Assembly (NCBI GenBank): GCA_965178125.1 | Contig: OZ237752.1 | Coordinates: forward strand, 62,001 to 126,000 | Direction: 5' to 3' | Origin: Bilabrum cf. latius | Taxonomy: Eukaryota | Length of the DNA stretch: 64,000 bases | Part shown: piece after piece, positions 1 to 64,000 of the stretch | Numbering within the stretch: position 1 is the stretch's first letter | Layout: every line of letters begins with the position of its first letter | Made by a program: the position numbers and the translations under genes | Notes under the pieces: model-generated | Told to the model about the DNA's origin: nothing | Database searches by the model: none | The model's input: the letters and a program-made list of their open reading frames with translations, nothing else

Positions 1-2
1 AC

Positions 3-3000
3 TGCACCCTGGCGATCGGCAGCAGCACCTCGGCCACTGTGCGGATCGCGCCCCAGAGCATCAAGGGCGACGACGGGGGCGGAGAGGAGCTGACGGGCGT
101 TGACCTGCTGTCCATGGCGGGCGCAGATCTTGTGTTCGGGTTCAACGGCACGGGGTGCGGGGAGGCAGGCGAGGCGTGCGCAGCAGGTGCGCGGGCTTTT
201 GGGGCCAACTGCACGGACATCATGGGTCTCCCTGGTGGTGGCGTTGGCTGCGGCCTCCGTGGGGTGGATCGGCTGCGGGTTGGGTCAGAGCAGGAGTCTG
301 CTCTGATCCGGAGGCGGGGCTCGGGGCCACATCGCGTGCTCGCGTATCTGGATGTGGCTGGAGGAGTGCCGGCGGCCGCGACGGAGCTACGACATCAGAA
401 GATATCAGCCACCCAGGGCGGCTTCACGGGGCAGCTGGATAATGGTGACTACTTCGGCATTTCTGTGGCATCGCTGGGGGACCTGGACGGAGACGGGGTG
501 GTGGATATGGCTGTAGGGGCAGTGAATGACGGTGATGGGGCCTCTGGTAGAGATGCGGCGTGGGTGCTGTTCCTTCGATCCAACGGCACGGTGAAGTCGC
601 ATCAGAAGATATCAGCCACCCAGGGCGGCTTCACGGGGCAGCTGGATGATAATGACAGGTTCGGCTTTTCTGTGGCATCGCTGGGAGACCTGGACGGAGA
701 CGGGGTGGTGGATATGGCTGTAGGGGCAGTGAATGACGATGATGGGGGCAATTATAGAGGGGCTGTGTGGGTGCTGTTCCTTCGATCCAACGGCACGGTG
801 AAGTCGCATCAGAAGATATCAGCCACCCAGGGCGGCTTCACGGGGCAGCTGGATGACTATGACTACTTCGGCTTTTCTGTGGCATCGCTGGGGGACCTGA
901 ACGGAGACGGTGTGGTGGATATGGCTGTAGGGGCAGTGCATGACGATGATGGGGGCAATTATGGAGGGGCTGTGTGGGTGCTGTTCCTTCGATCCAACGG
1001 CACGGTGAAGTCGCATCAGAAGATATCAGCCACCCAGGGCGGCTTCACGGGGTAGCTGGATGATGATGACTGGTTCGGCATTTCTGTGGCATCGCTGGGA
1101 GACCTGGACGGAGACGGTGTGGTGGACATGGCTGTGGGGGCACTGAATGACGATGATGGGGGCTCTAGTACGGGTGCGGCGTGGGTGCTGTTCCTTCGAT
1201 CCAACGGCACGGTGAAGTCGCATCAGAAGATATCAGCCACCCAGGGCGGCTTCACGGGGTAGCTGGATAATGGTGACAACTTCGGCGTTTCTGCGGCATC
1301 GCTGGGAGACCTGAACGGAGACGGGGTGGTGGACATGGCCGTGGGGGCACATCAAGATAATGATGGGGGCTCTGGTAGGGGTGCGGCGTGGGTGCTGTTC
1401 CTTCGATCCAACGGCACGGTGAAGTCGCATCAGAAGATATCAGCCACCCAGGGCGGCTTCACGGGGCAGCTGGATGACTATGACTACTTCGGCTTTTCTG
1501 TGGCATCGCTGGGAGACCTGGACGGAGACGGTGTGGTGGATATGGCCGTGGTAGCACATCAAGATAATGATGGGGGCTCTGGTAGGGGTGCGGTGTGGGT
1601 TCTTTTTATGAACAACAGCCATGTGGCCCGAGCTCAATACCCCTAGATCTCACAGCCGTTGCCACCCAGCCAAGCGCATGCCATAGAAGGCTCGGCAACC
1701 AGACTGCAGGGAGGTGCTTGCTCTTTGGAGTCCTCGATTGGAGCCGTAGGTGGCAGTAATTCTCATGTGATCGTGCTGGAAGCCTCATGTGACTCGATGG
1801 CATCTGGCGGGGCTGGCATGCAAGACGCAAGCCAGGTGCACCACTCGTGGCTCTCTCGAGGAGGGTATCGCGTAAGGATGGGTGTCGGGTACGGATCTAG
1901 CGCGCCGACCCTATCTGAGCCTGGCACCTCCCCGGATGCAGTCCTGCTGCAGGGGAGCGCAGTGTGCTCCCTTGGGGACTCGAGGCAGGGCGATGGCAGT
2001 CTGGCGCTGCTGGTGGGCGATGCATTCTCCGGGCGCGTGGGAGTGGCCACGGTCGCGGCATCTAGACCGGTGATCGGAGGATCCAAGCCGCCGCTGCAAC
2101 TGCTCCGCAATGACACGGTGCACGAGGGCCCACCATCCACAGGGGCAGCGGTTGCCTGCATGGGTCGAGCGCTCCTGGGCGGCACGTGGCTGCACGACCA
2201 CGTGGTGGCTGCGGGCGCTCCTCTAGAGGACGAGGTGAGGCTGCTGTCGCTGAGCAGAGAGGGACAGGCGTGGTCGGGGCGGGTGCTTGCCACTTTGGCA
2301 TCTCCGACTGGGAGCATGGGCGACAGCTTCGGGGCGGCGGTGGAGTTCCTGGGGCCTCTGCGGCTGGAGGGACAGGAGCCGGATGTGTCCGCTGGGGAGG
2401 TAGGGGGCGAGGTGTCGCTGCTGGTGGGAGCGCCGGACTGGACTGACGGGTCATCCGGTGCGGGGCGCTTCGGTGCCGTGGTAGTGATGCACCTGACCGT
2501 GATAGGGGACACAGGAGCGCCGGACCGGCTCTCATTCACAGTGGCAGGGCACCATCTCGTGTCTCCAGCGCTGATGCCCCTGCGACTGGACGGCCGCTGG
2601 CCCCTTCTGTTTGAAGACTCGGCCTTTGGAGCCGCTGTGGAGCTGCTCGGATTTGGAGATGACGGAACAGTGGTCTTCTACGCCGGGGCACCAGGGTACA
2701 ATGACTCAGCGGGGGCAGTTGCGAGGGTGCAAGTGGACCTATACGCGCGGCTGGGTCCGATGGGGAATGCATCCGCCATCGTGGAGCGGTTGCACGCAGC
2801 TGATTCACTGCACGGGCAGGAGCCTGGGTCGCCTCCGCCCGCTGGCGTGGGGCCCTCGTGCCGCCTGGGCACGGCGCTAGAGACCACGGTTGGGATGCAG
2901 AGCGACCTGGCCACGCAGCAGGTGCACCTGCTGGCCACTGCCCCTGGCTGTAGCGGGCGCAGTCTAGTGCGCATGGAGGCGCCCACGGCCAATCTGAGCT

Positions 3001-6000
3001 TCACACCACCCTGGATGCGGCTGGTGGACCAGCGACGCGCGCGTGCACTGGACTGCGGAGGCACTGCCGGCATGTGTGCCGCCCTCAATGCCACCCTGGT
3101 TGCGAGCTCAGGTGGCGGCGGCTGGCCACCTCTTGACCCCGCCAGCGCGGCAGCTCTCGGGGTCGCTCCTGACACAGACGCCGCGATTGCCGGGGCCAAT
3201 CTCACGTGGGGCGGAGACGCCATCATGCGACACTTGGCGCAGGCAGGCTGCTTGCTGACAGAGGGACTGCTCGGGGGCCAGGCGCCGGGGGCTGGCCAAG
3301 GGGGGCTGCCTCAAGAGGACATCGCCTGGGTGGGTCCCGCAGCCCAGTGCAGTGCGGTGCATGCAAGCCGTGCCAACGATGCGATCGCTGTGGTGCTTCG
3401 GCGACCCATGTATTTGCCTCGACCGTCGGAGTTGGGCAGGGCACAGGAAGCAGCCCACGTCTGGGTGGGCGGTGTCCCCTGCGCCACCGCCAGCCTGCAC
3501 GCCGGCAGCGGCGTCACCATCGTGCAGTGCAATCCAGCGCGGGCGCTTCTGCCTGGACTGGCCGCGGTCGTGATTCGGTATTCAGATGGGCGGTGGTCAA
3601 CGGATGACGGGCAGGAGGGCGCCGCTCTGGTCCAGAGAGAGGAAAGGAGCTCAGGATAGGATCCGTGCGAGAGGAGGATCCAGCTGGCGGCGAATCGGGA
3701 CATGCAAGCTGCACCAGGTACCGCCAATGCCAGTGCCAGCGCCTTGCCGTGCCTGGCTGTGGGCGTGCTGGGTCCGCTGAGGCTGCTGCGGTCGGGTGGC
3801 TGGGGGCCGCAGGTGGGGGCGGGGGATGTGCTAGCTGCTGCTCCCGTGGGCGACGGCTGGGGTGCAGGCGGGGGCTGGGGTACGGCACTGGGAGGGTCTG
3901 GTACTCTGATGACGGAACACTCCGACGACTTGTATCCGTGGACAAGCCTGGCGAACGCATCTGTGACTAGCAGTCGGCAGATCGTACGTGCTCGTGTGGG
4001 CCCCTTTGGGTGTGATGCCGCCGGGCGCTCTGGGTTGGCAGCTGTGGGAAGCACCGCATCCACGACCCTGCGGTGCAACTTGGGCTCTGACGGGTCGGGG
4101 GGTCCGTTTGCGATGACAGCGTCGCTCCCGGGCTTGGACTGGCTGGAGACAGCTCGAATCGCGGTGGAGGATGAGACGGCCGCTGCCCCTTCAGAAGCGG
4201 CCGCCATGCGGGCTGCCTGGGTCTCGATGCCGGATCCTACGGTGCAGTCGGTGAGTCCAGCGACCGTGCGCATCACCACGATGCTTGAGATGTACCTGGA
4301 TCCTTCGAAAAGACTCGAAGTGATGGTACGAGGTACTGGGCTTGTGACGAGTGGAGGGGAGCTGGCTGTGGGGGCAGTGTTGCTCGGTGGCCAAAGATGC
4401 GACCCTCTGGAGGTTGTGTCTGCCACGGAATTGCGGTGCGTGGTGCGGGCGCACTTCATCATGTCTGATACAGTCAGTGTGGTATCGCTTGGCAGCTCAT
4501 TGGTGAACGCCGCAAATGAGACCGACGACGGGACCCGAGGCGCTGCCCTCTCATCCGAATGGAAGTGGATCAGGAACGAAACGTTGCATCCCGTCGGCGA
4601 TATTGGCTGGTCCTCGTTGTCTTCTCAAGCCCCCCCTTGCCCCCAATCAACAATGGTCAATCAGCTCCTAGTCGTGGAGGACCCCACCGTGCTGGGGGCC
4701 AGTCCATCACTGGTGAGTCCCAGCGGTGGGGAGAGCGTGCAGCTGCTGGGGGTGCAGCTTGGGGCGGACGAGGGGCGCTACATCGAGTCCGTGGATGTGG
4801 ACGGCTCGTCATGCACCAATGTGACGGTCGAGTCCGACTTTGTGATCCGCTGCACGTTGTCGCCCAGCGAGGGCGGGGCGGGCGTGGTGCGCGTGCGGAC
4901 AGTGTGGGGCCGCGACTATGTGAGCGCGGCTGGTGTGCTGCGATTTACCGCTCCAGAGATGGACCTAGTGGTCACGTCGCCACAAACCGTCTTCAACGTG
5001 CTGAACTCGTCGTACGAGGTGATCGTCACGGGCCGCCACTTTGGGATCCCGCGGGAGGGAGGCAGCGGCTCAACGGCTCGCGTGCTGGTGTCGGGTCGTG
5101 AGTGCCCGAGCGTGAGGGTGATCAACGACTCGGCCATTCGATGCAGCGGCCTGTCTCCGCCGTGGACACCTAGCGACTACAGTGTGAGGGTGATCATAGG
5201 GAGTCGAGAGGCCGTGGACCTGACTGCCTTCCCCTTCCAGCCGCCGGTACGGGTGACCTCGGTGACGCCGGCCGTCGTTCCCGGGGAGGGAGGCTGGATT
5301 AACGTACACGGTGAGGGGCTGGGCTAGTCCCCGCAGGACATTGCATCAGTCACCATGGGACCGTCTGCGTGTTATAATGTCGAGATGCGCGAGCCGGGAG
5401 TGCGCATTGGCTGCCTGCTGGCCCCTGGTGTGGGCATTGGACACGCGGTGCGGGTGGTGTCAGCCCAGAACGGCGAGAACCTTGAGACAGGGGCACCCAC
5501 GGTGGGGTATGCCGCGCCGCTGATCCAGTCGGTTGCCGTTGTGGGTGGCAGCATTGATACAAGCTACCCCCGCGCCGTCGCCTACACTGAGGAGCAAGAC
5601 ATTCGGCTGGAGCTATCCGTGAAGCACGCCGGCTGGAGCCTGACGCAATGGAAAGCATTGAGCTCGGACGGCCTCGGGGTAGTGCTGCTGGAGGGCCCGG
5701 GATGGAACACCAGCTGCAAAGAGGTGGCAATTGAGGGCACGTCTCCGGCCCTGGGGGATCCATCGGTGGACATGTTGGTCCGCGTGCGATGCTCGGTGCA
5801 GGACTGGCGCACCGCTGGATTGGCCATGGAGCTGGCTGGCACAAGCCAACAGCTGGTGGACGCGCGGTTGCGGGTAGGAGGGCAAGATGCCACAGGAGGG
5901 CTTGATGAGGCAGCCGCTTCGGAGCTGCTGACGGCTTCCGTGGCACCAGGCGGCAGCTTGTTGCTGGTGGGACGGCCGCGCCTGCAGGTGCTGAGTCCCA

Positions 6001-9000
6001 GGACGTTCCCATCGAATGGGACCGCCGACGCTGTGACTAGCGGGTCGGCGTTGAGGGTGCAGGCAGCGCGCGGAGATGGAGAGTCTCCGTCGGTGCAGCT
6101 GGCCGCCCTGCTGCAGCTGGCGGGGTCTGACGACTGGGAGTAGCGGGGGCCAAACAGCCCGCGAGTGTCTGTGGTGCTGTCCGCAACGGATGCAGTTGTC
6201 GTGGCTCCGACCCTGGTGGGCGCGGGTGCAGCTGCGGGGCTGATGCAGATCCGGGGCTCAGGTCTGGGGGCGGGTCCATGGGCCATCCGTGGAGTGACAG
6301 TCGGGGGCTAGACGTCCAGGGTGGTTGTGTGGGTGTCGGACGAGGAGCTGCTGGCGTACTGCGAGCCTGGAGTGGGCGTGGATGTTGCGGTGGTGGTCGA
6401 CACACTGAGCGGCAACTCATCCAAAGCGGCGGGGGCTGGGTCGGGTAGCACCGGGTTGCCATCGGCATCTCAGCACGTTGTGAGCTACGCGGCACCCAGT
6501 GTGGAGGATGTGCTGCCTGCGTACAGCATCATGGGGCCGGATGTCTCGGCCGACTTCACCATCCATGGACTCCACTTCGGCTTCCGACAGACCGACGTGG
6601 AGGCGGTGTTCGTGGGCGGCCAGCCATGCGGGAGCATTCGGTGGAGGTCCAGCACGCGCATCGATTGTGTGGACGTGTAGGGTTCCAGCTGGCCTGCGGG
6701 CAGTCTGGTGGAGGTGCAGGTGGCTAGCCAGACGAGTCCTCGCAACCGCCTCTTCTCGCCCCTGGGAGTGCCCATCGTGACCTCGGTGACACCCGACAGC
6801 GCCTTGGGGGGCGAACGGCTTGTGATCGCCGGGACGAGCCTGGGCCGAAGCAGCGCGGATATATCTCGTGTAAGCCTGGGTCCACACGAGTGCCTCGACG
6901 TAGTCGTACGCGGAGAGACGTCGTTGGAGTGCGTGGTGCCATCGCTGTCGGGCGGTAGCCTCGTGGATCTCCCCGTGGTGGTGTATCAGAGCGGCGGGCT
7001 CTCCAGCGACGAGTCGAGTGCTCCGCGATTCACGTACGGTGTCACGGGAAGTCCCTGGCCGGACATCCCGCAGCATGTGCAAGCATGGCGAGAGCGCAAT
7101 GACCGCATCACGGTCCGCTGGGCATTCCCCGACCCTGCCGCGGTCTCGGTGAACGACCTTGGCCTGGAGCCGCTGGACGGCTTCTAGATCGACATGAGGA
7201 CGATTTCGGAGGTGGCAATAGACGGCGATGGGACCAACACGAGTGTCTCCACGGCCTCAACCGAGTCCACTGCATTCGATGTGGACCTGGAAGAGCTGAC
7301 TGCGCAGTGGAGCTCCTCCGGCAGGGTTGCTGTCATGCAGGCCGTAGTCACGGCAATCGATGCGCGACCATTGAGTGTGCGGGTGCGGGCACGCAGCGCC
7401 GCCGGGCCCAGTCCGTACTCGGCGTGGACGCCCGGCATCCCTTCGTCATGCTCGCCGTCGGAGTTCCTCACGACTCATCTGCCGATGGCCGAGTGGGTGT
7501 GCCGCCCCTGCGACCTGGAGGCCTCGCTGTGCGATGGGGGCTCCACGTTCACAGTGGCGGCACGGGCGGGCTACCAGCGACTACCGTGGGTGCCTGGCCG
7601 CGCGGCATTCTCGCGGTGCCTTCGTCCTGAGTCGTGCCTGTCTCTGGCAAGATTTGATACCGCTTAGGCTGGTGGGTCTCTCGTGGAGGGCACCTCGGAT
7701 GCGTCCGTGTCTAAGTCACATTTGGCATCGCAGAGACGGCTCCAGCCAAGCCAGTAGGTGTCGTCGTCTGATGTGACACTATGGTCGCTATATGAAACCA
7801 ATACCCCCCTGCAGGCCGTGTCGCTGCAGCGCGCTCGTGCAATACGCAAGTCAGCATCGAACGCGTCGGCAGCGCAGGCAGCCAGGATAAGTGAGCTGAT
7901 CGATGCAGGAGCCCCCCTGTGGGTGGGCGAGCGCTGCGAGGAGGGATACACGGGGCTGCTGTGCGCGCGGTGCCGGCCGGGGTACACGCCATGGGGGCAG
8001 TACGAGTGCAGGCAGTGCCGGGGTGGGCTGGCCGTGTTTACGATCGCTGTGCTGGTGACTGCAGCCCTGGTGCTTGTGTCCATCGGCCTTGTGCTCAATG
8101 CGCTGAGGCAAGGAGCGCAGGCGGCGGAGAAGCTGTAGACACAGCTGAGGAGCGGGGCGGCTGGACGGAGCAGGCCTGGATCCAATCGGGATCGCCCAAT
8201 AAGTATGACTGGTGCGTCATCTGAGCCGGGGGCCAGCGGTGGTTCCTTCGTGGTCATGGATAACCCCATTATGCAGAGTTTGTCCACAAGAATGGATAAT
8301 TCCCCAACACAGGATAGGTCCAGTCGAGTGCACTCGGCCATGGCAATGGCATCTGGAAATGGATCATCCACGAATGACGAGGCCTCGCTCCCAGCAGATG
8401 TGCAGGATGGCAAAATTAAGGAGCGCCGGAACCTGACTGTATCGGCCATCAAGATCCTATTCTCACACATTCAGGTTGTGTCCATTGCAGCGTCCTTCAA
8501 GCTCAAGTGGCCCGACACCGCGATCCGTCTCTTCAACAGCATGTCGGTTGTCTCCAGCGTCAGCTCGGACGTGCTCAGCCTCGACTGCATGCTGCAGCAG
8601 GCCACAGACGATGCAGAGGCCCTGGCGCAAGCAGCCAACGTGTCGGTGGACGACGCGGGGGCAGCGGAATGGGGAGCAATTGCGGCACAGGCGGCGGCAT
8701 CTGGGCAAAATATCGCCACGGTCACGCCGCTGGACTGGCCGCACGCCCAGGAGACAGACGAGCAGCTGCTAGCCGACTCGCTCGGCGTTCATGAGGCCGT
8801 GACGCTGGGTGTGGGGGGCGCGTCCTCGGGTCTGGCGTCGCTGATGCCTCACGGGTCTGCGTACTTCCTGCGGACGATGATCGTGCTGCTCAGTCCGTTG
8901 GTGATTGCTATGGGCCTGACAGTCTTTTGGCTGCTTGTAGATGCGATCGATGGCTGTCTGTACGAACCAGAGCACCCGGGCGAGGGCAGTGGCGAGCAGA

Positions 9001-10523
9001 AGGAAGGAGGGGAGTCGCAGGCGGATGTGCGAGAAGGGCCGGGTCAGTCTAGAGGGGAGTAGTAGGAGCCAAGGAAGCTCGCATGGGATGCAGTGCATGC
9101 GGGGGAACAACAGAGTCCGGTGCTAGCGCATCTGGAGGCGAGCCTGGCACGCGCTGCTGGCTTGGAGCAGCCGGCCTCTGCCAAAGCCGCTGCCTCCGTA
9201 CCCTTCACCGACGAGCCAAAACAAGGCCGTCGCCGGCGGTAGAGCCTGTTCGTGTCTATGGTCAGCAAGCCTCCTCTCAGTGAAGCGCCTGGAGTCGAAG
9301 GTGCGGGTACACGTGCTGATGGCAGTGCGCTACCGGAGCAGACGGAGCTCGAGACGTTCTGTCTTGCCGGCAGCTCTCGCACCGGCAGCATCCTGCAGGC
9401 CGTGGGTGTGCCGCTGTCAGTTGTGCGCCTCGGCCTAGGGATGCGCATCCTCTCCGGTCTGATCGTCATTGGGTTCCTGGTGCACCTGACGCTGACAGAG
9501 GCCTCCTTCGGGCTGTTGACCTGCACCGACATCGAGCCTGACCTGGACCTGGCAGCCGAGGACCAGCTGGATGCAGCCGAGGACAGGTCTGGCCGCCAGC
9601 TGAGTCCCAGCGGGTCGGACGAGTGTCCGGCGGGCACGGAGAGTAGGCGGCTCATGCTGGACATGGATGTGTGCTGCCACAACCCCGCGGCTTTAAGGCT
9701 CATGTTCGGGGTTGGCATACCTGCCATCCTGCTGCTGGCCGTAGGCATCCCGCTGGCAGCGGGAGTGCGGCTGTGGCAGGTCCGCGAGTAGCTCGCGACT
9801 CCGGGCGTGCTGGCCACCCTAGGCTTCCTGATGGCGGGGTTCCGCCGCGATGCATACTACTGGGAAGTGGTTATCATGCTGAGGAAGCTGGCTGTGGTGG
9901 CCATCACGGTGCTGGCGGAGCCGTGGGGGGTGCGCGTGCAGACGTACTCGGCATTAGGTGTCATCTTTGCGGCCAGCTTGGTGCATTCCCTCAGTCAGCC
10001 GTATGTGGCCCCGGAGCTCAACACGCTGGAGCTGGTGGCACTGGTGGGCGCCTTCCTGACCTTCGAGGCCGGCCTCTTCCTGCACGACCCCAACTCGGGG
10101 GCAGCGACCATCACGGTGGCAACGTCAGTCGTATTTGTGGCGAACCTCGCTGTAATGATGTGGGGCATCTATGCCATACGAGGCAACTTGTTTAAGCGAG
10201 TGAAGGAGGTTGCCGCGAGGGTATTCAATATGTGTGGATGTGGGCAGGACCGGCAGGAGTAGGTGCAGACGAACTCCGAGAGCATGGAGAAGCGGCGGCG
10301 AGCGAAGCTGTCCAGGTCGGGGCCTGCAGGCGCGGGTGCGGGTGGAAGGGGCACGAGTGGTCCTACTTGTGCATCCGTCGATGTTGGAATGGGAGGCGGG
10401 GCACAGCAGAGCGGCCTCGCTGGCGAGCCAAAGGGTTTTGGAGGTGACTTGGGTGGCGATGCTGGGTGGAAGCGGATGCCGAGTGGCAATCACGCGGCAT
10501 AGGACGCCGCTGAGGAAACCTGA
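3..10523 (+). CDS. Very large surface/membrane protein (5'-truncated, >3500 aa with TAG=Gln): FG-GAP/integrin-alpha propeller repeats, several IPT/TIG domains, FN3-like and Cys-rich segments, C-terminal multi-pass TM domain
   Basis: ORF-track fragments 39..1055 through 10263..10502 share one frame and are separated only by TAG (18: 1053,1260,1644,3657,5325,6141,6309,6678,7185,7665,7755,8136,9060,9063,9240,9789,10260,10500). First TGA is 10521-10523. Motifs: GDLDGDGVVDMAVGA, VTSVTP/V.VGG..C, CEEGYTGLLCARCRPGY, SLDC, LGFLMAGFRRDAYYWEVVIMLRK. Confidence 0.88.
385..1610 (+). repeat. Six near-identical 207-bp (69-aa) coding tandem repeats of an FG-GAP/integrin-alpha propeller blade
   Basis: CATCAGAAGATATCAGCCACCCAGGGCGGCTTCACGGGG[C/T]AGCTGGAT recurs with period 207; the variable codon lies at 432, 639, 846, 1053, 1260 and 1467. 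Confidence 0.95.
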
Positions 10524-10774
10524 CGGCCTCAACTCGATCGCAGAAGGGGGGGGCCTGGCGGACCTGCGGCCGGACATGGTCGTGCAGCTGAGGCGTAGGC
10601 CAGAACAGCTGCCCCAGGACGGGCGACTACAATGGTTGCGCGTAGAATTTTGTACTGTAATTCACTTTTCGTAATTCGCAGCTAGATCTAGGCGCTTCTG
10701 CGCGGCACTCGCAGCTGCGGAACCAGAAAAAGATCTCATAATTTTCTCACAGATATTTGTGTACCACGTGCGGG

Positions 10775-13072
10775 ATGCGCTCCTTGGTTGCAGGCATCTG
10801 CATTGGTGTACTAATTGTCATCTCACCCGCCCATAGCTCCAAGATTCCAGTGTCGGCTGCCGTGGTAACGGATGCTTTCGGCATAGACTCTCTCGACCAA
10901 CCGGCAACCGCCCTCTTCGACGAGCAGTCCCTGGCTGGCGACCCGTTGCATGGCGCCGGGGGCAAGTGTAATACGTCTTGGAATCCTGGGTGGCAGAAGG
11001 ATTGGTACAAATACCCAACGCGGCCGCTGGCGATAGTCGACCTCGGGTAGGTTTGGCAGCTTTCGAACCTTTGCATGCAGCATACGTGGGGAAAACCCAT
11101 CCTGAACATCAGCTTGAGCAACGCCCCTGTGCCTAGTATCTCTGAGAGGGTGCAGTGGTTCCAGGTTGAGACCGGCCAGCCTGGGTTCCCCGTCGGCGAC
11201 CACAGGTGGGGCTGCGCGAACGCGACCTCCGGAGGCGGGATGCCCGCGGACCTCAGCGGGCGCTGGCTTCGTGTGGGTCTACCAACAACGACTGGCAGTG
11301 CGGTACTAGAGCTGGTCCTGTACGGGTCGCGCTCTTCGGAGGCTGCCCCAGCGATCTCGTCGTCCTCCACGCCGGCCCTCGGCCTCGCGCTGCCTCAGGC
11401 TGGGCCACCCCCACCGGCAGGCGGCTCGGAGGAGGCTGCAGCCTTTCCCCCCGTGGCCCTGTCCCAGCTGCTGGGAGTGAACGTCGTGGGCGCGGTCTCC
11501 TCGGTCGCCAATCTCTCCCTGCTGGCCCCCTACGGCGCCCCCGTGCGCATCTACTCGGACTGGGACTGGACCGAGCACGTGCAGGGGCAGTCCGCTTTCG
11601 AGCCCACCGCGGACACGGGCTTCATGTATGACGACTATCTTGCCGCGCTGGGGCCAGGGAACAACACTAACAAGGAGATGGCGGCGGGCCTGGGCCTGAA
11701 ACCGCACGTGGTGGTGCAGGGCACTGCAGGCTTCGTGCACGGAGGCAACAAGACCGAGGCCAAGTGGAAGGCCATGAACGCCTCGCTGTTCCCTGTGCCG
11801 GGGGCCTCCCAGGACCCCGCCAGCTACAAGGAACTGGCAGGGCACATGTTCCAGTGGGCCGCGCGGTACGGCTCCAACGCCCAGGTGGACAGGAGCCTGC
11901 TGCGGCTGGCACCGGGGCAGCCCCCTCTTGTCGGCTCCGGTCTTCAGCCATGGCTGGAGGTGCTCAACGAGCCGGACGGTTGGTGGGAGGGTCGCGAGGC
12001 GTACTACACCCCTCTTGAGTACGCTGCGGCTCTCTCGGCGTCCTACGACGGGCACGAGGGCCGGCTGGGCCCTGGGATGGGCATCAAGGCAGCTGACAGC
12101 GGGCTCAAGGTGGCGCAGGGGGGGCAAGCACAGCTGCCCGGCAACGGGACAGAGCTGCAGGCCCTGGAGGCGGCTTATCTCTGGGCGCAGGTGCATCGCA
12201 CTGACAAGAAGTTCCCAGCAGACGGCATCAACATGCACCACTACAGCACCAACACCACCAACGGATGGGACGGGCAGGGCATCCCCCCGGAGCAGGACGG
12301 GCTGCTGGCCCTGGCCCAATCCTTCGGGCAGTGGAGGGACAAGAGGGCCCCGCATGCGGAGCTATGGTGGTCAGAATACGGGTACGACACCAACGGGGGC
12401 CCACAGACCGCGCCCTCCCTGGGCCCCTTGTCCCGGGAGGAGGTGCAGGGGGCGTGGCTGGTGCGGACCGCCCTGGTGCTGGGAGCCTCGGGAGCCGTGC
12501 AGCGGGGGCACATGTACATGCTGGCGGATGTGAGCTCGCAGGGACATGGCAAGTACGCGACCTCCGGTCTGCTGACGGACAAGGCCAGCTTCTTCCAGCG
12601 CAAGGCGGGGTGGTACTACGTGAGCGCCTTCCACTGGTGGGTGGGTCACCTGGCCGTGGTGCAGCCGCAGCAGGGGGGAGGGCGAGAGGGGGGGCTGGTG
12701 CAGCAAGGGCAGGTCACGGTGGCGGTGCTGGCGCCCGCTGCCGGGCAGGGCGCGCGCCCAGGAAAGAAGAACGCGGGGGCAGGCTGTGCCGAGGGTTGGG
12801 TTGGCGCCCCCTGCGGCGGGGGCGGGGGCTCTGCTCCTCCCCCCCCCTCGGTGAGCGGAGGTCTGGCGGCGTGGCTGCCGACTGGGAGCGGAGCGAAGGC
12901 GCCCGGGTCCACCCTCTCGCTGCCCAAGGGAGCCCCGGGGGAGGGCTCCAGCGTCAAGGTGGTGCGGCTGCAGACGGGCCAGCCCCAGGGCGTGGTGACG
13001 AGTGCGACGGTGGGCAAGGGCGGCAGCGTGGAGCTGGACGTGGACGAGACCCCCCTGTTCGTGCTGTGGTGA
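10775..13072 (+). CDS. Secreted glycoside hydrolase-like protein (clan GH-A-type TIM barrel) with N-terminal F5/8C (discoidin/CBM32-like) module, ~765 aa
   Basis: ATG 10775 with signal peptide MRSLVAGICIGVLIVISPAHS. One in-frame TAG (11048) in 'IVDLG[Q]VWQLS'. Catalytic-like EVLNEPD and WWSEYGYD motifs. Ends TGA; no intron needed. Confidence 0.75.
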
Positions 13073-13254
13073 GCACCCGTCTGGTGTATTCACTGCTGAG
13101 AACGAGCTATTGCTGCTTGCTGCTGCGTTGCTGTCATGCTGTGCCGGTTGTTGAAACTGTGCATGGCTTGCAGTGCTGGCTACACTACGGAAACATTCGT
13201 TATCTTTGCAGAACACAAGCGCTCTCGAACGCGGCATCGCCGAGCCAAAGTACC

Positions 13255-13933
13255 TCAAAAATCAGGTATACCCGCTGACACTGAGTTGAGCTCTCTCGCC
13301 AGCTTCTCTCGCAACCTGTGTCCATCCCCCTGCGCGAACCAGTCTCCGGTCTTCTCATCCCAGAAGTACGCACACAGATCGCCGTTCTTCACGTTGGAGT
13401 ACACCTAAATCTGGGTTGGAGCATCGTCTGGCTTGTCTTTTATTAGAGCAACCACTCTGATGGAATCTGCATTACCCTTACCGAACATGATTCGCATCTG
13501 CGGGAAGCGAAACGAGATTGTGTAGAACGTCATCGAGCTTGCACCGCTCGTAGTGTGGTAGCTGGCCGCGAGACGCCACAAGACTCACGTCGAAATGTCC
13601 AAGTGTGTCAATTTTAAAGTCTGGGTTTGCTTCCTGCATGGTCTTTGTCCCCTCCTTTATCGTTCGAAACAGCTTGGCAATTTCCTCCTCCGGGGTGTGC
13701 TCGGGAATCGGCTCATAGAAGTGTTCCGCAACCATATTTGGCTGGAATGCCATAGGCTTCCTGTCCTTTCTCGTGTAGTATTTCCCCTTTGGAAGTCTTT
13801 TCTTCGTCTTGATGGGACCATCCCAAACGTGTCTGATCGCAACTAGCCGAAGCTGTGTTGCTGCGCTAGCTCTACGCCCTGCCGGAAGAAGTGAGCGCAA
13901 CAATGCTCTGGATGATGCTCGCACAGACTGCAT
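13255..13933 (-). CDS. Mitochondrial frataxin/CyaY-like protein, 2 exons (13933-13589, 13497-13255), ~195 aa
   Basis: Arg/Ser/Ala-rich presequence. Phase-0 intron GTGAGT...TTCCCGCAG (13588-13498). C-terminus TQI[Q]VYSNVKNGDLCAYFWDEKTGDWFAQGDGHRLREKLARELN resembles the frataxin QIWLSSP..G...Y.W...W...DG..L.E.L..EL pattern. TAG at 13405-13407; ends TGA. Confidence 0.6.
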
Positions 13934-14264
13934 TGTAATTTATGTAGGGTAAAAAGGAGATGTGTGTGATGCAGCCGGCAGCGGCTCGCAGTCGAAATGG
14001 TGATGCAGTGACGAGCGTCACCTAATTACACCACGAAACAGCAAAAGAAGCCATCAACATTCTGGACAATCCCGGCCCTTGCCCCTCCTGGCGTTCATCG
14101 CCAGAGCACGGCTTCCACCTCAGGGACTGGTTAGATTGCCAACCCGATCCATGATACAGCAAATGCAGCCTTTCATTGCAGGCATGTAGCGAGATGCCGG
14201 GAAAACGGAAGCTGCCTACCATACTGGAAGCACGCGCCTCCCCATTCAATGCATCGCTACTGTC

Positions 14265-15392
14265 AGGGGTGGATAGGGCTGGAGCCGGGCTTGAGGGGTG
14301 GATAGGGCTTGAGCCGGGCTTGAGGGGTGGATAGGGCTTGAGCCGGGCTTGAGGGGTGGATAGGGCTGGAGCCGGGCTTGAGGGGTGGATAGGGCTGGAG
14401 CCGGGCTTGAGGGGGTGGAGGTGGCTGGAGCCGGGCTTGAGGGGTGGATAGGGCTTGAGCCGGGCTTGAGGGGTGGATAGGGCTGGAGCCGGGCTTGAGG
14501 GGTGGGAGGTGGCTGGAGCCGGGCTTGAGGGGTGGAGGTGGCTTGGGCCGGGCTTGAGGGGTGGATAGGGCTTGAGCCGGGCTTGAGGGGTGGGAGGTGG
14601 CTTGAGCCGGGCTTGAGGGGTGGGAGGTGGCTGGAGCCGGGCTTGAGGGGTGGATAGGGCTTGAGACGGGCTTGAGGGGTGGGAGGTGGCTGGAGCCGGG
14701 CTTGAGGGGGTGGATAGGGCTTGAGCCGGGCTTGAGGGGTGGATAGGGCTTGAGCCGGGCTTGAGGGGTGGGAGGTGGCTTGAGCCGGGCTTGAGGGGTG
14801 AAGGTGGCTTGGGCCGGGCTTGAGGGGTGGGAGGTGGCTGGAGCCGGGCTTGAGGGGTGGATAGGGCTTGGGCCGGGCTTGAGGGGGTGGAGGTGGCTGG
14901 AGCCGGGCTTGAGGGGTGAAGGTGGCTTGAGCCGGGCTTGAGGGGTGGATATGGCTGGAGCCGGGCTTGAGGGGGTGGAGGTGGCTGGAGCCGGGCTTGA
15001 GGGGTGGAGGTGGCTTGAGCCGGGCTTGAGGGGTGGATAGGGCTGGAGCCGGGCTTGAGGGGTGGATAGGGCTTGAGCCGGGCTTGAGGGGTGGAGGTGG
15101 CTTGAGCCGGGCTTGAGGGGTGGGAGGTGGCTGGAGCCGGGCTTGAGGGGTGGATATGGCTGGAGCCGGGCTTGAGGGGGTGGAGGTGGCTGGAGCCGGG
15201 CTTGAGGGGTGGAGGTGGCTTGAGCCGGGCTTGAGGGGTGGATAGGGCTGGAGCCGGGCTTGAGGGGTGGATAGGGCTTGAGCCGGGCTTGAGGGGTGGA
15301 TAGGGCTGGAGCCGGGCTTGAGGGGGTGGAGGTGGCTGGAGCCGGGCTTGAGGGGTGGATAGGGCTTGGGCCGGGCTTGAGGGGGTGGATAG
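14265..15392. repeat. G-rich minisatellite, ~38 units of 29-30 bp, consensus GAGCCGGGCTTGAGGGG(G)TGG(ATAG/AGGT)GGCT(T/G)
   Basis: GAGCC recurs at 14282, 14311, 14340 and onward. Two main unit variants (ATAGGG and AGGTGG) are interspersed, with G-run length variants. Confidence 0.97.
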
Positions 15393-15955
15393 TACGGATA
15401 ACATACTGTAGCCGCCTGATGGGGCCAATGGGTGCACAGGAAATAGGATGCAGGTGCCTCGAAAATTGCTCACAGCGGCCCGCCCACGCTCTTCACCAAA
15501 CCCAGGCATCAATAACTGCAATTCGTGCAATTTCAGACCGCCATTAGTATAATTATAAATACATTTAGTGTGAGAGAGAAGATCATGCCGATTCATCGAG
15601 GAATGAAAGCATGAACGCTATCTGAAATATATCCTCCTATGCGACCTGCCGGGGCGAATTTCGTGAATCCCGTGCTCGGTGGCCGACAGCTTGAACTGCA
15701 CCCGCTGTATCTTCGTCAATAAGTACGTTGCAGACTTGAAATTTGCACACAATACTATTAATGAAGTAAATATTATATTACACTAGTTATTATTCTCTTT
15801 AATCATTTTCTATGGTTGGAACACGGCCCCTGAAAATAGGCCCAATCGGCGATTTTTATTCCGGTAATGAGCCCCCTGACGGAACCAAGCGCTCGCCAAA
15901 TCGAATTCGAGCGAGCACCTGCCTCACCCACTCCTGCTCCACAATAAGCGACAGC

Positions 15956-16420
15956 ATGCAGTCTTCAGTGTCAGCATCGCAAAGGAAAGTATTTACAGAC
16001 GCAGACACGCAGTATAGATCTGGTCGAGCGGAAGAAGCAAAGGTTCTGAGCGGCCTCGGAAAGGATGCTCTCGTTTCCTTGCGGGCTGAGCTCCGGGCAA
16101 CTGCAGCGAAGTACATCACCCAAACGACATCTGAGATTAAAGAATTAGTTGCAGAAGAGCTGTAGGAGGGCTCAAAAGCTCGCCATGAGCTAGGGAATTC
16201 GGTCAAATCGTGCGAGGAGGTTGCCAGCCGAGCAAAGCATTCGGTAAAGGCGAGCATCGGCCAGTTTCACGCAGAAGCGCAGGTGCGCTGCGACGCAGTG
16301 CTGAAGCGATCCGTGCAAAACGCAAGTACCAAGGTGTACATGCCTTGCTTGCAATTCATGACAGAGCACCAAGCAGCGGTCGCTGCGGCGTACCAAGCTC
16401 CTCGGCAGGTCGCTTCCTGA
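15956..16420 (+). CDS. Hypothetical helical/coiled-coil protein, ~154 aa
   Basis: ATG 15956; in-frame TAG at 16163 (VAEEL[Q]EGSK); the frame stays open to TGA 16418-16420. No domain recognised. Confidence 0.5.
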
Positions 16421-16599
16421 GATGTGGATGGATAAGCCTAGCCGTAAGCGATGGAATCTGCAAGACTCATGGACTTATTTTGTCTTGCAACCGGGTGACT
16501 GTTCTAGTAGATCTGTTGTGTTGCAATCTTGAGAAGGCTAGAAGCAAGTATCCGGAACCGCGCATTGCAACTGATGAATCCCCACTCTAACAGCAAAAT

Positions 16600-18841
16600 A
16601 TGCTACATTTGGGCGCTCTTGCAGGGTGCATATATGTATTGAGTGTTGTTGCGACGCTATCCACTCACATCGATGTGTAAGGCATCAAAATAGGCCTATT
16701 TGTCAGCCGTATCACGGCCCAGAGCTTGAATGCTGCCAGTGCCAAATTGGCAGCGCTCCCGTCTTGTACTGCAGAATCCATGTCCATATTGATGATTTAG
16801 GCTCAAGGATGCTTGGATACAAGAATCCCTAGGTGATTTCACCAACACTGGATCGCATGGCAACCGACGGGATCCGGCTGACGAATTACAACGCTTTTCA
16901 AGTTTGTGCCCCGACTAGAGTAAGAAACAGAGGAGAAGTATGACAATTTGTCTCGTAAATGCATGCTTGGTTGGTCAGTAGAGTCCGTAAGCGAAAATCC
17001 GTCGTTCCTTGGCCTCTGCAGGCCAGCGTGCTCACGGGACGCTACCCTTGGAGGCAGGGCGCCTACTACTGCGTCGGCGACAACTACGGCGTGTTCCCGC
17101 AGTTCAAAATGATCCCGGAGCACCTACAACCGCACGGGTATGCGACGGCCCACATCGGTAAATGGTGAGTGGTCAGGGGAGGCGTCGCTCGGAAAGCACG
17201 AGGCGCTTGGACGTTCGCGCTCAGCAGGCTGCGGTACCGCGTCAAGCGTGCTGGCCCTGCACTCTCCGACCTGATTATCGCAGGCATGCTGGCTACTTGC
17301 GGAGGGAGTACACTCCTGCGTACCGTGGGTTCAACCGCTCGCTGGGCTACTACCAGGCCGGACTCGGGGACTACTGGATCCACAACGCGACTAACTTTGC
17401 CATTCACTGCCCCAATGCCACCACGGACCTATTCAATTCCACGGGGAAAGTCCTGGGCAGCGCCAGGGGCTAGAACCACACGTACAGCATGGACGTCTTC
17501 CGCAGAGAGGCCGTGTCATTCGTGCGGGACACCCCGTCGGAGCAGCCCCTGTACCTATACTTCGCCACGGAGAACATCCACGACCCGCTCAACGTGGACA
17601 TGAAGTACGTGGACATGTATCCCCAAGTGGAGCTGGACACCTTCAAGGTCGCGTACGGCATGGTCACGGCCCTTGATGATGCGGTGAAGAGGCTCATGGA
17701 CCAGGTGCGGGTGGCGGGCAGGGGCAACCGCACCGTATGGATCGTGACGAGTGACGTGAGTGAAACCTGTGATGAGTGCGTGCTAGGAAATTTCCTGCTG
17801 TTTTCCGTCCCTGGCGCGTGTCACCTCCCATACCACCCCCTGCTGCTCCTATCCCACTCGTCCTGGTGCTCGCCACCGACCCACCGCTCAGCAGCACCTG
17901 CCCCTCCCTCCCTACTTACTTTCACCACGCCCACAGAACGGAGGCCCCTTGGACCAGTGAGCTGCACTGTGCCATGCAATGTCCCGTATCACGTTACATT
18001 GGTTCATCAGTCTCGGCTCCTTCTCTCTTCCTCGCTCCCCACCAACCCATCCCCCCGCAGCAACTACAACATCGGGAGGGGAGGCAAGCACACGTACTGG
18101 CGCGGTGGTCTGGAGGTAGAGGCCTTCGTCTACTCGGACTCAACGGACATTATCCCGGAGGCCATGCGGGGGGCCCGCTGGGGCGGACTGGCACACGCAT
18201 CTGACCTCCTCCCTACCATCGTCGAGGGCATTGCGGGGGAACAGCTGCAGCCCGAGCCAGAGGCACCCTTCCCCCTAGATGGCGTCAACCTCTGGAGCGC
18301 CCTCCGAAAGGGGGAGCCCTCCCCTCGGCAGGAGGTCATCCACAGCGTCAGCAACTCTCACTACAACTACACGGTCAACCACCACATCAGCGACGTCATC
18401 ACCAGGGGCGGCTTCAAGCTCATGAGGGTGCACCAGGGAGACAACAGGACAATCCCCGTGAGGCCCATGGCACAGTCCAACGTGAGCTTCGGGCTCTCCG
18501 GTGGGTGGACCCAGGCCAGCGAGGGGTTCCCCGAAAACGCCCTCGTAGGCGGGTTGCCTACCCCGCGAGTGTATCCCCAGTGCCAGGAGAGGCCCTGCCT
18601 ATACCACCTGGCGACGGACCCCGACGAGGCCCACGATTTGGGTGGGGACCCGCAGTACACCGACGTGGTGCGTCAGCTGACTGGCATCCTAGACGGCGAG
18701 AAGGAGAAGGCCATGCCGCTGGCCGCGCCCTACTCGGATGCGGACTTCCGCGGCGTGGTCAAGCAGCTGTGCGAGGTGGCGGGCCGCACGGGGGGGTTCA
18801 TCCAGCCGGTCGACTACTTCGAAGGGGAGCACTCAAACTGA
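16600..18841 (+). CDS. Secreted arylsulfatase (ARSB-like, formylglycine-dependent S1 family), 6 exons: 16600-16676, 16775-16919, 17022-17164, 17284-17755, 17937-17956, 18061-18841; ~545 aa
   Basis: All introns are GT-AG with consistent phases. Splicing rebuilds IDDLG, CAPTR-ASVLTGRY, GKWH, RGF and SDNGG..RGGKH. In-frame TAGs at 16830 (KNP[Q]VISPTLD) and 17471 (ARG[Q]NHTYS). Ends TGA. Confidence 0.9.
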
Positions 18842-19382
18842 AGCGGGGCGTTTAGGTTTGTATGCCTGGAGCAGTGTCAGTCTTCGTGACGCCGCCGATC
18901 CTTGCGACCAAGCGCCCTCAGCGAGCGCTTGGGCATCGCCGCCGCCGATGTGGTTCCGCTGCATTTGCCGTCCGGTGGCCAGATTTCCCTGCCTGCGAGC
19001 TTGATTTCAACTCGAGCCGCGCGGGATTCATTGTGAACGTGCCTAAGTAAGCGACGGAGTGCTTTGGCTTGCTTGGACTGAATTGAGACGGCAAGGAGCC
19101 GAAGCACAGCCGCATCATTGTGTTCGATTCTAGTCGCGAATGTGCCCCAGGTTACGCCCACGGCGCGCACGCACGATCAACGCAGCATGTCCTCTTCATT
19201 TTGCAAATTAGGCTGCGCTGATCCCAATGCTCGCTCGTTTCTCTTCTTCCTACGCGCTCACAGGTGTAGACAAGCGCGCAGCCGGTCTTTAGAACTGGCG
19301 CCGCTTGCCATCCTAAGGCCTTGAAGCGAATTAACTTCCCGCATTTGGAGCTTTTTTGAAATTAAAATTGAGTCTGGTAGTC

Positions 19383-22300
19383 ATGTCGCGCTTCTCTGCA
19401 TTACTTTCGACGCTTGCTGCACTGATCGGACTCGCGCATGCCGGCATCATTCGAGAAATCCACAGCGTGTCGCCGGACCATGGAGGTTTCGGAGGTAAGA
19501 GCACCGCATTTGATTGACGTTTGTGCAGTAATTATGTGCGCTTGACATGCCGATGATTATCGTGCGGCCATTAACCAAGACGAGTCCCAGCTCAGTCGGA
19601 AACCGATCCACTCGTCTCCACTTCGGTCGCAGGCGGCACTCGCGTTACCATCCGAGGGGTCGGGTTCAGCACGGATCTCATAAATGGAAATAATTAGGTG
19701 TTCATCGGGGAGGAAGGCGAGTTCGAGTGCCACGTGATCCCGGAAGAGTGCAGCCCCCGCAAGATCGTCTGCGAAACATCGCCCAAGCCGGATCGGGTGA
19801 GCACGGGCCGGCTGCCCGTGCGAGTCATCGTGGACGTGCTGCACAGCATCACGAGGACCTCGGGCTTCTACTACACGAGTCGCGTCACTCCGTACGTGAG
19901 CCGCCCCCTCGAGCACGAAACGGCCCTGCGCGTGGGCGAGGCCCTGGTCCTCAGGGGCAGCCTGCGCATGCCCTCCGCCACTCGCACAGGACATTTTCGC
20001 GTGGCTGGACTCAGGAGGCAGCTGCAGGGGCACCCAGACACCCCGCTGGTCAACGCAGACGACTTCAGTCTGCAGGACGCGAACGGGGCGGTGGACCTGC
20101 AGCCTGCTCTCGCTCTCGTGCTGCAGCCCGCGCCTGCCACGGGCACTGGGGGCAATCGCACTGCGTCGGCTGTTTCAGCCGCCCTGCGCCGGGAGTACAC
20201 GCTGCTGTCTTCCGCAGACAGAGAGTCCATGCGACGCCCCGGCGAGCTCGGGAGTCTTGAATCCAGCGGTGCGCCGGGCGGGGGCAGCATCGTGGCATCT
20301 GCGGAGGCAGCCATGGGCGCTGCAGAAGACGAGGACAGCGGGAGACTGACGGTGGGCCGAGACCGATACCGCGGCACCATTCCGCTGGATGCCCGCAGCG
20401 GGGTGTGGAACCTGTCTGTGGTGGCGGGGCACGCGGGAGGTCGGGCGCTGCATGCCTCTGGTGGACTGCAGACCAACGCCGACCAGAGAGTGGGTGAGGC
20501 AGGCATCAGGTTCGAGGTGGGCGTGTTTCCGTCGCTTCAATGGCAGGACGGGGACATTTCAGTGGATGCGATCCGTCTTGCTGCCCCTGAACAGCAGGGC
20601 GAGGGCAACAACGAAGGGCAGCCCGCAGCCCAGCTGCCAATCAATCTGCTGCGCATGATCACCGCAGGTCAGGAAGTGGGTGAGGCCCGCCCGCAGCCTG
20701 TGTCCTGGCCATGGTTCTGGGGCCTGTCTGCCCCTCGCTCCGTGGAGGGCGGGGGCCAGCGCACGCTCTGGGGTTCTGGCCTTGACCCTGTGGCGGCAGA
20801 TGGCAGTCGGAGGTCACGCCAGGCGGCCATGCTGACGACCGACCTAACCTCGATCTGGGCGTGGACAGGAGAGCCCCCTTCCTTCACGGGGGACGGACTG
20901 GTCCCCGACGTGAACACGAGGGTGTCCTTCTCCGCCATCGAGGCGCTCAGGCAGTGGAGGTCGCAGGAGCAGGCCAGGCGGGCAGTGGCGCTGGCTCACC
21001 TCCCGGCCCCCATCGCCCTCAGGGCCAGGGAACAAGATCGCTTGGAATGGTGGTCGGGAGCGTCGCTGGGTGCGCGCAGGCTTTGCAAAATCGTGTTTGC
21101 GGAACCGGAAGCCGCCTTGTGCCGCGACGGTAGCCAGGCAGCATCCGCTGCGGCGCATCTGCTGCTGCGGGCCGTGTGGGAGGGCGCTCACGCTGCCACT
21201 GTCGCGGGGGCGCTGGTGTCTCCGCCGGAGCAGCTGCTTCACACCGAGCCTGGGAGTATCAACGGCACTGTGCCCGAGCAGCAGGCGAGCTGGGTGTCCC
21301 CGCCGCAGTGGGCACTCGAGGAGGCGGGGCTGGCCGGGAGCGGGCAGGCAATCCCCAGCGGCGACGGTGACGAAGTGCCTCCCCCTCGTGCTGTGTCTGC
21401 AGCCATTAGTGGATCGTGGTACGACGCAAGCGTTGCGCTGTAGTTGCCCCGGTGGGGTGTGTGGGACCTGTACGTGGGACCAAGACAGGCGCTCCGGCCT
21501 CACCAGAACGTGACGGTGCTGCCGCCCGAGGGGATGCCACTCACAGCGCGGATTGGGAGCTCGGTGGGCGCAGCATCGATCGATGCGGGGCAGGGGAAGG
21601 GACAGGGGCTGGCATGGGTGCCTCTGGGCACACTGGACCGCCCTGGTCCTGCACTTGATGATAGTGGAGCGGTGGTGGGCGGCGAAGATGAAGGCCATAC
21701 CACCACCAGTGAAGTGACCGTGAATCTGCAGCCCCCACCCAGCTCCCAGGCCCGCTTGCTGGCGGTATGGCGGGGCCCAGATGCATGGTCTGCCTCGCGC
21801 GTGCCCGTCCCTCCTGCCTTTGTCGATGCCAACGGCACCGCTCCCATCGCCCTAAATGCCACGGAGTGCACTGGCGAGCAGGAGGCCCTGGGAGGGACCG
21901 GTCACCCCATGGACCGACCGCTCGCTGCCGCTGCTCGCACTGCCAGGGTGCAGGCAGCCCTGGGTACCGATTGGAACACCTCCCTGGCCCTGTCTTCCGC
22001 CGGAAGGATCTGCCTGGACCCTCAGGCGATCAATTACGCGGGGGAGGGGCTAGAGCATCTCCTAGCGCGATCGGACGTGCTCAGGGCTGCGCGCTCCCTG
22101 CTGCAACTGGACCTGGATCTGGCCAACGGAACTGCCAGGAGCGGAGCGGCCGCTGGCGCGCAGGGGCGAATCGGTGCCAGCGCGCTTGCGGCCGCTGGTC
22201 AAAGCCAGTGGTCCGGTGTGCTCTCTGGTCCGTCGGTCCGCGCCGCAGTGCACAGGGCCTATGTGTCTGGCCTGGCGAGGACTCCTCTGTTCGAAGGGGC

Positions 22301-25300
22301 CGCGGGTCTCGCATCTCCCATGGTGCCGCTGCTGTCTGTGGCTGCAGCGAGGCATGCCGGGCCTGCATCGGCAGCTCGCGGTGCAGTCGGGGCATCTTTG
22401 GATGATGTGGTGCCCGTGGTGGCATTGCTGGACTCGCTGGCAGAAGGAGAGCCCGCTGCGGCTGACCGGTGGCAAGCTCTGGACGGGTGCGTGTACGTTG
22501 GAGGGAGGGGCGCGCTTCTGGATGTGCACAGGGCACCGCCAGACAGCCCCAGCCCGCGCTCTCCTAGCCACGTTGCAGGCTCACCCCTGGTGGGCTCGCT
22601 TGCCGCCATGCAGTGGAGGCACCGGCCCGGTGGACTGGGAGATTCTACTGGCCGAGTCCAGCAGACTGGCAACGGAACGGTGCGGTACGGCCCCGCGCCG
22701 GTCGCCCCGGCACCTCGAGCCCCTCAAGAGGTGCGCCTGCTGGAGCGCACGTTGTCCGCCCCCGCTGATCTCATGGGCCGCAGTGACGTAGGGGCCGTCC
22801 TGTCGGGGCTCTTCATGGCGCCAGCCAGGGGCACGTACCGGTTCCTGGTGGCCCACTCGCGCGGGGTGCAGCTGTTTGTCGGGCACGGGCACAGTCCGGC
22901 GAGTGCTGCCAGCCTCAGGCGGGTGGCGCACTCGGACTCCGGGTACACCTCCACCACGGCATTTTCGCTCGTGTCCCAGCCCGTGACCGTGTCGGTCGCG
23001 CGGGCCGTCCTTGTTGTGGCCGCGGTGGAGCAGGGTGTGGGCACCACGGCCATCCTCAAGCTCAGGGTCGAGGTGCGGGGCGCGGACGGAGAGTGGGTCC
23101 CGCTCAACGGACACCCGCACGGAGCCCCCGGAGCCTTCTTCGCAACGGCGCACGCCGCGCCCCAGATCGTTGTATCGTCGAGGGGCCAGCGGGGGGCGTG
23201 CGACAGGGAGGCCGCCTGGGACTCTGAGCTGGGCCTCGTGCGGTCTACCGGACTAGGGTGCGATGCCCCGGACTCTGCTCTGAGTCACGCGCTGCCACAG
23301 GGCCTGGCAATGGGTGCTGTGGCAAGAGCAGCCGGTCTTGTTAGGAATGGGGGTGCTGATTCTTCACTGGTGTCATAGACCACGCTGCCAGAGCGGCCGG
23401 TCGAGTCGCACATGTCGGTCGGATGGGCAGTCCTGGATGTCTGCCTCGCTTCCAACGCGAGTGTGTGGGGGTCATGCTGGGCGGCACGAGGGAACAGCAG
23501 TGATGCAGCGGCAGCCTCGACTCGCAGCGATGCAAGCTGGATGCCTCGGGTGTCAGCGGGTGACGTGATCGAGGTGGTGCTGGCGGGACCTGCAGCTGAA
23601 ATGTCGCCTGCAGCGTGCAGCCTCAGCAGCAGCTCGACCATCGGGGCCTCCTCGCAAGCGTGCCTCCGTGCTGTTGAGAGGCGCCTGCTCGTCGAGGTGG
23701 GCGGGGAGCAGTGCCAGCTGGTGGGCGCGTCCGGCCCTGACGCCGCTGCAGCCTCTCCCCAGGCAGCCGCGGCGGTACTGCGGGACGACGGTGCCGTGTC
23801 TCGCATCCGATGCACCGTCGGTCGCGCCATGCCGGGCAGGCACCCGGTCCGCGTAGAAATCGCTGGGTGGGGTCACGCACTTGTGGGTCCCTCCCCAGAG
23901 CTGTCCCTGTCTCCCGCCGGCCAGCTGGTGGCGGTGGCGGCGCGCGCCTCACGACTGAACGTGACCGATGGCTAGGTGGACGAGGCAGCAGCACTGGTCC
24001 CCGTGCCGGGCACGGTGCGCGTGCCGCTTGCCGTCGACGGTCTCTCCTCGTCTCTGGGCAGCATCGCGGGCGGTCTAGAGCTGAACGTAACTGGCGCGGC
24101 GCTTTCCGAGGCAGTCCGAATCCGAGTGGGAGGCGTGGCCTGCCCCATCATTGTGAGGCTGAACCGCGCGTGCAAGCGCAGGGATGGCGCGTCGGGCGTA
24201 AACTGCCACCCAGACGAGATGCAGGACGTTAGGGCTGGCTACGAGTTTGCTTCTTGCGAGGTTCCCGCAGCGCTCGCCAACGGCACCGAAGCCTGGATGG
24301 CAGTGCAGGAGGCCGCGAATCGCAATGCCAGCTCTGGGGCTAGGACTCCCGTGGCGGCTGGCACCAACGCCACTGTCCTCCGGTCCGCCCTCCTGGCTGG
24401 CCTCCCCGCAGCTGTTGACGTGGAGGTGTGTTCGGGAGACCTGGCCGCCTCCACCCTCCCAGGGGTGGCCGCGGCGCGGGAGCAGTGCATCACGCTGCGT
24501 GGCGCTTTCACGTACGATCCCAGCGAAGCGGGCACGCCGGTGCTGGACTCCATCTCGCCCATGGTGGGACCACCGGGTTCCGAGGTGACCGTGGGAGGCC
24601 GCGGCCTGGGCCCACGAACAGTGGGCACCCTCGGCCTGGCCTACGTCATGTCTGAGTTCGGGTTCTGGGAGCGGCCGCGGGCTATCGGGGTGGAGCTAGG
24701 TGAGGCGCCCTGCGTGCTGTCGAGCGCAGGCAACACGTCAGTGCAGTGCACTGTGACGTCCAACGCCGGTGGAGTGGCAGAGGCGGATGGGTGGGTCTGG
24801 GGCAAGGGTGCTGCGGTAGTCAGGCCAGGGCTTGCATTTCGGTACGCCCTGTCTATCGAGGCCGCGCATCCCACGAGCGGGTCCGTGCGGGGCGGGACAG
24901 AGGTGGTGGTGCTGGCACGGGGACTGAACCCGCGCGTGCTGGCCGAGAACCGGGCCTTTTTCGGGGCTGACGAACACTCGATCGTGCCGTGCGACGTGCG
25001 AGAGGTCGGTGAAGGGCTCGGGCCCGCAGCTAGCTGGGCACTTCTCCCCGACGCTCCCGAGCTACCCACCGAGCTGCTGTCCATGCCTGCTTCCGAATCA
25101 TAGGCGCAGGGCCTGGCGTGGCTGCGGTGCGTGACGGGGCCTCCCTTCGACCCCGACGACTACGATCCCCAGTACGGCGAGGTCTTTGACTCTCCCTGGC
25201 TGTTCGACAATGACGACACCAACGTCCCTGGCGCCGACCTGGACCACGACACGGTGCCTCTGCAGCTGACCGTCACATGGACGTACAAGGAGTACACCAC

Positions 25301-28300
25301 CGTGTGCGGGGACACGGACTGCGCCCTGCCGCCCTGCTCCTCGGGTTTCAACTGCACCTTCCGATTCCGAGACACGCACACTCCCTCCCTTGCTGCTCTG
25401 CAGGTGCAGTCCAGAGACGTGCAGGAGGGTAGCTTGGACCCTGGGCGGGTGGCTGCGGCCGGCGTGGCGGCTGATGGCGACGTGCTTCGCCTGAGCCTGC
25501 CGGGGCTCGCCCACTTCCTCTCGTTGTCGGCCAACCGCACGGCTGCCAACGGCACCGAGGCGGACCGGCTGCGGTCCAACCTGACCCGGGCTGCCCCCTC
25601 CTTGGTTCAAGTGTTCGTCACACAGACCACGGAGCAGGTGGCCGGTGCTGGCTCTGCGGCCTGGAGGCAGGCCATTCGAGAGAGAGACGCGCGGCGAGCG
25701 GCGGCTGCCTCTGGCTACAACGAAGTCGACTACACGTTCACGCCGTACGATGCAAGCAGCGACGAAGGAGAGGAGCACCCGCTCGAGTGCGACCCCTTCT
25801 GGATCAGCGCTCAGGACGGTGACCTCCTGTGCAGAGTGAGAGGGGCGGCGCTGGCCCCCGTGGGCGAGCACTCGCTGCGAGTGAGGGTGCGCGGCGTCGG
25901 GGACTCGGAGTCGCAATCCTTCCGCACGGGCCCTCGGGTGGACCGCGTGAGCATGCCTGGCGTGGAGCTCAGCTCCCAGGGTGGTGGCGCCGTGGTGGTC
26001 ATAGAGGGCAGGGGACTCATCTGGGGGAACAGCGCGGCCGCTGCCAGGGCACTGCTGGAGTGGGAGCGCGCGGAGCCCGTGCGAGACGGCCTCTCTGTCC
26101 CCGCTGCAACTGGCGGCGTGCTGCCGCCGTTTCCGATCTCGGGGTCGGGTGGGAGCTCCTTTGCGCTTCCCGACGTGGTGCTGCCTTTGGCCAGTACACG
26201 GTGCCGCCTCACCGCGGTGATCCCGCCCAGCCCCGAGCGGGTGGCCTGCGTGATGGAGGCACTGCCCGCGGGTGGACCCGCCGCCACCTTTGACAGCGGC
26301 GTGCTGGTGAGCATGGCAGGGGTGGTGGCTGGCTGTGCCGCTGCTCCTCCCGACGCCGGTGAAGACGACGACACGCCCCCCGTGGTCGTGGGTGGCGATG
26401 CAGCCGGAGCCATTTGCGGCCTGGCGCGGTACGACGACGGAACACTCAACGGCTACACCCCGCTCGTCAGCAGCCTCGCCACGACGGGGGGCTCTGCAGG
26501 CCAGGTGATGGCCATCGAGGGGGAGGGGTTTGCAGGGGCCAGCGTGACGGGCGACGACTACTATGACGATGAACCGGTCGTGAGGACGCTGCTGGGCACG
26601 GGATCATTCCCGCAGTACCTGGCCAATGGGCAGCTGGAGCGCCCTCCCGCGCTGCTGCCAGATACCTCCATGGATATTGAAGGTGCTGCTGTGCCTGTCG
26701 TCATGCTCGGGCCCGTGCCCGCCCGCGTGGTTGCTTTCAACGACACGTTGATCCGATATGAGGTGCCCAGGGAACTACCCGCTGGCTACGTCACCCTTGT
26801 GGTGCGCACCACGCGGGGTGTAGCAGTCTGGGAGGGCCGCGACCACAACCGCCGCACTGGCATCGTGTCCGGTCACGTGCTCATCCGCGCTGCCCTGTTC
26901 GGCGTGGAGGTGCCCACGGGGCCCTGGGAGGAGGGTCTGGCCAGACCCGAGGACCGGGTCACTGACACGAGGTACTTTGACCGCCGCAGCGCCAGCGACA
27001 ACGGCTCGACTCCCTTCTGGACCACGCCTCTGGAAAAGCGCACGATATCGCCGAGGGGAGGGGCCGTGGTGGCTGTGCACGGCGCGGGCTTTGGGCCGGC
27101 CATGCCTCCCGCCGGCCTCGAGATGATGGTCGTGGACCCAGGTGCAAGAGCGGCTGCGCTACGGAGCGCATCCAGCATGCGGGGCCTGCAGCCAGAAGCA
27201 GGTGCACTGGACTCGCAGGAGTGCGTCGGAGGAGAGGCATTCTCTTCTGTTGGGCCCTCGCTAGTGTCCCCCTCGCTGGCGGTGGCCATAGGTGACATGC
27301 CAGGGCTGGGCACGAACCGGAGCCACGAGGCGGCCTGGGACATCGTCGCGCCTGGAATTGCATCTGCTGTGGGAGGTGATCTGCCTGGCAGTGCGGGTCC
27401 TGCCGCGGCGTGCGGTCTTCCGTTCTGGTCTCGCATGCTGATGCGGGGCTACTCTCTGTCGGCGCAGGTGTACAACTGCTATCGCTCGATCCCACTCTTC
27501 TCCAATGGCACCTATGCCGAGATCCTCACGGGCCACTGCGACTCGAGCAAGAGGTGGGGACAGGTGCATCTCGTCACTCACTCGCCCAGTACGGCAGCGC
27601 GACTCGCCGATCCCAGGCGCCGGGCGGGTGCCAGCGCGGGCTCCTGGGCAGCGTACGGCCGCACCACGAACCATCGGGAGGTGTACATCGGCTCCGAGAC
27701 AGAAGCAGACTGGCGAGGGAGCGGGGGGACCAATCGGCCGCTGATCGAGGGCGTGTGGGGGCTAGACGAGGTGGTCGAGTTGGGAAGGGAACAAGAAGAT
27801 GCACTGCAGCCGAATGCGTCGGATTGGTCGCTAGACGACGTGCCGCAGCAGAGCGAAAACCACACTGGCATGCCCCCGCACCCCCTGCCAGCCACCGTGG
27901 CAACCTCCCTTCTGGCTGGCCACGGCATGGGCGAGGCATGGATGCAGCAGGAGGTCTTGGAGGGTCTGGCCCAGGCCATGCGCAACGGGTCGGTGCCGCC
28001 TGTCCTGGTGCTGCGGTCCGCGGGTTCAGAGGGCGCGGCGGGCTTCAGAGGCACCCTCGTCCCCCAGGTGCGGGGTGCCCCCATCCCAGCCGGCATGGCA
28101 TCGAACCAGTCCACGCAGCGATCTTGCGCCGCCAACGCAACCGATCTAATCCAGCTGTTGCTTGGCTCTGCAGGGACTAGCGATCCGCCTTCGATCAGCG
28201 TTGCAGAGGGGCTTCCCGCAGTCCTTCGAAGCTGCATGCCGCGTGGCGTCACGGTGGATGTGGGCGGGGCTGCGTGCTGGGTCCTAGCGTACACTCCGTC

Positions 28301-31300
28301 GTCGATCATGTGCGTCATGGAGACAGCCCCAGCTGGAGGCAGGACACTGCAAGTGGACCTGCGGTGGACGGGGTACGGGTACGGAGAGGCAGCAGCACCT
28401 GGCAAGCGGCCTGGCCCTGCAGCCAGGAGCGTGGGCACATCAGTGGCCGGGTCTTGGATGACGAGCGACTCCATTCGGCTGTACGGGGCTGCTGCGGCAG
28501 GGTCTGCCACCGTGCAGCCACTCGGGGATGAATTCGCCGCACCCATTGAGATCCACGGGGTTGCACCAGTGAGGGCATCCGTTCATGATGCAGCCCTCTC
28601 TCAGCACGGCAATCGCACCCTCCAGCAGTAGGCAGCGGATGCCGTGGTGCGGGAGTCGAATGGGGCGTGGGCGACCGCCGCCCCGGGTGGAGGGTCCCGC
28701 TTGCTGATATGGGGCAGGGGGTTCGCGGCTGCACCGTTTGACTCCAGGCAGGCAGCAGGTAGCAACCGTGTGATGCTGCGGGCGCGGGAGAGCGGCACCT
28801 CCGCCACGCAAGGTGGCAACTCATCGCTGCTGGGGGACGGTTTGGCCCAAGGGAGCGCGCTGCGTCCGTGGCGCGAGTGCGCAGTGGTTGCCTCCTCCTT
28901 CCGGTGGGTGCTTTGCGAGACGCCTGCCCTGCGAAATGACTCGGCAGCTTCCACGCACCTTGCAGATGGCGTGGGAGTGGAGGTTGACGTGCGGGTGGAG
29001 ACAAGGGGTCCATTCGCGGCCCATGCAGGGCCTGTGCTGCGGACCAGCGGTGTGTTTACCCGCTACAACGGCCGCACCTAGGCCATCGTGCTGGCCGAAC
29101 AAGCACTCGGCCCCGCAGCCGCGGCGGGAGCCGCACTCGCTGCAGCCGCGGGCCCGGATGGCAACTCTTCCGCCCTCGTCTCCTGGCTGAACAGCGACCT
29201 GGGCCGCGTGACGCATCGTGCTGCAGGTCATGCAGACGGATTCGCGTCCCCCCTTGCGCATTCAGGGTACAGGGGCTCCTTGCTGGCCGCGGGGGCTGAC
29301 GGTCCGATTCTCATTGCGCCTCAACCGAGCGACTCAACCACAGCCACCTACCCGCAGTGGCCTGCCCTACTGGACGCGCCTTCGATCCTGCATGCCGCCG
29401 AGGAGGCCCAGGGAGGCACCAGTTGGATCGACCCGGCGCAGTCGGGGTCGCGCATGTGCTCTGCAAGCACCGTGTTTGGAGGCGCTGCCGAGGGCTGGGT
29501 CCGACTGAGGACTGCGCAGTCGTCGCTGGACCTTCCGCCGCTCGGCGTGGCCGCTGGCACTCGTCCCGCTGCCGATGGCTATGCCTTGCAGCACACAGCA
29601 CGGGCCGTGATCGCGAGGACTCGCAGGTCTACGCCCTTGAACCAGGAGGCGGCCAAGTTGTGGCCGCAGCAGGCGCCGGATGGCCTCCAAATCGCCGTGC
29701 TTTCGCCTGGCTAGCTGCGGTTCGTGCTGGAGGAGCGTGCCTTTGCCATCGCCGGAGATGCCGGCGACAGCACTGCGCTGCAGCAGGCGAGGGCAGCCGC
29801 TTACCTGCAGTCCATTCCAGACGGCAGCTCCGTCGTCATTGCCGCGAATCGGGATTTTTCCCGCAGACGATGGAGCCATGAACTTCGGTCCGCCATGCGG
29901 CGGTGCGGCGCCGGGGCGTTCCTGGACGACGTGCTGGCGCCTTGGGGGCAGCGCACGAGCAACCCGCGATACGCCGTGGTGGGCGAATGCAGAGATGCTC
30001 AGTCGCGGTGCCCTGCAGGTGCCCTGGCGGGGGCCTCGCTGCGCCGCGCGTAGTGGATGGAGTCAGCCCTGGGGTCGGGGCGCGGTGTCGGGATCGGGGG
30101 CAGCCTGACCTCCGCTGTGTCGTTGGGCGGGGGAGCCAGGTCATCGTCCAGCATGGCGGACCTTGAGGAGGCCCTGGCTGGTGGCAGGCTGACGAACGGA
30201 TGGTACGAGGCCTCGCCCGGGGCAGGTGTCGCGGCCCGCGGTGGATTGAACGCAAGCGACTCCCCTGACGCTGCCTCTACCGGCCTGGATTGGGAAGCCC
30301 AGCGACAGCTGGTGGACCCCATGGCGGGGTATCGCCGGGTTGCTGACCTCCCTGCCTCGCGAGGGGTGGGGCGGGCGGACCTGCCAGTGCTTCCCCTCGT
30401 GCCCGCGCAAGGTGGGGCACAATGGACAGCCGGGAACGGGTCAATGCACGATTTTTAGCTCCACGACCGCAGGGCAACGCCGTGGGCTGCGTGCGCGGGA
30501 TCGCAATTAGCTGTTGAGTATTCCGACCCCGCAGATTTCTCCTTGGTCGTGGGTGGACGAGACCTGTGGGGGCGGCCCGCCGTGGCCCCTGCCGCCTTCG
30601 CCTACCGAGAGCCCGGGTCTGGAGATGCGCCGGTCGTGGAGCGAGTGACGCCGCTCATCAGCAGCACGGCGGGAGGGGCTACCATCCGAATCAAGGGTCA
30701 GGTTCTTGCAGGCGCAACGGTGCGGATGGCTGGCGTGCTGTGTGGGACAACCCGGGAGCAGCTGGGGTACTACAGAGACAGACACCTGTGTGACTGGCCG
30801 GGGGTGCACTGCGGCGACATGCACGCAAACGACACACACATCGCCTGCATCACCAACCCAGCCAGAGGGTCGGCGGGAGCCAAGGCTGGTGAAGTAGAGG
30901 TGCAAGTGCCGGGGGCAGGCATCGCAACAGTGCTGCCAGGGGCCGGAGACGCGTGCATCCCGCGCGGTCTGGGCGTGATTGAGCCTTAGAATGCCGGCCT
31001 GCTGGCCGACTCTGCCCTTGAGGCATCCAGAGAGGCCTCATGTGGTGGCCTGGACAGCCAGAACCGCGAGACAGCGGACTTCAACGAGTCAACGAGTGGA
31101 GGTCTGGCTGCCTCCTCCCGCCGCAACGTGTTCAGGTTCGCGGACCGCTGGAGCGCCCGCACGACGTGGGGCGGGGGTGATCCGCCAGTGTCCGGGGACT
31201 CCGTTGTGATACCGGAGAACGAGACGGTGCTCCTAGACGTGAGCCCGCCTCGCCTGGAGCTGCTGGTGGTCATGGGTGAGTTGGTTTTCCTGGACCAGCA

Positions 31301-34300
31301 GGACCTGGAGCTTATCGCCCGGCACATCATGGTCAGAGGGGGTGCCATCCGGATTGGTGCGCCGGGAGTGCCGCACCGGCACCGGGCCGTGATCACGCTG
31401 TACGGAGACAGGCGCGATTACGCAATCCCGCTGTACGGTGCCAAGGTGCTTGCGGTGCGGGAAGGACTGCTTGACTTGCACGGCCTGGCCCCGCGCATGC
31501 CTTGGACGAGGCTCAGTGCCACAGCGAGCGCGGGCGAGACATCCATCGAGGTTGGGGGTGACGCGAGCGACTGGCCGGTTGGGGGCGAGGTCATGATCGC
31601 TGCCACGGACCACTGGCACGATGAAGCGGAGACGAGGCTCATCACGGGGGTCCAGCGACTGCCAGCGGACCCTGCCTCTGCTTCGGGCGCGCCCAGGACC
31701 CGGCTGCAGCTGGACAGGCCTCTGCGGTCGGTTCACCTCTCCGCCAGGTACTCCTACCAGGGCAGGTTGTACGACCCTCAGTCTACCTCGAGACAGCTGC
31801 GTGATGCGCAGAACGCAATAGAGGCGGCTCGAGTGGGCGGTGGCTCGTAGCCCGTGGATGCAGGCTCGGTGTGGAGGCCCAGACCCGTGGCTGACACGGA
31901 GCGACACATCGACGTGGCCGCCGAGGTGGCTTTGCTGACGAGGAACGTGGTGGTGCGCGGGGACATGCCCACGTCCTTTGACGTGCAGTACGGGGCACAG
32001 ATCCACGTGCTGTCTCCGGAGCGGATCTACGGACCCAGGTCCGTTCTGGTGCGCATGGACGGCGTAGAGATGCGGCAGGTCGGTCAGGCCTTCTGGGCGC
32101 GGAGACACCCCCTGCTCCTCTCCGAGGCCGGAGACATGCAGGGCAGCTACGTGCGGAGGTGCTCCGTGCACCGGTCGTACAACGGTGCCATCGTGCTGGA
32201 TCGGGTGCAAGGGGTTGTGCTCGATGACAACGTGGCATTTGACATCCGAGGCCACGCCATCCGAGTCGGGTCCACGGGAGCAGAGACGGGCAACGTGATC
32301 CGCCGCAATCTTGTGGCCGTGGTGCGACCTGTGTGGAGCATGCTGCTGACGGAACAAACCCCTGCTGCCTTCTACCTCCGCAACCCCAGCAACTACATCC
32401 AGGACAACGTGGCCGCGGGGGCCTCTCACCACGGGTTCTGGTTCCATGTCCCGCGCACGCCGGACGAGCAGGCGGTTGGCGCAATCGGCGGGCCCAGCGG
32501 CAACGGCGTGGAGCAGTGCCCCCGCCGGGCCGCGCTCGGGTCTTTCGAAGGAAACGTGGTGCACTCTGTGGGCGGGGCCGGCGTGTGGTTCTCGCAGCCG
32601 TGGATGCCAAGCGCCCCGCACAAGCCGTGGGAAGCTGCCTTTGAGGAGGAGGCGCAGGCAGGGTCCTCTGCCCAGTTCGGAGCCGTCACTGATGGGCAGT
32701 CCACCGCACTGATGGGTGCCACCAGAGGAGATGGGCCTGAAGGCACGTGTTCCAACGACGCGAGGCCCGCCCCTGCCCTGCTGCATGACACTCTGGTGTA
32801 CAAAGCATCGGGCCCAGCTATGCGCGCGGTTGCCCTTGGTGCCGTGAGCCTGGACGGTTTCCGCGTGGGAGACACCTTGGGCAGTGGCTTGGAGGTGCAG
32901 TTCTGGGGCGGGGACCGGATGCCCTTCTCACCCTTCCTGCGGCGGGCCCTTCTTGTCGACAGGACGCCCAATGCGTACACGGCGGCCCGCGGTTGGGCGG
33001 CCCTACACCTCCCCGGTCTGAGTAGCGGCCTGGTGGTGGAGGACGCGATCATGGGGGGCTACAATAGGACGCTGCGGGCGTGCTACGGCTGCCCCAAGGC
33101 GCACACAGGAGGGTACGACACTTCGTTTGCCAACCTCACATTCTATCCGGCGCCTGTGGCGGGTGCTGCCGGCCTGGACGAAGAAGACGCGCAGAATGTC
33201 ACGCAGCTGGTGGTTAGGGACGAGGAGGTGGACGGCATCTCTGCCACGAGGGAGGGATACATGGGCTGGTCCCAGACCCAGGTGCTCGGGGGCCGCCGGA
33301 GAGACGCGTGGGACGGAGCCCGGGTGCACTTCGACTGGGCCTCGCAGGCCATACTGACCGACCTGGACGGTTCGCTGACATCGGCTGCTTCTCTGGTGGA
33401 GATAACCGGGGGCCTCGCGGGATCCGGCAACGAGAGCGTGGCATTCCCGTCTGTGAATGATGCCCGCGCAATCATGACCCCAGGGGTGCTCCTTCCCGGC
33501 ACTGCCCACACCCGGGGCCTTGCCGGGCCCATGGCACCGCCGCTACCGGGGGCACCGGACCTTGACCGTCTGACGGCGGAGGGTGTCGTCCGTGTGCCTC
33601 CGATTTGCAGGAACAATGACGACCGGCTGCTGGGTCCCACCGCCTCTGCTTGCAGGCACCTTCGTGCGGTCCGCATTGCGGCAGATCAGATTGACTATCG
33701 CTTCCGCGGGGTCGGCCTGCGCGTCAAGCTCATGGTTCCCGGTCGCCGTGGCCAGTGTGAGGACTGGAGCACGTGGTGGGGTGCGCTGGCGGGGAGCGCC
33801 GCAGCTCCCTTGCAGCGAAATGCATCTTCGTGCGCTGCAGTACCCGGCAGTACCCTGGAGCCTGCCCCGTTCGTGAGCTTCGACCCGACCGACGCGACCA
33901 GCCAGCCTGCCTATTCACAGGCTGCCGGCGAGTCGTACAGCGCCAATCTAGGCAGGTCGCTCGGCGCGGTGCGCGCAAGGTACGTGCAGGACTCGCACCC
34001 GACGTACGGCTGGCAGTTCACCGCGTTTGAGGGATTCGAGCACGACCTCTGGTTCGAGAGCCCCTCGCCCGCTCTCTTCCCGCTTACCTACAGGGTCTCC
34101 GCAAATAGGCTGGGCCGGATCAGGCAGCTGTGGAGGAAGCGGTACGAGGACAACGACTGGTTCTGGGGGCATGCGAATCCTGCCGTGCTGGATGCGGTGC
34201 CCAGGTAGTACATCCTGCAGCACAATTGGACGGATGTGATGGGCGCGCAGCAGCTGCACATGTACGGGTCACCTAGCAACCCATTGGGCTCCTGGCATCG

Positions 34301-37300
34301 GGCTGTGTCCATGCTGCGGGGGGATGCGGACGATGTGCGGAGCGGCGCTTCGGCTTCATCCGCTGGCGGGCTATGGAGCGAGCTCCTGCCGTTTGTGCGG
34401 CCCGTGGTGCCGCAGTCTGCCCCGACGGCCCTCGATGCCCTGCCTCCCGCCCTAGAGGCGGCCCGGCGCGGACTGCTTCTGTCCCAGCGCGCGGTGGCTG
34501 CAGAGGCTGCTCTGGCGCTGAGGCAGGCCAGTGGTGCGTGGGGCCTCGGGACCGAGACGCAGTGGGACGCAGCCAGGCACCTGCCCACGGCGGGACGATT
34601 GCGCATTCGGTACGACTACCCGTTTCCCCCCGACCATCTGCGCACCACTTCGGGAGCCAGAACCCTCTATGCGCAGGGCAGTGACCCGGGCCCGTCCTCT
34701 GACTAGTCTGCCCTGCACGAGGACCTGGTTCTGTCCGGCCTCTCCCACGTGGGCACCGGGACAGAGACTGGCTCGGTGCTGCCCATGCACAGACGGGAGC
34801 GGGCCGTGCTGCGAGTCGGAGCTGCCACAGACCAGGCACTGCGGGAAGTGCGCGAGCGCGAAGCGAGCGCGGCGATTGCCTCCAGGCGGGCATCGGCGGG
34901 CGAGGTGGACGGCGCAGTGGTGGCCATCGGCCTCTCGAGCTCACCTGGCAGCTCGCGGGCGTCCGGCCATCTGCGGCTGCCAGCGTTTGCATACGGGGAC
35001 AAATATGCGGCCCTGCACAACACGAGGCGGATCGAAGAAGCCCAGGACGTCGGCTTCTCACTTTGCATGTGGGTGCAGCCCCTCGCGGGCGTCGGGCAGG
35101 CGTCCAGCGCGCGCCTCATCGATGTTGGGATGGACCGGCTGCTGGCCGATGAGGAGCTTCCGGAGCAATCGTCGCGGCGAAGGGCAGAAATTAGCCTGTA
35201 TCACACCAGCCGCGACCAGTACACGCTGTACGTGAGGTGGCAGAACACCTGGCGCACCGCGAGAGCGAACCATGACGTGGAGCCAGGTCAGTGGACGCAC
35301 GTGTGCGTCATGTACTCTCCGAAGAAGGAGAGGGTAGCAGTCACCATGGACGGGAGGGCAGTGGCGCAGCTGAGAGTTTCCCGGGCTCCCCCTTCGGACA
35401 GCCGCCCGCATGTGTACGTGGGCCGTAGCGCCTACTCAGCCTCTGCCACCAGCTGGCACCAGTGGAGGGGATTCGTCGCGGACATCACACTGTGGCGCCG
35501 GGGACTCTCCTTCCAGGAGGCCCACGCCCTGTACACGGGGGCTTCACCAGGGTCCGTGGCCGTCATCGGCACTGGGAGGATGCATCCAGAGGCGGACGAG
35601 GCGCAAATCCAGGCGATGCTGCGGAGGGGCCGCGCCGCGCTGCGCGGCGACAGCGCAGCTGTGGAGGTAGCCCCGGGCTCTCTAGAGATGCAGGCTGACC
35701 TGGTGGGCTGGTGGGGCACCCGTGCGGTGCAGTGTGACGAGGGATGGGCGGAGGACATCCGCCACCTGGGTCCCGAGGCGCCCAACCGGACAGAGTGCCT
35801 GGACCTTGTGCTCGGGTCTGGGGTGAACACAACGGCAGATCGGCGGTGGCTCAACGGCTCTGTCCATGCCTTGCCCGGTGACGGGGATTCCGGATCGTTC
35901 AGTCTGATCGACGCTCGAGCGCTCCTGCAAGACGGTGCGCGCGTGCTGAATGCCTCGGGCTTCGCTGCTGCAGGAGGCTCTTCCTCCTCGCTGGATGTGC
36001 TGGTTGCCCCTGTGCAGCACGGGGAACAGCACCTGTCCACTGCAACGTTCGCGCACTACTTTCTGCTCGAGGACTCCACGCCGGTGCACTCGTCATACAG
36101 GGCGTGCCCCGCCACGGGCTGCATGCTGCCGCCGCCCCCTCCCCCTGCGCCACCGCAGGGCCCCGAGGAGCAGTGGCCCCCGCGGGTGGGATACTGGTCC
36201 GATCCGGACCTCTGGATCAACCGCGAGAACGTGGTGCCGGAGGAAGGCGACGACGTGGACATCCCGCCGCGCTGGCTCGTGTACCTGGATGTGCCTACCG
36301 CTCGGATGGAGTCGCTGACGGTGCGCGGCACGCTGCAGTTCCTCAGAGACCGCGACCTGCAGCTGCTCGCGAGGTACATCGAGGTGCCTGCGAGCGGGGC
36401 CATCCTGGTGGGCCAGGGCGAGGGCAGGCCGCACAGCGCCGACAGGAAGGCCGTCATCACGGTGCACTCTGGCAACGGCCAGATCCCGATGCGCACTCTG
36501 CTGAACGGAGGCAAGATCGAGATGAGGGGGGCGCGGCCGGAGCCATCGGCCGTGGTGCGGCTGTGGGGCACTGCAAGGACAGGGTCCAGACTCGTGACGG
36601 TGGAGGGCGACCTCGGTGCGGGGTGGGACGAGGGCGCCGAGGTGGTGGTGAGCTCGAGCTCCTTCGAGTCCCGAGACGCTGAGCGGGCGGTGATCTCCGC
36701 CGTGGTCCGCCCCTCCGACCACACCAGAATGGCAGGCAGCATCCTGAGCCCAGCGGATGCAATGGCGCTGCAGGACGGGGAGCTCCGGTGCCAGTGGCTG
36801 GGTGCTTCCAACCGCACGGCCAACGTGACGGTTCTGGTCTTGGACAGAGCCCTGGCCCGCCCGCACTTTGGCGAGCTGCAGGTGGTGGACGTGGACAAGG
36901 GCCAGCCCGTGTCCGAGTGCACCACGCTGGACCTGCGCGCCTCTGTGGCTCTGCTATCCAGGAACGTGGTGTTCGAAGGGGAGGAGGGCGGTGGGTCCCT
37001 CTTCCTGCAGACACAGCCGAGCCTGGTCCTAGACGGGGTGGAGTTCAGGCGCTACGGCTTCGAGCACGCCGAGATCACGAAGGGGCTCGTGGCGGTGGGT
37101 GGGGGCACCGGGTTCCAGGTGAGACACTGTGCGTGGCACAGGGGCTTCAACGGGGCCATCAAGTTGAGCGGGCGCGGGTGGTCTATCCGCGACTCTGTTT
37201 TCTTCGAGGCTCAGGGATCTGCGCTGGTGCTGCGGGGAGGCAGGGCGGGCCAGACCCCCGCGCGCATCGAAGGGAATTACGGTCTGGTTGCCGGCCGCAA

Positions 37301-40300
37301 CCTCGGGTGGGAGCCGGTGGGGCAGTCGGCGGTGTTCAACGTGCAGGGGGAGATGGGCGAGACGGAAGGCAGCTCCGACGTGGTGGTAGCGGGCAATCGC
37401 TGCGGCGGTGCGGACGGGATCTGCTTCCGGGTCATGGCTCTCCCGCGGTGTCCAGACACGCGGTATGGCGACAGCGAGCTCGCGCCGGGCCTACACGAGC
37501 TGCAGCAATCTCCTGGCGACGCCGGCGCGACTCCCTCCATGCCCGCCTTCCGCGACAACGAAGCAATGAGCGCGCCTCTTGGACTGCACACCGAGCGCGG
37601 CTGCGAGCTGCGCCGGTTCACGGCCGCGCGGTGCTCCAGGTACGGCGTGATGCACAACAGCAAGCACGGTCTCAGGGCACGAGGCATCGTGCTGGCGGAC
37701 AACAGGGTGTCTCTGGCAGGGAACCCCGAGCTGTCAGGCACCCGTGTCCTGCTGGAGGACTCTGTGCTAGTGGGGCACTCACAGGCCGTTGAGCTGACCG
37801 CTGGTGCGGAGGCGTGCGACGCTCGGCTGTACCTGGCCCGCCTTGTGCTGGAGGGCGTAGACCTTGTCGTGGCGCAGGGTGCTGCCGCGCTGGGTGCAGA
37901 GGTGCCAGCGGGCGGTGCGGGGCGGCGGCGCGGGACGGCAGACCCGGATATGCCTCGGATTGCATCGCTGACAGCGTGGGCGCCAGACCTGGCTGCATCC
38001 ATCCTGGGGGGGGAGAGCGTCGCTGCGGCGGAAGCGGGGCTCGATGCAACGTCTGCACAGCAGACCACTGACGATGTCATCGATGACGATGATGACGATG
38101 ACGACGACTCTGCGCGTTTGACCGCTGCTGCCTCCCTTCATGGCCTCGCCGTCCAGAGGCTCGCAGAACGGCTGGCGAGCGAAGATGCAACGGGGGTCGC
38201 TGCGGCTGCGCGGGAGGAATCGTCCTCCTCTTCTTCTTCTTTATCTGGTGCAGCTAACCTTGCAGGCCTGGTGACCGAGGTGCCCCCAGCTCGGCGGGCG
38301 CTGCTAGAGAGAGCCGCCCAAATGGTTGGTCTGCGGGACAGCGACGTGGAGCTGGCACTGGATGCCACGCAGAGACAGTGCCCAATTCGTCGTGGTGTAG
38401 TTAGGAGTCTCAGGCGCGTGTATGCCGTGCCTGACGAGGAAACCCTGGCGCGGGCGGTGGCCAGCGCCGCGCAGGAGAGCGGCTAGAACACTCCCGATAC
38501 CCTAGCGTCCTCCGGCAGCGGCGAGACGGGCGCGCTGGGTGGGCTGTTGGACACCCTCGGGGATCTGGCTGAGAGCGTGCAGGCGCTGTTGGACTCTCTG
38601 GGCCTCTCCAGAGCGGCCCTCGAGAGGGCGGCGCGAGCATCGAGGGCCCGATCCCTGGCCCTGCTGGAAGGGGACTGGGAGGAGGGCACGCCGGGGGCGG
38701 CGTGGACTGGGATTCTGCTGCCGTCATTCACCCGCGAATCGCAGCTGGAGCCCAGCGGGAACGAAGCAGGTCTCTCCGAAGACGGGGCACCCATGCACGC
38801 GGTGCGGTCTTGGCCCAAGAGGCCAGGCATGAGTGCCTGGCGCAACGTGACTTTTAGCAGATTCGGCAACACAACTGCAGCTCGTGCGTTATCCACAGGG
38901 GTCGGCGCTTCGTTGACGACGACCGGCCTGCGCGCGGTGGCCATCTCGAGCAACCCGCACAGCCACTACAGCTGTCCGCCCGTGCACGTGGCCCGCCTCC
39001 GCTGGGACCGTGTGGCGGACGCCAGCCGCGTGTGGATGCGCCCGCCCACTCGATACTGCGGGCTGGAGCACTGCGACGGTCTGAGCATCTGTCTTCTTAA
39101 GGACGAAGACGGCTCGCTGACGGGGCTGCCGGGAGGTTCCGTCATTCCGGCGCACCAGCGGTGGCCGAGGTATATCGAGCGCGGATGCAGGTCGGTGAGT
39201 CCGCTGGCACGGCAGGCCTGCCTCTGGTGGATGAAAGACCAGCCGAGGATCCACGTGGCAGCGGCGCACAATCCCCGCAGGCAGGGTATCCTCCGCTTCA
39301 GGGCGCAGGAGCCAGCAGAAGGAGTGGCGTGGCTGGGACAGGTCGTGCAGCCGGCGTCCGTGTCCTTTGAAGAAGACCTGGCCGTGTACTTCTTCGGGAC
39401 AAACGACTCGTATGCACTGGAGGATAGACAGGACGCATACTACCGTGCGCTGGCCAGGCAGTGCTCCAGAGGCGCAAGGGACCCGGCCTGCAGGGCTCCG
39501 TTCACCATCCCCCCTGCAGGGAGCCGTCGGCATGAGGGACTGCTGGGGCTAGAGGGCGGACCGGCGAGCCTGGGCGCGGCGCAGCTCAGCCCCGTGGCCG
39601 TCGATGAGGCGGCACGCGGCTGGCTGGGGCCTGTCCCGGGCCGCTGCACGGAGGCCCCCGGCCCCTGGGAGGCGTACGCGTGCTCCCGCATGGGCCACGT
39701 GGCCCTCGTCATCGAGAGCCTGGACGCCGATTCCACCCTGCGGCGCGCTGCCCCCGTGGGTCTGACGGAGGAGGCCCTGGGCGCCACTGACCTGCTGTCG
39801 GGGCCCATGGGCCTGACGACTTTCTGGGCCGTCGCGGCGGCGGACCGGGTGTTCCGCGTAGATTTCACCGGGAACAACCCCAGGCACATTCGGCTGCAGC
39901 TGCCAGACGCCCGCCCTCATGAACGCCTGACTCTAGAGGCGTGGTACTCGAGCCCCTTGCGGCTAGAGGTGTGGTCCGGGCGATACTTCAGGGACACGGT
40001 GCCCAAGCGATCGAGGCTGCTGCGGACCGTGGCGGCGCACGGCACGAACCATTTCGACCGCGTGCATCGGATCCTGGCGGTGGTGCTGCGGGGCCCGCGC
40101 CCGCTGGAAATCCGCACTCGTCACGTGGTGCAGATCTCTCTGACGGTCGCCGTGTCTTTGGACGAGTTCTTCGACGAGTTCCTGGTGCGCAACCTGGCGT
40201 CTGTGCTGATGATCAGTCCGGACAGGATCAAGGTTGTTGATGTGGTGCCTGGCAACGGGAGGCGTGCCCTGAGGAGCAGCAGTGCTGCTGCTGATGGCGG

Positions 40301-43300
40301 CAGGCGCCTGCAGTCGGACAGCAGTGGCGTGCAGCTGGAGGTCGTGGACGACGACGGGTGCGCGGGCCTGTCGGCGCCGTATTGCGGGGAGGACGAGGGC
40401 AGGGGCTTTTGTCAGGCGGGGGCCTGTCGGTGCGAGCCGGGGTGGTCAGGCGAGGAGTGCGCCGAGACGGTGGAGGTCAGCGCAGATGGTGCGGACGAGG
40501 CGGAGGGCCTGGTGCGGGGAGACGGCACTCTGGACCTCGACCTGGATGCGAGCGATGATGATGGCGGCGCGGCGGACGGCGCCGGTGCCACGCCGCTGCC
40601 CGTGGCCTCTGCCTCGAGTCTCCGGGCGGAGCTGCTCGATGTGCAGGGCGCCATGGAGCGGGCGGCGGCCAGCGGTGGCCTCGCTGTGGGATACGATGTG
40701 CTGGATGCCGCGGTGGCAGGGCCCGCTGCTCTCGATGGGGACGGTGTGAACAGGAACGGAGATGGGGACGCACCGTCTTCGCCCCGGGCCGAGGTGCATT
40801 CGATCGTGCTGCAGTGGTCCCCGGACGCATCGCTGGGATTCCCCGCGGGTGCAATGCGCTATGCGGTGGCTGGTGAGGTAACGGGTCCCGTGATTGTCGG
40901 GCCGTCCACGCTTGATGATGCGGTCATCCTAGAGGACGCCAGGCCAGACAGTGACGATGTTAACGACGATGATGCTCCGTCAAGCGGTGATTCCGTCACA
41001 GACCCTGCACCTGTGCTGCTGGACGACCTCCGTGCCTCGGTTCGGAGTGCCTCGGCTTCGTTGCTCGCTGGCCTGCGCGGCAACGAGTCCCATGTCCAGG
41101 TGCCCGAGGTGTGGGCGGCCACTGCCCGCCGCATGCAGCTCGCGATCGAAGCCGCGCCCCAGCTGCAGGCGCAGCCAGTCCGGATGTCTTCGAGTGCCCA
41201 ACAGATGCCCTCTGGCGATTGGGTGCTGAGGCTAGAGCTGCGATTCGAGTGCGACTCCTGGTGCGCGTCCCAGGGCGGCGCGTCGTCCTGCGGCATGGGA
41301 GGAGTGGCGGTGGTGCTCGACACGGAGGAGTTGCCCGGGGTGGTGGCTGGGTCCAGCCACACTGCTGACTCCCTGCTAGCCATGGAGGCACCTCTCGTGC
41401 CTTACGCTGACTCGTGGCCGCCTGCCGGCTTCCTGGCTGCCCCTCGCTCCACCTGGGTCGCCGCCGCGGTGGGGTAGCAAGTCCCTGCCGCTGGCAGTGC
41501 GGCGGCGTCATGCGTGGACGACGAAGTTGCCCTGAGCGTGGCGGTGCCCAGGCCCCCTGCTTCTTAGGTCGCATCTCCTGACGTCCAGTGGCAGATCGGA
41601 GTCGCCGCGCTCCCGACGCGGGCTGCCGTCCTCGGGCCGCAGCTGCTGGCAGAGGGCCTCGGCGACCCAAATTCCGTGGTGGCTGCGGCTACCAGCGGTA
41701 CAGTCTCTGGCAGCGCGCTCAGCCCAGAGGCCCAAGACGACCTGTCGGCTTGGCTGCAGCACGATGCGTGGACGAGGGCAATCGAGGCCGGCGCATCCTC
41801 TGCCAACGCATCCAGCAGCAACAACGACCCGGCTGCTATCGCGCTTGGATGTCTCTCTGCACAGTCACACTCCAACAGCTCTGTCACAGCGTCGGCGGCC
41901 GACACGCGGATGGTGCCGGGCCCGCTGGACACCGCTGCCTTCCTTGCAGAGCTCCTGATCCCGCGCAATGTGAGCCTGTCCGCGGGATCTACGCAGGAAT
42001 TCAGCGGCGAGTCCCTGGTCCGATTCGCACCAACGGTCCTGACCCTGGATTCGACAGGCAACGATGTAGCAGCCGCACTGGCACCTCTGCTGCAGGACGC
42101 TGCCTCCGGTGGGCCTGGATCGACGCCTCTGGTGGGACGCTTCCCGCCCGCCGTGGATCCCTCTACCCCCGAGGAGGCATTGGATGCGTGGATCGATGTC
42201 GACGTGCCGCGCAGAGCCCCATTGTAGGGTGGTGAATGCCCTGCCACAATGGGCGGGACGATCACTCCTGCCGGTTTCTTCCATCGAGCTTTGGCTCTAT
42301 CTGGCGCCCTCAATGAGACTGGTGGCGCGAAGGCTGCGCTGCGCGTGCGGACCTGGACGATGCGTCTGCCGGCCGGGGTCAGGGCGCTGCAGGACAGCTG
42401 GGTGATCGTGGCGCGAGCCGTGCCAACTTCCTCTGAGTTTCATGCCGTGTTTGACCACCTCCAGGCGGGATCATCGCCGGTGAGGGCCCTGCAACAGAGT
42501 GCACAAGAGGAGGCCCGCGCGAACCGCACCCGGCAGGAGCCAGGAGACGCCCCGGATACTGCTCCGATCGTGGTCGTTGCCCCAGATGCCTCCCCATCCA
42601 GCTCCCCGCTGCCGTCTGCGGCGCCATGGAAGGACTCCATCGGTGGGCCCACGATGTGGCAGGGGCCTTGGCAGGTGCGCTTCACGGCCATGCTCGTCGT
42701 GCACCGGGATGGGCCGCTGGGAGCAGGCAGCCTCAGCGCCTCAACGCTGACGGCGGTCCGACTGCAGACTGCCGTGGGCGCCCTGCTCGGCCTTCCGCCG
42801 CGGCGGGTATCCCTTGAACTATCACCGGGCCTGCCAGCCGCGGTGCCTCGCGGGCAGGTGAATGCCAGCGCTCTGGACTCGACTCTCGTGGACGTCACGC
42901 TGCGCGCTGTCGTGACCATGGTACCTGCGGAGCTGCTGGCAGGGCAGCGGACCGGTGCTGCCCTGCTGCCAGGCGGCGGTCTGCCGCAGCAGCAACAGAC
43001 ACAGCCGAGCGGCGGGCTAAAGGAGGGCGAAGAACTGCTGCTTGCGGCAGTCCGGAGGATGGTAGAGGCCACGTTCCGGCCCTACGCCGCTAGGAATGGA
43101 TCCAGCGGCGGGGCCACATCCAATGCCTCCCTCATCGCCTCCAGCGCGTTGGATCGCCTGGCACTTGAAGAGCGAGCCCTCAGGGTCGGCTCGGACGACC
43201 CTACTATGCAGGACCTGCACCTCGCTGCGCTGGAGGCGGAGGCAGCCGCGGAGGAGGAAAGCTCGGGATCGACGCAGGCTCGCAGGGGGCGACGGCTCGG

Positions 43301-44129
43301 TTCTGATGAATCTGGGATCCGGAACGCGCGAATCTTGGAGCGGTTATCGCTTGCGCGAGAGGCTGGTAGTGTTGTACTGCAGCGGTCCGGTGCAGCTGGC
43401 GGTTCTGATGCTCGTAGAAGAGCGCAGGCTGCAAGCACGGTGATCGTGGCGGGCGATTCCCCCCTGGCCCTCGCTGCTCGCTCCATGGGGGCCCCAGTGC
43501 TGGGCACCACTGCCTTCCTGAGTGAGGATGGTGTGCCCGTGGGAGGGCTGGAGGTGTAGTGCCCGTTCGAGGCGCAGGGAGAGCAGTGGGACAGCGCGGC
43601 CTGGAGGTGCGTTGGGGCCCCGTCGACGTCACCGTCTCCCTCCCCTTCCAGGGTGCCCGAGCAGAGCCTGGACGCCTGCGAGCCTGGGACTGACGGGTGC
43701 TTCGTGGGTCGGGGCTCTGACGGTGGCGGCATGTTAGGTGCCGGCGCGTGGGCCGGAATTGGGGTCGGAGTCGCTCTAGTGTGTGCCGCGCTTGTGATTG
43801 CTGCGCTGTACATGAGTGGACGGTGCGGGAGGGCAAAGCCCGTTGGGCAGGCGTCCGCTGGTTTCACTGGGAAAGCGGCGGCAGGTACCGGTCCTGTTCT
43901 CATGGCCTCAAAATCGTCAGGCAAGGTCCCGATGGCGTCGCGTATGCCTGATCAGCTCGGTACTTCTAAGGCTGAGCTTCAGACCCAGCGGTCCTCCCGA
44001 CTGTCCAACCCGTTGTACGAGGCAGCAAGGCGAGATGCCAAAGGCCGCTCACCGTCGTTCTCGCGGCATTCGTTCGGGACGAAATCCCCTCGGAAGGGCC
44101 CCGGTAAGGCAGGGTCAGACCTCGGGTGA
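19383..44129 (+). CDS. Giant fibrocystin-L/PKHD1L1-like type I membrane protein, ~8200 aa; exon 1 19383-19494, exon 2 19633-44129
   Basis: Signal peptide, then a phase-1 GT-AG intron. One frame with 19 TAGs (19695,21441,23376,23973,25101,28629,29079,29712,30051,30456,30987,31848,34206,34704,38484,41475,41565,42225,43557) and first TGA at 44127. IPT/TIG repeats, PA14-like segment (~22750-23100), G8 (DRWSARTTWGG ~31140), beta-helix region (AEVALLTRNVVVRG), LamG-like (~35050-35540), second G8 (YWSDPDLW ~36190), HCDG...DEDGSLTG, EGF (~40360-40470), TM (~43735-43815). Confidence 0.88.
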
Positions 44130-44402
44130 CAATCCCGGATCCCATTCCTGATCTTGGAATTCTGAAACCATACATCCGGGATTGAGCAGTGAAAGATAGA
44201 TACTGATAAATGAATAAAACATAATCCGATCGAAGGCAAACACGCACCTACAATCCACCCATGGCCGGATTAAGTGTCGCTACTCGGGCCCCTCCCCCGG
44301 TACCATTCCGAACAAGGCCTACGCAAGGCTGAGAAGCTCGGATCCGGCAGCAAAGAAACGTTCCCATCGATGCGGGACTTCATGACCGGGAGCACAAACG
44401 GA

Positions 44403-47400
44403 TCATTTTCCACCGGTGCGTGCAATGTTTCGATCTTGGTTATTGCCGCAGCAGACCGCACTTGCCAGGCGGCTGGCGGTTGTCACCGCCGCTGAAACCT
44501 TGCCGGTACAGTAGTCGCACATCCCCCCCCGGCGGTACGCAGCGATGCAGGCCCTCGCTTCGGACTCTTCGTCAGCCAGCATGACCCATGCCTATAGGCC
44601 CATCTCGACGGCCTTGATCGACAGACTGAAGACGAAATACAACAGTGCTTGGCCCTCAAACGAAGGCCCATCGCTGGTGCTGCCAGCTTGGGCAGTCCCA
44701 GTCAGCAGCATTATGTCCAGCACCAGCATGGGCAGGTTTAGGATGAAGAAGGCGCCCCACTTGGTCCTCGTCAGCAACTACTTGTGGCTAGGTCGGTACT
44801 TGGCACTAAACTGCAAGGGAAACTGGAGCAGCATCAGCAGCAGTCCGAGGCAAGACAGCACGCCGTAAAGCACGCCCACTACGGTAGTCGGGTCCAGCAG
44901 AGCCATGGTCGAGAAATCAGACACGGCGTCGTACTCGCGAAGAAAGGCAGCGAGCCACGCTACCACCGGCACCACCCGGCCGCACATGGCGGCACAGCTG
45001 CCGCAGCAACCCTCCGGCGTGTCGTCATCTCCGTTGTCCTCGCCGTCGTCCGAATCACCTACTGATACTTCAGCCACTGCGCTGCCCTGCCTCGCAGGTG
45101 CCATGGTCCCTAGCAACCCGCCTGCTCCATTTTCAGAGGTGTCGTCCGCGCACGTCAAGCCGTCATAAGCGGTCGAGTTCTTGCCCTTAGCCGGCGGTGT
45201 GGGTGGCACGTCAGCAGGTCTGTCGGTTTCCAGGGGCGTCGGCCTGCTGCGTCTAGCGCTTGGGGACGGACTCGCCCCAGCTTGCCGCGAGTTTGACGCA
45301 ACAGATCCCCATGCAACCGTTGGGTTGTTGCCATATGGTCCCGCCAGCTCGGACGCTTGCCCGCTTCCAGGCTCAGGAGGATGCAAGACTCTGTCGGCAT
45401 TTCGCGTGTTCGTCGAGCTGTCCCAGCTTGGGCCCGCAGGCAATGCCTCTGCGTTTAAACTCCTCGATCTTTCCCCCGGAGAGTCTTCGGCAGCCCTCCC
45501 ATCACCCCTCCCATCCCGAGTCTGTTCAAGAGTCCGAGCATCACCGTGGTCGCTCGTCGCAGTGAGGTCACGTGGACCGCTGCTGGCGTGGGTCGGACTA
45601 GTGCTTGTGTTGCGCGATGACTGGAACGGAACTGCTGGTTTGGGCCTCGGCTACGAATCCCAGTGGCTTCGGAGAGCCCCCGGAAGGTCGGCCTTTGCTT
45701 TAGAACTCGCGAAAGGGACTACAGCAGACGCGGACTGCGTATGCTTGGAACCCCCACCACCGCCGTGGGAGGGCCGAGAGGTCGCGGCTCGTGCAGCCCC
45801 ACCCGCCGCCATTCGGCCCCTCGTCCACTTGCTCTTGATCGGGACATCAGATGGGGCCACCTGAGCAGCGGTGACTGCTGACTACCGACTGACTGCGCGC
45901 CCCTGGTGCGCCCCTTGGCCAGCTGCATCGCTTCCGGCGGAGCTCCCAGCCGCTGCTTTCTGAGCCGGCTCCTTGGTACCGGCAGAAGACCCGACTTTGC
46001 TGCTGTTCGTAAACTAGCTGCTAGCGCTGGCATCTCGCTCCTTAGAAGCTGCCACAACGGCAGCGAGAACAGCCGCACGCCGCACCACGCACCCCTCCGA
46101 AGCCCTCCTCTTTCGCTTGGTCGCCGACATGAGCCGCCTCTCTAGTCGAGCCAGCTGAGCCATGCGACCCGTCAGATTGCCCACGTCCATCACAGAACCG
46201 CCGTACGAAGACCGTCTTTGCATCTGGCGGCGGGCACCTGCCATAATTACCGCTGACTGCACCCGTGACAAGCGCTGGCTGCCTGCCACACTGCCTCGAT
46301 CACTTCCTAAACCCCCCACGCTGGCGTTGCTGTGCCCGTGCAGCGATTGCGCCGATCCATTTTTCTTATGCCGTGGCACTCTTGATCGAGACGGAGATAC
46401 GATTTCGGCGCTGGACTTTCGCAAGAACCTCAGCGCACTGCGTGGGGATGGTGGCCCCGAGGAGGTGCCGCCTGCCGAGCTGGCCGAATTGGCCGCCAGG
46501 AGATTCTGCATCTGTAGCGGGGCAGCTGGGGAAATCTGATGCTCCGAGTCTGCAACGCGCTAGCCATAGTCCGTGCCGTCACCAGAGCCTGTTTGGCTGC
46601 CAGTGAGCGGATCAGAGCCTTGTTGATGGCTGCGACTAGTCCGAGACTTGAGTCGAACTGGACTCTCCAGCGTGGGTTGGGCTCCCCTGGCACCCTGCGT
46701 CGACGCTGAGGATGCAGCCATGCCAGAAGCCGACTGGCTCGCACCCAGCACGATCTATGCCCCAAGCATTCCCGCACTGCTGCCATAGAACGAGGCCATG
46801 GAGGACGCAGCCGCCGCCACGTCCACGGCCTGCAGCATGAAGCTGCCCCTCAGCTGCTGGTGGATCCAAGCCTCGTGCACGGCGCGGTTGACCGAGTGCT
46901 GCTGGGACAGGGGCCTGGCCCGCTGCAGCAGCGCCAGACCTAGGCCGCACTGGCAGCCCAGGCAAGCTGGCTTGGTCGGCTTGGTCGAAACGATGCTCGG
47001 AGGGGTGGAGCCGGCCGAGTTGGGAGCACTTTTGCCGGCTGCTGCTTCATGCAGAGCAGGGGTGCTCGTCTTGACATGCATTGCACTGCTGGCTGACGCA
47101 TCGTTCACTTCCCCACTGGGGTGGTCGGTGCCTTCCCCCCCCGGGTTGATGATGGAGGAGGCTGCTCCTGCTGCCACGTCACTGCTGCTGCTGCAACCCT
47201 GCGCGCGCCCCGGCCTGCGAGCAGTGGACGGGGCGGCCCCCAGGCTCCTGCTGCTGCTACTGCTACTGCTGATTCTACTGCTGATTCTACTGCTGATTCT
47301 TCGTTTCTTCTGAGGGGCATCTTCCAGCTGCTGCCGGCGACCTGCTGCCTTCGCTCTGATGCCCCCTACATGTGCATGTGCATGTCCATGTCCATGTCCA

Positions 47401-48620
47401 TGCCTATCTTCTTCATCTACATCCTCCTCGCTGTAGTCTCCCTCCTCTACCGAGAGCACCTCCAGCTCCTCCCCAAAGTCGAGGTCCAGATCCCCCTCCT
47501 CCTCTTTCCCACCCCCCGCCTTCCTCTTTCCCCCCCGCCTGAGTCCCCGCCACAGGGGGGCCAGCACGTCTACAGCCGGCATGGCCGCCGCTCGCCTCCC
47601 GCTCTCCACGTAGAACTGCATCGCGGGCCGGAAGCCCCCTCCTGACACGAGGCTGTTGGCATCCGCCTCGATGGCTGCCAAAGCGGACTCGTCTAGACCC
47701 TCGGGCAGCGGATGACTTCCACTCGCGGGCGCAGTTGCTTCAGCCGGACTTGAGGCCTCTGGTGTGTCTGTGCTGTCCAGTGGCCGACTGGGTGTGTTGC
47801 CGGTGGGCTGTTGTGCCTCGTGGCTGTGCTTCAGTGTATGAGTTTTCTATTCAAGAGCCTCAGCGTTTGTGTGATTCTGCTCCTCAACGTTCCTCTGCTG
47901 CCCAGTGTTCGCCTCATGAAGAGACGTTCGAAAGGCAACCTCTTCTTCCACGTCCAAGGGCCGATATGATCCCACCAGAGTGAACAAAATTAACACGTAC
48001 GATATAAATATTATAGTGAACAGGGTGAAGCCAGCTGCAGGTAGGCTCAAGCCGTGCAGAACCTCAACACCGAGAGCTTGCACAGAAGCCACCACAGAAA
48101 ACCTGCATTGGCTCACAAATGACCCGTTCAAGCACACCGTATCGGAGTACGATACTACTATAGATAGTACAGTCCAAATGATACACGCTCCAACGATCCA
48201 TGGCAAGTATGGTAGCCAAGTCGGTTGGACCTCGCAAGCTTGCAAAAATCCCGAGCTAGCCAGTGGGGGCGGTGGTTGATATTCTGGCAGAAAAGTCGCG
48301 TTACTGCCTGGTTGACTTTCTGCGCTTGCACTACCCGACCTGCTGATCTACCTGTCCTCGAATGGCCAAGCTGCACAATTGGCAAGCACAGTTGCACCAA
48401 CTCCAGCGACGATCCCAAGCTTACACCCATAGTATACGAGGGCCCCTGGGCCGATCCATATAATTCTAGCCGTGAAATCCCCACCGGCTGCTTCAATAGC
48501 GGTTTCTGCTCGCAAATGAGCTATCCGAGCAATATCAAGTCGCGTCGATTCGGCACTGGCAACCCGGCTGACAAGCCGCCGGTTGCCGAGTGGTTCATCG
48601 CAAACATCCTCTGTCGCCAT
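44403..48620 (-). CDS. Uncharacterised multi-pass membrane protein (~1405 aa) with N- and C-terminal TM clusters separated by a long low-complexity loop
   Basis: ATG 48620; one frame broken only by 9 TAGs (48348,47847,46755,46560,46014,45882,45651,44778,44592); TGA at 44403-44405. Hydrophobic helices near 48400, 48150, 48000 and 44600-44990. Confidence 0.7.
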
Positions 48621-49018
48621 AGGCAGGCACTATCCCCTGCGGTCAGACGATGGGGAATCTTAAGGGCTCTGCCCGTAATTGTGGACTTGAAGCCATACGT
48701 AGCCTTGGTTGTTGTTGGTCGCATTTTTGAATGCTACGAGCTTTGCCAATCACGAGAGGGATTTGATATATAATTTGCACTATTGTCAACATCAGTAAAT
48801 TTTCAGTCATTTCTGCAAGTCGTTTCTCTGTCTCGAAGTGTCTGTACGCTGGGAAGTGGCGAGCAGTCCAGAAAGCTGCTGGTCGCAATTAGAACCACTA
48901 TTGGAGAGTGGCAGCAATTTTGGCCTTAAACCGACATGTGAAAACCAGTTTGTCAAAGCCCGTTGGCATTGACACCAGCACCAAACTCTCTGAGTCGCGT
49001 ACATGATGCAATACGGAA

Positions 49019-50761
49019 TCACTGCAGCCCAGCAGAGATGGCCATGCACACCCCCGGCATGGTCACCGCGCAGCCTCCCGACGAGCAGCTCACGCTCGCC
49101 CTGCGCGGGGACAGCGGCCCGCTCGTCCACGGCACGGGCGCATCCTTGCTCGGCAGCGGGGCCCATCCGCCCTCGTCCTCGGCCGAGTACAGCCAGGCGT
49201 CCGCCTGGGCGGGGTCGAAGGCAGGCAGCACGGCGGTCAGCGTCTCGGCGCACCGGTTGATGATCGCGAATCGGGGGGAGGTCCTTGCCCCCGGGTCCGA
49301 GGCGAAGAGAGAGGCCTGCAGGCAGGGCAGCCCCGTCTGGTCCTTGATCGCGAAGCCGATCGTGGGGTGCTCGCTGCCGGACTGCTCCAGCGGGATGAAG
49401 TACGAGGCCGGGGGCGGCGGGGATGTTGCCTAAGTCGGTGGCGATGTCGATGACTGGTGTGATGACCCGCCTGCTGCCATTTGCCCGTTCGGCTTGGTCG
49501 CAAACGAAGACCAGGGGGCCGGTCTAGCCGCCCGCGTGAGGTGGGCAAACACCTGGCCCACGCCGCTCACCTCGGGGCGGGCGTCGGGGCCCAGGGAGGC
49601 GTTGAAGCGAAGCACGCCAGAGTTGTGGTCCCAGTTCACGGCCGTGTCTTCGGCCAGCGCGTGCATGTGCATGGAGACGTACCGGCTCCACTTGACCGAA
49701 GACGAGGAAGAAGAAGCTGCAGCAGCAGAGGGCTCCCCGGTGGCACTGCGCGCTGCCTCCCTGCGGCGGGCAGGCGTGGGCGTGTCCGTGACGTGCCTGG
49801 CTGCCTCCAGTATCCTGTCCGCCTAAAAGATGCCGTGGATGGCTCCATATGGGAATAGCAGGGGACCTGATTTGCCTCCTGTTGACCCGGCGTAGTTGAA
49901 CTCGGTCTGGGCCACGAGCGTGTCCTTGCCGAAGCATGCGTCCACGCCTTGCATGGCCAGTTGCACGCTGGCACTGGACCACGCGGCCACCACCGTGTTC
50001 CACTGGGAAGGTGGAAACTGGGTGCTGACAGTGTGGTTGCCAATCGTGTAGTCGTGCAGAGTGACGCCGTCGTAGGATTCTTTAAAGGCGCTGAGTTGGC
50101 TGTTCCAGCTGCCACCGCACGAACTATTGCGGATCGGCGCCTGGTACGCGACTGCCATCACCAGGGCGGCGGGAAACAGCTTGCGGGCCCCGGCTGCAAT
50201 CGGCTTGGCGGCTTCCATGTACGTGGACGAGTTCGGAAAACGCCATGTATCGTGCTGGGAATAGAACTCATTGCCCAGCTCGAATATTTCCACATCGGAC
50301 GGCGAGCTGACCTGCTCTGCCAGCGACTGCATGTCTGCCAAAGTCTAGGTCCGATTGAACGTGAGCATGTTTACGTCGAACACAGGCGTGCTTGTCGTTA
50401 CTCGACCCAGCGCGCTGCTCTGCATGACAGCATGCGGAGTGAACGTCCCCTGTGGAAATGAAGAGACGTTCTACGCGTACTGGCAGCAACTGAAATTGCA
50501 ATTTGGAACGTAGTTTCCCTGGCTCATCGACCAGTAGTTGGCGACCGTGCCACCAGGGTAGCGAACTGACCCGACCCCAAGAGCCTCAACCCCTTCTATG
50601 AGCGCAGAGTTATTGTACGGGATTTGAATGATGGGGCCCAGGACCGTGTTATAGCTGAACAGCCGAGCATCAGCCGGAACAGCGAAGCTCTTGGGCCGTA
50701 GCACTACTTCTGCGGTACTCAGTGCGACCACTGCATGATAAACCAAGAGAATTTGAATCAT
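49019..50761 (-). CDS. Secreted glycoside hydrolase, clan GH-A (GH51/GH44/GH79-like), ~580 aa
   Basis: Signal peptide; RYPGGTVANYW, FELGNEFY (acid/base) and AQTEFN (nucleophile) motifs. Four in-frame TAGs (50471,50345,49823,49430); ends TGA. Confidence 0.8.
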
Positions 50762-51129
50762 ACCAATCTACACCTGCGATGTATTCTTGATGTGCCCAGG
50801 GTAGGGTCCTATTCTCCTAGTTTTAAGTTGTGAGAGGCGAAGAGAGCGAGAAGCAATACATGGTCGCGGCGTCCTGGTCACGACGTGGTACATCGTGCCC
50901 GTGTCTCGGGGCGTGGGTGGACAGGACTCGGAGCTACAAATCCGGGCCATGCTTCGGGACCAATGCCGCTGGAAAAGCCGCAGTGGGCACAGTAGTGGAC
51001 CAGGCACATGGGGATTCCAAGAAGGCGGCTTGAGTTGTACTCACACAAGACAGGACAACAAAATTCAGTACCAGATGGAACCGCGCAAGATGCTCGTTCT
51101 AAATTTGACTGAAGGAACACAGCGTCCCT

Positions 51130-54100
51130 TCACCCACGCACGGCCCCCCTAGCCCTCGGCCCCGTGTCCAACCTCGCACGAACCCTCGGCCCGCCATTGG
51201 CATCCGGAATCCCCATGGCACCACCATGCACTGCACGTGCACCTGGACCTCCCCGCCGCAGCGCCCCACCTGCGGACGAAGCCCGAGGCCTCGCCATGGG
51301 CCCTCCTCCTCGCCCAACCCTACTGCCCCCACCCGCCTCCGCCATCCCTGTCATCCCGACCCCTTCACTGCCCTGCCCTGCTGCGTCGAGGCCTGACAAC
51401 CACAGGGGAGAGGACGCGGGCACCATCGACATGCGAGCACGTGCCCGGGGCCCGCTGCCTCCAGTGCCCCTGCGGACACTCGCACCCGCCCCCGCCCCTG
51501 CACCGCGATCCCGCCCGGGTGCAGCCACCGTGTGCGAGCGAACCTTCCTCACCGGCGGCTGCACGGGCCCACCGATCATCGCCGCCTCCCCGCTGCCAGA
51601 GTCTGCGTGGTTGGCACTGCTGCTGCTGCTGCTGCTGCTGCCTGCCGCAACGGCTCCCGATGCCTTCTCCTGCTCCTGCTTGCCTTCCTCTTTGGCCACG
51701 TCATCCGCTACCTTGTCCGCCAGTTTGCCCAGCATGCCCATCCTCTTCATCATGAGCAGCTTGACCCACACGGCAGACCGCAGCATCTTGAGTCTTCTTC
51801 GCGCGTGGAAGCGCCTCAGCTGGCTCGCAGCCTCCCTTAGGTGGTTGTCATCCAGCCCCCCCCTGTCCAGCTCGAACCAGGGGTGCCTCAGCGCCTCCTC
51901 CGCTGTGAGTCGCCTGGAGGGCCTCACCACCAGTAGCCTCTTAACCAGGTCCTTGGCCTCCGAGGAGACCCTCGACCACTCCCGCGAGGGAAACGTGTAC
52001 GTCCCCAGGCGGACCTTGGCGAACATTCGCTCCATGGAGTCGTCCTCGAAGGGAAGGTACCCGCACAGCAACACGTACAGGATCACGCCCACCGACCACA
52101 TGTCCACAGGCATGCCGTAGCCGCCTTTGGGTTTACCCTAGTCCCCGCCCGGCGCGCCCGGTAGCCTCGAAGACGATGACGATGCAGCAGCAGTGGAGGC
52201 AGCCCCCTCCAGTATCTCCGGGGCCATGTATCCCGCGCTGCCAACCATGGCCCTGGCTTTCTTGCCCTTGAGCTGGGTAGCAAACCCGAAGTCTGCCACG
52301 CGGATGGCAGCGGCCGGCTCTTTGCCGCTGCTCCCCTCGGTCGGGGCCTCCGCAAGCAGCAAGTTCTCGGGCTTCAGGTCCCTGTGCACGACGCCCAGCC
52401 TGTGGCAGTGCGCCACCGCGTCCAGCAGAGCCATCGCCACCTGCCTAGCCTCCCCCTCGCTGTACCCCTCTCGCTTCACGATCGCGTCGAAGAGCTCACC
52501 GCCCTTGCAGAGCTCCGTCACCAGCACATATTTATCAGGGTCCGTGTCGAAGAAAGCCACCAGGCGCACGATGTGGGGGTGCCTCAGGAACCGCTGCGTC
52601 TGCACTTCTTGCAGCAGCGACGCCCGGTCTTCTGCCTTCATGGCCGCCCGCTGCATCACCTTGGCGGCAAACTGGCGACCCGTCCGGCGGTGCGTGCACC
52701 TGTGCACTACGGAGAACCCGCCCCGGCCGATCTCGGGTCCGAGCACGAACACGGATTCGAACCTGGGAGCCGAAGGTCCTTGTTCTTGGGAGCCGGCGGG
52801 AGGACGATGCACCGGCGCTCTCGCTCTCGAGTCCCTTGTTCCCCTCGCGCCTCTCATGCGAGAGCCACGGTGCTTCCCTCTGTCATCAACGGCAGGTGCA
52901 GAAGAGGCGACCTCCCCCCCGCGCGGTGTGAGGGGGCTGCTGGTGGGCGGCGCGTGTGCCTCCCTGGTGGAGGAGGTGGTGGAGGCCATCTGGGCATGTC
53001 GCCCCCACGGCTGCGCTGGGGGAGATTCGGTCGCACCATCGTGTAGTGCACCCACTCGCATGCGGGGGGCACTGCCTGCCCGCAGCATGCGCCCTACGGA
53101 TGTACTGCCATGCAATGCACCCGCGTCTTCCACCGTGGTCGCCCTGCTCCTCGTCTGCGACGCGGGGGGTAGCCTGAGCCGAGCCCCCCTCGACCCACCC
53201 TCCTATTCTTCCTCCTCATCTTCTGTCCACTCCTCCTCCTCCTCCTCCACCTTCTCGCCGATCCCCTCCAGCCCACCACTACCGCGAGAGGTAGACTAGT
53301 CAGCCGGCATGCGGCTGCCAGAGCCGGACAACAACCCCCTCCCGCGGCCCCATCCCGCGTGAAACGACTGCACGGCTCGCATCCTCGCACTCGTCACACC
53401 ATTTCCCTTGCTCTCCAGGTCCTCCCCCCTGCCCCCGCCCGCCCTGTCCATGGCCCGCCGCACCGACCGCAGTGCGGCCCTCACCTCACCATCGCCCTCC
53501 ACCGCCGGTCGCAGCAGGGCCAGCTCCGAGGCCGCCCGCTCCAGCCGCCGCCTTGCTGCAGTCAGAGCCGCTGGCTCCAGGGAACAGCGGCGCAGCGCCG
53601 CATCCCGCGCGTCCTTCCCCTCCATCGAAGAGCCGGCGGGTCCTCCCGCGAGCTGCCGTGGCCTCTGCCTCTGCCAGCCGCCCCTGGATGAGGGGGAGGG
53701 TGCAGGGGAGGGTGACCCGACGGCGCTGAGGCGCTAGCCCGTGCGGTGGGCGTCGCGACGGAGAGCGCGCTGCAGCTCCTCGCACGCGTCGAGCACCTGC
53801 TCCGGGGAAACCGCCCGCCCCACAGAGTCGGCGCACTGCGCTAGCGTGCGGCCGAGCCTGGCGGCGTCGGCGGCGCGAAGCTCTGCCGACCGCGAGGCGG
53901 TCGGGTGCACCGCATTGCGGCGCCCCGCACCCTGCCCAGGACCAAAACCGCGAACACCCCGCCCCGGCGAGCCCGACGCACTCGTCACACCGTCCATGGC
54001 CATGGGGTTGGTCCGCAGTGGGACCGTGCCGTGGCCGAAGGCCGATAGCCCCAGTCCGCCGCTCCCGCCAACTCCATCAGCAGCGGACGAAGGAGGCGCC

Positions 54101-54595
54101 GCCATTACTTTGTGGTGAGCGTCGGCCACCGCCGTCTCGATCGCACGCACCCACTCGATCGCGATTCGTTCGCCGGCACCCGAGGCGGGAGGTGCATCCG
54201 GTACGACGTGCAGGTCCCGCTGGCCCGGCACAGTCGCAATTATAAATCCAGGCTGGCCTCTAAGCTCCTCTGGACGGGCTCCAGACACCTAATCGAGCGG
54301 CAGCCGGCCGCGGCTCCGTGCTGAAACTGGGTCGTAGGTATAGATCAGCTCAGTTGTGGTGAGCATGAGCCATCGGCGCTACCAAGTCTGCGAATCCGAG
54401 TATATAGTGTATATTCACGCACTTCTTTACGTCACGTGGGGGCTAAATACGGAAACTAGGGCAGCCTGGCAGTCTGCAACACATCCAACCACTGGTGGGC
54501 CTCACTCGCATCCAGCCTCTGCTCTGCTTCTGCATCCAACCCGAGCGCAGCACCTTTCCGATCGGTTTTCCATCCATATATTCTATTCCTTCCAT
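51130..54595 (-). CDS. PH-domain + CAMK-group (CaMKI-like) Ser/Thr kinase, exons 54595-54506 and 54387-51130, ~1115 aa
   Basis: PH: VLRSGWMQKQSRGWMR|TW[Q]RRWLML...EWVRAIE. Kinase: GRGGFSVV, AAK, HRDLKPEN, DFG, YMAPE, DMWSVGVILY, followed by a basic CaM-binding-like helix. Six TAGs (54379,54289,53734,53296,53203,52138); ends TGA. Confidence 0.88.
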
Positions 54596-54878
54596 GCTGC
54601 CTGGTCAACTTGCAGTCGGGTCGCCGTCACGAGAAGTGTCGGTTGCGTTATGAAGCCGAATGTCTGCACTACCGAACGAGTTTAGGAGCGCCTCTGCTTG
54701 ACACGGCTGCTAGCTGGTAATTCCTCGGAACTAACAACAATAGCTCTCTTGTAGACCCAATCGACAGCTTACTACGACTCCGTGAATCCGCAGCGAGCCG
54801 TGAGGCATTTTATTAGGAACGAAACCGATCGGAAGTGCAATATGGTGCTGCAGCTCTCTCATCAGTGTACCAACACCG

Positions 54879-55767
54879 ATGCGCAGAGTAGCTAGGGCAG
54901 GTAGCCCACTTGCTGTTGCCGCTGCCTGCTCGGCAGGGGTTCCGCTCTTGAGATGCATTCACAGCGGCACCACCCAGGATCGAGGTTCTTGGAAATTCAG
55001 GTCGTTGCACCTAGCAGAGTACAATTGCTGGGCAGATGCCAAGCTCATTGATGCAATTAAACATGAAGCAGGTATAGATATTGACCGGGATGCAGGTGAG
55101 TGAGCACAACGCGAGAAATGCCCTCGCTCTAAAGTGCAACTTCAACTGTAGGGGGCTTGCCTGTCATCACATACTCGCAGGGCTGGCATTTGCTAGCATA
55201 CGAGGGACTATCAACCATATTGTGCTAGCGGATCTAGTTTGGCTGCTACGGATGACAGGGTAGCAAAGCATTTCTTTGGATTTGCCAGCCTCACACACAC
55301 TACATTTCGATCTCCGCGAAGACCTGCCGTGCTTGTGGAACGGACCGCGAGAAGGTGAGAGTGTACGATGTATGCAGGAGTTTAACATCTACACGTAACC
55401 TGCTGATGCGCTTGCGTCGGCATGAGACTGCAATCCTGGTGATGAGTGCGGCATGATGAGAGCTTCCCGTCTCGCAGCTTGGACGGACGCTGTCCCCGGA
55501 GGGTTCGAAGGCACGTGCAGCGCACTGCAGCAGAGCAGCCGCTTGTTGCTCGAGCTGTGCGAATCGAGGCCAGACGCCTGGTTCGATGAGCCCTTCCTCT
55601 ACGCCAACTCGCGAGGCGACCAGCTGGAGCACGTGCCCGGGCCAGTGCTCGCCCACGTGTTCAACCACGGCACGCACCACCGGGGACAGGTCACCGCGGT
55701 GCTCACGGCAGAGGGTGCCCCTGCACCCGCTCTGGATTTGCTGTACTTTCAGAAACCGGAGGCGTGA
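54879..55767 (+). CDS. DinB/YfiT-like metal-binding protein with possible mitochondrial presequence; exons 54879-55095, 55181-55354, 55478-55767; ~226 aa
   Basis: YNCWADAKL, GLAFASIRGTINHIVLADLVW, HVFNHGTHHRGQV and LDLLYF motifs. Two phase-1 GT-AG introns; TAG at 55261; ends TGA. Confidence 0.82.
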
Positions 55768-56327
55768 CCGCGCCTGTGTGGCGCTCGGTGTAGTGCCGCG
55801 CATCCGACGGAGTCCCGCGCAGATGTACTGGTCTCCTATTTCGCATATTTGCCTAGCATCTTTCTGCTGCTCGCGTGGGTGCACAGTCGGCGATTGTTTT
55901 CTCCCAGTGCCTGTTCCATCTGTACTCTATGTGCTGCATTAGATCCGGGTGAGGCACTGGATTCGGATCGGATCCTTAGCAGGGGCTGCCGTGCCGCTGG
56001 ATGTTGTGGATGTCTAGATTCGACTTGGTGCCACCGCGAAGGAGAAAGCGCCACGAACTATTTTTTTACTGCAATAGTTATAATCTATCAATACCACAAA
56101 CATGCGCATAAACAAACAAATACAAACATCCGAGCCGCACCACGGACAGACCCAGCTCGCTCCCCTTTCCCTTCCCTGCTCCCAGCCTGCACCACCACAG
56201 CTTGCACCCGCGCAGGACGGGCGTCCCTGGCCAACTACAAAATCAACAGTTCATTTAATCCGCCAGGACGCCCGAATCTCCGCTCGCAAGCTGAGTGATC
56301 CAGCCACCAACCACCGCTGGGCATTCA

Positions 56328-59308
56328 TCACCCCAGCATGCCACCGAGCCCGAACGACGAGCCCAGCATGCCAGCATCAGTCCCATCCCCCGCCGCGCCT
56401 CCCCCGGTTCCCCCCACACCCACACCCACGCCCCCCCCGAACCCCAGGCCCCCGCTCGAGCCCCCCTCAACGCTCCCACCCCCGCTGGACAAGGCCTCAA
56501 GCCCGCTCTCGTGCCCCAGCCCAAACATGCCCCCAGACCCAGACCCAGACCCCCCCTCCCCGGCAGGAGCCAGGGGGGACACAAGGCCAGAGCCCAGCCC
56601 ACCGAACCCTCCGCCCCACTCCGTCCCTGTCCCCGCGCCTGCCACTCCACCGCGCGACATGGGCGCTGCGGGTGCGGTGGACGCAGACGGCATCCCCCCA
56701 GAAACCCCGCCTCCCATGCCGCCGAGCACGGGCGTTGACCGGTGGCTCCCAGTCCCAGCCACACCCGCACTCATGCCGGCCCCCGGATCCGCCCCGACAC
56801 CTGCCGAGCTCCACTGCGAGGCCCCTGAGCTGCTGTGCCCCAGCCCACCGCTGCCCCACCCGCCGTCGTAGCCCTGTCCCTGCCCGGGTCCGTATCCATA
56901 GGACTGGCCCACAGCGCCCGCCATGCCGTGAGCAGAGGGCACGGGCCCGGTGCTAGAACCCATCTGCCCCTGGTGGTGCCCATGCCCCTGCATCTGCCCC
57001 TGGCCTGCCTGCATCTGGGCCCGCATGGCTTCCATCTGGGCCTGCATGCTCTGGATCTGGGCCTACAGAGCCGTGGTCTGCTCCTGCCCATGCCCATGCC
57101 CATGCCCATGCGAGAGACCCCCAGAACCAGCGCCATCGCCAGCCGCACCGTGCCCGTACCCAGTGCCCGCACCGCCCACCATCGGTGATGCCACGGGAGC
57201 ACCACCTCCGGTGAAGTGGCCGCCATAGAATGGAACCGACATTCCCATGCCCATCGGCATCATCGGCATGCCCATCGGCATCCCCATGCCCATGCCAACG
57301 CCGACACCCGCTCCAGGCTGCATGCCCATCATCTGCGAGACCCCTGCGCCCCCGAGCTGGGGAACACCAGCCACAGGCCCTTCCCCGTCCACGCCCGCAT
57401 GCACGCGCGGCAGCGGGGGGTTTCCGACCCTGAAATCGCCGTACGAGGCCACACCAGACACCGGTCCGGCAGCTCCACGACCCCCGCCCGGTGGCACGCG
57501 GCCCAGCGGGCTGCCCGCGATGGTCCCCTGCACGTGACCTCCGGGCCCAGGGCGCTGGATGCGCGGGGGGGGCACCCCCTGGGGACCCCCGCCCCCCTGT
57601 TGGGGACCCAGCTCGCCCCTGGGTTTCCCCGGTTGCATCTTCAACACGTCCAGCGCCGCCTCTGGCTGCGGATCCTCCTGCCCCGTGGCCCTGAGGTACG
57701 CCCCCCTGAGCCTGGCCATGAACTGGCGGTATGACTCGGCTGCCAGCAGGGAGGAGTAGGACTGGGGGAAGGAGGCGGGGTCCTGCGAGACGAGGTACTT
57801 GAGGTGCATCGCCTGCTGACGGTCCTTGCCCCCCGTCGTGGCCTCACTCGTCACACCAGCGCTGGCCAGCTGCAGAAGGCAGGCGGCCGTCCCATCCCAC
57901 GTGCTTGTCTTTGCTCCCTCGTCGTCATTTTTATCAACAACAACATCATCACCGTGGCGGACGCCCCCCTCCCCCTCGCCCTCGCCCTTGCTCTCGCCCA
58001 GACCGGCAGCGCGCTCGTCATGAGCTGCACCGCCGCCGCTGCGGGCGGTGGTGCTGCTGCTGGCTCCTGCCGAGGACGCAGGGGAAGGCCCGGGCCCGGG
58101 CGCGGCCCTCGTGCTCGTGGTCGTGGTCCCTACCACGCTGAGGGCCCCGGCGCCGCGCATTCCGGTCGGTTCCGCTGCACCGGGGATCGTCGAGGCAGGG
58201 GATGGCGCCGCGCCGTGTTCCGCACCCACAGACCGGCCATGCATCTGGCCCCCACGGTACCCTGCGGGGCCGCCGACCCCGGCAGCGCCCCTGCCTCTGC
58301 CTCTGCCACCGCCACCACCGCCACCACCGCCACGCCCCCCCCTGCCGCCCCCCCGGCGCACAGGCACGCCCATCCTGGCGAGCCCGCCCCTGCCTGCGCC
58401 GCGCCCGCGGGAGGTGGTCGTGCTGGACACTTCCACCGGTGATTCCTGCGCGCCACGCGCCGCCGCGTACGGGTCGGGGGCGCCGCGCACATCGGCGGAA
58501 CCTGCAGTTCCATCGGATCGGAACGTGCTGCCGGGCAGGGGCGGTTTCCTGGAGGCGGCAGGGCCCATCCCACCGGAAATTGGGTCCTCTGGCAGCTCGT
58601 CGGGGTTTCCCGAGAACGGCAGGAGCTCGGAATCGCCGTGCGCGAATGTGCAGCGGACGGAGTGCGGGCAGCTGGTGCCACCGCTACGCAACCACCATTT
58701 GCAGATGCGAGTCTTGTACCTGCAGTGGCAAGTTTAAATATACTATTCATACATTGCGGCACATGCATGCAAGCAACCAGCTGCAGCAGCAATGCACGGT
58801 CCACCACTACCAGCGGAGGCAGCAAGGCCGGACGGCGTACATTTCATTCGCTGCCTGTCTCACCTGGGGTTGGTAGCCGGTGAAAATCCTGGAGTGTTCC
58901 CCGCTTTATCTTCTCTTAATTCGTTTGTTCCGTGGGCAAAGAGGCACTCCTAGTACGGACAAGAGCCCTCCAGCCAATACAGGCATACCTGCGCAGCAGG
59001 TCAAGGTCAGCGACAAGGCTAGACAAGCTGTCCACAAATCTTGAATAGAACAGGCCTTAAAGTCGACTTGAGAGGCATACCACCAGCTATGCTAATATCA
59101 ATGAAGAGTTATGCTAATTGGTAGGCCACCAGGCACGAGCGCTGGTGGGGGGTCGCTCAGTTTCGATTGCACACAGCCGTGGCCTACCATCCAAACGACC
59201 CAAGTGGGAAGCACAGTGTTCCAGCAGGGGTGGCAACAATGGACAAATACCGTTTCTTACCTTGGTTTTGTACCGACTTTGTCCCTGCCGTTGTGGTTGG
59301 CCTCTCAT
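56328..59308 (-). CDS. Tandem CCCH zinc-finger RNA-binding protein (TTP/Tis11-like) with long Gly/Met/Gln-rich tail; exons 59308-59261, 58988-58864, 58719-56328; ~854 aa
   Basis: RYKTK|VCLYWLEGSCPY[Q]ECLFAHG and RYKTRICKWW...CPHSVRCTFAHG. TAGs at 58950 and 57063; ends TGA TGA. Confidence 0.85.
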
Positions 59309-59748
59309 GTCAAACTGTCCGTGCTACATAGTTCAAGCCCTCGCGAGCCCCACAGCGCAAACAGAGTAAAGTTGCTAAAACAATCGGCGCACGAAGTCAC
59401 ACAAAGGAGCCCTTTCGGCGTTCTTCGCGTTTGAATGCCTGCACGGGGAGTACCTCGGGCGGATGCATCGGGTCTGATTAATTCATTTTGTGCAGTGCTG
59501 TTTTGGCGTCGCATGGTTGCCCTTGGTCGCACGACCGGACCAACTTGCCTTTCTGCGCGTCTAGGACGACAACTTTCGGATTTTCGCGTGCCTTGGATTC
59601 AGCGTGGACATAAAAATAAAGTGTAACACAAAGACGCTCGTGATAGAGGAAAAATCTGTCGCTGTTCGCTTGCCTGGCGCCGTGACGACAGGTGTGACCC
59701 GATCCGTACCAGGTCGGAGGGCTGGACAGAATTGAGTGAATCTTAAGC

Positions 59749-62700
59749 ATGTCAGACCTGCTGGATGATGTACTACAGAGCGAAATTGATTACTGCGGGA
59801 GCCTGCGGGCTTTGAAGGATGTCTTCCTCAAGCCATGCACGTCGCGGCACAAGATTCGTGACAGGATGTCTGGGAGCGAATCCACTGCGCTTGGTGAATG
59901 CCTGAAGCAAGTACGTAGTATCCTGGAGGCAAACTCAGAGTTTTTGAGGGAGCTCCAAGAGTCATCGGACAGAGGATGGGCTGGAGAGGGCCTGGGCCAC
60001 ATATTCAAGAAGCAGAATGCCATGCTGCTTGCTCACATTCAGTACGCAAAGGCATTCCATAGTCATGCGGAGGCATTTTCTGCGGTACCAGAGAACGCAT
60101 TTAGGGCGCTGGCGTACGAGCCAGGCGCGAAGAAGGCTTGCAGAGGGCTCGGGCCGTTCGACCTGCTGCAGGCACCCGTGGAAAGGCTCCTCGAATACGA
60201 GGCGCAGCTCGGAGCCGTGCTCCAGGGAACACCGTAGGCGCACCCTGGCTTCGAGGCGCTGACAAAGGCGTCCCGCGGAGCGGGGAAGGCGGCCCGACTG
60301 GCTCTGAACGCAGTGGACGCGGGCGTGTCTGCGTCCGTGCAGTCGAGGGTGAAGGGGCTGCGGCTGCCCCCCGCGGGGACCCAGGGGCCGTCCCGGTGGT
60401 TCGTGCGAGAGGGCGACTTCGAGCTGGACCCGACGTGCGCCAAGACGCTCGGCCTCACCAAACCCCCAGCGGCTTCCTCCTCCTCCTCCTCTTCAGCCTC
60501 AGCTGCTGCCAGTGGTGGTGCGGCCTCTCGAGACAAGGACTCGGACTCGGAATCGGAATCGGAATAGGGGGAGCAGGCCGGTGGCCCGGTGTTGCGGTTC
60601 GTGCTCCTGTCGGATTGCGTGCTGCTCGCATGGCCCCTAGAGCCCGGGAGGGGCAAGGGCAAGGGCACGGGCAAGGGGGCACGGGCGGGGAGAGGGGGGG
60701 GGGGAGGGGGGGGCCGACCCCGAGCTGGGCGCGGGGGCCGACGGGGCGGCGGGAGGGGGAACAGCAGAAGGAGAAGAGGAAGGGGAGGGCGCCAAGACCA
60801 GCGGGGGCAGCAGACCCCCTTGGGACATGCAGCTGGCCCTGCTGCTCCCGCTGACCGAAACCACGCAGTTCCACTCCAACGAGCTGGCCAATACCCTGAC
60901 CGTGTCGGACGAGGTCGGTGGCGTGTCGGTGGTGGCGGGGGGTCTCCCAGGTACCGATTCTTCTTCCTGGGCCAAAGACCTGGGCAGACTGCTGGAAGGG
61001 AGGCTTACGTCCAAGGACGTGCGATTCAGGGGCATCGCGCTGCGGCAGCGGCTGATGCAGACGTATGCTGCTGAGGTGCGGCAGCTGCCTCTCCTGGAAG
61101 CAGGCCTCTCTGGTGCGAGGCACGTATCGGGGGCCCTCCCAAAGGGGGGTGCGGGGGGAGACGGGGCCGGCGAGGAGGAGGGTGAGCCTCACGTGATACT
61201 GATGCAGGAGGGCAACTCGGTGGCCAGCACCAGCGGGATTCCCCTCCTGGCCGGGGACTGCTTTGCCTCTCCCGCGCTGGGCTGGAGAGACCAGCATGAC
61301 GCAAGCTCGCCGGAGTCCAGGCTGCAGCGGGCAGCGGCGGCAAGGGCAGCAGTGTCCGGGCAGATGGCCCAGAAGTACGCCGCGGAGGCGGGTGGCGGGC
61401 CGGGTGGGAAGAGGGTGCCCCGGCCCAGCCTGCTGCACATGGGCTCTGCTTCGGGGGAGATGCGGCCCTCCCTGTCACGTGCCTATGAGGCCTCCACGGA
61501 GGAGGACGATGAGCTGCCCACCGGGGTGCTGGACGCGGCCCCATTCGCCAGCAAGGACCAGATTAGGGCCACGTACCGGAGGGTCAGGGCGGGCGTGCAG
61601 TCGTGCGCCGTGCTGCTGGAGAGCTCGCTGGAGCGGCGCGGGACCAGCATGCTGTCGTTCTGGACCCCAAAGTACGCCGTGCTGCGGGTGCACGCGATCG
61701 AGGCCATGCAGGCGGCGGGGACCTTTTCTGTGTTTGCTTCCAGGGAGGTGCGCACGCAGGCGGCCGAGGCGGAGATCGAGGCGGAAAGGAGCTCCAGGGA
61801 ACAAGATGGGCTTGCGACAGGGGCCAAGGATCCCATCGAGGCGGGGAACGCGATGGCTGACTCTGCCGAGAGCATCCATGCCATCGGGGAGGTGGGCTGG
61901 AAGGGGGACCCCTCCAGGCCGGGAGGGGGCAAGGGCGGGACTGACTTCGAGCTGACCACGCGAGGCACGCAGTACCTGTACCGGGCCAGCAGCGTGGAGA
62001 TGGCCAAAGAGTGGGTGCTGACCCTCGCCTGCCTGCAGGAGGTCAAGAGAAGGGCAAGGGCGGAATCATACCAGATCTCTCAAATCGCGCAGACTGCAAA
62101 GAGGAGGGGGGCAGCGCAGGCGCAGGCGCACGGTGTCAGCGGGGGCAGGGGTGGATCATCCCCACCCGGGGCGGGCGGTGCGGTACCTGCACCCGTGGCG
62201 TTCGAGCGGAAACGTCGGCACACATCCACGGCGAAGAACCTTGCGCTGGCCGGACTCACCTCTGCTGCCAAGAAGGCGGCCGAGGCATTCGCCGCGCCCG
62301 GCAGCAGTGCTGCTGCTGGTGCAGGGGGAGACAAGGGCAAGGGCGGCGATGCATCGCAGGCAAAGGGGAAGAGCGGGGGTCTGTCCGCGGGGAAGAAGAA
62401 GAGGGTCTGGAACGCGCTGCGAGACAGGCTGCGGCAGGTCGCGCCGAGGAAGGACAGCGGCAGCGAGGACGTCGAGTCCACCTATTCCAAGGGATCTCTC
62501 GAGTCGTCTGGCACGGGGTTTATGGGCAGGCCTCGCGGGGGCAGCGCGCTGGCCGGCTCTGCCACGACCGCCACCGGCACGGGGGGATCGAGCGGGACGA
62601 GCGGACCCAGCGCCTCTGCTCCTGGCACCAGCAGCACAGGCGGCAAGGGCGGTACATCGGGCCCGCAGTAGGCGGCGGCGGGAGCCACTGCATCCAGCGG

Positions 62701-64000
62701 GACCTCCAGCGCCAGTGCCTCCAGCGGCGTGTCATCGAAGGAGATCCCGTGCAGACCCCTGCAGCCTCCACCGGAAGGACAGGGAGAGGGACAGGGGCAG
62801 CCCAAGCAGGGCACGCTGGGCCCCGTACCCGCCGCGCCTGCAGATGCCCCGCCCCCTGCGGCATCGGGCAATCTTCATGTGAACGTGCCCGAGATCCGCC
62901 GGAGGTCTGACGGGAGCGTCGGTTCCCTGCAGCCCCTGACTCCCGCCCTCACGATGCTGGACGGCGCCGTGGACGACTCACCCAGGGCCAGACACGCAAG
63001 GAAGCTGTCGGGCATGCTGGGGACCCCCAGCCCGGTGAGGAAGAGCGCGGGGGACAGGGACAGGTCGGGCTCTCGCGACGGGAAGCCCCCTGCGTACATG
63101 CTGCCTCCCACGCTCCGTGACGAGCACAGGTCCAGCTCCGAGGGACAGAAGCAGCAGGGGCAGACCGGCCTGCTGCACCCCGGCACCGGCACCGGCACCG
63201 GCACGGACGCGGACGGTACGACCTCCGTGGAATTGCGTCGGGCGAGCGGGTCCGGGATCAAAGACTCGAGGCTGCGGGAGCCGATCCGCTCCCCCTCGGC
63301 ACCGACCGTGGAGCAGACCACACCCACGGTCGGTGCCGGCGGCCAGGATTCTGACAGTGCATCCGCCTCCTCCTCGACGGGGGAACAAGGGCAAGGGCAA
63401 GGGGTGGCGGAGAATGCCCAGCGGCGCAGCAGCAACGGCAGCGTCAGGCGCAGCGTGGCTGGCTCGCCCATGGGTCCGGCGCGCTCGACGGGGACGGTGA
63501 GCGGAGGAGGAGGAGGAGGAGGAGAGGATGCCCCCCACACCCCGAGGGACGTAGGTAATCGGCAGCGGCTGTCCAGCCAGGGGTCCGCGGGCAGCGGGGG
63601 CAGGCCTCCCTTGCAGCAGCAGCATAATCAGCAATAGGAAGAGCAGGACATCATGGCCATGAAGAGACGGGCCTCGGCTGCCCGGCGGAGGCACCGGCAC
63701 GGGATAATCGGGCGAGGGAACACAACGCCCATGCGGATCCGGCCCCGGGACATCGTGCGGCACATCGAAGCCCTGGAAAAGAAGAACAGACAGGAGGCGG
63801 ACCGCATGAAGCGGCTCGCGGACCACGGGCACCACCATGCAGTGCACCATAAGAAGGGCAGGGGCGCCGGCAGGGCGGCGGCTGGAGAAGGGGGTGGATC
63901 CGCGACGGGCAGTTCTTCGTCGCACTCGTCACACCCGGGGGCCGCCGCCCAGCCCGGCAAGCCGGGGCCCCGCGCGAGCCGCGTGCGCCGGCAGACGATG
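59749..64000 (+). CDS. RhoGEF (DH-PH) protein with second PH-like domain and low-complexity C-terminus; 3'-truncated; apparent frameshift in a poly-G tract at ~60694-60713
   Basis: DH motifs QSEIDYCGSL..L and LLQAPVERLLEYEAQL..VLQGTP[Q]AHPGF; PH-like RFVLLSDCVLLA and FWTPKYAVL...YLYRASSVEMAKEWV. TAGs at 60235, 60565, 62669 and 63635; open to the window end. Confidence 0.75.

Follow-up and report, generated by a model that had tools for sequence, protein, structure and literature searches.

Evidence that UAG is a regular glutamine codon in nuclear DNA of a GC-rich eukaryote

The DNA analysed here, a stretch of 64 kb referred to throughout as the window, opens inside a long gene in which six tandem copies of one repeat carry either CAG or TAG at the same codon, and so raises the question of what TAG means in this genome. 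A sequence-only reading had placed CAG in units 1, 2, 3 and 6 and TAG in units 4 and 5, which direct reading of the codons bears out exactly (Table 1), and had proposed that the two are synonyms for glutamine. We conclude that the window is eukaryotic nuclear DNA of high GC content in which UAG has very probably ceased to be a stop and become a regular codon for glutamine; all genes seen terminate with TGA. Under such a code the alternation of CAG and TAG in the repeat would be an ordinary silent C-to-T difference.

Table 1. Positions of genes, repeat units and key codons in the window
Feature	Positions	Strand	Description
g1	3..10523	+	3,506 codons + TGA at 10521-10523; open at the window's 5' end
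Six 207-nt (69-codon) tandem units of g1	393..1634	+	One integrin-alpha-like FG-GAP beta-propeller blade each
Unit 1, codon 14	432..434	+	CAG (Gln); direct codon reading
Unit 2, codon 14	639..641	+	CAG; direct codon reading
Unit 3, codon 14	846..848	+	CAG; direct codon reading
Unit 4, codon 14	1053..1055	+	TAG, in frame, read as Gln; model residue 227
Unit 5, codon 14	1260..1262	+	TAG, in frame, read as Gln; model residue 296
Unit 6, codon 14	1467..1469	+	CAG; direct codon reading
Codon 2712 of g1	8136..8138	+	TAG; a relative's ORF piece, P0086, stops directly before it
g2	10757..13072	+	Carbohydrate-binding or hydrolase-like, bacterial type; 1 in-frame TAG; TGA end
Sulfatase gene	16800..18841	+	GT-AG introns; two in-frame TAG; TGA end
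g5	19698..44129	+	Single ORF, 8,143 codons + TGA; 18 in-frame TAG
g6	44403..48620	-	Low-complexity protein with membrane-like ends; 9 in-frame TAG; TGA end
g7	49019..50761	-	Secreted, glycoside-hydrolase-like; 4 in-frame TAG downstream of Met
g8	51130..54366	-	Protein kinase domain; 5 in-frame TAG; TGA end
g9	56328..58691	-	Gly/Ala-rich protein; 1 in-frame TAG; TGA end
g10	60512..64000	+	Open at the window's 3' end; 3 in-frame TAG

The repeat forms a clean array. Tandem Repeats Finder reported a single array at 393-1600 with a period of 207, 5.8 copies, 91% matches and 0% indels, and a repeat-family search recovered six copies (family D2) at a spacing of 207 nt, the last nine codons of unit 6 having diverged. 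Alignment of the six units likewise contained no indels, so the six codons stand in one column, codon 14 of 69; the same 30 nt precede this codon in all six units, and all six lie in the frame of the ORF at 3..10523. Loop peptides that had been named for units 4 and 5 proved unique to those units among the six; the tryptic peptides spanning the two repeat TAGs would measure 59 and 50 residues, and the loops that follow the site make both of them unique. The array matches Pfam FG-GAP, FG-GAP_2 and FG-GAP_3, with PF01839 (FG-GAP) reaching E 1.9e-18 over four stretches. An AlphaFold model of the array (mean pLDDT 95.1) has four strands per unit, and Foldseek with this model found an integrin alpha chain as its best PDB match (E 2.1e-19, TM 0.56). 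As modelled, then, the array is an FG-GAP/integrin-alpha-like beta-propeller with four-stranded blades, in which codon 14 of units 4 and 5 is predicted to fall in a loop, for unit 4 the one joining the last strand of one blade to the first of the next. Although the fold matches in the PDB are best with integrin alpha head domains, the sequence of the array is not that of an integrin. The units, which are near-identical 69-residue copies, show 51-70% identity with the 21 homologues, most of them unnamed, that were selected for alignment A2, and the named homologue matches are bacterial, for example from Phycisphaerae and Planctomycetes.

By itself, the repeat is weak evidence that TAG means glutamine, and it could not have decided the amino acid. 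Units 1-5 contain 15 variable codons with an amino-acid change against 7 silent ones, and in the family alignment no residue reaches at least 50% at the codon 14 site. Across 192 repeats of bacterial homologues this site holds V in 42, T in 36, Q in 35, I in 18 and others in the remainder, which places Q among the three commonest residues. CAG and TAG are one transition apart, so that any residue change tolerated at codon 14 would give the same picture. The two repeat TAGs probably count as one event and not two: units 4 and 5 share five sites exclusively among units 1-5, the T of TAG included, a number exceeded only by the eight of units 2 and 3 (other pairs share 0-3), and the C of codon 14 is not in a CpG, which makes two independent hits less likely. 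The T probably arose once and would then have become common to the adjacent units by duplication or conversion, a spread between neighbouring copies that had already been suggested and that is plausible from the pattern of shared sites, which lends it some support. A search with the g1 protein (109 matches, 8,000 scored candidates) returned mostly bacterial FG-GAP proteins and P0086 as the only near-orthologous piece, and the repeat region is therefore without an orthologue comparison.

The proposal of glutamine, in preference to Leu, Tyr, Glu and pyrrolysine, was nonetheless right, and its support comes mainly from the other genes and from proteins of relatives rather than from the repeat. 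Eight credible genes hold 59 in-frame TAGs, no TAA and seven TGAs in 17,439 codons, all seven TGAs being terminal; these counts exclude the ORF at 13713-15899, the sulfatase ORF, because it is interrupted by introns, and the segment of g7 that precedes its Met. The repeat codons account for 2 of the 59, and the other 57 lie in the rest of g1 and in seven other genes. Reading TAG as sense opens frames of 3,507 and 8,185 codons, to which reading TAA as sense too would add no codons and six codons, respectively. TGA and TAA together occur off frame at 1.72% per codon, corresponding to about 300 expected without constraint in 17,439 codons, and the log10 probability of an 8,143-codon frame free of both is -61. 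The terminator is TGA in all complete credible genes (7/7, or 9/9 with the ORF at 13713-15899 and the sulfatase ORF included) and TAA in none (0/7). UAG makes up about 8.5% of the glutamine codons in the window. If TAA:TAG tracked CAA:CAG, about 10.6 in-frame TAAs would be expected in these genes; that none was observed argues against glutamine as the meaning of TAA, and the code change may be limited to UAG, with TAA not a sense codon in the window.

The genes that carry these codons are varied. The g1 frame does run on for another 9 kb past the repeat, as had been claimed, reaching its TGA once TAG is taken as sense; it contains 18 TAGs, including a TAG-TAG pair at 9060-9065, no TAA and no internal TGA. 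Its product combines FG-GAP blades, IPT/TIG domains, a DUF7630 cysteine-rich module and C-terminal segments that look membrane-spanning. The still longer g5 encodes a fibrocystin-like protein with IPT/TIG and ILEI domains, two G8 + beta-helix modules, a laminin-G-like domain and an EGF domain. In an atlas search g2 fell among bacterial carbohydrate-binding clusters, and g8, a match to Pfam Pkinase at E 1.4e-68, returned eukaryotic kinase clusters only. Introns at 17756-17936 and 17957-18060 flank a 20-nt exon of the sulfatase gene (17937-17956), whose CxPxR motif lies at 16905, in the upstream exons. These spliceosomal GT-AG introns and the eukaryotic protein kinase indicate that the locus is eukaryotic and nuclear; its GC content is 64.8%. 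A scan of genome contigs found no relative and gave a single match of 31% (L001, a bacterial MAG). The ORF at 13713-15899, with six TAGs, was dropped because it overlaps a minisatellite with a period of about 29.5 nt, which is not a multiple of three. In the sulfatase gene and the kinase gene, TAGs fall in variable or inserted segments and were not used.

Proteins of relatives show which residue stands opposite a window TAG. Pieces at 84-95% identity cover 13 of the window's TAG sites, 10 of them from one contig of one relative, and show Q at nine, E at two, W at one and G at one, with L, Y, S and K at none. In the same alignments window CAG stands opposite Q at 193 of 212 sites; Q is found at 9 of 13 TAG sites against 212 of 239 sites with a glutamine codon, a lower proportion at TAG (Fisher p = 0.06). 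Near-orthologue pieces cover 11 TAGs of g5, where the relative has Q at 21441, 30051, 31848, 34704, 38484, 41475, 41565 and 43557, E at 25101 and 34206, and W at 42225. The g7 TAG at 49823-49825 is matched by Q in both closest homologues, P0001 (85%) and P0002 (57%), and the one at 49430-49432, in a low-complexity stretch, by G in P0001. P0002, at its 57% identity, carries N and E at a further two TAG sites of g7, and of seven distant homologues three have Q and one has E at 50345-50347. For g5 residues 3250-4449, the five TAG sites fell in unaligned or gapped variable columns among the best 150 of 4,650 representatives.

The ends of the relatives' ORF pieces are also informative. Seven such pieces (P0135, P0133, P0147, P0199, P0140, P0134 and P0086) have internal ends, of which four coincide with a TAG of the window, three with a CAG and none with any other codon. 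In g5 three of the ends fall on TAGs (23376, 30456 and 30987) and three before CAGs (28065, 31758 and 34218); in g1, P0086 is 88% identical over residues 2608-2711 and ends directly before codon 2712, a TAG. Judging from these positions, the pieces presumably end at the relatives' own TAGs, and some of the ends could be contig ends.

Other accounts of the TAGs have to be weighed against a glutamine code. Tandem arrays of 207 nt are hard to build from short reads, and the repeat TAGs might be assembly or consensus errors in a 91%-identical array; units 4 and 5, however, each have private differences in addition to four exclusive shared sites beyond the T, and are thus distinct, consistently resolved copies, and in-frame TAG is common elsewhere in the credible genes, so we regard such errors as very unlikely. 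If TAG were still a stop, the long frames would be pseudogenes, strings of separate ORFs or the result of occasional read-through. Under table 11 the frames do break at each TAG, and the database proteins of relatives are stored as separate pieces, but a relative's pieces lie in collinear order, share one frame and keep 88-95% identity on both sides of window TAGs, domains run on across TAGs, and 8,143 and 3,506 consecutive codons pass without TGA or TAA. Leaky read-through of 18 TAGs per gene would leave essentially no full-length product, and the chance that TAG remains a stop is practically negligible. Reverse, U-to-C editing that removes stops occurs in some plant organelles, and editing of genomic TAG to CAG in the mRNA under a standard code would likewise yield Gln at all TAG sites and an interchange of CAG and TAG between relatives. 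Such editing should rescue TAA and TGA as well, neither of which occurs within the credible genes, and we know of no nuclear example of stop-removing U-to-C editing; this explanation is highly improbable. An ambiguous code of the kind found in some ciliates, with TAG meaning Gln inside genes and perhaps also termination close to the 3' end, would suit the g1 TAG at 10500, seven codons upstream of the TGA, and context-dependent codes exist (PMC4967479, 10.1101/2022.04.12.488043). Against it, the last in-frame TAG lies 63 to 674 codons before the TGA in the genes other than g1, and P0136 and P0001 have C-termini that agree with TGA-terminated ends in the window. The sample of nine gene ends is small, and ambiguity is unlikely here.

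TAG might instead be sense for some residue other than glutamine, namely Ser, Leu, Glu, Tyr, Lys, Trp or pyrrolysine. The codon 14 site of the repeat tolerates many residues, E and W do occur at the orthologous TAG sites, and nuclear codes in which UAG alone became Ser or Leu are reported (PMC11687900, PMC8271138). Over the 13 covered sites, however, the log10 likelihoods are -9.6 for Q, -23.3 for E, -27.2 for K, -36.4 for L, -37.5 for W, -43.8 for Y and -48.0 for S, making Gln about 10^14 times likelier than Glu, the next residue. The codons GAG (E) and TGG (W) each differ from TAG by one base, as expected for ordinary substitution, and the relatives' ORF ends that lie away from a window TAG are all at a window CAG, in three cases of three. 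Ser and Leu were rejected on the residue counts given above. Pyrrolysine was rejected as well: TAG is spread over eight unrelated credible genes and aligns with Gln, no pyl gene is present among the Pfam matches, and the pyl machinery is prokaryotic. Taken together, another residue is extremely improbable, and glutamine is retained as the meaning of UAG.

Reassignment of nuclear UAG to glutamine is a known type of code change, of which the window is a further case. Reassignment of UAG alone corresponds to NCBI table 15, and that of UAG and UAA together (UAR) to NCBI table 6. In Iotanema spirale (a fornicate), the ciliate Protocruzia tuzeti and some phyllopharyngean ciliates UAG means Gln and UAA does not; the window resembles them in holding 59 TAGs and no TAA in frame. 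Judged by the base composition usual in ciliates, the window, with 64.8% GC and spliceosomal introns, does not look ciliate-like. In Iotanema, UAA is reported as the dominant stop (PMC5304391), whereas here TGA stops and no TAA stop was seen. Nuclear codes with UAR as Gln share with the window both the glutamine meaning and TGA as the sole terminator, and are described from the ulvophycean green algae Dasycladales, Cladophorales, Trentepohliales and Blastophysa, as well as hexamitid diplomonads, the oxymonad Streblomastix, the aphelid Amoeboaphelidium and many ciliates (PMC2984419, PMC8271138); the window differs from them in its lack of in-frame TAA. UAG alone is also sense in the nucleus of the green alga Scotinosphaera (Ser) and of the rhizarian exLh (Leu), but the residue differs (PMC11687900, PMC8271138). 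Phages, crAss-like and others, that use 'genetic code 15' likewise read TAG as Gln (PMC9523058), whereas the window is cellular and eukaryotic, with GT-AG introns, a kinase gene and genes as long as 10 to 24 kb. In the open-access literature searched we found no GC-rich, non-ciliate eukaryote with UAG-only reassignment to Gln beyond the cases listed here.

By analogy with characterised cases (PMC5304391, PMC2984419), the decoder would be a tRNA-Gln(CUA) descended from tRNA-Gln(CUG), and eRF1 would recognise UAG poorly or no longer at all. A tRNA-Gln(CUA) cannot read UAA, according to PMC5304391. Within the 64-kb window, ARAGORN found no tRNA genes, Rfam gave no matches at the gathering score, and no eRF1 gene was present among the ORFs by Pfam.

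Nuclear code changes are rare, and uncoupling of UAG from UAA is rarer still, with only a handful of cases listed in PMC11687900. Tentatively, and with more doubt than confidence, the window may represent a lineage with an undescribed code: GC-rich, intron-bearing and non-ciliate, with UAG alone meaning Gln, TAA nearly unused and TGA nearly the sole terminator. UAG-only glutamine with TAA nearly gone and TGA as stop is the state predicted by codon capture under GC pressure. A GC-rich genome with these features would be a useful test of UAG/UAA uncoupling, and of codon capture against ambiguous decoding as the driver. Should the organism prove to be an ulvophyte alga, for example, or to come from another group with a known code, recognition of the code here would be correct but routine. 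In either case, gene prediction that applies the standard code to this genome would cut its genes at every TAG, and in public sets the relatives' counterpart of the 8,143-residue protein is stored as four pieces.

The window, 64,000 nt of 64.8% G+C with N absent, was fragmented under table 11 into many medium-sized ORFs. Making TAG alone a sense codon produced frames of 3,507 and 8,185 codons, while making TAA sense as well had a small effect (8,185 to 8,191 codons) and making TGA sense gave no comparable frames. Eight credible genes were counted, omitting a minisatellite ORF, the sulfatase ORF, which contains introns, and the part of g7 (a glycoside-hydrolase-like gene) that precedes its Met. 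Their 17,439 codons held 59 TAG, no TAA and seven TGA, all seven as the last codon. TGA and TAA together occurred at 1.72% per codon in the other two frames of these genes; an unconstrained coding frame should contain about 300, and the probability of finding none in the 8,143 codons of the giant gene g5 is about 10^-61. Four pieces of relatives' proteins (P0133–P0136, from one 32,010-nt contig, 88–95% identity) were collinear with g5 and kept a single frame to either side of TAG codons, so coding continues across TAG. Taken with the amino-acid evidence below, these data show that TAG is translated, that its residue is Gln and that TGA terminates.

Features of the window, with coordinates in window positions
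Feature	Coordinates	Strand	Content
g1, repeat gene	3-10523	+	FG-GAP, IPT/TIG domains (Pfam)
FG-GAP blades of g1	375-1637	+	51-70% identity to the 21 homologues chosen for alignment, most of them unnamed
FG-GAP array of g1	393-1634	+	six head-to-tail 207-nt copies; unit of 69 codons, in frame with the ORF starting at 3
Unit codon 14, CAG	432, 639, 846, 1467	+	
Unit codon 14, TAG	1053, 1260	+	
Adjacent in-frame TAG pair of g1	9060-9065	+	within a Glu/Gly-rich linker
Last TAG of g1 to its TGA	10500-10523	+	TAG at 10500, TGA at 10521-10523
g2	10757-13072	+	secreted, carbohydrate-active-looking
ORF over minisatellite	13713-15899	-	728 codons, proline-rich repeats, 6 TAG
Minisatellite	14207-15400	-	at least 33 copies at 29-30 nt spacing (not a multiple of 3)
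Sulfatase gene introns	17756-17936, 17957-18060		canonical GT-AG; sulfatase (Pfam)
Sulfatase micro-exon	17937-17956		20 nt, between the two introns
g5, fibrocystin-like surface protein	19698-44129	+	single unbroken ORF, 8,143 codons (24.4 kb); IPT/TIG, ILEI, two G8 + CEMIP-type beta-helix, laminin-G-like, EGF domains (Pfam)
Protein kinase			Pfam, E 1.4e-68
g7	49019-50761	-	secreted, carbohydrate-active-looking
TAG sites of g7 under homologues	49823-49825, 50345-50347	-	
Relatives' internal ends at window TAG	23376, 30456, 30987 (g5), 8136 (g1)		
Relatives' internal ends directly before window CAG	28065, 31758, 34218		
Runs of gene strand	3-44129; 44403-58691; from 60512	+; -; +	

Near-orthologues were the best evidence on the amino acid. 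Relatives' pieces of 84–95% identity covered 13 window TAG sites (11 in g5, two in g7), where the relatives carried Q nine times, E twice, and W and G once each; the codons GAG (E) and TGG (W) each differ from TAG by a single base. The same alignments paired window CAG with relatives' Q at 193 of 212 positions. Using their substitution frequencies, the log10 likelihood of the 13 sites was -9.6 for Gln against -23.3 for Glu, followed by Lys (-27.2), Leu (-36.4), Trp (-37.5), Tyr (-43.8) and Ser (-48.0), which upholds the reading of TAG as Gln first made from the sequence alone. Because the proteins of the relatives are standard-code predictions, they end at their own stop codons. Four of their seven internal ends fell at window TAG codons, the other three directly before window CAG codons and none at other codons. 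This reciprocal comparison agrees with Gln and suggests that the relatives' stops there are TAG, though some could be contig ends. Homologues further away contribute a little more: both closest homologues of g7 had Q at its first listed TAG, distant homologues had Q (3/7) or E (1/7) at the second, and the homologue of 57% identity had N and E at two other g7 TAG sites.

The sequence-only reading had drawn attention to CAG and TAG alternating at one codon of six FG-GAP copies within a gene running another 9 kb in frame. Both observations held exactly when codons were read directly: the array is free of indels (Tandem Repeats Finder: period 207, 5.8 copies, 91% matches, 0% indels; a separate repeat search found 6 copies at 207-nt spacing), the same 30 bases precede codon 14 in all six units, and with TAG as sense g1 runs for 3,506 codons before its first TGA, with 18 TAG and no TAA. 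The inference from the repeat to Gln reached the right residue, as the independent evidence indicates, but by itself the repeat is a weak control. In a modelled propeller (421 residues, pLDDT 95.1; matching integrin alpha heads, E 2.1e-19), codon 14 is predicted to lie in the loop joining the last strand of one blade to the first strand of the next. Bacterial homologues varied at this site (192 repeats: V 42, T 36, Q 35, I 18, P 11, A 10, D 9, others), and no residue attained 50% there in a 22-sequence family alignment. Because variable codons in units 1–5 were amino-acid-changing in 15 cases and silent in 7, one further codon difference is not evidence of synonymy, and a single transition separates CAG from TAG regardless of what TAG encodes. 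The repeat fits Gln, with Q favoured at the site, yet is not decisive; it illustrates a code that the remainder of the window establishes. A search with the g1 protein yielded no orthologue of the repeat region, its matches being dominated by bacterial FG-GAP proteins. Named homologues of the blades were likewise bacterial (e.g., Phycisphaerae, Planctomycetes, Bacteroidetes), and the 51–70% identity of the blades to their homologues, unusually close for a eukaryotic gene, may point to horizontal transfer or to strong conservation of the module.

It had also been proposed that TAG spread between adjacent copies by duplication or conversion. Units 4 and 5 shared five sites exclusive among units 1–5, at unit positions 40 (the T of TAG), 114, 123, 130 and 159; among the other pairs, units 2 and 3 had 8 such sites in common and the rest 0–3. 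An invariant 79-nt block in units 1–5 spans each unit junction and ends at the base immediately before codon 14, whose C lies outside any CpG. The simplest reading would be that one C-to-T change came to be shared by these neighbouring units, via duplication or a conversion tract.

Decoding is expected to involve a tRNA-Gln(CUA), one anticodon mutation from tRNA-Gln(CUG), and an eRF1 presumably no longer competing at UAG; tRNA gene, Rfam and Pfam searches placed neither gene within the 64-kb window. Pseudogenes and leaky read-through are both untenable given the lack of in-frame TGA or TAA away from gene ends and the continuity of relatives' pieces across TAG. U-to-C mRNA editing would mimic a TAG-to-Gln code and reproduce all the sequence evidence, but leaves unexplained why frames are broken only by TAG, never by TAA or TGA. 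Reassigned TAG may also retain a dual role as a stop near gene ends, since g1 has its final TAG 7 codons ahead of its TGA; that short stretch is where such termination would show, if retained.

If TAA were also Gln in the CAA:CAG proportion (97:539), about 10.6 in-frame TAA would be expected beside the 59 TAG; there were none. TGA ended all seven credible genes with an end and all nine ORFs, and TAA none. A UAG-only change with TGA as working terminator fits the window, nine gene ends being too few to show the role of TAA. Nuclear code changes of this kind are already known: PMC11687900 reports UAG-only reassignment to Gln in Iotanema spirale, Protocruzia tuzeti and some phyllopharyngean ciliates, to Ser in Scotinosphaera and to Leu in a rhizarian. 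PMC5304391 gives UAA as still the dominant stop in Iotanema, with a predicted tRNA-Gln(CUA), and PMC2984419 and PMC8271138 give TGA as the sole stop in ulvophyte algae with UAR read as Gln. The open-access papers searched yielded no matching description of a GC-rich non-ciliate eukaryote with UAG-only reassignment to Gln. The finding would gain interest if reassignment of UAG alone, with TAA no longer used, held across the genome.

Because the sulfatase gene has GT-AG introns and the kinase resembled only eukaryotic clusters, the window is eukaryotic nuclear DNA. Both sulfatase introns are open in frame by chance and therefore hidden in the ORF list, and the CxPxR motif sits in additional exons upstream; g5 is without introns, whereas this small neighbouring gene has several. 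The feature clusters nearest to g2 were bacterial, and some of them had F5/8 type C domains; distant relatives of g7 carry PF22848. Because g2 and g7 both contain in-frame TAG, they are part of the host genome rather than contaminating bacterial DNA. The ORF over the minisatellite is probably not a gene. On the coding strand, G exceeded C throughout the window, and the 2-kb bin around the minisatellite had a GC skew of 0.35.

Follow-up and report, generated by a model that had tools for sequence, protein, structure and literature searches.

Among the nuclear genetic codes described to date, UAG has been reassigned on its own to glutamine in the fornicate Iotanema spirale, for which Panek et al. 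(2017, PMC5304391) report that UAG encodes Gln while UAA and UGA are the stops, and among ciliates in Protocruzia tuzeti and two phyllopharyngean lineages, as presented by McGowan et al. (2024, PMC11687900). Further UAG-only changes include the rhizarian exLh, in which the codon is given as Leu, and Scotinosphaera, in which it is given as Ser; such uncoupling of UAG from UAA, reported in Iotanema, this rhizarian, Scotinosphaera and a few ciliates, is described as rarer than other nuclear code changes. Both UAR codons are reported to be read as Gln (table 6 type) in many ciliates, hexamitin diplomonads, ulvophyte green algae, the oxymonad Streblomastix and the aphelid Amoeboaphelidium protococcarum, and TAG is also given as Gln in crAss-like and Lak phages (code 15).

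The DNA analysed here, referred to below as the window, is a 64,000-nucleotide stretch of which the individual pieces have a GC content of 58–69% (about 65% overall). It very probably derives from the nuclear genome of an intron-bearing and GC-rich eukaryote in which UAG is a sense codon in the cytoplasm, most likely a minor codon for Gln. The genes on which this reading is based are the following, with TAG positions given by their first bases unless a range is shown.

3..10523, forward strand: gene 1, its 5' end beyond the window, encoding FG-GAP repeats and IPT/TIG domains and, at the C-terminus, a multi-pass membrane part; 18 TAGs at 1053, 1260, 1644, 3657, 5325, 6141, 6309, 6678, 7185, 7665, 7755, 8136, 9060, 9063, 9240, 9789, 10260 and 10500; stop TGA 10521-10523.
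1053-1055 and 1260-1262, forward strand: two gene 1 TAGs that occupy one and the same column in different copies of a 207-nt tandem repeat; the remaining four copies have CAG at this column.
10742..13072, forward strand: secreted protein that matches no Pfam family; a single TAG, 11048-11050; stop TGA; the RNA contigs over this gene start near 10765.
13255..13939, reverse strand: small gene; its product has an N-terminus resembling a presequence, together with a weak frataxin-like domain; intron 13498-13588; TAG 13405-13407; stop TGA 13255-13257.
16600..18841, forward strand: arylsulfatase gene with a spliced product of 545 aa; introns 16677-16774, 16920-17021, 17164-17282, 17756-17936 and 17957-18060; TAGs 16830-16832 and 17471-17473; stop TGA.
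19631..44129, forward strand: unbroken main exon of a fibrocystin-like giant gene (TIG, G8, CEMIP beta-helix, laminin-G-like), with upstream 5' introns 19047-19263 and 19493-19630; 19 TAGs at 19695, 21441, 23376, 23973, 25101, 28629, 29079, 29712, 30051, 30456, 30987, 31848, 34206, 34704, 38484, 41475, 41565, 42225 and 43557; stop TGA.
44403..48659, reverse strand: ORF encoding a membrane protein of low complexity that matches no Pfam family; 10 TAGs at 48630, 48348, 47847, 46755, 46560, 46014, 45882, 45651, 44778 and 44592; stop TGA.
49019..51040, reverse strand: ORF encoding a secreted protein, likewise without a Pfam family; five TAGs at 50768, 50471, 50345, 49823 and 49430; stop TGA.
51130..54414, reverse strand: protein kinase with a catalytic domain nearest CaMKII among solved structures; six TAGs at 54379, 54289, 53734, 53296, 53203 and 52138, the last within a segment inserted into the kinase domain; stop TGA.
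56328..58733, reverse strand: Gly/Gln-rich CCCH zinc-finger protein; a single TAG, 57063-57065; stop TGA, after which comes another TGA.
60353..64000, forward strand: low-complexity ORF running off the 3' end of the window; TAGs at 60638, 62669 and 63635.

When TAG is treated as a stop (table 11), the longest open frame in the window is 1,259 aa, whereas reading through it leaves the frame 3..10523 (+) open over 3,506 codons, with 18 TAGs inside, and the frame 19575..44129 (+) open over 8,184 codons, with 19. Whole-frame sums per 21,333 codons of the window lie at 129–331 for TGA, 37–53 for TAA and 101–130 for TAG, counts so high that frames of these two lengths cannot be due to chance. The first-pass annotation had counted 68 in-frame TAGs in 12 genes; our recount, based on gene models consisting of 13 ORF or exon stretches, gives 66 in 18,328 codons (54,984 nt) of 10 genes, a slight difference. 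For genes of uncertain start the limits of the ORF were taken instead, and the 5'-most of these TAGs (e.g., 48630, 50768 and 60638) may therefore belong to UTRs or introns. The absence of internal TGA and TAA over roughly 55 kb of coding sequence, claimed at the same stage, was borne out, with neither codon found in the 18,280 codons counted (containing 65 TAGs) and a further 48-codon exon likewise open. The base 3' of TAG is indeed variable (C 12, A 16, G 26, T 12; n = 66) and close to the background at first codon positions, which speaks against a readthrough context, and Pfam domains are found 3' of many of the in-frame TAGs. The intergenic gaps of the window yielded no extra gene, and none with a TAA end. 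One ORF, 13713-15923 (-), with six TAGs, was rejected as a gene, being a 29-nt minisatellite of 38 copies with its flanks; part of this minisatellite, 14670-15336, has zero cover in the RNA runs, an observation to which no weight was given.

The stretch was found in four sequencing runs from three studies. Three of them (X5, X6 and X7) contain GT..AG joints that are absent from the DNA run X1; these three carry no RNA label on record, and it is the joints that show their content to be spliced RNA. The introns of the window are of the GT..AG type and 91–217 nt long. Of the 14 TAGs between 10001 and 30000, spliced RNA contigs include 12, with no other letters at these sites and no joints at the TAGs, and a single RNA contig of 26.6 kb carries eight of them. 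The two sites outside this set are 10500 and 10260, the latter (10260-10262) reading CGT both in the RNA runs X5 and X7 and in the DNA run X1, where it makes up 12.6 of a depth of 18.2; it is consequently a variant at the DNA level and a site without RNA support. As the TAGs are unchanged in spliced RNA, editing and splicing are excluded for the 12 sites: the first-pass annotation had pointed to RNA reads as the place where editing to CAG or splicing across the TAGs would appear, and at these sites TAG was confirmed and neither of the two was found.

Relatives of the giant gene in public data share the recoding. Eight protein fragments (P0003, 4, 5, 7, 22, 23, 24 and 26), 88–98% identical to its product, end exactly at a position where the window has TAG in five cases and CAG in three. 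That a fragment end corresponds to TAG was verified, in two of two cases, on the DNA of L001, an 8.6-kb metagenome contig with 57.5% GC, which is open over 2,859 codons containing 12 TAGs and no TAA or TGA. L001 and the window share 57% identity over 2,962 aligned columns, and 1,040 of the 1,620 identical residues are encoded by differing codons; within 30 residues of the TAG columns identity is 0.58 on the downstream side and 0.52 upstream. At 32085..32087 (+), where the window has CAG (Gln 4171 of the giant ORF), L001 has TAG, and all 20 adjacent residues are identical. Public data thus contain two or more related lineages with the same UAG recoding, which is a property of the organism rather than of individual genes.

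As for the amino acid, the 19 residues that face a TAG in the alignment with L001 are Q in five cases, A in three, T in two and L, V, G, P, S, K, R, F and E in one each. Ordinary residues are conserved in this alignment at frequencies of 28/85 for Q, 60/123 for E, 47/55 for W, 40/53 for Y, 140/232 for L and 106/222 for S. The log10 likelihood of the meaning of TAG is highest for Q (-26.5), followed by E (-38.2) and K (-40.0), the ratio of Gln over Glu, the next best, being about 10^11.7. Trp, Tyr, Leu, Ser and Lys are ruled out by these pairs and likelihoods. The nuclear genomes of exLh and Scotinosphaera, which resemble the present case in the uncoupled meanings of UAG and UAA, differ from it in this respect, since Leu and Ser each face TAG in only 1 of the 19 pairs and both lie far below Gln in likelihood. 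With the RNA contigs, two relatives sharing the code and a likelihood that places Gln first, the central claim of the first-pass annotation, UAG as a sense codon for Gln across the window, is upheld.

Distant homologues are uninformative on this point, because the TAGs of the window fall in variable or inserted columns: of seven TAG columns compared with 150 such homologues, five were uncovered and two variable or gapped, and an arylsulfatase TAG lies opposite Y or V in solved sulfatases, in a column that is itself variable. The frataxin-like gene provides a separate observation and a caveat to Gln, in that its TAG lies at a conserved tryptophan column, which Trp fits best (Pfam scores in bits: W 22.4, Q 15.9, E 14.3; cut-off 21.3); a comparison of its exon with solved structures gave no match, not even at an E-value of 10.

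By analogy with the proposal of Panek et al. (2017) for Iotanema, a tRNA-Gln(CUA) derived from tRNA-Gln(CUG) would be expected, pairing with UAG but not with UAA, and eRF1 would be expected to have lost its recognition of UAG; in Iotanema the Thr of the GTS motif of eRF1 is changed. No tRNA genes and no Rfam matches were found in the 64-kb window, nor does it contain eRF1; for Iotanema, described from a transcriptome only, the tRNA is likewise unseen in that report (PMC5304391). It is also conceivable, if unlikely, that no dedicated tRNA exists and that the near-cognate tRNA-Gln(CUG) reads UAG once eRF1 no longer recognizes it, which would leave Gln as the meaning either way. Such decoding would have to be efficient, as TAG makes up 9% of the Gln codons of the window genes (CAG 567, CAA 100, TAG 66) and occurs also in a gene with RNA contigs of high depth, and tRNA-Gln(CUA) genes are cited for Tetrahymena, Condylostoma and Spironucleus (Panek et al. 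2017, PMC5304391).

A meaning of Glu, or of both Gln and Glu, has precedents in the peritrich and Blastocrithidia codes and in the ciliate PL0344, in which UAG is reported as Glu, but is very unlikely here. It draws on the close relatives, in which Glu faces four of seven TAGs of the window: in the 88–98% identical fragments, residues 1843, 3019 and 4878 are E whereas 623, 3493 and 4092 are Q, and P0012 has E facing the TAG at residue 2555 of gene 1. To these may be added the single E among the 19 pairs with L001 and several TAGs located within Glu-rich runs, e.g., EEEE-TAG-EGG and GE-TAG-TAG-EP. Against this, whenever a fragment end of a relative does not represent a TAG:TAG case it falls on CAG of the window (4/4) and never on GAG, the column of the 207-nt tandem repeat alternates between CAG (four copies) and TAG (two), and the pairs with L001 include Q five times and E once, though E is better conserved than Q, as is expressed in the likelihood ratio given above. 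Ordinary exchanges between Q and E are rare in the same close-relative alignments (3 of about 243), and we interpret the Glu-TAG pairs as probable one-step E/Q replacements (GAG to TAG) at weakly constrained sites.

If UAG is a Gln codon, the question of which codons terminate translation arises. All complete 3' ends are TGA, as the first-pass annotation had noted, but the number of such ends on recount is 9 and not 11, so that the figures of 9/9 for TGA and 0/9 for TAA refer to nine ends only. An ambiguous code of the Condylostoma or karyorelict type, with UAG as sense internally and as a terminator near the 3' ends of some mRNAs, would accommodate gene 1, whose last TAG (10500-10502) lies six codons before its TGA and whose true end could be either. 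This alternative is nevertheless highly improbable, as in each of the other eight complete genes a coding stretch of about 50 to 670 codons separates the last TAG from TGA, and no gene requires TAG as a stop.

A code in which UAA and UAG both encode Gln (code 6), with TAA rare by reason of GC richness, would likewise produce the observed ends, since UGA as sole stop implies TGA in nine of nine cases and TAA in none. What makes it extremely improbable is the coding sequence itself. Assuming that TAA:TAG follows the A:G ratio of the Gln, Glu and Lys codons (CAA/CAG 0.18, GAA/GAG 0.27 and AAA/AAG 0.24 in the window), 6–18 TAAs would be expected and none was observed (P 2e-3 to 2e-8); for the 18,280 codons with 65 TAGs the codon ratios predict 11.5–17.7. 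The same is true of L001, in which CAA/CAG is 0.74 and 12 TAGs are accompanied by no TAA where 8.9 would be expected (P 1.3e-4). TAA is therefore not a sense codon, either in the window or in L001, which fits a change of UAG only, and UAA may be either a rare stop or an unassigned codon. That the TAGs are untranslated, through RNA editing, unnoticed in-frame introns, pseudogenes or assembly errors, can for practical purposes be dismissed, since no support for it was found, spliced RNA is colinear with DNA through 12 TAGs with no other letters, TAG positions are common to a relative at five sites, constraint persists 3' of the TAGs and the stretch is present in four runs from three studies.

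With UAG read as Gln and UAA kept out of coding frames, the locus can be compared with the described codes. It shares with Iotanema the reassignment of UAG alone, to Gln, without sense use of UAA, and both are non-ciliates; however, Iotanema genes are reported to end in UAA in 104 cases and in UGA in 15, while those of the window end in UGA in 9/9, and on this stop usage Iotanema is ruled out as the identity of the organism, the comparison being one of code and stop usage. The UAG-only ciliates are similar in that UAG, and not UAA, encodes Gln. Ciliate macronuclear genomes are AT-rich and phyllopharyngeans have gene-sized chromosomes, whereas the window comprises multiple genes over 64 kb, with 91–217-nt GT..AG introns, giant genes and 65% GC. 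The UAR = Gln codes have in common with it TAG as Gln and UGA as a stop, but the coding frames of the window and L001 lack TAA, and Amoeboaphelidium protococcarum, with a GC content listed as 40.5% (PMC10608142, Table 1) in contrast to about 65% in the window, is ruled out on GC as the identity. The phages with code 15 resemble the locus in TAG as Gln, yet they are described as recoding against a standard-code bacterial host, whereas the window belongs to a eukaryotic nucleus and its transcripts are spliced. Iotanema, ciliates and Amoeboaphelidium are thus unlikely sources in view of GC content and stop usage.

The suggestion made at first pass that the organism is possibly a stramenopile found no support in the relatives of the giant gene, in the poly(A) motif or in the structure matches. 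Among homologues of the giant gene at similar length only one animal fibrocystin-L was found, and its best named relatives are from Gefionella, Volvox and fishes. TGTAA is the green-algal poly(A) signal, and it is present 3' of only two of the nine stops. The best structure matches, CaMKII-like and ARSB-like, at most hint at a gene content resembling that of opisthokonts, given the bias of the structure library towards animals.

In our reading, the lineage is new and its code variant, of the table 15 type, is one already known. A literature search covering the text of papers yielded none on this code change in this lineage; supplementary tables could list further taxa with the code. Given stops unlike those of Iotanema, a GC content unlike that of Amoeboaphelidium and no paper found, it is plausible that the reassignment is independent and previously undescribed. 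We tentatively put forward, as a possibility falling somewhat short of an even chance, a GC-rich, intron-bearing and undescribed clade in which UAG alone was reassigned to Gln independently of Iotanema, ciliates and aphelids, which would comprise at least three lineages (the window organism, the 88–98% form and the 57% metagenome form) and in which only UGA would end genes in practice, UAA being unassigned or a very rare stop.

Standard gene callers break these genes at each TAG, and since the public proteins of the relatives are such TAG-broken fragments, the proteomes of this clade are mis-annotated. Nuclear code changes are rare outside ciliates, and a further UAG-only case would be an independent data point on how UAG, and not UAA, can be freed from eRF1. 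This case, being GC-rich and accompanied by public DNA and RNA data as well as by environmental relatives, could be tractable for studying the changes in tRNA and eRF1 for which Panek et al. could offer predictions only.

The first-pass annotation had proposed that UAG is a sense codon here, and this is borne out by the gene models of the 64-kb window (58-69% G+C): of the 18,328 codons in ten genes, 66 are in-frame TAGs and none is TAA or TGA. The counts first given (12 genes, 68 TAGs and 11 complete ends) are close to these ten, 66 and nine; one of those "genes" was likely 13713-15923(-), actually the minus strand of a 29-nt minisatellite, a Pro/Ser-rich pseudo-ORF open to being mistaken for a gene. 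With the standard stops no open frame exceeds 1,259 aa, and when TAG is read through two long single frames appear, listed here with other features of the window:

3..10523(+), gene 1: 3,506 codons, 18 TAGs, TGA end; FG-GAP and IPT/TIG domains
393-1600: 207-nt tandem repeat, 5.8 copies, 91% matches, encoding FG-GAP-like units of gene 1
10742-13072: apparently secreted protein without Pfam family
13255..13939(-): frataxin-like gene
14265-15392: 29-nt minisatellite, about 38 copies, 89% matches
16600..18841(+): arylsulfatase gene
19575..44129(+), giant fibrocystin-like gene: 8,184 codons, 19 TAGs, TGA end; TIG, G8, CEMIP beta-helix and laminin-G-like domains
49019-51040: apparently secreted protein without Pfam family, with an ELGNE-like motif that may resemble clan-A glycoside hydrolases

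Many Pfam domains of the two long frames sit downstream of TAGs. Outside the two long frames, the genes code for the arylsulfatase, a kinase resembling CaMKII, a zinc-finger protein of the CCCH type and the small frataxin-like protein, and four more code for proteins that match no Pfam family. All nine complete genes stop in TGA, in agreement with the initial reading. Totals over a whole frame, per 21,333 codons, are 129-331 for TGA, 37-53 for TAA and 101-130 for TAG. The bases 3' of TAG, already described as varied, match the background, and the TAGs are therefore without a readthrough context. The giant gene and its neighbour are convergent, 273 nt separating their TGA stops (44129-44403). 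GC is about 0.46-0.66 in intergenic and intron sequence and markedly higher, 0.72-0.82, at coding third positions.

It had also been suggested that TAG be confirmed in RNA. Seven public runs from three studies contain part of the window, and four of them were compared over 10001-30000, where the DNA run X1 has no joints and runs X5, X6 and X7 have eight, each GT..AG (or CT..AC) and 91-217 nt long, which shows that those three include spliced RNA; five of the introns lie in the sulfatase, two at the 5' end of the giant gene and one in the frataxin-like gene. An X5 contig of 26,641 nt has splices and then covers 19631-30000, spanning eight TAGs, without a joint or other letter, and further contigs cover the TAGs at 11048, 13405, 16830 and 17471, again with no other letters; 12 of the 14 TAGs of 10001-30000 are therefore unchanged in mature RNA, a count which leaves out those at 10260 and 10500. 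Editing at 10260-10262, which reads CGT in X5 and X7, is ruled out, since CGT already makes up 12.6 of 18.2 depth in X1 and is a DNA variant.

Gene 1 has a cluster of alternative letters towards its 3' end (10052-10274). X5 and X7 depart from the window at full depth at eight sites in 10125-10178, where X1 does not, and at five sites in 10260-10274, including the CGT, X5, X7 and the greater part of X1 depart from it. This pattern suggests that a second haplotype, strain or paralogue is present. The same 26.6-kb X5 contig (16775-30000) joins sulfatase mRNA to the giant gene via introns 19047-19263 and 19493-19630, reflecting either overlapping neighbour transcripts or 5' exons of the giant gene overlapping the sulfatase 3' UTR.

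Searches for shorter proteins gave eight fragments (P0003, P0004, P0005, P0007, P0022, P0023, P0024 and P0026) that match the giant gene at 88-98% identity and look like the product of a standard gene caller on such a gene; five stop exactly at a window TAG (residues 1268, 3169, 3380, 3628 and 3805) and three at a window CAG (2831, 4062 and 4882). The metagenome contig L001 (8,579 nt, 57.5% GC), from a relative, has one frame open over all 2,859 codons with 12 TAGs and no TAA or TGA, aligning to giant-gene residues 1613-4498 at 57% identity. Two of three protein fragments 99-100% identical to it (P0006, P0037 and P0071) end at TAG codons of its DNA, so fragment ends mean TAG. Between window and L001, 1,040 of 1,620 identical residues have different codons and identity does not fall after TAG columns (0.58, vs 0.52 before); translation therefore runs on through TAG under purifying selection. 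None of L001's 12 TAGs is common to the window, against five of 11 for the 88-98% identical fragments; TAG positions therefore turn over fast, as expected of a synonymous Gln codon.

Were UAA also Gln, one would predict, from the A:G ratios at Gln, Glu and Lys codons, 6-9 TAAs in the three best-supported genes, 11.5-17.7 in all window stretches and 7.7-9.0 in L001 (CAA/CAG ratio 0.74). None is observed in any of these (P from 2e-3 to 2e-8 for the window, about 1e-4 for L001); UAG alone has therefore changed. UAA, which ends none of the nine complete genes (0/9), may serve as a stop only rarely or be unassigned.

As to the amino acid, 19 residues face a TAG in the L001 alignment (7 opposite window TAGs, 12 opposite L001 TAGs): Q five times, A three, T two, and L, V, G, P, S, K, R, F and E once each. 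Ordinary residues are kept at 28/85 for Q, 60/123 for E, 47/55 for W, 40/53 for Y, 140/232 for L and 106/222 for S. The Q count opposite TAG is that expected of a Gln codon, and is far from expectation for Glu, Trp, Tyr, Leu or Ser. At the cleanest site, residue 4171, a window CAG faces an L001 TAG in a block whose 20 neighbouring residues are all identical. In the 207-nt repeat, one column is TAG in two copies and CAG in the other four. Log10 likelihoods from empirical substitution tables (L001 and close fragments, leaving out two later pairs, one E and one Q) are -26.5 for Q, -38.2 for E and -40.0 for K.

Two observations count against a clean Gln assignment. Close fragments facing window TAGs have E three times (residues 1843, 3019 and 4878) as well as Q three times (623, 3493 and 4092), and a fourth E comes from P0012, which matches gene 1 at 87% identity. 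Ordinary Q/E exchanges number just 3 in about 243 in the close-fragment alignments. Because a single step, via TAG or CAG, takes GAG to a Gln codon, we infer that these pairs are E/Q replacements at weakly constrained sites. Secondly, the TAG of the frataxin-like gene (13405-13407, minus strand) falls on a column at which the family conserves Trp, and Pfam Frataxin_Cyay scores 22.4 bits for W there, 15.9 for Q and 14.3 for E (cut-off 21.3); the exon had no match among solved structures. Since W never faces TAG elsewhere, the gene is probably a diverged frataxin rather than evidence of a second UAG meaning.

Panek et al. (PMC5304391) argue that a UAG-only code needs an eRF1 change, which in Iotanema is T32G in the GTS motif, and a tRNA with a CUA anticodon, the simplest source being a tRNA-Gln(CUG) gene that was copied and mutated. 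No tRNA gene was found in the 64-kb window, and eRF1 lies outside it. In Bilabrum cf. latius a CUA tRNA, most simply derived from tRNA-Gln(CUG), would be expected, as would an accompanying eRF1 change like that of Iotanema.

Ciliate genomes are generally AT-rich, and in appearance the locus is unlike a ciliate macronuclear genome. UAG-only reassignment to Gln is recorded for Iotanema spirale (PMC5304391) and, among ciliates, for Protocruzia tuzeti and two phyllopharyngean lineages (PMC11687900). Iotanema ends genes with UAA 104 times vs 15 for UGA (PMC5304391), whereas the window uses UGA in 9/9; in Amoeboaphelidium protococcarum both TAG and TAA are reported as Gln, and the genome has 40.5% GC (PMC10608142), vs 58-69% here. 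Full-text searches, supplements aside, turned up no paper on a GC-rich non-ciliate with a UAG-only Gln code. The code of the window is best filed as a further case of an already known variant type, with a fair chance that it arose independently in an undescribed clade of at least three sampled lineages.

Follow-up and report, generated by a model that had tools for sequence, protein, structure and literature searches.

The window analyzed here, the whole 64,000-nt stretch of DNA, carries genes in which TAG is read as a sense codon, TGA closes the reading frames, and TAA does not occur in frame. The probable explanation, in our judgment, is a variant nuclear code with UAG as an ordinary glutamine codon, UGA as a working terminator, and UAA not glutamine and most likely still recognized by the release factor. 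The window looks like nuclear DNA of a GC-rich eukaryote (65% GC; GC3 of its genes 0.63-0.82), with short GT..AG introns in its genes. The best protein matches suggest an ochrophyte-like (photosynthetic stramenopile) alga as its source; for the kinase gene, the best named matches in a protein search were the ochrophyte algae Tribonema minus, Ectocarpus, and Aureococcus. An Rfam search of the window gave no match. The mapped genes and elements are listed in Table 1.

Table 1. Genes, reading frames, and repeats in the window, with in-frame TAG and TAA codons and stop codons.
Feature	Position	Strand	In-frame TAG	In-frame TAA	Stop codon	Remarks
Giant FG-GAP/TIG membrane protein gene	3..10523	+	18	0	TGA at 10521	5' end outside the window; 3,506 codons
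Tandem 207-bp FG-GAP repeats	393..1600	+				5.8 copies
Adjacent in-frame TAG TAG	9060..9065	+				Inside the first giant ORF (3..10523)
Secreted protein gene	10775..13072	+	1		TGA at 13070	Signal peptide
Small gene, weakly frataxin-like, last exon	13255..13584	-	1 (13405-13407)		TGA at 13255
29-bp minisatellite	14265..15391	no strand				38 copies; several frames kept open
ORF, weakly supported	15812..16420	+	1		TGA at 16418	202 codons
Sulfatase gene	16785..18841	+	In exons		TGA at 18839	Short introns; 5' limit approximate
Fibrocystin-L-like giant gene	19383..44129	+	19 (large exon)	0 (large exon)	TGA at 44127	Exon 1 with signal peptide, then an intron holding TGA, TGA, TAA; large exon of 8,184 codons
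Multi-pass membrane protein gene	44403..48620	-	9	0	TGA at 44403	1,405 codons
Secreted protein gene	49019..50761	-	4		TGA at 49019	580 codons
PH-domain and CaMK-like protein kinase gene	51130..54414	-	6		TGA at 51130	More exons upstream
DinB-family gene, last exon	55426..55767	+			TGA at 55765
zf-CCCH protein gene, last large exon	56325..58733	-	1		TGA TGA (56328-56330, 56325-56327)	Doubled stop
Low-complexity protein gene	60641..64000	+	2	0		Runs off the window; 1,119 codons counted

Among the 11 "genes", those at 13255-13584 (-), 15812-16420 (+), and 55426-55767 (+) are small or have weak support. The ORF at 13713-15923 (-), with six TAG codons, is a spurious product of the 29-bp minisatellite and not a gene, and was left out of the code evidence.

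Unless TAG is read, the two giant ORFs (3,506 and 8,184 codons) are interrupted, and in-frame TAG is present in the Pfam-supported FG-GAP/TIG, kinase, and sulfatase genes. Nine coding stretches totaling 17,909 codons, chosen for their length, coding score, domains, or signal peptides, were used for the in-frame tally, which gave 60 TAG, 0 TAA, 0 TGA, 556 CAG, and 98 CAA; TAG thus makes up ~8% of the codons taken as Gln. The preliminary description had counted 68 in-frame TAG, a figure close to ours, the excess coming from 5' leaders, small exons left uncounted here, and the minisatellite ORF.

TAG is most likely a glutamine codon, as suggested by comparisons within and between genomes. In the tandem 207-bp repeats, one column reads CAG in four and TAG in two of six near-identical copies, with identical flanks. 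In addition, a close relative is represented over the Fibrocystin-L-like gene by ORF fragments (P0138, P0140, P0142, P0144, P0146, and P0150) that are 89-95% identical by local BLASTP and 86-95% in the search table. Of the 19 TAGs in this gene, 10 fall within these fragments, where the relative has Q opposite seven, E opposite two, and W opposite one. Substitution frequencies derived from the 5,124 columns of this alignment gave a log10 likelihood for the TAG residue of -7.4 for Q, -17.2 for E, -27.2 for W, and -27.9 for Leu, Q being favored over E by about 10 log10 units; Ser was not among the six top-scoring residues of the 20 and therefore lies below -27.9. Glutamine had been assumed in the preliminary description and is borne out by these comparisons, with one awkward site: the TAG in the frataxin-like exon falls on the conserved Trp column of Pfam Frataxin (a weak match), scoring 21.4 bits for W, 14.9 for Q, and 13.4 for E. 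Among distant homologues of the first giant gene (40-87% identity), Q accounts for 1 of 27 residues at eight TAG columns, and no support for Gln is obtained from them because these columns are simply variable. Similarly, Pfam TIG scores at TAG did not discriminate between Q and any of E, S, or K.

Moreover, five fragments of the relative stop exactly one codon short of a TAG (four fragments; residues 3169, 3380, 3628, and 3805, the end at 3628 being extrapolated by 3 residues) or of a CAG (one fragment; residue 4882) in the window. The relative's stop codons were deduced from the ends of protein fragments and not from DNA; on this basis, four TAG positions appear to be conserved as stops. Such conservation speaks against a standard DNA code in which TAG is removed by U-to-C RNA editing to CAG or reflects errors or pseudogene lesions. 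The alternation of TAG and CAG between repeat copies and between relatives is a pattern that editing would also give, but the in-frame counts (60 TAG against 0 TAA and 0 TGA) are too selective for random lesions or general U-to-C editing. Nuclear U-to-C editing of this type is not known to us, and we find this explanation scarcely credible.

UAG might also be context-dependent, encoding Gln inside genes and terminating near some 3' ends, with some of the TGA "stops" lying in 3' UTRs. Ambiguous stop/sense codes have indeed been described in ciliates and Blastocrithidia, and in the first giant ORF the final TAG comes just 6 codons 5' of the TGA. We nevertheless hold this to be very unlikely: the TAGs are scattered over entire genes, one adjacent pair included; the coding signal apparently never ends at a TAG well ahead of the TGA; and the relative's ORF end coincides with the window TGA of the 8,184-codon gene. 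In codes of the Condylostoma or Blastocrithidia type, several or all stops occur in frame and context determines where translation terminates, whereas neither TGA nor TAA occurs in frame here.

TAA is kept out of the frames as strictly as TGA, and UAA does not serve as a regular sense codon in the window. If TAA:TAG followed CAA:CAG (98:556, an A share of 0.150), 10.6 TAA would be expected; none was observed (P(0) = 5.9e-5). At 0.067, the lowest A share in the two giant ORFs (GTR), P(0 TAA) is still 0.016. Out-of-frame triplets on the sense strand of these genes number 67 TAA, 170 TAG, and 552 TGA, and the density of TAA per kb is 2.5 in coding spans vs 13.1 elsewhere. As a check on circularity, ORFs were redrawn with TGA as the sole delimiter. 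The G2, sulfatase, 8,184-codon giant, TM protein, and zf-CCCH ORFs then extended at their 5' ends only, and the TAAs gained in these five were located in 5' leaders or GT..AG introns; the TAA at 58734-58736, adjoining the zf-CCCH exon, is inside such an intron. When the coding score was scanned on both sides of every stop triplet, 27 TAG, 1 TAA, and 0 TGA passed, the sole TAA being antisense to the gene at 49019-50761.

These results bear directly on the possibility that the code is simply UAR=Gln (NCBI table 6), with TAA going unseen in 18,000 codons because GC bias or a low supply of tRNA(UUA) makes it too rare. The preliminary description had held that, with CAA in use for Gln, such a code should yield some internal TAA, and had proposed the comparison with CAA:CAG usage; its observation that no in-frame TAA occurs was confirmed, and the comparison came down against plain UAR=Gln. 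Table 6 is disfavored because in-frame TAA is lacking while TAG is sense. In addition, 98 CAA codons were available as mutational sources, and CAG-to-TAG change is frequent relative to the close relative (7 sites). Features that would suit table 6 are UGA as the sole stop seen, as in table-6 organisms, and the low use of A-ending codons (an NNA share of 0.07-0.22 within A/G codon pairs). UAR=Gln is also reported to have arisen many times, with the UAR codons changing in concert at least 13 times (PMC5304391). We consider table 6 improbable for this organism.

At the gene ends, all 11 stops of the preliminary description, one of them doubled, were found to be TGA in frame (Table 1). TAA was seen at 0 of 9-11 gene ends (nine in well-supported genes), which places a 95% upper bound of 0.28-0.24 on its share and, as that description had recognized, cannot decide between a rare and an unused stop. 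Its statement that UGA is the only terminator seen stands for the window and cannot be generalized from 11 stops in 65% GC DNA. This base composition may be the reason for the UGA-only termination seen here; in the mammalian lineages of one study, TAA use is reported to fall and TGA use to rise as GC3 increases (PMC9129041).

Two TAA-ended ORFs with some coding score, 15856-16266 (-) and 49434-49826 (+), are probably antisense artifacts, as an antisense-of-gene model fits them at least as well as a coding model. The former is antisense to the ORF at 15812..16420, and the antisense codon model fits it best. The latter is contained in the + strand frame 48942-50624, which has two TAA and is better explained by the antisense codon model by 22 bits; on the - strand, the gene at 49019..50761 favors coding over the antisense model by 51 bits.

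With UAG=Gln and UGA as the sole terminator, UAA could also be unassigned or nearly extinct, neither decoded nor terminating, after a codon-capture-like removal by GC pressure. We see this as possible, though unlikely. The absence of TAA from all 17,909 codons and from the gene ends, the high GC3, and the fivefold scarcity of TAA in coding spans relative to the remaining sequence are consistent with it. However, the sample of eleven stops is too small, since it would still accommodate a TAA share as high as 24-28%, and TAA is free to occur in introns and leaders. Furthermore, to our knowledge, eRF1 reads UAA and UGA via shared features in every known eukaryote. Finally, UAA is retained as a stop in Iotanema, exLh, and phyllopharyngean ciliates (PMC5304391, PMC11687900). 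By analogy with these UAG-only codes, UAA most likely acts as a stop in this organism as well.

Because the window contains neither tRNA genes (ARAGORN, all 64,000 nt) nor an eRF1 gene, we can only infer the tRNA and release-factor mechanism of the favored UAG-only code. A CUA-anticodon tRNA-Gln that arose from tRNA-Gln(CUG) would pair with UAG and not with UAA, and a tRNA(UUA) would be absent. The N-domain of eRF1 would have lost recognition of UAG while keeping that of UAA and UGA, so the release factor would still recognize UAA, as in the UAG-only codes consulted here, and UAA would seldom be picked as a gene stop owing to GC pressure favoring UGA. It has been argued that only a CUA anticodon can separate UAG from UAA, and eRF1 changes were noted in Iotanema (T32G) and also in a rhizarian (PMC5304391).

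The separation of UAG from UAA is of a kind already known; for the lineage considered here, we found no such report in the literature. NCBI table 15 lists the pattern in which UAG is Gln while UAA and UGA remain stops. The window resembles this type in that in-frame UAG would be glutamine, UAA is never in frame, and the two UAR codons are separated; a tRNA-Gln(CUA) and an altered eRF1 are expected there, as proposed for the window. UAG-only reassignment has been described in Iotanema spirale and a rhizarian (PMC5304391) and in several ciliates (PMC11687900). The Gln variant with UAA and UGA stops is reported for the fornicate I. spirale (PMC5304391) and for the ciliates Hartmannula sinica and Trochilia petrani, with Protocruzia tuzeti as cited there (PMC11687900). 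UAA is the dominant stop in the rhizarian exLh and Iotanema (PMC5304391) and accounts for 86.9-98.3% of stops in the reassigned phyllopharyngeans, the T. petrani value being obtained by difference from 13.1% UGA (PMC11687900). The window shows the opposite preference, with 11/11 UGA and 0 UAA vs, for example, 91.9% UAA in H. sinica.

Table 6 is used by many ciliates, hexamitin diplomonads, ulvophycean green algae, Amoeboaphelidium, and Streblomastix. It shares with the window UAG=Gln and UGA as the sole terminator seen (a small sample, 11/11) but requires in-frame UAA=Gln, of which the window has 0 vs about 10.6 expected. Oligohymenophorea sp. PL0344 reportedly has UGA as its sole stop. There, however, UAA is a sense codon (Lys, with UAG=Glu; PMC10553269), while in the window it is absent from the reading frames. 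UAG was reassigned alone, with UAA retained, in the rhizarian exLh and three TARA phyllopharyngean MAGs (UAG=Leu) and in Scotinosphaera (UAG=Ser; PMC11687900); the window likewise has UAG reassigned alone, with Gln as the probable residue and Leu poorly supported (-27.9 vs -7.4). The December 2024 list of nuclear codes separating UAG from UAA names the rhizarian, Iotanema, Scotinosphaera, Protocruzia, and some phyllopharyngean ciliates (PMC11687900), and the group to which the 65% GC window belongs by best matches, the ochrophyte-like stramenopiles, is absent from that list. Our literature search found no report of nuclear stop-codon reassignment in ochrophytes.

Few nuclear codes separate UAG from UAA, and if the favored code is correct, such a separation would have arisen once more, independently, in an ochrophyte-like member of a major group of algae. 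As a GC-rich, UGA-stopping mirror image of the UAA-stopping Iotanema, exLh, and phyllopharyngeans, it would test whether UAA, as the main and heavily used terminator, is thereby protected from reassignment. On the practical side, standard-code gene callers will break genes at each TAG, as the relative's fragmentary database proteins show. A more speculative scenario, which we regard as doubtful, is that a photosynthetic-stramenopile lineage independently moved UAG to Gln while GC pressure drove UAA near extinction, leaving 62 sense codons, UGA as sole terminator, and one effectively unassigned codon. A near-extinct UAA with UAG=Gln would, if true, be a codon-capture-like intermediate linking the standard code with table 6, for which we found no documented nuclear genome in the literature. 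TAG and CAG interchange at many sites relative to the close relative, at about 9% protein divergence, so that codon capture could be studied in progress here.

Under the standard code, the window falls into many medium-sized ORFs; with TAG read as sense, it yields a few very long ones, notably 3..10523 (3,506 codons) and 19575..44129 (8,184 codons). Nine coding stretches, amounting to 17,909 codons, were accepted on the basis of length, codon statistics, domains or signal peptides. They contain 60 in-frame TAG, 0 TAA, 0 TGA, 556 CAG and 98 CAA, TAG thus representing 8.4% of the Gln codons, and the preliminary description was right that TAA never occurs in frame. Its figure of 68 TAG is close to our count, the excess coming partly from an ORF with 6 TAG that overlies a minisatellite and otherwise from 5′ leaders and small exons. 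This proline-rich ORF was rejected, as it is mimicked by the 29-bp repeat and corresponds to no real protein. TGA was found in the ORF frame at 11 of the 11 gene ends reported, including one doubled stop (TGA TGA), an unusual UGA-only profile. Among the 11 there are three small or weakly supported genes, one of which is a clear DinB-family exon. The coordinates of the features discussed are listed in the table.

Features of the window and their positions
Feature	Position	Strand	Description
Tandem FG-GAP repeat	393-1600		5.8 copies of 207 bp (69 codons), 91% identity; first giant gene
Adjacent TAG TAG	9060-9065		In frame; first giant gene
Small or weakly supported gene	13255-13584	-	Frataxin-like exon
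TAG in frataxin-like exon	13405-13407	-	
Proline-rich ORF (rejected)	13713-15923	-	737 codons
29-bp minisatellite	14265-15391		38 copies, 89% matches; several - strand frames kept open
Small or weakly supported gene	15812-16420	+	
TAA-ended ORF (rejected)	15856-16266	-	
Short GT..AG introns	58737-58890 and 19450-19574 (approximate)		~120-150 nt; contain TGA and TAA
Region compared with P0138-P0150	28239-44129		Residues 2888-8184 of P0005, the fibrocystin-L-like protein
Secreted protein gene	49019-50761	-	
TAA-ended ORF (rejected)	49434-49826	+	
Small or weakly supported gene	55426-55767	+	DinB-family exon
Doubled stop	56328		TGA TGA

The predicted products are eukaryotic and include an FG-GAP/TIG membrane protein (the first giant gene), a fibrocystin-L-like protein with G8 domains (the giant gene), a sulfatase, a PH and CaMK-like kinase, a zf-CCCH protein and a DinB-family protein. 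Short GT..AG introns were identified in the sulfatase gene, in the zf-CCCH gene, where a GTGAG donor and a CTGCAG acceptor are visible, and at the 5′ end of the giant gene; no introns could be recognised in the two giant exons (10.5 kb and 24.5 kb). The named sequences that match the kinase best come from Tribonema minus, Ectocarpus, Aureococcus and other brown algae (36-44% identity), and a kinase fragment, P0020, is 79% identical to the window kinase. Because of these kinase matches, the eukaryotic products and the introns, we treated the window as probable nuclear DNA of an ochrophyte-like stramenopile, an assignment that does not fix the class. The introns, which are of spliceosomal type, and the best matches, which are eukaryotic, rule out a bacterial or phage origin. 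In a protein atlas search, one unaltered stretch of the window matched nothing but bacterial clusters labelled "hypothetical", which was of no help for function or taxonomy. The GC content is 58-69% across the 64 kb, with 58-62% at 12001-20000 and 44001-52000, where small genes and intergenic DNA lie, and 67-69% inside the 24.5-kb exon. Gene orientation switches around 44 kb, and the sign of the GC skew reverses there.

The absence of in-frame TAA exceeds what chance would give. When the comparison with CAA:CAG usage that had been proposed was run in the window (A share 0.150), 10.6 TAA were expected and none was seen (P(0) = 5.9e-5). Even at an A share of 0.067, that of GTR, the lowest A/G-ending pair in the two giant ORFs, P(0) is 0.016; the lowest share in the nine-stretch set is 0.074 (TTR). 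The triplet itself is present in the DNA, as the other two sense-strand frames of the same genes contain 67 TAA, 170 TAG and 552 TGA, and TAA density is 13.1 per kb outside the coding spans versus 2.5 per kb within them. In a scan of stop triplets requiring coding-like sequence for 40 codons on each side, 27 TAG, 1 TAA and 0 TGA passed. The single TAA is antisense to the secreted protein gene, whose strand was settled by codon statistics: the - strand favours a coding over an antisense model by 51 bits, and the + strand frame at this locus favours the antisense model by 22 bits. No homologue of this gene was found in PDB or NCBIfam searches. For two TAA-ended ORFs with some coding score, the best explanation is that they are antisense shadows. 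Finally, in a circularity control with TGA as the sole delimiter, ORFs lengthened at their 5′ ends only and the added TAAs fell in leaders or introns, so the counts do not arise from TAA-delimited ORFs. Chance, density, scan and circularity tests therefore agree that TAA behaves in frame like TGA and unlike TAG: in the window, UAA is not a normally used sense codon. The UAR=Gln code (table 6) with very rare TAA, whose defining in-frame UAA is missing here, is an improbable reading.

As for the sense of TAG, the sequence comparisons point very strongly to Gln. In one column of the 207-bp repeats of the first giant gene, four copies have CAG and two have TAG, the surrounding 12 codons being identical; the array suggests that copies were amplified within the gene recently or are still being homogenised. 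A close relative of the giant gene was recovered in a shorter-protein search as six ORF fragments (P0138, P0140, P0142, P0144, P0146 and P0150), all from one 32,010-bp contig and 86-95% identical in the search table (89-95% by local BLASTP). They cover 10 of the 19 TAGs of the giant gene, where the relative has Q at seven, E at two and W at one, each difference being one base change away from TAG. With substitution frequencies taken from the 5,124 columns of these same alignments, after alignments below 85% identity and the overlapping fragment P0141 had been dropped, the log10 likelihood of the 10 columns was -7.4 for Gln, -17.2 for Glu, -19.4 for Lys, -27.2 for Trp and -27.9 for Leu. Five of the fragments stop one codon short of a window TAG (residues 3169, 3380, 3628, extrapolated by three residues, and 3805) or CAG (4882). 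Judged from these ORF ends only, the relative appears to share four in-frame stops with window TAGs and to have a further one at a window CAG. No stop occurs in its last 3,302 codons, a stretch with six TAGs in the window. From the uneven sharing of stops, the Gln at seven TAGs and this stop-free stretch, TAG/CAG turnover between the two genomes seems to be rapid and uneven. In addition, the adjacent TAG TAG pair implies that TAG is decoded efficiently and not by leaky readthrough.

One site does not fit Gln. A TAG in the frataxin-like exon falls in a column where Trp is conserved, within a borderline match to Frataxin_Cyay that scores 21.4 Pfam bits with W, 14.9 with Q and 13.4 with E (cut-off 21.3). 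Only Pfam matched this exon, and no frataxin was found in the PDB search. Either Gln occupies an otherwise conserved Trp position, or the match is false, or TAG is not always decoded as Gln. Several other comparisons were uninformative. With a 1,071-residue query from the first giant gene, an exhaustive HMMER search gave 323 matches, and among the best 150, 26 were at least 40% identical; homologues at 40-87% identity in this set have Q at 1 of 27 residues over eight TAG columns, which are simply variable. Seven distant fibrocystin-L homologues (~30% identity) reach 2 of the 19 TAG columns, mostly with gaps, and the only TAG covered by the kinase fragment falls in a variable insert. A TIG region scored 48.5-52.9 Pfam bits when TAG was translated as Q, E, W, L, S, Y or K, with W and L lowest and no separation among Q, E, S and K, and the sulfatase piece had no Pfam match under any of the seven readings. 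Among the matches listed, many relatives of the first giant gene (P0155, P0161, P0212, P0202 and others) consist of very short ORF fragments (66-210 aa, 50-87% identity), and P0161, aligned to its last residue, ends one codon short of a window TAG. Other members of the lineage may therefore also carry in-frame stops, their genes being fragmented by standard-code gene callers.

What UAA does is a separate matter. That UGA is the sole terminator holds for the 11 gene ends of the window; for the code as a whole, 0 TAA among 9-11 gene ends bounds the TAA share of stops only to below 0.28-0.24 (95%). The preliminary observation is confirmed, and its interpretation is borne out in part. In the mammalian lineages of PMC9129041, higher GC3 goes with less TAA and more TGA use, and a low TAA stop share is expected in GC-rich sequence. 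Given this expectation, the bound, and the assignment of the TAA-ended ORFs to antisense shadows, we somewhat favour UAA having been kept as a rarely used stop. An effectively unassigned UAA is rather unlikely, an ambiguous UAG, still terminating in some contexts, is highly improbable, and editing or an artefact is scarcely credible.

Reassignment of UAG with UAA left out is known from Iotanema spirale (Gln) and a rhizarian (Leu) (PMC5304391), from Hartmannula sinica and Trochilia petrani (Gln) and three TARA ciliate MAGs (Leu) (PMC11687900), and from Protocruzia tuzeti (Gln) and Scotinosphaera (Ser), both cited in PMC11687900; one ciliate has UAA as Lys and UAG as Glu (PMC10553269). The window shares three features with the UAG-only Gln code; for a further one, UAA as a stop, it shows 0 TAA among 9-11 gene ends. 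In contrast, Iotanema, the rhizarian exLh and phyllopharyngean ciliates prefer UAA as stop (PMC5304391, PMC11687900), with a share of 86.9-98.3% in the reassigned phyllopharyngeans (for T. petrani by difference from 13.1% UGA; PMC11687900). The TAG share of Gln codons is also lower than the 18.5-31.8% of H. sinica and T. petrani (PMC11687900). In the open literature searched, we found no nuclear stop-codon or UAG reassignment in ochrophytes or stramenopile classes, and the lists in PMC11687900 name no stramenopile. The code type is already known; the lineage appears to be new to the open literature.

The mechanism is inferred by analogy, the 64 kb containing no tRNA gene (ARAGORN), no Rfam family match and no eRF1 gene. 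It has been argued that only a CUA anticodon reads UAG and ignores UAA (PMC5304391). UAG would be decoded by a tRNA-Gln with a CUA anticodon, one mutation away from tRNA-Gln(CUG), and eRF1 would have to lose recognition of UAG, for which a T32G change has been proposed in Iotanema (PMC5304391). CAG and TAG frequently replace each other between the window and its relative, in keeping with a state in which TAG would now be nearly synonymous with CAG.
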